DNA of 21,218 nucleotides, taken from Azolla caroliniana (taxonomy: Eukaryota > Plantae > Polypodiophyta). A program made the translations under genes and the position numbers. Positions 1 through 21,218 of this stretch are shown piece by piece (positions within the stretch are counted from its first letter, which is position 1; each line of letters begins with the position of its first letter). Below the pieces are notes generated by a model. That model made no database searches and was not told the DNA's origin. It was given only the letters and a program-made list of their open reading frames with translations. The stretch is from NCBI GenBank assembly GCA_043228905.1, contig JBHGNT010000539.1, forward strand, positions 1 through 21,218. Direction: 5' to 3'.

Positions 1-79
1 AAGAGCTCTAGGCGTCGCCGCCTCCCGCCTACTCCAACAGTGCGATCTTCGCCCTCGTGCTTGTATTCGTCGCTTCTAA
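1..79 (+). CDS. Partial 3' end of the storage protein gene (copy cut by window start)
   Basis: Identical to 1641-1719; encodes ...RALGVAASRLLQQCDLRPRACIRRF with TAA at 77-79. Confidence 0.9.
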   Translation, partial: RALGVAASRLLQQCDLRPRACIRRF

Positions 80-178
80 ATAGTACATAAACCTTGTTCA
101 AATTATTCTCGTGGTCTCTCTCTAATTTCTCGTAAGTGTTTACGAACAAGTGCGTCTCCCCAATCGCGCATTACACCC

Positions 179-240
179 ACACGAACGTAAACACGAGCAC
201 CAACGTCCCTCCAACACGAACGTAAACACGAGCACCAACG
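179..240 (+). repeat. Perfect 27-bp direct repeat x2 (acacgaacgtaaacacgagcaccaacg), present in every spacer
   Basis: Copies at 179-205 and 214-240, separated by 8 bp (tccctcca). Confidence 0.95.
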
Positions 241-587
241 CATAGAATTTGCCTATAGGGACCGCAAACCACCCAAACGGAAAAGAAAACATCAAAGCAG
301 GACACCCATACCGCACACGCCACGGCAACGGCTAAGGCTAAGGTCAACTTGTACACGCGGCGAATGTGAACTTGCTTCCACACTTGCCCGATAGGACACT
401 CCTAGTGTGGTAGTCCGGTTAGCTTTCCTTGTCGTCGTCGTTACCAACCCCTCGTCCGTCCGAACGAGCGAGTACGGACACCGGTCTATCTACGTTCATC
501 GATGTAGCACACTCGGGAGCCACCACTCGTCCCGCAGTAGCCTCCGCGTGCTTAGTGTCTCGGCACTAGCGCGTTCTAGTTTAATGT

Positions 588-595
588 GCACGTGC
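588..595. promoter_or_regulatory. G-box (GCACGTGC) about 360 bp upstream of the ATG; repeated in each unit
   Basis: CACGTG at 589-594. Further ACGT cores lie at 752-756 (ACGTG) and 811-816 (ACACGT). G-box/ABRE-like sites act with RY elements in seed storage protein promoters. Function here is inferred. Confidence 0.45.
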
Positions 596-839
596 CCGCA
601 CACCCCTACGCGCACGCGCGAGTGCGCACATTTACCTATGTATGTATAAATGTTATGTTGCTCGACAAGCTCTCGCGCGAGGAGGAGGAGTACCCGCTAC
701 AGGTTGCGCCCAGATTGTCTGGTGACAATACGACACCTAGGACTAGCCTAGACGTGTGGGAGGGTGGACTAGTTGGTATGGGTCTTGGGCAAGAGTTGTA
801 CGCAGGACACACACGTTATGGTAATGGGAGTGGTGAGTG

Positions 840-869
840 ACATGCATGTGCTCTGATTGCATGGCCATG
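840..869. promoter_or_regulatory. RY/Sph elements (B3-domain ABI3/FUS3/LEC2 binding sites); repeated in each unit
   Basis: CATGCATG at 841-848 lies within the palindrome ACATGCATGT (840-849). A second element, TGCATGGC at 858-865, has the reverse complement GCCATGCA (legumin-box core). Both sit directly upstream of the TATA box. Confidence 0.8.
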
Positions 870-871
870 TG

Positions 872-882
872 TATATATTAAA
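872..882 (+). promoter_or_regulatory. TATA box; repeated in each unit
   Basis: TATATATTAAA begins 77 bp upstream of the ATG at 949, implying a TSS near 900-905 and a short 5' UTR. The ATG context gcaATGGC fits the plant consensus. Confidence 0.8.
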
Positions 883-948
883 GGTGGAGGGAGCAATGTC
901 AATACAATCCATTAGGAGACAAGCACCGGGATCATAAGGACAATCGCA

Positions 949-1719
949 ATGGCAAAGCTTACTTCCGTATTCCTCATGGCCGTGATCATGCTCGCCGCGT
1001 GTACCGCGGCCAATGCTAGGTCTGTAGGGCGGGACCGTGAAGAGGAGCGACGCGATCGACGTCGTGAGGGAGACATTGACGAGGAGAGGCGCGATCGACG
1101 CCGAGAGGGGGAGTGCGAGCGACGTCGTGAGGGGTTCCTTGAGGAGGGGCGCCGCTACAGAGACAACAAGAGAGACTCCGAAGAGGAAAGGGAACGTCGT
1201 AGCCGTGGTCGCGATGAGCCACGTGACGAGGAACTGAGGCGAGAGTGCGGTGATTTCATCGACAAGCAGATCCGAGAGCTACAAGAGCGCTCCGAAAGAG
1301 AGGAAGGTGAACAAGGACGTCGCTCCCCATGGATCGAAAACACTCGATACTCAAGACCCTCGGAACGGTGCTGCAGGAACGTCGAACGAATCCCCGCCGA
1401 AGATCGATGCGATCGCCTACGTGATGCCTTGTATGCTGACGAGGAGGAACGACGCAATGATGAAGGCCGACGCCATGGCCAACAATCAAGGGAACACCGT
1501 AGCTGGGAGGAAGAGGACGAGGAGCGCGAGAGAGATAGCAGCCGTGAGCGACGAGAGGGTGACGAACGCCGCCACCGCATGTCTCGACGACAAGAGGACG
1601 AACGTCAACAACGTCGCCAATTCAAGGCCGATGACGAGGAAAGAGCTCTAGGCGTCGCCGCCTCCCGCCTACTCCAACAGTGCGATCTTCGCCCTCGTGC
1701 TTGTATTCGTCGCTTCTAA
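949..1719 (+). CDS. Arg/Glu-rich 2S albumin / alpha-globulin-like seed storage protein precursor (prolamin superfamily), copy 1
   Basis: 256-aa intronless ORF with signal peptide MAKLTSVFLMAVIMLAACTAANA. Cys occur at 56, 100, 141-142, 154, 245 and 252. Motifs CGDFIDKQI, PSERCC-X9-DRC and AASRLLQQCDLRPRAC resemble the conserved 2S albumin regions. RY/TATA promoter upstream. Confidence 0.85.
   Translation: MAKLTSVFLMAVIMLAACTAANARSVGRDREEERRDRRREGDIDEERRDRRREGECERRREGFLEEGRRYRDNKRDSEEERERRSRGRDEPRDEELRRECGDFIDKQIRELQERSEREEGEQGRRSPWIENTRYSRPSERCCRNVERIPAEDRCDRLRDALYADEEERRNDEGRRHGQQSREHRSWEEEDEERERDSSRERREGDERRHRMSRRQEDERQQRRQFKADDEERALGVAASRLLQQCDLRPRACIRRF
1042..1134 (+). repeat. Intragenic 39-bp (13-aa) imperfect tandem duplication EERRDRRREG plus a partial third copy
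   Basis: gaggagcgacgcgatcgacgtcgtgaggga at 1042; gaggagaggcgcgatcgacgccgagagggg at 1081; gagcgacgtcgtgagggg at 1117. Confidence 0.85.
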
Positions 1720-2588
1720 ATAGTACATAAACCTTGTTCAAATTATTCTCGTGGTCTCTCTCTAATTTCTCGTAAGTGTTTACGAACAAGTGCGTCTCCC
1801 CAATCGCGCATTACACCCACACGAACGTAAACACGAGCACCAACGTCCCTCCAACACGAACGTAAACACGAGCACCAACGCATAGAATTTGCCTATAGGG
1901 ACCGCAAACCACCCAAACGGAAAAGAAAACATCAAAGCAGGACACCCATACCGCACACGCCACGGCAACGGCTAAGGCTAAGGTCAACTTGTACACGCGG
2001 CGAATGTGAACTTGCTTCCACACTTGCCCGATAGGACACTCCTAGTGTGGTAGTCCGGTTAGCTTTCCTTGTCGTCGTCGTTACCAACCCCTCGTCCGTC
2101 CGAACGAGCGAGTACGGACACCGGTCTATCTACGTTCATCGATGTAGCACACTCGGGAGCCACCACTCGTCCCGCAGTAGCCTCCGCGTGCTTAGTGTCT
2201 CGGCACTAGCGCGTTCTAGTTTAATGTGCACGTGCCCGCACACCCCTACGCGCACGCGCGAGTGCGCACATTTACCTATGTATGTATAAATGTTATGTTG
2301 CTCGACAAGCTCTCGCGCGAGGAGGAGGAGTACCCGCTACAGGTTGCGCCCAGATTGTCTGGTGACAATACGACACCTAGGACTAGCCTAGACGTGTGGG
2401 AGGGTGGACTAGTTGGTATGGGTCTTGGGCAAGAGTTGTACGCAGGACACACACGTTATGGTAATGGGAGTGGTGAGTGACATGCATGTGCTCTGATTGC
2501 ATGGCCATGTGTATATATTAAAGGTGGAGGGAGCAATGTCAATACAATCCATTAGGAGACAAGCACCGGGATCATAAGGACAATCGCA

Positions 2589-3331
2589 ATGGCAAAGCTT
2601 ACTTCCGTATTCCTCATGGCCGTGATCATGCTCGCCGCGTGTACCGCGGCCAATGCTAGGTCTGTAGGGCGGGACCGTGAAGAGGAGCGACGCGATCGAC
2701 GTCGTGAGGGAGACATTGACGAGGAGAGGCGCGATCGACGCCGAGAGGGGGAGTGCGAGCGACGTCGTGAGGGGTTCCTTGAGGAGGGGCGCCGCTACAG
2801 AGACAACAAGAGAGACTCCGAAGAGGAAAGGGAACGTCGTAGCCGTGGTCGCGATGAGCCACGTGACGAGGAACTGAGGCGAGAGTGCGGTGATTTCATC
2901 GACAAGCAGATCCGAGAGCTACAAGAGCGCTCCGAAAGAGAGGAAGGTGAACAAGGACGTCGCTCCCCATGGATCGAAAACACTCGATACTCAAGACCCT
3001 CGGAACGGTGCTGCAGGAACGTCGAACGAATCCCCGCCGAAGATCGATGGACGAGGAGGAACGACGCAATGATGAAGGCCGACGCCATGGCCAACAATCA
3101 AGGGAACACCGTAGCTGGGAGGAAGAGGACGAGGAGCGCGAGAGAGATAGCAGCCGTGAGCGACGAGAGGGTGACGAACGCCGCCACCGCATGTCTCGAC
3201 GACAAGAGGACGAACGTCAACAACGTCGCCAATTCAAGGCCGATGACGAGGAAAGAGCTCTAGGCGTCGCCGCCTCCCGCCTACTCCAACAGTGCGATCT
3301 TCGCCCTCGTGCTTGTATTCGTCGCTTCTAA
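2589..3331 (+). pseudogene. Frameshifted copy 2 of the storage protein gene (28-bp deletion)
   Basis: Reads gatcgatg|gacgagg at 3049/3050 and lacks cgatcgcctacgtgatgccttgtatgct (1410-1437 in copy 1). The ORF shifts frame after ...PAEDR and stops at 3263 (224 aa). The original-frame stop is at 3331. Confidence 0.9.
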
Positions 3332-4200
3332 ATAGTACATAAACCTTGTTCAAATTATTCTCGTGGTCTCTCTCTAATTTCTCGTAAGTGTTTACGAACA
3401 AGTGCGTCTCCCCAATCGCGCATTACACCCACACGAACGTAAACACGAGCACCAACGTCCCTCCAACACGAACGTAAACACGAGCACCAACGCATAGAAT
3501 TTGCCTATAGGGACCGCAAACCACCCAAACGGAAAAGAAAACATCAAAGCAGGACACCCATACCGCACACGCCACGGCAACGGCTAAGGCTAAGGTCAAC
3601 TTGTACACGCGGCGAATGTGAACTTGCTTCCACACTTGCCCGATAGGACACTCCTAGTGTGGTAGTCCGGTTAGCTTTCCTTGTCGTCGTCGTTACCAAC
3701 CCCTCGTCCGTCCGAACGAGCGAGTACGGACACCGGTCTATCTACGTTCATCGATGTAGCACACTCGGGAGCCACCACTCGTCCCGCAGTAGCCTCCGCG
3801 TGCTTAGTGTCTCGGCACTAGCGCGTTCTAGTTTAATGTGCACGTGCCCGCACACCCCTACGCGCACGCGCGAGTGCGCACATTTACCTATGTATGTATA
3901 AATGTTATGTTGCTCGACAAGCTCTCGCGCGAGGAGGAGGAGTACCCGCTACAGGTTGCGCCCAGATTGTCTGGTGACAATACGACACCTAGGACTAGCC
4001 TAGACGTGTGGGAGGGTGGACTAGTTGGTATGGGTCTTGGGCAAGAGTTGTACGCAGGACACACACGTTATGGTAATGGGAGTGGTGAGTGACATGCATG
4101 TGCTCTGATTGCATGGCCATGTGTATATATTAAAGGTGGAGGGAGCAATGTCAATACAATCCATTAGGAGACAAGCACCGGGATCATAAGGACAATCGCA

Positions 4201-4971
4201 ATGGCAAAGCTTACTTCCGTATTCCTCATGGCCGTGATCATGCTCGCCGCGTGTACCGCGGCCAATGCTAGGTCTGTAGGGCGGGACCGTGAAGAGGAGC
4301 GACGCGATCGACGTCGTGAGGGAGACATTGACGAGGAGAGGCGCGATCGACGCCGAGAGGGGGAGTGCGAGCGACGTCGTGAGGGGTTCCTTGAGGAGGG
4401 GCGCCGCTACAGAGACAACAAGAGAGACTCCGAAGAGGAAAGGGAACGTCGTAGCCGTGGTCGCGATGAGCCACGTGACGAGGAACTGAGGCGAGAGTGC
4501 GGTGATTTCATCGACAAGCAGATCCGAGAGCTACAAGAGCGCTCCGAAAGAGAGGAAGGTGAACAAGGACGTCGCTCCCCATGGATCGAAAACACTCGAT
4601 ACTCAAGACCCTCGGAACGGTGCTGCAGGAACGTCGAACGAATCCCCGCCGAAGATCGATGCGATCGCCTACGTGATGCCTTGTATGCTGACGAGGAGGA
4701 ACGACGCAATGATGAAGGCCGACGCCATGGCCAACAATCAAGGGAACACCGTAGCTGGGAGGAAGAGGACGAGGAGCGCGAGAGAGATAGCAGCCGTGAG
4801 CGACGAGAGGGTGACGAACGCCGCCACCGCATGTCTCGACGACAAGAGGACGAACGTCAACAACGTCGCCAATTCAAGGCCGATGACGAGGAAAGAGCTC
4901 TAGGCGTCGCCGCCTCCCGCCTACTCCAACAGTGCGATCTTCGCCCTCGTGCTTGTATTCGTCGCTTCTAA
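4201..4971 (+). CDS. 2S albumin-like storage protein precursor, copy 3
   Basis: Translation identical to copy 1. Confidence 0.85.
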   Translation: MAKLTSVFLMAVIMLAACTAANARSVGRDREEERRDRRREGDIDEERRDRRREGECERRREGFLEEGRRYRDNKRDSEEERERRSRGRDEPRDEELRRECGDFIDKQIRELQERSEREEGEQGRRSPWIENTRYSRPSERCCRNVERIPAEDRCDRLRDALYADEEERRNDEGRRHGQQSREHRSWEEEDEERERDSSRERREGDERRHRMSRRQEDERQQRRQFKADDEERALGVAASRLLQQCDLRPRACIRRF

Positions 4972-5840
4972 ATAGTACATAAACCTTGTTCAAATTATTC
5001 TCGTGGTCTCTCTCTAATTTCTCGTAAGTGTTTACGAACAAGTGCGTCTCCCCAATCGCGCATTACACCCACACGAACGTAAACACGAGCACCAACGTCC
5101 CTCCAACACGAACGTAAACACGAGCACCAACGCATAGAATTTGCCTATAGGGACCGCAAACCACCCAAACGGAAAAGAAAACATCAAAGCAGGACACCCA
5201 TACCGCACACGCCACGGCAACGGCTAAGGCTAAGGTCAACTTGTACACGCGGCGAATGTGAACTTGCTTCCACACTTGCCCGATAGGACACTCCTAGTGT
5301 GGTAGTCCGGTTAGCTTTCCTTGTCGTCGTCGTTACCAACCCCTCGTCCGTCCGAACGAGCGAGTACGGACACCGGTCTATCTACGTTCATCGATGTAGC
5401 ACACTCGGGAGCCACCACTCGTCCCGCAGTAGCCTCCGCGTGCTTAGTGTCTCGGCACTAGCGCGTTCTAGTTTAATGTGCACGTGCCCGCACACCCCTA
5501 CGCGCACGCGCGAGTGCGCACATTTACCTATGTATGTATAAATGTTATGTTGCTCGACAAGCTCTCGCGCGAGGAGGAGGAGTACCCGCTACAGGTTGCG
5601 CCCAGATTGTCTGGTGACAATACGACACCTAGGACTAGCCTAGACGTGTGGGAGGGTGGACTAGTTGGTATGGGTCTTGGGCAAGAGTTGTACGCAGGAC
5701 ACACACGTTATGGTAATGGGAGTGGTGAGTGACATGCATGTGCTCTGATTGCATGGCCATGTGTATATATTAAAGGTGGAGGGAGCAATGTCAATACAAT
5801 CCATTAGGAGACAAGCACCGGGATCATAAGGACAATCGCA

Positions 5841-6611
5841 ATGGCAAAGCTTACTTCCGTATTCCTCATGGCCGTGATCATGCTCGCCGCGTGTACCGCG
5901 GCCAATGCTAGGTCTGTAGGGCGGGACCGTGAAGAGGAGCGACGCGATCGACGTCGTGAGGGAGACATTGACGAGGAGAGGCGCGATCGACGCCGAGAGG
6001 GGGAGTGCGAGCGACGTCGTGAGGGGTTCCTTGAGGAGGGGCGCCGCTACAGAGACAACAAGAGAGACTCCGAAGAGGAAAGGGAACGTCGTAGCCGTGG
6101 TCGCGATGAGCCACGTGACGAGGAACTGAGGCGAGAGTGCGGTGATTTCATCGACAAGCAGATCCGAGAGCTACAAGAGCGCTCCGAAAGAGAGGAAGGT
6201 GAACAAGGACGTCGCTCCCCATGGATCGAAAACACTCGATACTCAAGACCCTCGGAACGGTGCTGCAGGAACGTCGAACGAATCCCCGCCGAAGATCGAT
6301 GCGATCGCCTACGTGATGCCTTGTATGCTGACGAGGAGGAACGACGCAATGATGAAGGCCGACGCCATGGCCAACAATCAAGGGAACACCGTAGCTGGGA
6401 GGAAGAGGACGAGGAGCGCGAGAGAGATAGCAGCCGTGAGCGACGAGAGGGTGACGAACGCCGCCACCGCATGTCTCGACGACAAGAGGACGAACGTCAA
6501 CAACGTCGCCAATTCAAGGCCGATGACGAGGAAAGAGCTCTAGGCGTCGCCGCCTCCCGCCTACTCCAACAGTGCGATCTTCGCCCTCGTGCTTGTATTC
6601 GTCGCTTCTAA
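5841..6611 (+). CDS. 2S albumin-like storage protein precursor, copy 4
   Basis: Translation identical to copy 1. Confidence 0.85.
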   Translation: MAKLTSVFLMAVIMLAACTAANARSVGRDREEERRDRRREGDIDEERRDRRREGECERRREGFLEEGRRYRDNKRDSEEERERRSRGRDEPRDEELRRECGDFIDKQIRELQERSEREEGEQGRRSPWIENTRYSRPSERCCRNVERIPAEDRCDRLRDALYADEEERRNDEGRRHGQQSREHRSWEEEDEERERDSSRERREGDERRHRMSRRQEDERQQRRQFKADDEERALGVAASRLLQQCDLRPRACIRRF

Positions 6612-7480
6612 ATAGTACATAAACCTTGTTCAAATTATTCTCGTGGTCTCTCTCTAATTTCTCGTAAGTGTTTACGAACAAGTGCGTCTCCCCAATCGCG
6701 CATTACACCCACACGAACGTAAACACGAGCACCAACGTCCCTCCAACACGAACGTAAACACGAGCACCAACGCATAGAATTTGCCTATAGGGACCGCAAA
6801 CCACCCAAACGGAAAAGAAAACATCAAAGCAGGACACCCATACCGCACACGCCACGGCAACGGCTAAGGCTAAGGTCAACTTGTACACGCGGCGAATGTG
6901 AACTTGCTTCCACACTTGCCCGATAGGACACTCCTAGTGTGGTAGTCCGGTTAGCTTTCCTTGTCGTCGTCGTTACCAACCCCTCGTCCGTCCGAACGAG
7001 CGAGTACGGACACCGGTCTATCTACGTTCATCGATGTAGCACACTCGGGAGCCACCACTCGTCCCGCAGTAGCCTCCGCGTGCTTAGTGTCTCGGCACTA
7101 GCGCGTTCTAGTTTAATGTGCACGTGCCCGCACACCCCTACGCGCACGCGCGAGTGCGCACATTTACCTATGTATGTATAAATGTTATGTTGCTCGACAA
7201 GCTCTCGCGCGAGGAGGAGGAGTACCCGCTACAGGTTGCGCCCAGATTGTCTGGTGACAATACGACACCTAGGACTAGCCTAGACGTGTGGGAGGGTGGA
7301 CTAGTTGGTATGGGTCTTGGGCAAGAGTTGTACGCAGGACACACACGTTATGGTAATGGGAGTGGTGAGTGACATGCATGTGCTCTGATTGCATGGCCAT
7401 GTGTATATATTAAAGGTGGAGGGAGCAATGTCAATACAATCCATTAGGAGACAAGCACCGGGATCATAAGGACAATCGCA

Positions 7481-8251
7481 ATGGCAAAGCTTACTTCCGT
7501 ATTCCTCATGGCCGTGATCATGCTCGCCGCGTGTACCGCGGCCAATGCTAGGTCTGTAGGGCGGGACCGTGAAGAGGAGCGACGCGATCGACGTCGTGAG
7601 GGAGACATTGACGAGGAGAGGCGCGATCGACGCCGAGAGGGGGAGTGCGAGCGACGTCGTGAGGGGTTCCTTGAGGAGGGGCGCCGCTACAGAGACAACA
7701 AGAGAGACTCCGAAGAGGAAAGGGAACGTCGTAGCCGTGGTCGCGATGAGCCACGTGACGAGGAACTGAGGCGAGAGTGCGGTGATTTCATCGACAAGCA
7801 GATCCGAGAGCTACAAGAGCGCTCCGAAAGAGAGGAAGGTGAACAAGGACGTCGCTCCCCATGGATCGAAAACACTCGATACTCAAGACCCTCGGAACGG
7901 TGCTGCAGGAACGTCGAACGAATCCCCGCCGAAGATCGATGCGATCGCCTACGTGATGCCTTGTATGCTGACGAGGAGGAACGACGCAATGATGAAGGCC
8001 GACGCCATGGCCAACAATCAAGGGAACACCGTAGCTGGGAGGAAGAGGACGAGGAGCGCGAGAGAGATAGCAGCCGTGAGCGACGAGAGGGTGACGAACG
8101 CCGCCACCGCATGTCTCGACGACAAGAGGACGAACGTCAACAACGTCGCCAATTCAAGGCCGATGACGAGGAAAGAGCTCTAGGCGTCGCCGCCTCCCGC
8201 CTACTCCAACAGTGCGATCTTCGCCCTCGTGCTTGTATTCGTCGCTTCTAA
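7481..8251 (+). CDS. 2S albumin-like storage protein precursor, copy 5
   Basis: Translation identical to copy 1. Confidence 0.85.
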   Translation: MAKLTSVFLMAVIMLAACTAANARSVGRDREEERRDRRREGDIDEERRDRRREGECERRREGFLEEGRRYRDNKRDSEEERERRSRGRDEPRDEELRRECGDFIDKQIRELQERSEREEGEQGRRSPWIENTRYSRPSERCCRNVERIPAEDRCDRLRDALYADEEERRNDEGRRHGQQSREHRSWEEEDEERERDSSRERREGDERRHRMSRRQEDERQQRRQFKADDEERALGVAASRLLQQCDLRPRACIRRF

Positions 8252-9120
8252 ATAGTACATAAACCTTGTTCAAATTATTCTCGTGGTCTCTCTCTAATTT
8301 CTCGTAAGTGTTTACGAACAAGTGCGTCTCCCCAATCGCGCATTACACCCACACGAACGTAAACACGAGCACCAACGTCCCTCCAACACGAACGTAAACA
8401 CGAGCACCAACGCATAGAATTTGCCTATAGGGACCGCAAACCACCCAAACGGAAAAGAAAACATCAAAGCAGGACACCCATACCGCACACGCCACGGCAA
8501 CGGCTAAGGCTAAGGTCAACTTGTACACGCGGCGAATGTGAACTTGCTTCCACACTTGCCCGATAGGACACTCCTAGTGTGGTAGTCCGGTTAGCTTTCC
8601 TTGTCGTCGTCGTTACCAACCCCTCGTCCGTCCGAACGAGCGAGTACGGACACCGGTCTATCTACGTTCATCGATGTAGCACACTCGGGAGCCACCACTC
8701 GTCCCGCAGTAGCCTCCGCGTGCTTAGTGTCTCGGCACTAGCGCGTTCTAGTTTAATGTGCACGTGCCCGCACACCCCTACGCGCACGCGCGAGTGCGCA
8801 CATTTACCTATGTATGTATAAATGTTATGTTGCTCGACAAGCTCTCGCGCGAGGAGGAGGAGTACCCGCTACAGGTTGCGCCCAGATTGTCTGGTGACAA
8901 TACGACACCTAGGACTAGCCTAGACGTGTGGGAGGGTGGACTAGTTGGTATGGGTCTTGGGCAAGAGTTGTACGCAGGACACACACGTTATGGTAATGGG
9001 AGTGGTGAGTGACATGCATGTGCTCTGATTGCATGGCCATGTGTATATATTAAAGGTGGAGGGAGCAATGTCAATACAATCCATTAGGAGACAAGCACCG
9101 GGATCATAAGGACAATCGCA

Positions 9121-9891
9121 ATGGCAAAGCTTACTTCCGTATTCCTCATGGCCGTGATCATGCTCGCCGCGTGTACCGCGGCCAATGCTAGGTCTGTAGG
9201 GCGGGACCGTGAAGAGGAGCGACGCGATCGACGTCGTGAGGGAGACATTGACGAGGAGAGGCGCGATCGACGCCGAGAGGGGGAGTGCGAGCGACGTCGT
9301 GAGGGGTTCCTTGAGGAGGGGCGCCGCTACAGAGACAACAAGAGAGACTCCGAAGAGGAAAGGGAACGTCGTAGCCGTGGTCGCGATGAGCCACGTGACG
9401 AGGAACTGAGGCGAGAGTGCGGTGATTTCATCGACAAGCAGATCCGAGAGCTACAAGAGCGCTCCGAAAGAGAGGAAGGTGAACAAGGACGTCGCTCCCC
9501 ATGGATCGAAAACACTCGATACTCAAGACCCTCGGAACGGTGCTGCAGGAACGTCGAACGAATCCCCGCCGAAGATCGATGCGATCGCCTACGTGATGCC
9601 TTGTATGCTGACGAGGAGGAACGACGCAATGATGAAGGCCGACGCCATGGCCAACAATCAAGGGAACACCGTAGCTGGGAGGAAGAGGACGAGGAGCGCG
9701 AGAGAGATAGCAGCCGTGAGCGACGAGAGGGTGACGAACGCCGCCACCGCATGTCTCGACGACAAGAGGACGAACGTCAACAACGTCGCCAATTCAAGGC
9801 CGATGACGAGGAAAGAGCTCTAGGCGTCGCCGCCTCCCGCCTACTCCAACAGTGCGATCTTCGCCCTCGTGCTTGTATTCGTCGCTTCTAA
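9121..9891 (+). CDS. 2S albumin-like storage protein precursor, copy 6
   Basis: Translation identical to copy 1. Confidence 0.85.
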   Translation: MAKLTSVFLMAVIMLAACTAANARSVGRDREEERRDRRREGDIDEERRDRRREGECERRREGFLEEGRRYRDNKRDSEEERERRSRGRDEPRDEELRRECGDFIDKQIRELQERSEREEGEQGRRSPWIENTRYSRPSERCCRNVERIPAEDRCDRLRDALYADEEERRNDEGRRHGQQSREHRSWEEEDEERERDSSRERREGDERRHRMSRRQEDERQQRRQFKADDEERALGVAASRLLQQCDLRPRACIRRF

Positions 9892-10760
9892 ATAGTACAT
9901 AAACCTTGTTCAAATTATTCTCGTGGTCTCTCTCTAATTTCTCGTAAGTGTTTACGAACAAGTGCGTCTCCCCAATCGCGCATTACACCCACACGAACGT
10001 AAACACGAGCACCAACGTCCCTCCAACACGAACGTAAACACGAGCACCAACGCATAGAATTTGCCTATAGGGACCGCAAACCACCCAAACGGAAAAGAAA
10101 ACATCAAAGCAGGACACCCATACCGCACACGCCACGGCAACGGCTAAGGCTAAGGTCAACTTGTACACGCGGCGAATGTGAACTTGCTTCCACACTTGCC
10201 CGATAGGACACTCCTAGTGTGGTAGTCCGGTTAGCTTTCCTTGTCGTCGTCGTTACCAACCCCTCGTCCGTCCGAACGAGCGAGTACGGACACCGGTCTA
10301 TCTACGTTCATCGATGTAGCACACTCGGGAGCCACCACTCGTCCCGCAGTAGCCTCCGCGTGCTTAGTGTCTCGGCACTAGCGCGTTCTAGTTTAATGTG
10401 CACGTGCCCGCACACCCCTACGCGCACGCGCGAGTGCGCACATTTACCTATGTATGTATAAATGTTATGTTGCTCGACAAGCTCTCGCGCGAGGAGGAGG
10501 AGTACCCGCTACAGGTTGCGCCCAGATTGTCTGGTGACAATACGACACCTAGGACTAGCCTAGACGTGTGGGAGGGTGGACTAGTTGGTATGGGTCTTGG
10601 GCAAGAGTTGTACGCAGGACACACACGTTATGGTAATGGGAGTGGTGAGTGACATGCATGTGCTCTGATTGCATGGCCATGTGTATATATTAAAGGTGGA
10701 GGGAGCAATGTCAATACAATCCATTAGGAGACAAGCACCGGGATCATAAGGACAATCGCA

Positions 10761-11531
10761 ATGGCAAAGCTTACTTCCGTATTCCTCATGGCCGTGATCA
10801 TGCTCGCCGCGTGTACCGCGGCCAATGCTAGGTCTGTAGGGCGGGACCGTGAAGAGGAGCGACGCGATCGACGTCGTGAGGGAGACATTGACGAGGAGAG
10901 GCGCGATCGACGCCGAGAGGGGGAGTGCGAGCGACGTCGTGAGGGGTTCCTTGAGGAGGGGCGCCGCTACAGAGACAACAAGAGAGACTCCGAAGAGGAA
11001 AGGGAACGTCGTAGCCGTGGTCGCGATGAGCCACGTGACGAGGAACTGAGGCGAGAGTGCGGTGATTTCATCGACAAGCAGATCCGAGAGCTACAAGAGC
11101 GCTCCGAAAGAGAGGAAGGTGAACAAGGACGTCGCTCCCCATGGATCGAAAACACTCGATACTCAAGACCCTCGGAACGGTGCTGCAGGAACGTCGAACG
11201 AATCCCCGCCGAAGATCGATGCGATCGCCTACGTGATGCCTTGTATGCTGACGAGGAGGAACGACGCAATGATGAAGGCCGACGCCATGGCCAACAATCA
11301 AGGGAACACCGTAGCTGGGAGGAAGAGGACGAGGAGCGCGAGAGAGATAGCAGCCGTGAGCGACGAGAGGGTGACGAACGCCGCCACCGCATGTCTCGAC
11401 GACAAGAGGACGAACGTCAACAACGTCGCCAATTCAAGGCCGATGACGAGGAAAGAGCTCTAGGCGTCGCCGCCTCCCGCCTACTCCAACAGTGCGATCT
11501 TCGCCCTCGTGCTTGTATTCGTCGCTTCTAA
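10761..11531 (+). CDS. 2S albumin-like storage protein precursor, copy 7
   Basis: Translation identical to copy 1. Confidence 0.85.
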   Translation: MAKLTSVFLMAVIMLAACTAANARSVGRDREEERRDRRREGDIDEERRDRRREGECERRREGFLEEGRRYRDNKRDSEEERERRSRGRDEPRDEELRRECGDFIDKQIRELQERSEREEGEQGRRSPWIENTRYSRPSERCCRNVERIPAEDRCDRLRDALYADEEERRNDEGRRHGQQSREHRSWEEEDEERERDSSRERREGDERRHRMSRRQEDERQQRRQFKADDEERALGVAASRLLQQCDLRPRACIRRF

Positions 11532-12400
11532 ATAGTACATAAACCTTGTTCAAATTATTCTCGTGGTCTCTCTCTAATTTCTCGTAAGTGTTTACGAACA
11601 AGTGCGTCTCCCCAATCGCGCATTACACCCACACGAACGTAAACACGAGCACCAACGTCCCTCCAACACGAACGTAAACACGAGCACCAACGCATAGAAT
11701 TTGCCTATAGGGACCGCAAACCACCCAAACGGAAAAGAAAACATCAAAGCAGGACACCCATACCGCACACGCCACGGCAACGGCTAAGGCTAAGGTCAAC
11801 TTGTACACGCGGCGAATGTGAACTTGCTTCCACACTTGCCCGATAGGACACTCCTAGTGTGGTAGTCCGGTTAGCTTTCCTTGTCGTCGTCGTTACCAAC
11901 CCCTCGTCCGTCCGAACGAGCGAGTACGGACACCGGTCTATCTACGTTCATCGATGTAGCACACTCGGGAGCCACCACTCGTCCCGCAGTAGCCTCCGCG
12001 TGCTTAGTGTCTCGGCACTAGCGCGTTCTAGTTTAATGTGCACGTGCCCGCACACCCCTACGCGCACGCGCGAGTGCGCACATTTACCTATGTATGTATA
12101 AATGTTATGTTGCTCGACAAGCTCTCGCGCGAGGAGGAGGAGTACCCGCTACAGGTTGCGCCCAGATTGTCTGGTGACAATACGACACCTAGGACTAGCC
12201 TAGACGTGTGGGAGGGTGGACTAGTTGGTATGGGTCTTGGGCAAGAGTTGTACGCAGGACACACACGTTATGGTAATGGGAGTGGTGAGTGACATGCATG
12301 TGCTCTGATTGCATGGCCATGTGTATATATTAAAGGTGGAGGGAGCAATGTCAATACAATCCATTAGGAGACAAGCACCGGGATCATAAGGACAATCGCA

Positions 12401-13171
12401 ATGGCAAAGCTTACTTCCGTATTCCTCATGGCCGTGATCATGCTCGCCGCGTGTACCGCGGCCAATGCTAGGTCTGTAGGGCGGGACCGTGAAGAGGAGC
12501 GACGCGATCGACGTCGTGAGGGAGACATTGACGAGGAGAGGCGCGATCGACGCCGAGATGGGGAGTGCGAGCGACGTCGTGAGGGGTTCCTTGAGGAGGG
12601 GCGCCGCTACAGAGACAACAAGAGAGACTCCGAAGAGGAAAGGGAACGTCGTAGCCGTGGTCGCGATGAGCCACGTGACGAGGAACTGAGGCGAGAGTGC
12701 GGTGATTTCATCGACAAGCAGATCCGAGAGCTACAAGAGCGCTCCGAAAGAGAGGAAGGTGAACAAGGACGTCGCTCCCCATGGATCGAAAACACTCGAT
12801 ACTCAAGACCCTCGGAACGGTGCTGCAGGAACGTCGAACGAATCCCCGCCGAAGATCGATGCGATCGCCTACGTGATGCCTTGTATGCTGACGAGGAGGA
12901 ACGACGCAATGATGAAGGCCGACGCCATGGCCAACAATCAAGGGAACACCGTAGCTGGGAGGAAGAGGACGAGGAGCGCGAGAGAGATAGCAGCCGTGAG
13001 CGACGAGAGGGTGACGAACGCCGCCACCGCATGTCTCGACGACAAGAGGACGAACGTCAACAACGTCGCCAATTCAAGGCCGATGACGAGGAAAGAGCTC
13101 TAGGCGTCGCCGCCTCCCGCCTACTCCAACAGTGCGATCTTCGCCCTCGTGCTTGTATTCGTCGCTTCTAA
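12401..13171 (+). CDS. 2S albumin-like storage protein precursor, copy 8 (E53D variant)
   Basis: Same as copy 1 except G>T at 12559 (GAG>GAT). Confidence 0.85.
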   Translation: MAKLTSVFLMAVIMLAACTAANARSVGRDREEERRDRRREGDIDEERRDRRRDGECERRREGFLEEGRRYRDNKRDSEEERERRSRGRDEPRDEELRRECGDFIDKQIRELQERSEREEGEQGRRSPWIENTRYSRPSERCCRNVERIPAEDRCDRLRDALYADEEERRNDEGRRHGQQSREHRSWEEEDEERERDSSRERREGDERRHRMSRRQEDERQQRRQFKADDEERALGVAASRLLQQCDLRPRACIRRF

Positions 13172-14040
13172 ATAGTACATAAACCTTGTTCAAATTATTC
13201 TCGTGGTCTCTCTCTAATTTCTCGTAAGTGTTTACGAACAAGTGCGTCTCCCCAATCGCGCATTACACCCACACGAACGTAAACACGAGCACCAACGTCC
13301 CTCCAACACGAACGTAAACACGAGCACCAACGCATAGAATTTGCCTATAGGGACCGCAAACCACCCAAACGGAAAAGAAAACATCAAAGCAGGACACCCA
13401 TACCGCACACGCCACGGCAACGGCTAAGGCTAAGGTCAACTTGTACACGCGGCGAATGTGAACTTGCTTCCACACTTGCCCGATAGGACACTCCTAGTGT
13501 GGTAGTCCGGTTAGCTTTCCTTGTCGTCGTCGTTACCAACCCCTCGTCCGTCCGAACGAGCGAGTACGGACACCGGTCTATCTACGTTCATCGATGTAGC
13601 ACACTCGGGAGCCACCACTCGTCCCGCAGTAGCCTCCGCGTGCTTAGTGTCTCGGCACTAGCGCGTTCTAGTTTAATGTGCACGTGCCCGCACACCCCTA
13701 CGCGCACGCGCGAGTGCGCACATTTACCTATGTATGTATAAATGTTATGTTGCTCGACAAGCTCTCGCGCGAGGAGGAGGAGTACCCGCTACAGGTTGCG
13801 CCCAGATTGTCTGGTGACAATACGACACCTAGGACTAGCCTAGACGTGTGGGAGGGTGGACTAGTTGGTATGGGTCTTGGGCAAGAGTTGTACGCAGGAC
13901 ACACACGTTATGGTAATGGGAGTGGTGAGTGACATGCATGTGCTCTGATTGCATGGCCATGTGTATATATTAAAGGTGGAGGGAGCAATGTCAATACAAT
14001 CCATTAGGAGACAAGCACCGGGATCATAAGGACAATCGCA

Positions 14041-14811
14041 ATGGCAAAGCTTACTTCCGTATTCCTCATGGCCGTGATCATGCTCGCCGCGTGTACCGCG
14101 GCCAATGCTAGGTCTGTAGGGCGGGACCGTGAAGAGGAGCGACGCGATCGACGTCGTGAGGGAGACATTGACGAGGAGAGGCGCGATCGACGCCGAGAGG
14201 GGGAGTGCGAGCGACGTCGTGAGGGGTTCCTTGAGGAGGGGCGCCGCTACAGAGACAACAAGAGAGACTCCGAAGAGGAAAGGGAACGTCGTAGCCGTGG
14301 TCGCGATGAGCCACGTGACGAGGAACTGAGGCGAGAGTGCGGTGATTTCATCGACAAGCAGATCCGAGAGCTACAAGAGCGCTCCGAAAGAGAGGAAGGT
14401 GAACAAGGACGTCGCTCCCCATGGATCGAAAACACTCGATACTCAAGACCCTCGGAACGGTGCTGCAGGAACGTCGAACGAATCCCCGCCGAAGATCGAT
14501 GCGATCGCCTACGTGATGCCTTGTATGCTGACGAGGAGGAACGACGCAATGATGAAGGCCGACGCCATGGCCAACAATCAAGGGAACACCGTAGCTGGGA
14601 GGAAGAGGACGAGGAGCGCGAGAGAGATAGCAGCCGTGAGCGACGAGAGGGTGACGAACGCCGCCACCGCATGTCTCGACGACAAGAGGACGAACGTCAA
14701 CAACGTCGCCAATTCAAGGCCGATGACGAGGAAAGAGCTCTAGGCGTCGCCGCCTCCCGCCTACTCCAACAGTGCGATCTTCGCCCTCGTGCTTGTATTC
14801 GTCGCTTCTAA
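14041..14811 (+). CDS. 2S albumin-like storage protein precursor, copy 9
   Basis: Translation identical to copy 1. Confidence 0.85.
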   Translation: MAKLTSVFLMAVIMLAACTAANARSVGRDREEERRDRRREGDIDEERRDRRREGECERRREGFLEEGRRYRDNKRDSEEERERRSRGRDEPRDEELRRECGDFIDKQIRELQERSEREEGEQGRRSPWIENTRYSRPSERCCRNVERIPAEDRCDRLRDALYADEEERRNDEGRRHGQQSREHRSWEEEDEERERDSSRERREGDERRHRMSRRQEDERQQRRQFKADDEERALGVAASRLLQQCDLRPRACIRRF

Positions 14812-15680
14812 ATAGTACATAAACCTTGTTCAAATTATTCTCGTGGTCTCTCTCTAATTTCTCGTAAGTGTTTACGAACAAGTGCGTCTCCCCAATCGCG
14901 CATTACACCCACACGAACGTAAACACGAGCACCAACGTCCCTCCAACACGAACGTAAACACGAGCACCAACGCATAGAATTTGCCTATAGGGACCGCAAA
15001 CCACCCAAACGGAAAAGAAAACATCAAAGCAGGACACCCATACCGCACACGCCACGGCAACGGCTAAGGCTAAGGTCAACTTGTACACGCGGCGAATGTG
15101 AACTTGCTTCCACACTTGCCCGATAGGACACTCCTAGTGTGGTAGTCCGGTTAGCTTTCCTTGTCGTCGTCGTTACCAACCCCTCGTCCGTCCGAACGAG
15201 CGAGTACGGACACCGGTCTATCTACGTTCATCGATGTAGCACACTCGGGAGCCACCACTCGTCCCGCAGTAGCCTCCGCGTGCTTAGTGTCTCGGCACTA
15301 GCGCGTTCTAGTTTAATGTGCACGTGCCCGCACACCCCTACGCGCACGCGCGAGTGCGCACATTTACCTATGTATGTATAAATGTTATGTTGCTCGACAA
15401 GCTCTCGCGCGAGGAGGAGGAGTACCCGCTACAGGTTGCGCCCAGATTGTCTGGTGACAATACGACACCTAGGACTAGCCTAGACGTGTGGGAGGGTGGA
15501 CTAGTTGGTATGGGTCTTGGGCAAGAGTTGTACGCAGGACACACACGTTATGGTAATGGGAGTGGTGAGTGACATGCATGTGCTCTGATTGCATGGCCAT
15601 GTGTATATATTAAAGGTGGAGGGAGCAATGTCAATACAATCCATTAGGAGACAAGCACCGGGATCATAAGGACAATCGCA

Positions 15681-16451
15681 ATGGCAAAGCTTACTTCCGT
15701 ATTCCTCATGGCCGTGATCATGCTCGCCGCGTGTACCGCGGCCAATGCTAGGTCTGTAGGGCGGGACCGTGAAGAGGAGCGACGCGATCGACGTCGTGAG
15801 GGAGACATTGACGAGGAGAGGCGCGATCGACGCCGAGAGGGGGAGTGCGAGCGACGTCGTGAGGGGTTCCTTGAGGAGGGGCGCCGCTACAGAGACAACA
15901 AGAGAGACTCCGAAGAGGAAAGGGAACGTCGTAGCCGTGGTCGCGATGAGCCACGTGACGAGGAACTGAGGCGAGAGTGCGGTGATTTCATCGACAAGCA
16001 GATCCGAGAGCTACAAGAGCGCTCCGAAAGAGAGGAAGGTGAACAAGGACGTCGCTCCCCATGGATCGAAAACACTCGATACTCAAGACCCTCGGAACGG
16101 TGCTGCAGGAACGTCGAACGAATCCCCGCCGAAGATCGATGCGATCGCCTACGTGATGCCTTGTATGCTGACGAGGAGGAACGACGCAATGATGAAGGCC
16201 GACGCCATGGCCAACAATCAAGGGAACACCGTAGCTGGGAGGAAGAGGACGAGGAGCGCGAGAGAGATAGCAGCCGTGAGCGACGAGAGGGTGACGAACG
16301 CCGCCACCGCATGTCTCGACGACAAGAGGACGAACGTCAACAACGTCGCCAATTCAAGGCCGATGACGAGGAAAGAGCTCTAGGCGTCGCCGCCTCCCGC
16401 CTACTCCAACAGTGCGATCTTCGCCCTCGTGCTTGTATTCGTCGCTTCTAA
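15681..16451 (+). CDS. 2S albumin-like storage protein precursor, copy 10
   Basis: Translation identical to copy 1. Confidence 0.85.
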   Translation: MAKLTSVFLMAVIMLAACTAANARSVGRDREEERRDRRREGDIDEERRDRRREGECERRREGFLEEGRRYRDNKRDSEEERERRSRGRDEPRDEELRRECGDFIDKQIRELQERSEREEGEQGRRSPWIENTRYSRPSERCCRNVERIPAEDRCDRLRDALYADEEERRNDEGRRHGQQSREHRSWEEEDEERERDSSRERREGDERRHRMSRRQEDERQQRRQFKADDEERALGVAASRLLQQCDLRPRACIRRF

Positions 16452-17320
16452 ATAGTACATAAACCTTGTTCAAATTATTCTCGTGGTCTCTCTCTAATTT
16501 CTCGTAAGTGTTTACGAACAAGTGCGTCTCCCCAATCGCGCATTACACCCACACGAACGTAAACACGAGCACCAACGTCCCTCCAACACGAACGTAAACA
16601 CGAGCACCAACGCATAGAATTTGCCTATAGGGACCGCAAACCACCCAAACGGAAAAGAAAACATCAAAGCAGGACACCCATACCGCACACGCCACGGCAA
16701 CGGCTAAGGCTAAGGTCAACTTGTACACGCGGCGAATGTGAACTTGCTTCCACACTTGCCCGATAGGACACTCCTAGTGTGGTAGTCCGGTTAGCTTTCC
16801 TTGTCGTCGTCGTTACCAACCCCTCGTCCGTCCGAACGAGCGAGTACGGACACCGGTCTATCTACGTTCATCGATGTAGCACACTCGGGAGCCACCACTC
16901 GTCCCGCAGTAGCCTCCGCGTGCTTAGTGTCTCGGCACTAGCGCGTTCTAGTTTAATGTGCACGTGCCCGCACACCCCTACGCGCACGCGCGAGTGCGCA
17001 CATTTACCTATGTATGTATAAATGTTATGTTGCTCGACAAGCTCTCGCGCGAGGAGGAGGAGTACCCGCTACAGGTTGCGCCCAGATTGTCTGGTGACAA
17101 TACGACACCTAGGACTAGCCTAGACGTGTGGGAGGGTGGACTAGTTGGTATGGGTCTTGGGCAAGAGTTGTACGCAGGACACACACGTTATGGTAATGGG
17201 AGTGGTGAGTGACATGCATGTGCTCTGATTGCATGGCCATGTGTATATATTAAAGGTGGAGGGAGCAATGTCAATACAATCCATTAGGAGACAAGCACCG
17301 GGATCATAAGGACAATCGCA

Positions 17321-18091
17321 ATGGCAAAGCTTACTTCCGTATTCCTCATGGCCGTGATCATGCTCGCCGCGTGTACCGCGGCCAATGCTAGGTCTGTAGG
17401 GCGGGACCGTGAAGAGGAGCGACGCGATCGACGTCGTGAGGGAGACATTGACGAGGAGAGGCGCGATCGACGCCGAGAGGGGGAGTGCGAGCGACGTCGT
17501 GAGGGGTTCCTTGAGGAGGGGCGCCGCTACAGAGACAACAAGAGAGACTCCGAAGAGGAAAGGGAACGTCGTAGCCGTGGTCGCGATGAGCCACGTGACG
17601 AGGAACTGAGGCGAGAGTGCGGTGATTTCATCGACAAGCAGATCCGAGAGCTACAAGAGCGCTCCGAAAGAGAGGAAGGTGAACAAGGACGTCGCTCCCC
17701 ATGGATCGAAAACACTCGATACTCAAGACCCTCGGAACGGTGCTGCAGGAACGTCGAACGAATCCCCGCCGAAGATCGATGCGATCGCCTACGTGATGCC
17801 TTGTATGCTGACGAGGAGGAACGACGCAATGATGAAGGCCGACGCCATGGCCAACAATCAAGGGAACACCGTAGCTGGGAGGAAGAGGACGAGGAGCGCG
17901 AGAGAGATAGCAGCCGTGAGCGACGAGAGGGTGACGAACGCCGCCACCGCATGTCTCGACGACAAGAGGACGAACGTCAACAACGTCGCCAATTCAAGGC
18001 CGATGACGAGGAAAGAGCTCTAGGCGTCGCCGCCTCCCGCCTACTCCAACAGTGCGATCTTCGCCCTCGTGCTTGTATTCGTCGCTTCTAA
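17321..18091 (+). CDS. 2S albumin-like storage protein precursor, copy 11
   Basis: Translation identical to copy 1. Confidence 0.85.
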   Translation: MAKLTSVFLMAVIMLAACTAANARSVGRDREEERRDRRREGDIDEERRDRRREGECERRREGFLEEGRRYRDNKRDSEEERERRSRGRDEPRDEELRRECGDFIDKQIRELQERSEREEGEQGRRSPWIENTRYSRPSERCCRNVERIPAEDRCDRLRDALYADEEERRNDEGRRHGQQSREHRSWEEEDEERERDSSRERREGDERRHRMSRRQEDERQQRRQFKADDEERALGVAASRLLQQCDLRPRACIRRF

Positions 18092-18960
18092 ATAGTACAT
18101 AAACCTTGTTCAAATTATTCTCGTGGTCTCTCTCTAATTTCTCGTAAGTGTTTACGAACAAGTGCGTCTCCCCAATCGCGCATTACACCCACACGAACGT
18201 AAACACGAGCACCAACGTCCCTCCAACACGAACGTAAACACGAGCACCAACGCATAGAATTTGCCTATAGGGACCGCAAACCACCCAAACGGAAAAGAAA
18301 ACATCAAAGCAGGACACCCATACCGCACACGCCACGGCAACGGCTAAGGCTAAGGTCAACTTGTACACGCGGCGAATGTGAACTTGCTTCCACACTTGCC
18401 CGATAGGACACTCCTAGTGTGGTAGTCCGGTTAGCTTTCCTTGTCGTCGTCGTTACCAACCCCTCGTCCGTCCGAACGAGCGAGTACGGACACCGGTCTA
18501 TCTACGTTCATCGATGTAGCACACTCGGGAGCCACCACTCGTCCCGCAGTAGCCTCCGCGTGCTTAGTGTCTCGGCACTAGCGCGTTCTAGTTTAATGTG
18601 CACGTGCCCGCACACCCCTACGCGCACGCGCGAGTGCGCACATTTACCTATGTATGTATAAATGTTATGTTGCTCGACAAGCTCTCGCGCGAGGAGGAGG
18701 AGTACCCGCTACAGGTTGCGCCCAGATTGTCTGGTGACAATACGACACCTAGGACTAGCCTAGACGTGTGGGAGGGTGGACTAGTTGGTATGGGTCTTGG
18801 GCAAGAGTTGTACGCAGGACACACACGTTATGGTAATGGGAGTGGTGAGTGACATGCATGTGCTCTGATTGCATGGCCATGTGTATATATTAAAGGTGGA
18901 GGGAGCAATGTCAATACAATCCATTAGGAGACAAGCACCGGGATCATAAGGACAATCGCA

Positions 18961-19731
18961 ATGGCAAAGCTTACTTCCGTATTCCTCATGGCCGTGATCA
19001 TGCTCGCCGCGTGTACCGCGGCCAATGCTAGGTCTGTAGGGCGGGACCGTGAAGAGGAGCGACGCGATCGACGTCGTGAGGGAGACATTGACGAGGAGAG
19101 GCGCGATCGACGCCGAGAGGGGGAGTGCGAGCGACGTCGTGAGGGGTTCCTTGAGGAGGGGCGCCGCTACAGAGACAACAAGAGAGACTCCGAAGAGGAA
19201 AGGGAACGTCGTAGCCGTGGTCGCGATGAGCCACGTGACGAGGAACTGAGGCGAGAGTGCGGTGATTTCATCGACAAGCAGATCCGAGAGCTACAAGAGC
19301 GCTCCGAAAGAGAGGAAGGTGAACAAGGACGTCGCTCCCCATGGATCGAAAACACTCGATACTCAAGACCCTCGGAACGGTGCTGCAGGAACGTCGAACG
19401 AATCCCCGCCGAAGATCGATGCGATCGCCTACGTGATGCCTTGTATGCTGACGAGGAGGAACGACGCAATGATGAAGGCCGACGCCATGGCCAACAATCA
19501 AGGGAACACCGTAGCTGGGAGGAAGAGGACGAGGAGCGCGAGAGAGATAGCAGCCGTGAGCGACGAGAGGGTGACGAACGCCGCCACCGCATGTCTCGAC
19601 GACAAGAGGACGAACGTCAACAACGTCGCCAATTCAAGGCCGATGACGAGGAAAGAGCTCTAGGCGTCGCCGCCTCCCGCCTACTCCAACAGTGCGATCT
19701 TCGCCCTCGTGCTTGTATTCGTCGCTTCTAA
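18961..19731 (+). CDS. 2S albumin-like storage protein precursor, copy 12
   Basis: Translation identical to copy 1. Confidence 0.85.
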   Translation: MAKLTSVFLMAVIMLAACTAANARSVGRDREEERRDRRREGDIDEERRDRRREGECERRREGFLEEGRRYRDNKRDSEEERERRSRGRDEPRDEELRRECGDFIDKQIRELQERSEREEGEQGRRSPWIENTRYSRPSERCCRNVERIPAEDRCDRLRDALYADEEERRNDEGRRHGQQSREHRSWEEEDEERERDSSRERREGDERRHRMSRRQEDERQQRRQFKADDEERALGVAASRLLQQCDLRPRACIRRF

Positions 19732-20600
19732 ATAGTACATAAACCTTGTTCAAATTATTCTCGTGGTCTCTCTCTAATTTCTCGTAAGTGTTTACGAACA
19801 AGTGCGTCTCCCCAATCGCGCATTACACCCACACGAACGTAAACACGAGCACCAACGTCCCTCCAACACGAACGTAAACACGAGCACCAACGCATAGAAT
19901 TTGCCTATAGGGACCGCAAACCACCCAAACGGAAAAGAAAACATCAAAGCAGGACACCCATACCGCACACGCCACGGCAACGGCTAAGGCTAAGGTCAAC
20001 TTGTACACGCGGCGAATGTGAACTTGCTTCCACACTTGCCCGATAGGACACTCCTAGTGTGGTAGTCCGGTTAGCTTTCCTTGTCGTCGTCGTTACCAAC
20101 CCCTCGTCCGTCCGAACGAGCGAGTACGGACACCGGTCTATCTACGTTCATCGATGTAGCACACTCGGGAGCCACCACTCGTCCCGCAGTAGCCTCCGCG
20201 TGCTTAGTGTCTCGGCACTAGCGCGTTCTAGTTTAATGTGCACGTGCCCGCACACCCCTACGCGCACGCGCGAGTGCGCACATTTACCTATGTATGTATA
20301 AATGTTATGTTGCTCGACAAGCTCTCGCGCGAGGAGGAGGAGTACCCGCTACAGGTTGCGCCCAGATTGTCTGGTGACAATACGACACCTAGGACTAGCC
20401 TAGACGTGTGGGAGGGTGGACTAGTTGGTATGGGTCTTGGGCAAGAGTTGTACGCAGGACACACACGTTATGGTAATGGGAGTGGTGAGTGACATGCATG
20501 TGCTCTGATTGCATGGCCATGTGTATATATTAAAGGTGGAGGGAGCAATGTCAATACAATCCATTAGGAGACAAGCACCGGGATCATAAGGACAATCGCA

Positions 20601-21218
20601 ATGGCAAAGCTTACTTCCGTATTCCTCATGGCCGTGATCATGCTCGCCGCGTGTACCGCGGCCAATGCTAGGTCTGTAGGGCGGGACCGTGAAGAGGAGC
20701 GACGCGATCGACGTCGTGAGGGAGACATTGACGAGGAGAGGCGCGATCGACGCCGAGAGGGGGAGTGCGAGCGACGTCGTGAGGGGTTCCTTGAGGAGGG
20801 GCGCCGCTACAGAGACAACAAGAGAGACTCCGAAGAGGAAAGGGAACGTCGTAGCCGTGGTCGCGATGAGCCACGTGACGAGGAACTGAGGCGAGAGTGC
20901 GGTGATTTCATCGACAAGCAGATCCGAGAGCTACAAGAGCGCTCCGAAAGAGAGGAAGGTGAACAAGGACGTCGCTCCCCATGGATCGAAAACACTCGAT
21001 ACTCAAGACCCTCGGAACGGTGCTGCAGGAACGTCGAACGAATCCCCGCCGAAGATCGATGCGATCGCCTACGTGATGCCTTGTATGCTGACGAGGAGGA
21101 ACGACGCAATGATGAAGGCCGACGCCATGGCCAACAATCAAGGGAACACCGTAGCTGGGAGGAAGAGGACGAGGAGCGCGAGAGAGATAGCAGCCGTGAG
21201 CGACGAGAGGGTGACGAA
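20601..21218 (+). CDS. Partial (5' part) storage protein gene, copy 13, cut by window end
   Basis: ATGGCAAAG at 20601; matches copy 1 through ...RERREGDE (206 codons). Missing from the ORF track only because no stop lies within the window. Confidence 0.85.
   Translation, partial: MAKLTSVFLMAVIMLAACTAANARSVGRDREEERRDRRREGDIDEERRDRRREGECERRREGFLEEGRRYRDNKRDSEEERERRSRGRDEPRDEELRRECGDFIDKQIRELQERSEREEGEQGRRSPWIENTRYSRPSERCCRNVERIPAEDRCDRLRDALYADEEERRNDEGRRHGQQSREHRSWEEEDEERERDSSRERREGDE

Follow-up and report, generated by a model that had tools for sequence, protein, structure and literature searches.

Known plant storage genes form loose families whose diverged copies number in the tens, and silencing is usually expected of hundreds of identical repeats; rDNA arrays consist of hundreds of uniform units with a conserved gene, a faster-changing spacer and diverged stray copies elsewhere. 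Among protein-coding genes, the excerpts of the literature cited here describe the Drosophila histone unit (~5 kb, 100–110 copies) and Stellate (1–198 copies) as concertedly evolving (PMC12400953), the maize alpha-zeins as 41–48 diverged genes at several loci in regions of 80–500 kb, many of them damaged and with retroelements between them (PMC3121756), and Marchantia ORF162 as a plant protein-coding gene present in a few hundred copies that were amplified together with repeats (bioRxiv 10.1101/2021.02.08.430207). The window, i.e. the whole stretch of 21218 nt that we analysed, is filled by copies of a single unit:

1..21218, + strand: head-to-tail array of 12.95 units of 1640 bp, open at both window ends
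949..2588, + strand: one unit, start codon to next start codon, with a 771-bp intronless gene and an 869-bp spacer
949..1719, + strand: 256-aa open reading frame of the first whole copy, with a PF00234 match
2589..3263, + strand: copy 2, with a 28-bp deletion after 3049 and hence a frameshift (224 aa; C154, C245 and C252 lost)
starts 4201, 5841, 7481, 9121, 10761, 12401, 14041, 15681, 17321 and 18961, + strand: repeats of the 256-aa open reading frame
12559..12559, + strand: single G>T SNP in one copy (E53D)
start 20601, + strand: gene copy cut by the window end

The sequence-only reading had proposed a head-to-tail repeat of the whole expression cassette and, indeed, anchors recur 13 times across the window with a period of 1640 bp (one interval of 1612 bp). 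Comparing 13 segments, we found 10 to be identical, one with the 28-bp deletion and one with the SNP, while the last ends at 1566 bp with the window and has 0 mismatches; this agrees with the two differences counted earlier, and the spacers are identical in all window units, as the sequence-only reading had judged by eye. The earlier count of at least 14 copies holds if every gene with any part in the window is counted (12 whole ones, a 79-bp 3' tail and one cut by the window end), but in full length there are 12.95 units and 12 whole genes, 11 with an intact frame and one frameshifted. The array is free of insertions within the window, and no Rfam match was found in positions 1–3300. PstI, SpeI and AgeI each have one site in the unit, BamHI and BglII none. 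Other open reading frames in the unit (50–141 aa) were rejected as off-frame or antisense by-products. Neither the deletion nor E53D appears among the listed rows of the sequencing-run variant tables, and both may be consensus errors; the uniformity within the window is possibly overstated, as polishing can erase differences and Logan contigs drop rare variants.

Like the Drosophila histone and Stellate arrays, the locus holds protein-coding genes in a homogeneous tandem arrangement, but it encodes a plant protein of secreted type in a 1.64-kb unit and has an estimated copy number several-fold higher. With the maize alpha-zeins it shares the tandem amplification of prolamin-superfamily genes of storage type; unlike them, its units are near-identical, spacers included, and without insertions. 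Marchantia ORF162 differs in being sex-chromosome-limited and male-specific, with mixed repeat arrangements and, in the excerpt of the source, no uniform single-unit array. rDNA is alike in design: the window array shares its conserved gene, faster-changing spacer and diverged stray copies elsewhere, and likely its hundreds of uniform units, but is protein-coding, with a TATA/RY promoter and no Rfam match. As in concerted arrays, gene and spacer form head-to-tail units in which the spacer diverges faster than the gene. In the mostly open literature that we searched, an array of this type is not described, and the main text of a fern genome paper (PMC6786969) makes no mention of storage, albumin or satellite.

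Our main reading, to which we assign a probability of roughly 65%, is a chromosomal, concertedly evolving array of several hundred copies that mass-produces an Arg/Glu-rich prolamin-superfamily nitrogen reserve for spores (or seeds). Concerted evolution would keep the array uniform, with homogenisation via unequal exchange, gene conversion or circles that are excised and reinserted; each unit would be transcribed from its own RY/TATA promoter, the protein would presumably be stored in vacuoles, and the benefit of the array would lie in gene dosage. More tentatively, and at somewhat below even odds, a plant lineage, likely a fern, may keep the gene for its main reserve protein in the form of an rDNA-like satellite of megabase scale, with at least 500 working copies and paralogous arrays beside it, homogenisation being so rapid that new in-frame variants sweep the array within a species, and the design being kept across species. 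A uniform array of probably hundreds of copies, shared by related lineages, would mean that a plant can attain extreme protein output through dosage in the manner of rDNA, and that it can carry hundreds of identical Pol II genes which escape the silencing usually expected of repeats. Such a plant protein-coding counterpart of rDNA would be a direct model for the concerted evolution of a selected protein. A protein-coding unit allows both synonymous and replacement changes to be tracked as they sweep the array, which rDNA does not. Most assemblies reduce arrays of this kind to a single gene, so that others may have been overlooked; with a fern as host, the array would also bear on the relation between spore and seed reserves.

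Two other assemblies contain related head-to-tail units of ~1730 bp (L002, coverage 596) and ~1857 bp (L003, coverage 440). In comparisons between the window, L002 and L003, dN/dS in the non-repetitive gene cores is 0.13, 0.10 and 0.11 (Fisher p < 3e-7), and 0.13–0.29 once repetitive parts are included; identity over aligned columns is 0.91–0.95 in the gene vs 0.77–0.83 in the spacer. By these sequence measures purifying selection acts on the gene, and the spacer has diverged. Within a genome the units resemble each other more closely (21 kb of window with 2 differences; for L002 and L003, internal uniformity is judged from the assembly of each as a single contig) than between the three lineages (dS 0.15–0.19). 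The sequence-only reading had left the choice between very recent amplification and concerted evolution. Because, against the L002 and L003 units, the gene shows purifying selection and the spacer has diverged, we favour an old concerted array over a one-off recent amplification; a very recent origin does not sit well with units that are diverged yet head-to-tail and high in coverage. That selection shows a working family, not a need for hundreds of copies, and we consider it unlikely, but worth weighing, that a satellite carries the gene by chance, with copy number driven by repeat turnover, most copies silent and dosage not selected. In maize, most of the mRNA of the 19-kDa zeins comes from 2 of the 26 copies (PMC3121756), and the Stellate copy number differs among strains, with a range of 1 to 198 (PMC12400953). 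However, coverage is high in every unit type seen, the frame is kept in 11 of the 12 whole copies, and CpG is not depleted (o/e 1.22–1.24), which argues weakly against long-term silencing by methylation; also, all gene indels among those listed are multiples of 3 (5/5), while spacer indels mostly are not (2/7).

The nature of the protein was judged from the following features:

949..1017, + strand: hydrophobic N-terminus, likely signal peptide, residues 1–23 (read by eye; identical in window, L002 and L003)
1246..1704, + strand: cysteine skeleton C100, C141-C142, C154, C245, C252 (sequence alignment)

The whole protein matches PF00234 at 21.7 bits and residues 90–256 at 23.2 bits (cut-off 21.7), while L003 (19.3 bits) and the partial L002 (19.0 bits) fall below the cut-off. 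Six of the eight prolamin-superfamily cysteines are conserved, and the CXC position reads DRC; the two missing ones (Cys1 and Cys5) would make up one disulphide pair. Cys56 of the window protein is missing from L002 and L003. In the excerpts cited, canonical 2S albumins have eight cysteines with CC and CXC and bonds 1-5, 2-3, 4-7 and 6-8 (PMC2570561), and they occur in fern spores, e.g. matteuccin, with precursors of ~18–21 kDa (PMC2570561, PMC4973428); we liken matteuccin by its description. Canonical members also enter the ER by a signal peptide, are cleaved into a small and a large chain and are kept in vacuoles of seeds or spores. The putative N-terminal signal read by eye, the CC pair, PF00234 and the variable Cys6–Cys7 region resemble this family, but the window protein lacks Cys1 and Cys5, is very Arg-rich and, across unit types, 256–295 aa long. 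Judged by its sequence, the protein is thus 2S-albumin-like, not a canonical 2S albumin. Of the earlier label ‘seed storage protein', the prolamin-superfamily part is borne out by PF00234, but the missing Cys1/Cys5 pair departs from it, and the host, likely a fern, would mean spores. Between C154 and C245 lies an Arg/Glu-rich insert of variable length. Protein lengths are 256, ~292 and 295 aa (window, L002, L003; the length given for the L002 gene may be off by multiples of its 30-bp repeat), and the repeats vary freely in length. Arg accounts for 28% of the window protein (28–31% across unit types), giving ~2 N atoms per residue, and Arg and Glu together for half of the mature chain.

On the compact, disulphide-bonded helical bundle of the superfamily the single-sequence AlphaFold models are uninformative; they consist of long helices (pTM 0.27 and 0.40), for which Foldseek returned 0 matches. 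The PDB sequence search gave nothing below E 0.7, its weak matches (E 0.7–0.9) being to ragi amylase/trypsin inhibitor, and the profile search of the PDB gave 0. Named homologues were not found: there was one match among 4374 candidates and two in 1.84 billion representatives, all unnamed fragments, the cysteine region gave 0/45 and 0/280 candidates, and the Atlas query with P0001 gave no usable match; these homology searches are word-based and length-limited, and fern relatives may exist despite the lack of matches. A Conotoxin match in Pfam (E 0.09–0.2, far below cut-off) was rejected, as it covers the signal peptide.

Upstream of the gene we find:

586..594, + strand: G-box-like CACGTG at 589–594, the full hexamer in window and L002
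841..848, + strand: RY element CATGCATG within an 11-bp block identical in 3/3 unit types
857..881, + strand: a further RY-like block plus the TATA box, both conserved in 3/3 unit types
906..948, + strand: probable 5' UTR, with transcription likely starting near 906, as placed by the RNA-type contig starts of organism C against L002

Of the G-box-like region, only ATGTGCAC is common to all three unit types in the alignment. The RY motif has a described role in storage-gene promoters (excerpt of PMC3458547). In the RNA-type runs X19 and X20 of a relative (organism C), the gene is covered, contigs begin ~34 bp past the TATA box and the alignable upstream promoter is without cover; both runs are from one study, their RNA type is guessed and the source tissue is not given. 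They also lack spacer and 3' cover, which is not informative given the relative's diverged spacer. The run search lists no RNA dataset containing the sequence, and a further run, X23 (RNA?, organism A), has 0 matching contigs; neither result bears on expression. PF00234 also includes inhibitors and lipid-transfer proteins, and with the weak PDB matches to an inhibitor and no named homologue, one could read the same array as encoding a secreted defence, wall or matrix member of the superfamily and not a reserve; with half of the mature chain made of Arg and Glu, a freely varying repeat length (256–295 aa) and an RY/TATA layout as in storage genes, we likewise hold this to be unlikely.

The tandem array is real, as the earlier reading had it. 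The unit-to-unit joint is present in 5/5 DNA-type studies examined (run X1 possibly being the source of the window), and the wrap-around joint stands at main-contig depth in 4/4 runs from 4 studies (depth 580–25000; summed depth is no copy number, and 25000 looks like a ceiling value). In X1, a single 1685-letter contig closes the whole unit, and the short-read contig L001 (coverage 657 in its name) is 100% identical to the window over 2057 bp, i.e. more than one unit. Median depth ratios between main and low-depth paralogue contigs are 199 (X8), 174 (X9), 685 (X13), 641 (X17) and 182 (X1), the calibrator being diverged paralogues assumed to be single-copy and not a known single-copy gene. As a rough estimate, these ratios of 170–690 suggest several hundred copies of the unit; thus the likely total lies far above the 14 copies touched by the window. 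Circular contigs fit a monomeric circle and a tandem array equally, the ratios differ ~fourfold between runs, and histone, rDNA and Stellate arrays are reported to give rise to circles (excerpt of PMC12400953), so that most of the copies might be circles of one or more units that replicate or accumulate outside the chromosome, with the window a concatemer or short reintegrated array. This we find distinctly improbable: the unit encodes no replication protein and has no Rfam match, its relatives are found in 0/5 viral and 0/88 prokaryote contig candidates, 13 contiguous units lie in the window, and the lower ratios may come from shallow runs in which a depth floor inflates the denominator. An assembly or library artefact of collapsed or concatemeric reads, which the near-perfect unit identity and the absence of the deletion and SNP among the listed run-variant rows might suggest, is largely refuted by the joint at depth 580–25000 in four further studies and the exact match of L001, and has next to no probability left. 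The artefact check that the sequence-only reading had named comes out against one. For the concertedly evolving chromosomal array, we infer homogenisation because different unit variants each stand at full depth in different samples: X1, X8 and X13 carry at full depth a 15-bp in-frame insertion that L001 and every window copy lack, and position 5177 is A in X8, X9, X13 and most of X17, and G in the window, L001 and X1.

The window repeats with a period of 1640 bp: five anchor sequences each occur 13 times, with a single interval of 1612. Split into 13 segments, it yields 10 identical ones, one that misses 28 bp after position 3049, one with a G>T change at 12559 and a truncated last segment with zero mismatches. 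Each unit consists of a single 256-codon ORF on the + strand and a spacer of 869 bp, and among the 12 whole genes 10 are identical, one carries E53D and one is frameshifted (224 residues). Anchor spacing and segment comparison thus confirm exactly the near-identical head-to-tail repeat with a 1640-bp period and two differences proposed in the sequence-only reading; of its at least 14 copies 12 are whole genes, the figure of 14 including two partial ones.

That reading had left it to read depth to expose an assembly artefact. We used 24 listed public runs, 18 of which, spread over 14 studies and carrying the label organism A, organism B or leaf metagenome, share half or more of the unit's words. 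Four runs from four different studies were aligned to exactly one unit, and all four contain the junction at which the unit's last base meets its first, at the depth of their main contigs (616, 580, 7245 and 25000). In X1, a DNA-type run that is possibly the window's source, a single 1685-letter contig closes the whole unit at depth 910. A metagenome scan reduced 146 candidates to four loci, of which L001 shows 100% identity to the window along 2057 bp, i.e. more than one unit (coverage 657 per contig name); it is a separate short-read assembly, whose genotype may equal the window's. Because the joint stands at main-contig depth and L001 matches exactly, the array is real and the artefact reading is not upheld.

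Copy number was approximated by dividing the depth of the main contigs by that of low-depth diverged paralogue contigs of the same run, the latter assumed to be roughly single copy. Among the matches listed, median ratios are 199 (X8), 174 (X9), 685 (X13), 641 (X17) and 182 (X1, all DNA-type runs) within a span of 119 to 1073; the two deepest runs, with at least eight low-depth values each, give 640-690 or about 1.1 Mb, where depth is no copy number according to the tool, the value of 25000 resembles an upper limit and the denominator rests on an assumption. From these ratios, hundreds of copies are likely.

Two further loci, L002 and L003, represent diverged unit types of relatives. L002 runs from the gene 3' end through the spacer into the gene 5' end on one contig (coverage 596), and the contig of L003 closes on itself via a 67-bp overlap (coverage 440); their units measure about 1730 and 1857 bp. 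Pairwise among window, L002 and L003, dS is 0.15-0.19 and dN/dS in the non-repetitive cores is 0.13, 0.10 and 0.11 (Fisher p < 3e-7), or 0.21, 0.13 and 0.29 with repeats included; identity over aligned columns is 0.77-0.83 for spacers and 0.91-0.95 for genes. The tandem high-coverage design is hence common to lineages that diverged far beyond the copies of one array. Because these lineages share it while copies within the array are near-identical, the pattern is that of concerted evolution, as would be expected of an old array with fast turnover. Each lineage might instead have amplified its unit independently and recently, which is less economical than a shared array; of the two origins first suggested, very recent amplification or concerted evolution, the latter is thus favoured by the tandem, high-coverage L002 and L003.

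A 15-bp in-frame insertion is present at full depth in X1, X8 and X13 and missing from all window copies and L001, and position 5177 reads A instead of G in X8, X9, X13 and most of X17. Since different unit versions each reach full depth among close samples, these data point to sweeps of unit versions within or near one species, bearing in mind that run contigs omit rare variants. Homogenisation under concerted evolution may proceed by unequal exchange, conversion or circles. CpG is not depleted in window 949-2588, L002 or L003 (observed/expected 1.22-1.24), high-copy repeat notwithstanding.

A second, diverged unit family was found in X8, X9 and X13 on window 4600-6239, with roughly one third of the main contigs' depth in X13 (about 2400-2600) and X8 (about 250-290); as a separate head-to-tail joint (6238 to 4600) belongs to this family, more than one array is likely present. 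On window 4000-5639, X1 contains a family that is further removed, about 80-85% similar and also of high depth (contigs of 888 and 925 letters, depth 361-379). The related protein P0001, with 54% identity over the N-terminal third and the cysteine domain absent in frame, may belong to a distant family like this one. The main contig of X9 shows a single difference from window 4600-5886, and in 5860-6120 the sole cover of the gene 5' part is a variant that carries about 10 changes (depth 700-760) and may be a mosaic unit from conversion between families. In the fourth locus (L004:1-1317, coverage 332), the gene's 3' end is followed by spacer for about 620 bp and then by unrelated AT-rich DNA with no notable ORF; the locus may represent the edge of an array, a unit type of greater length or a chimeric contig.

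Uniform protein-gene arrays are known from Drosophila, with 100-110 histone units and 1-198 Stellate units in the accessible text of PMC12400953, and from Marchantia ORF162, with a few hundred copies in the part available of bioRxiv 10.1101/2021.02.08.430207; like these, the present array carries a protein-coding gene. Storage genes are described as diverged clusters, e.g. 41-48 alpha-zeins in the accessible sections of PMC3121756, whereas the units here are near-identical. The combination of a uniform array with a storage-type gene is new within the literature searched, in which we found no report of it; most subscription journals lay beyond reach, and genome-paper supplements could list it. 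We give the whole mechanism, a head-to-tail array of likely several hundred copies, likely kept uniform by concerted evolution and mass-producing a nitrogen reserve, roughly a two-in-three chance, and hold much higher confidence in the array itself.

Upstream of the gene, the elements conserved in three of three spacers include:
841: CATGCATG
872: TATA box, with a second RY-like block that extends into it
stretch around 906

Shuffled spacers contained CATGCATG in their last 200 bp in 0.3% of 20000 trials. B3 factors bind RY elements in storage-gene promoters, which extends to ferns and mosses (PMC3458547, accessible part). The gene is covered by X19 and X20, two runs of a relative, organism C, from one study and RNA-type by guess, and the upstream promoter is uncovered in both, though about 90% alike and alignable. 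The 5' end of X19 matches the L002 leader and starts at the position corresponding to 906, 34 bp past the TATA box; it carries two letters absent from L002, probably the trace of a template-switch library. Summed depth (thousands to over 100000 in X20, about 25 in X19) gives only a hint of tissue-specific output, because depth is a poor measure here and the tissues of both runs are not given. A short direct duplication (TRF, period 18) lies at window 180-240, in the spacer's 3' portion; the equivalent zone of L003 contains duplications of its own.

The hydrophobic N-terminal stretch of the protein, identical in all three unit types, is likely a signal peptide; the remainder is 28-31% Arg and 21-23% Glu, with about two nitrogen atoms per residue. 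PF00234 scores 21.7 bits over the whole protein, at the cut-off, and 23.2 bits over residues 90-256, above it, and six cysteines are conserved. Compared with the 2S albumin disulphide scheme (1-5, 2-3, 4-7, 6-8) in the available text of PMC2570561, the protein lacks Cys1 and Cys5, one bonded pair; its long variable insert falls between Cys6 and Cys7, where 2S albumins are known to vary. Judged from its sequence, it likely works like a 2S albumin and, because two defining 2S albumin features are lacking, is filed as putatively prolamin superfamily, 2S-albumin-like. No usable fold emerged from structure prediction, and no named homologue from homology searches. 2S albumins occur in fern spores (PMC4973428, in the part available). 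The seed storage label hence keeps the PF00234 match and the 2S-albumin likeness, falls short in the two defining features and is more fairly worded 'spore or seed'. The Arg/Glu insert is enlarged by different in-frame minisatellites in L002:1-175 (30-bp units) and L003:790-950 (shorter units).
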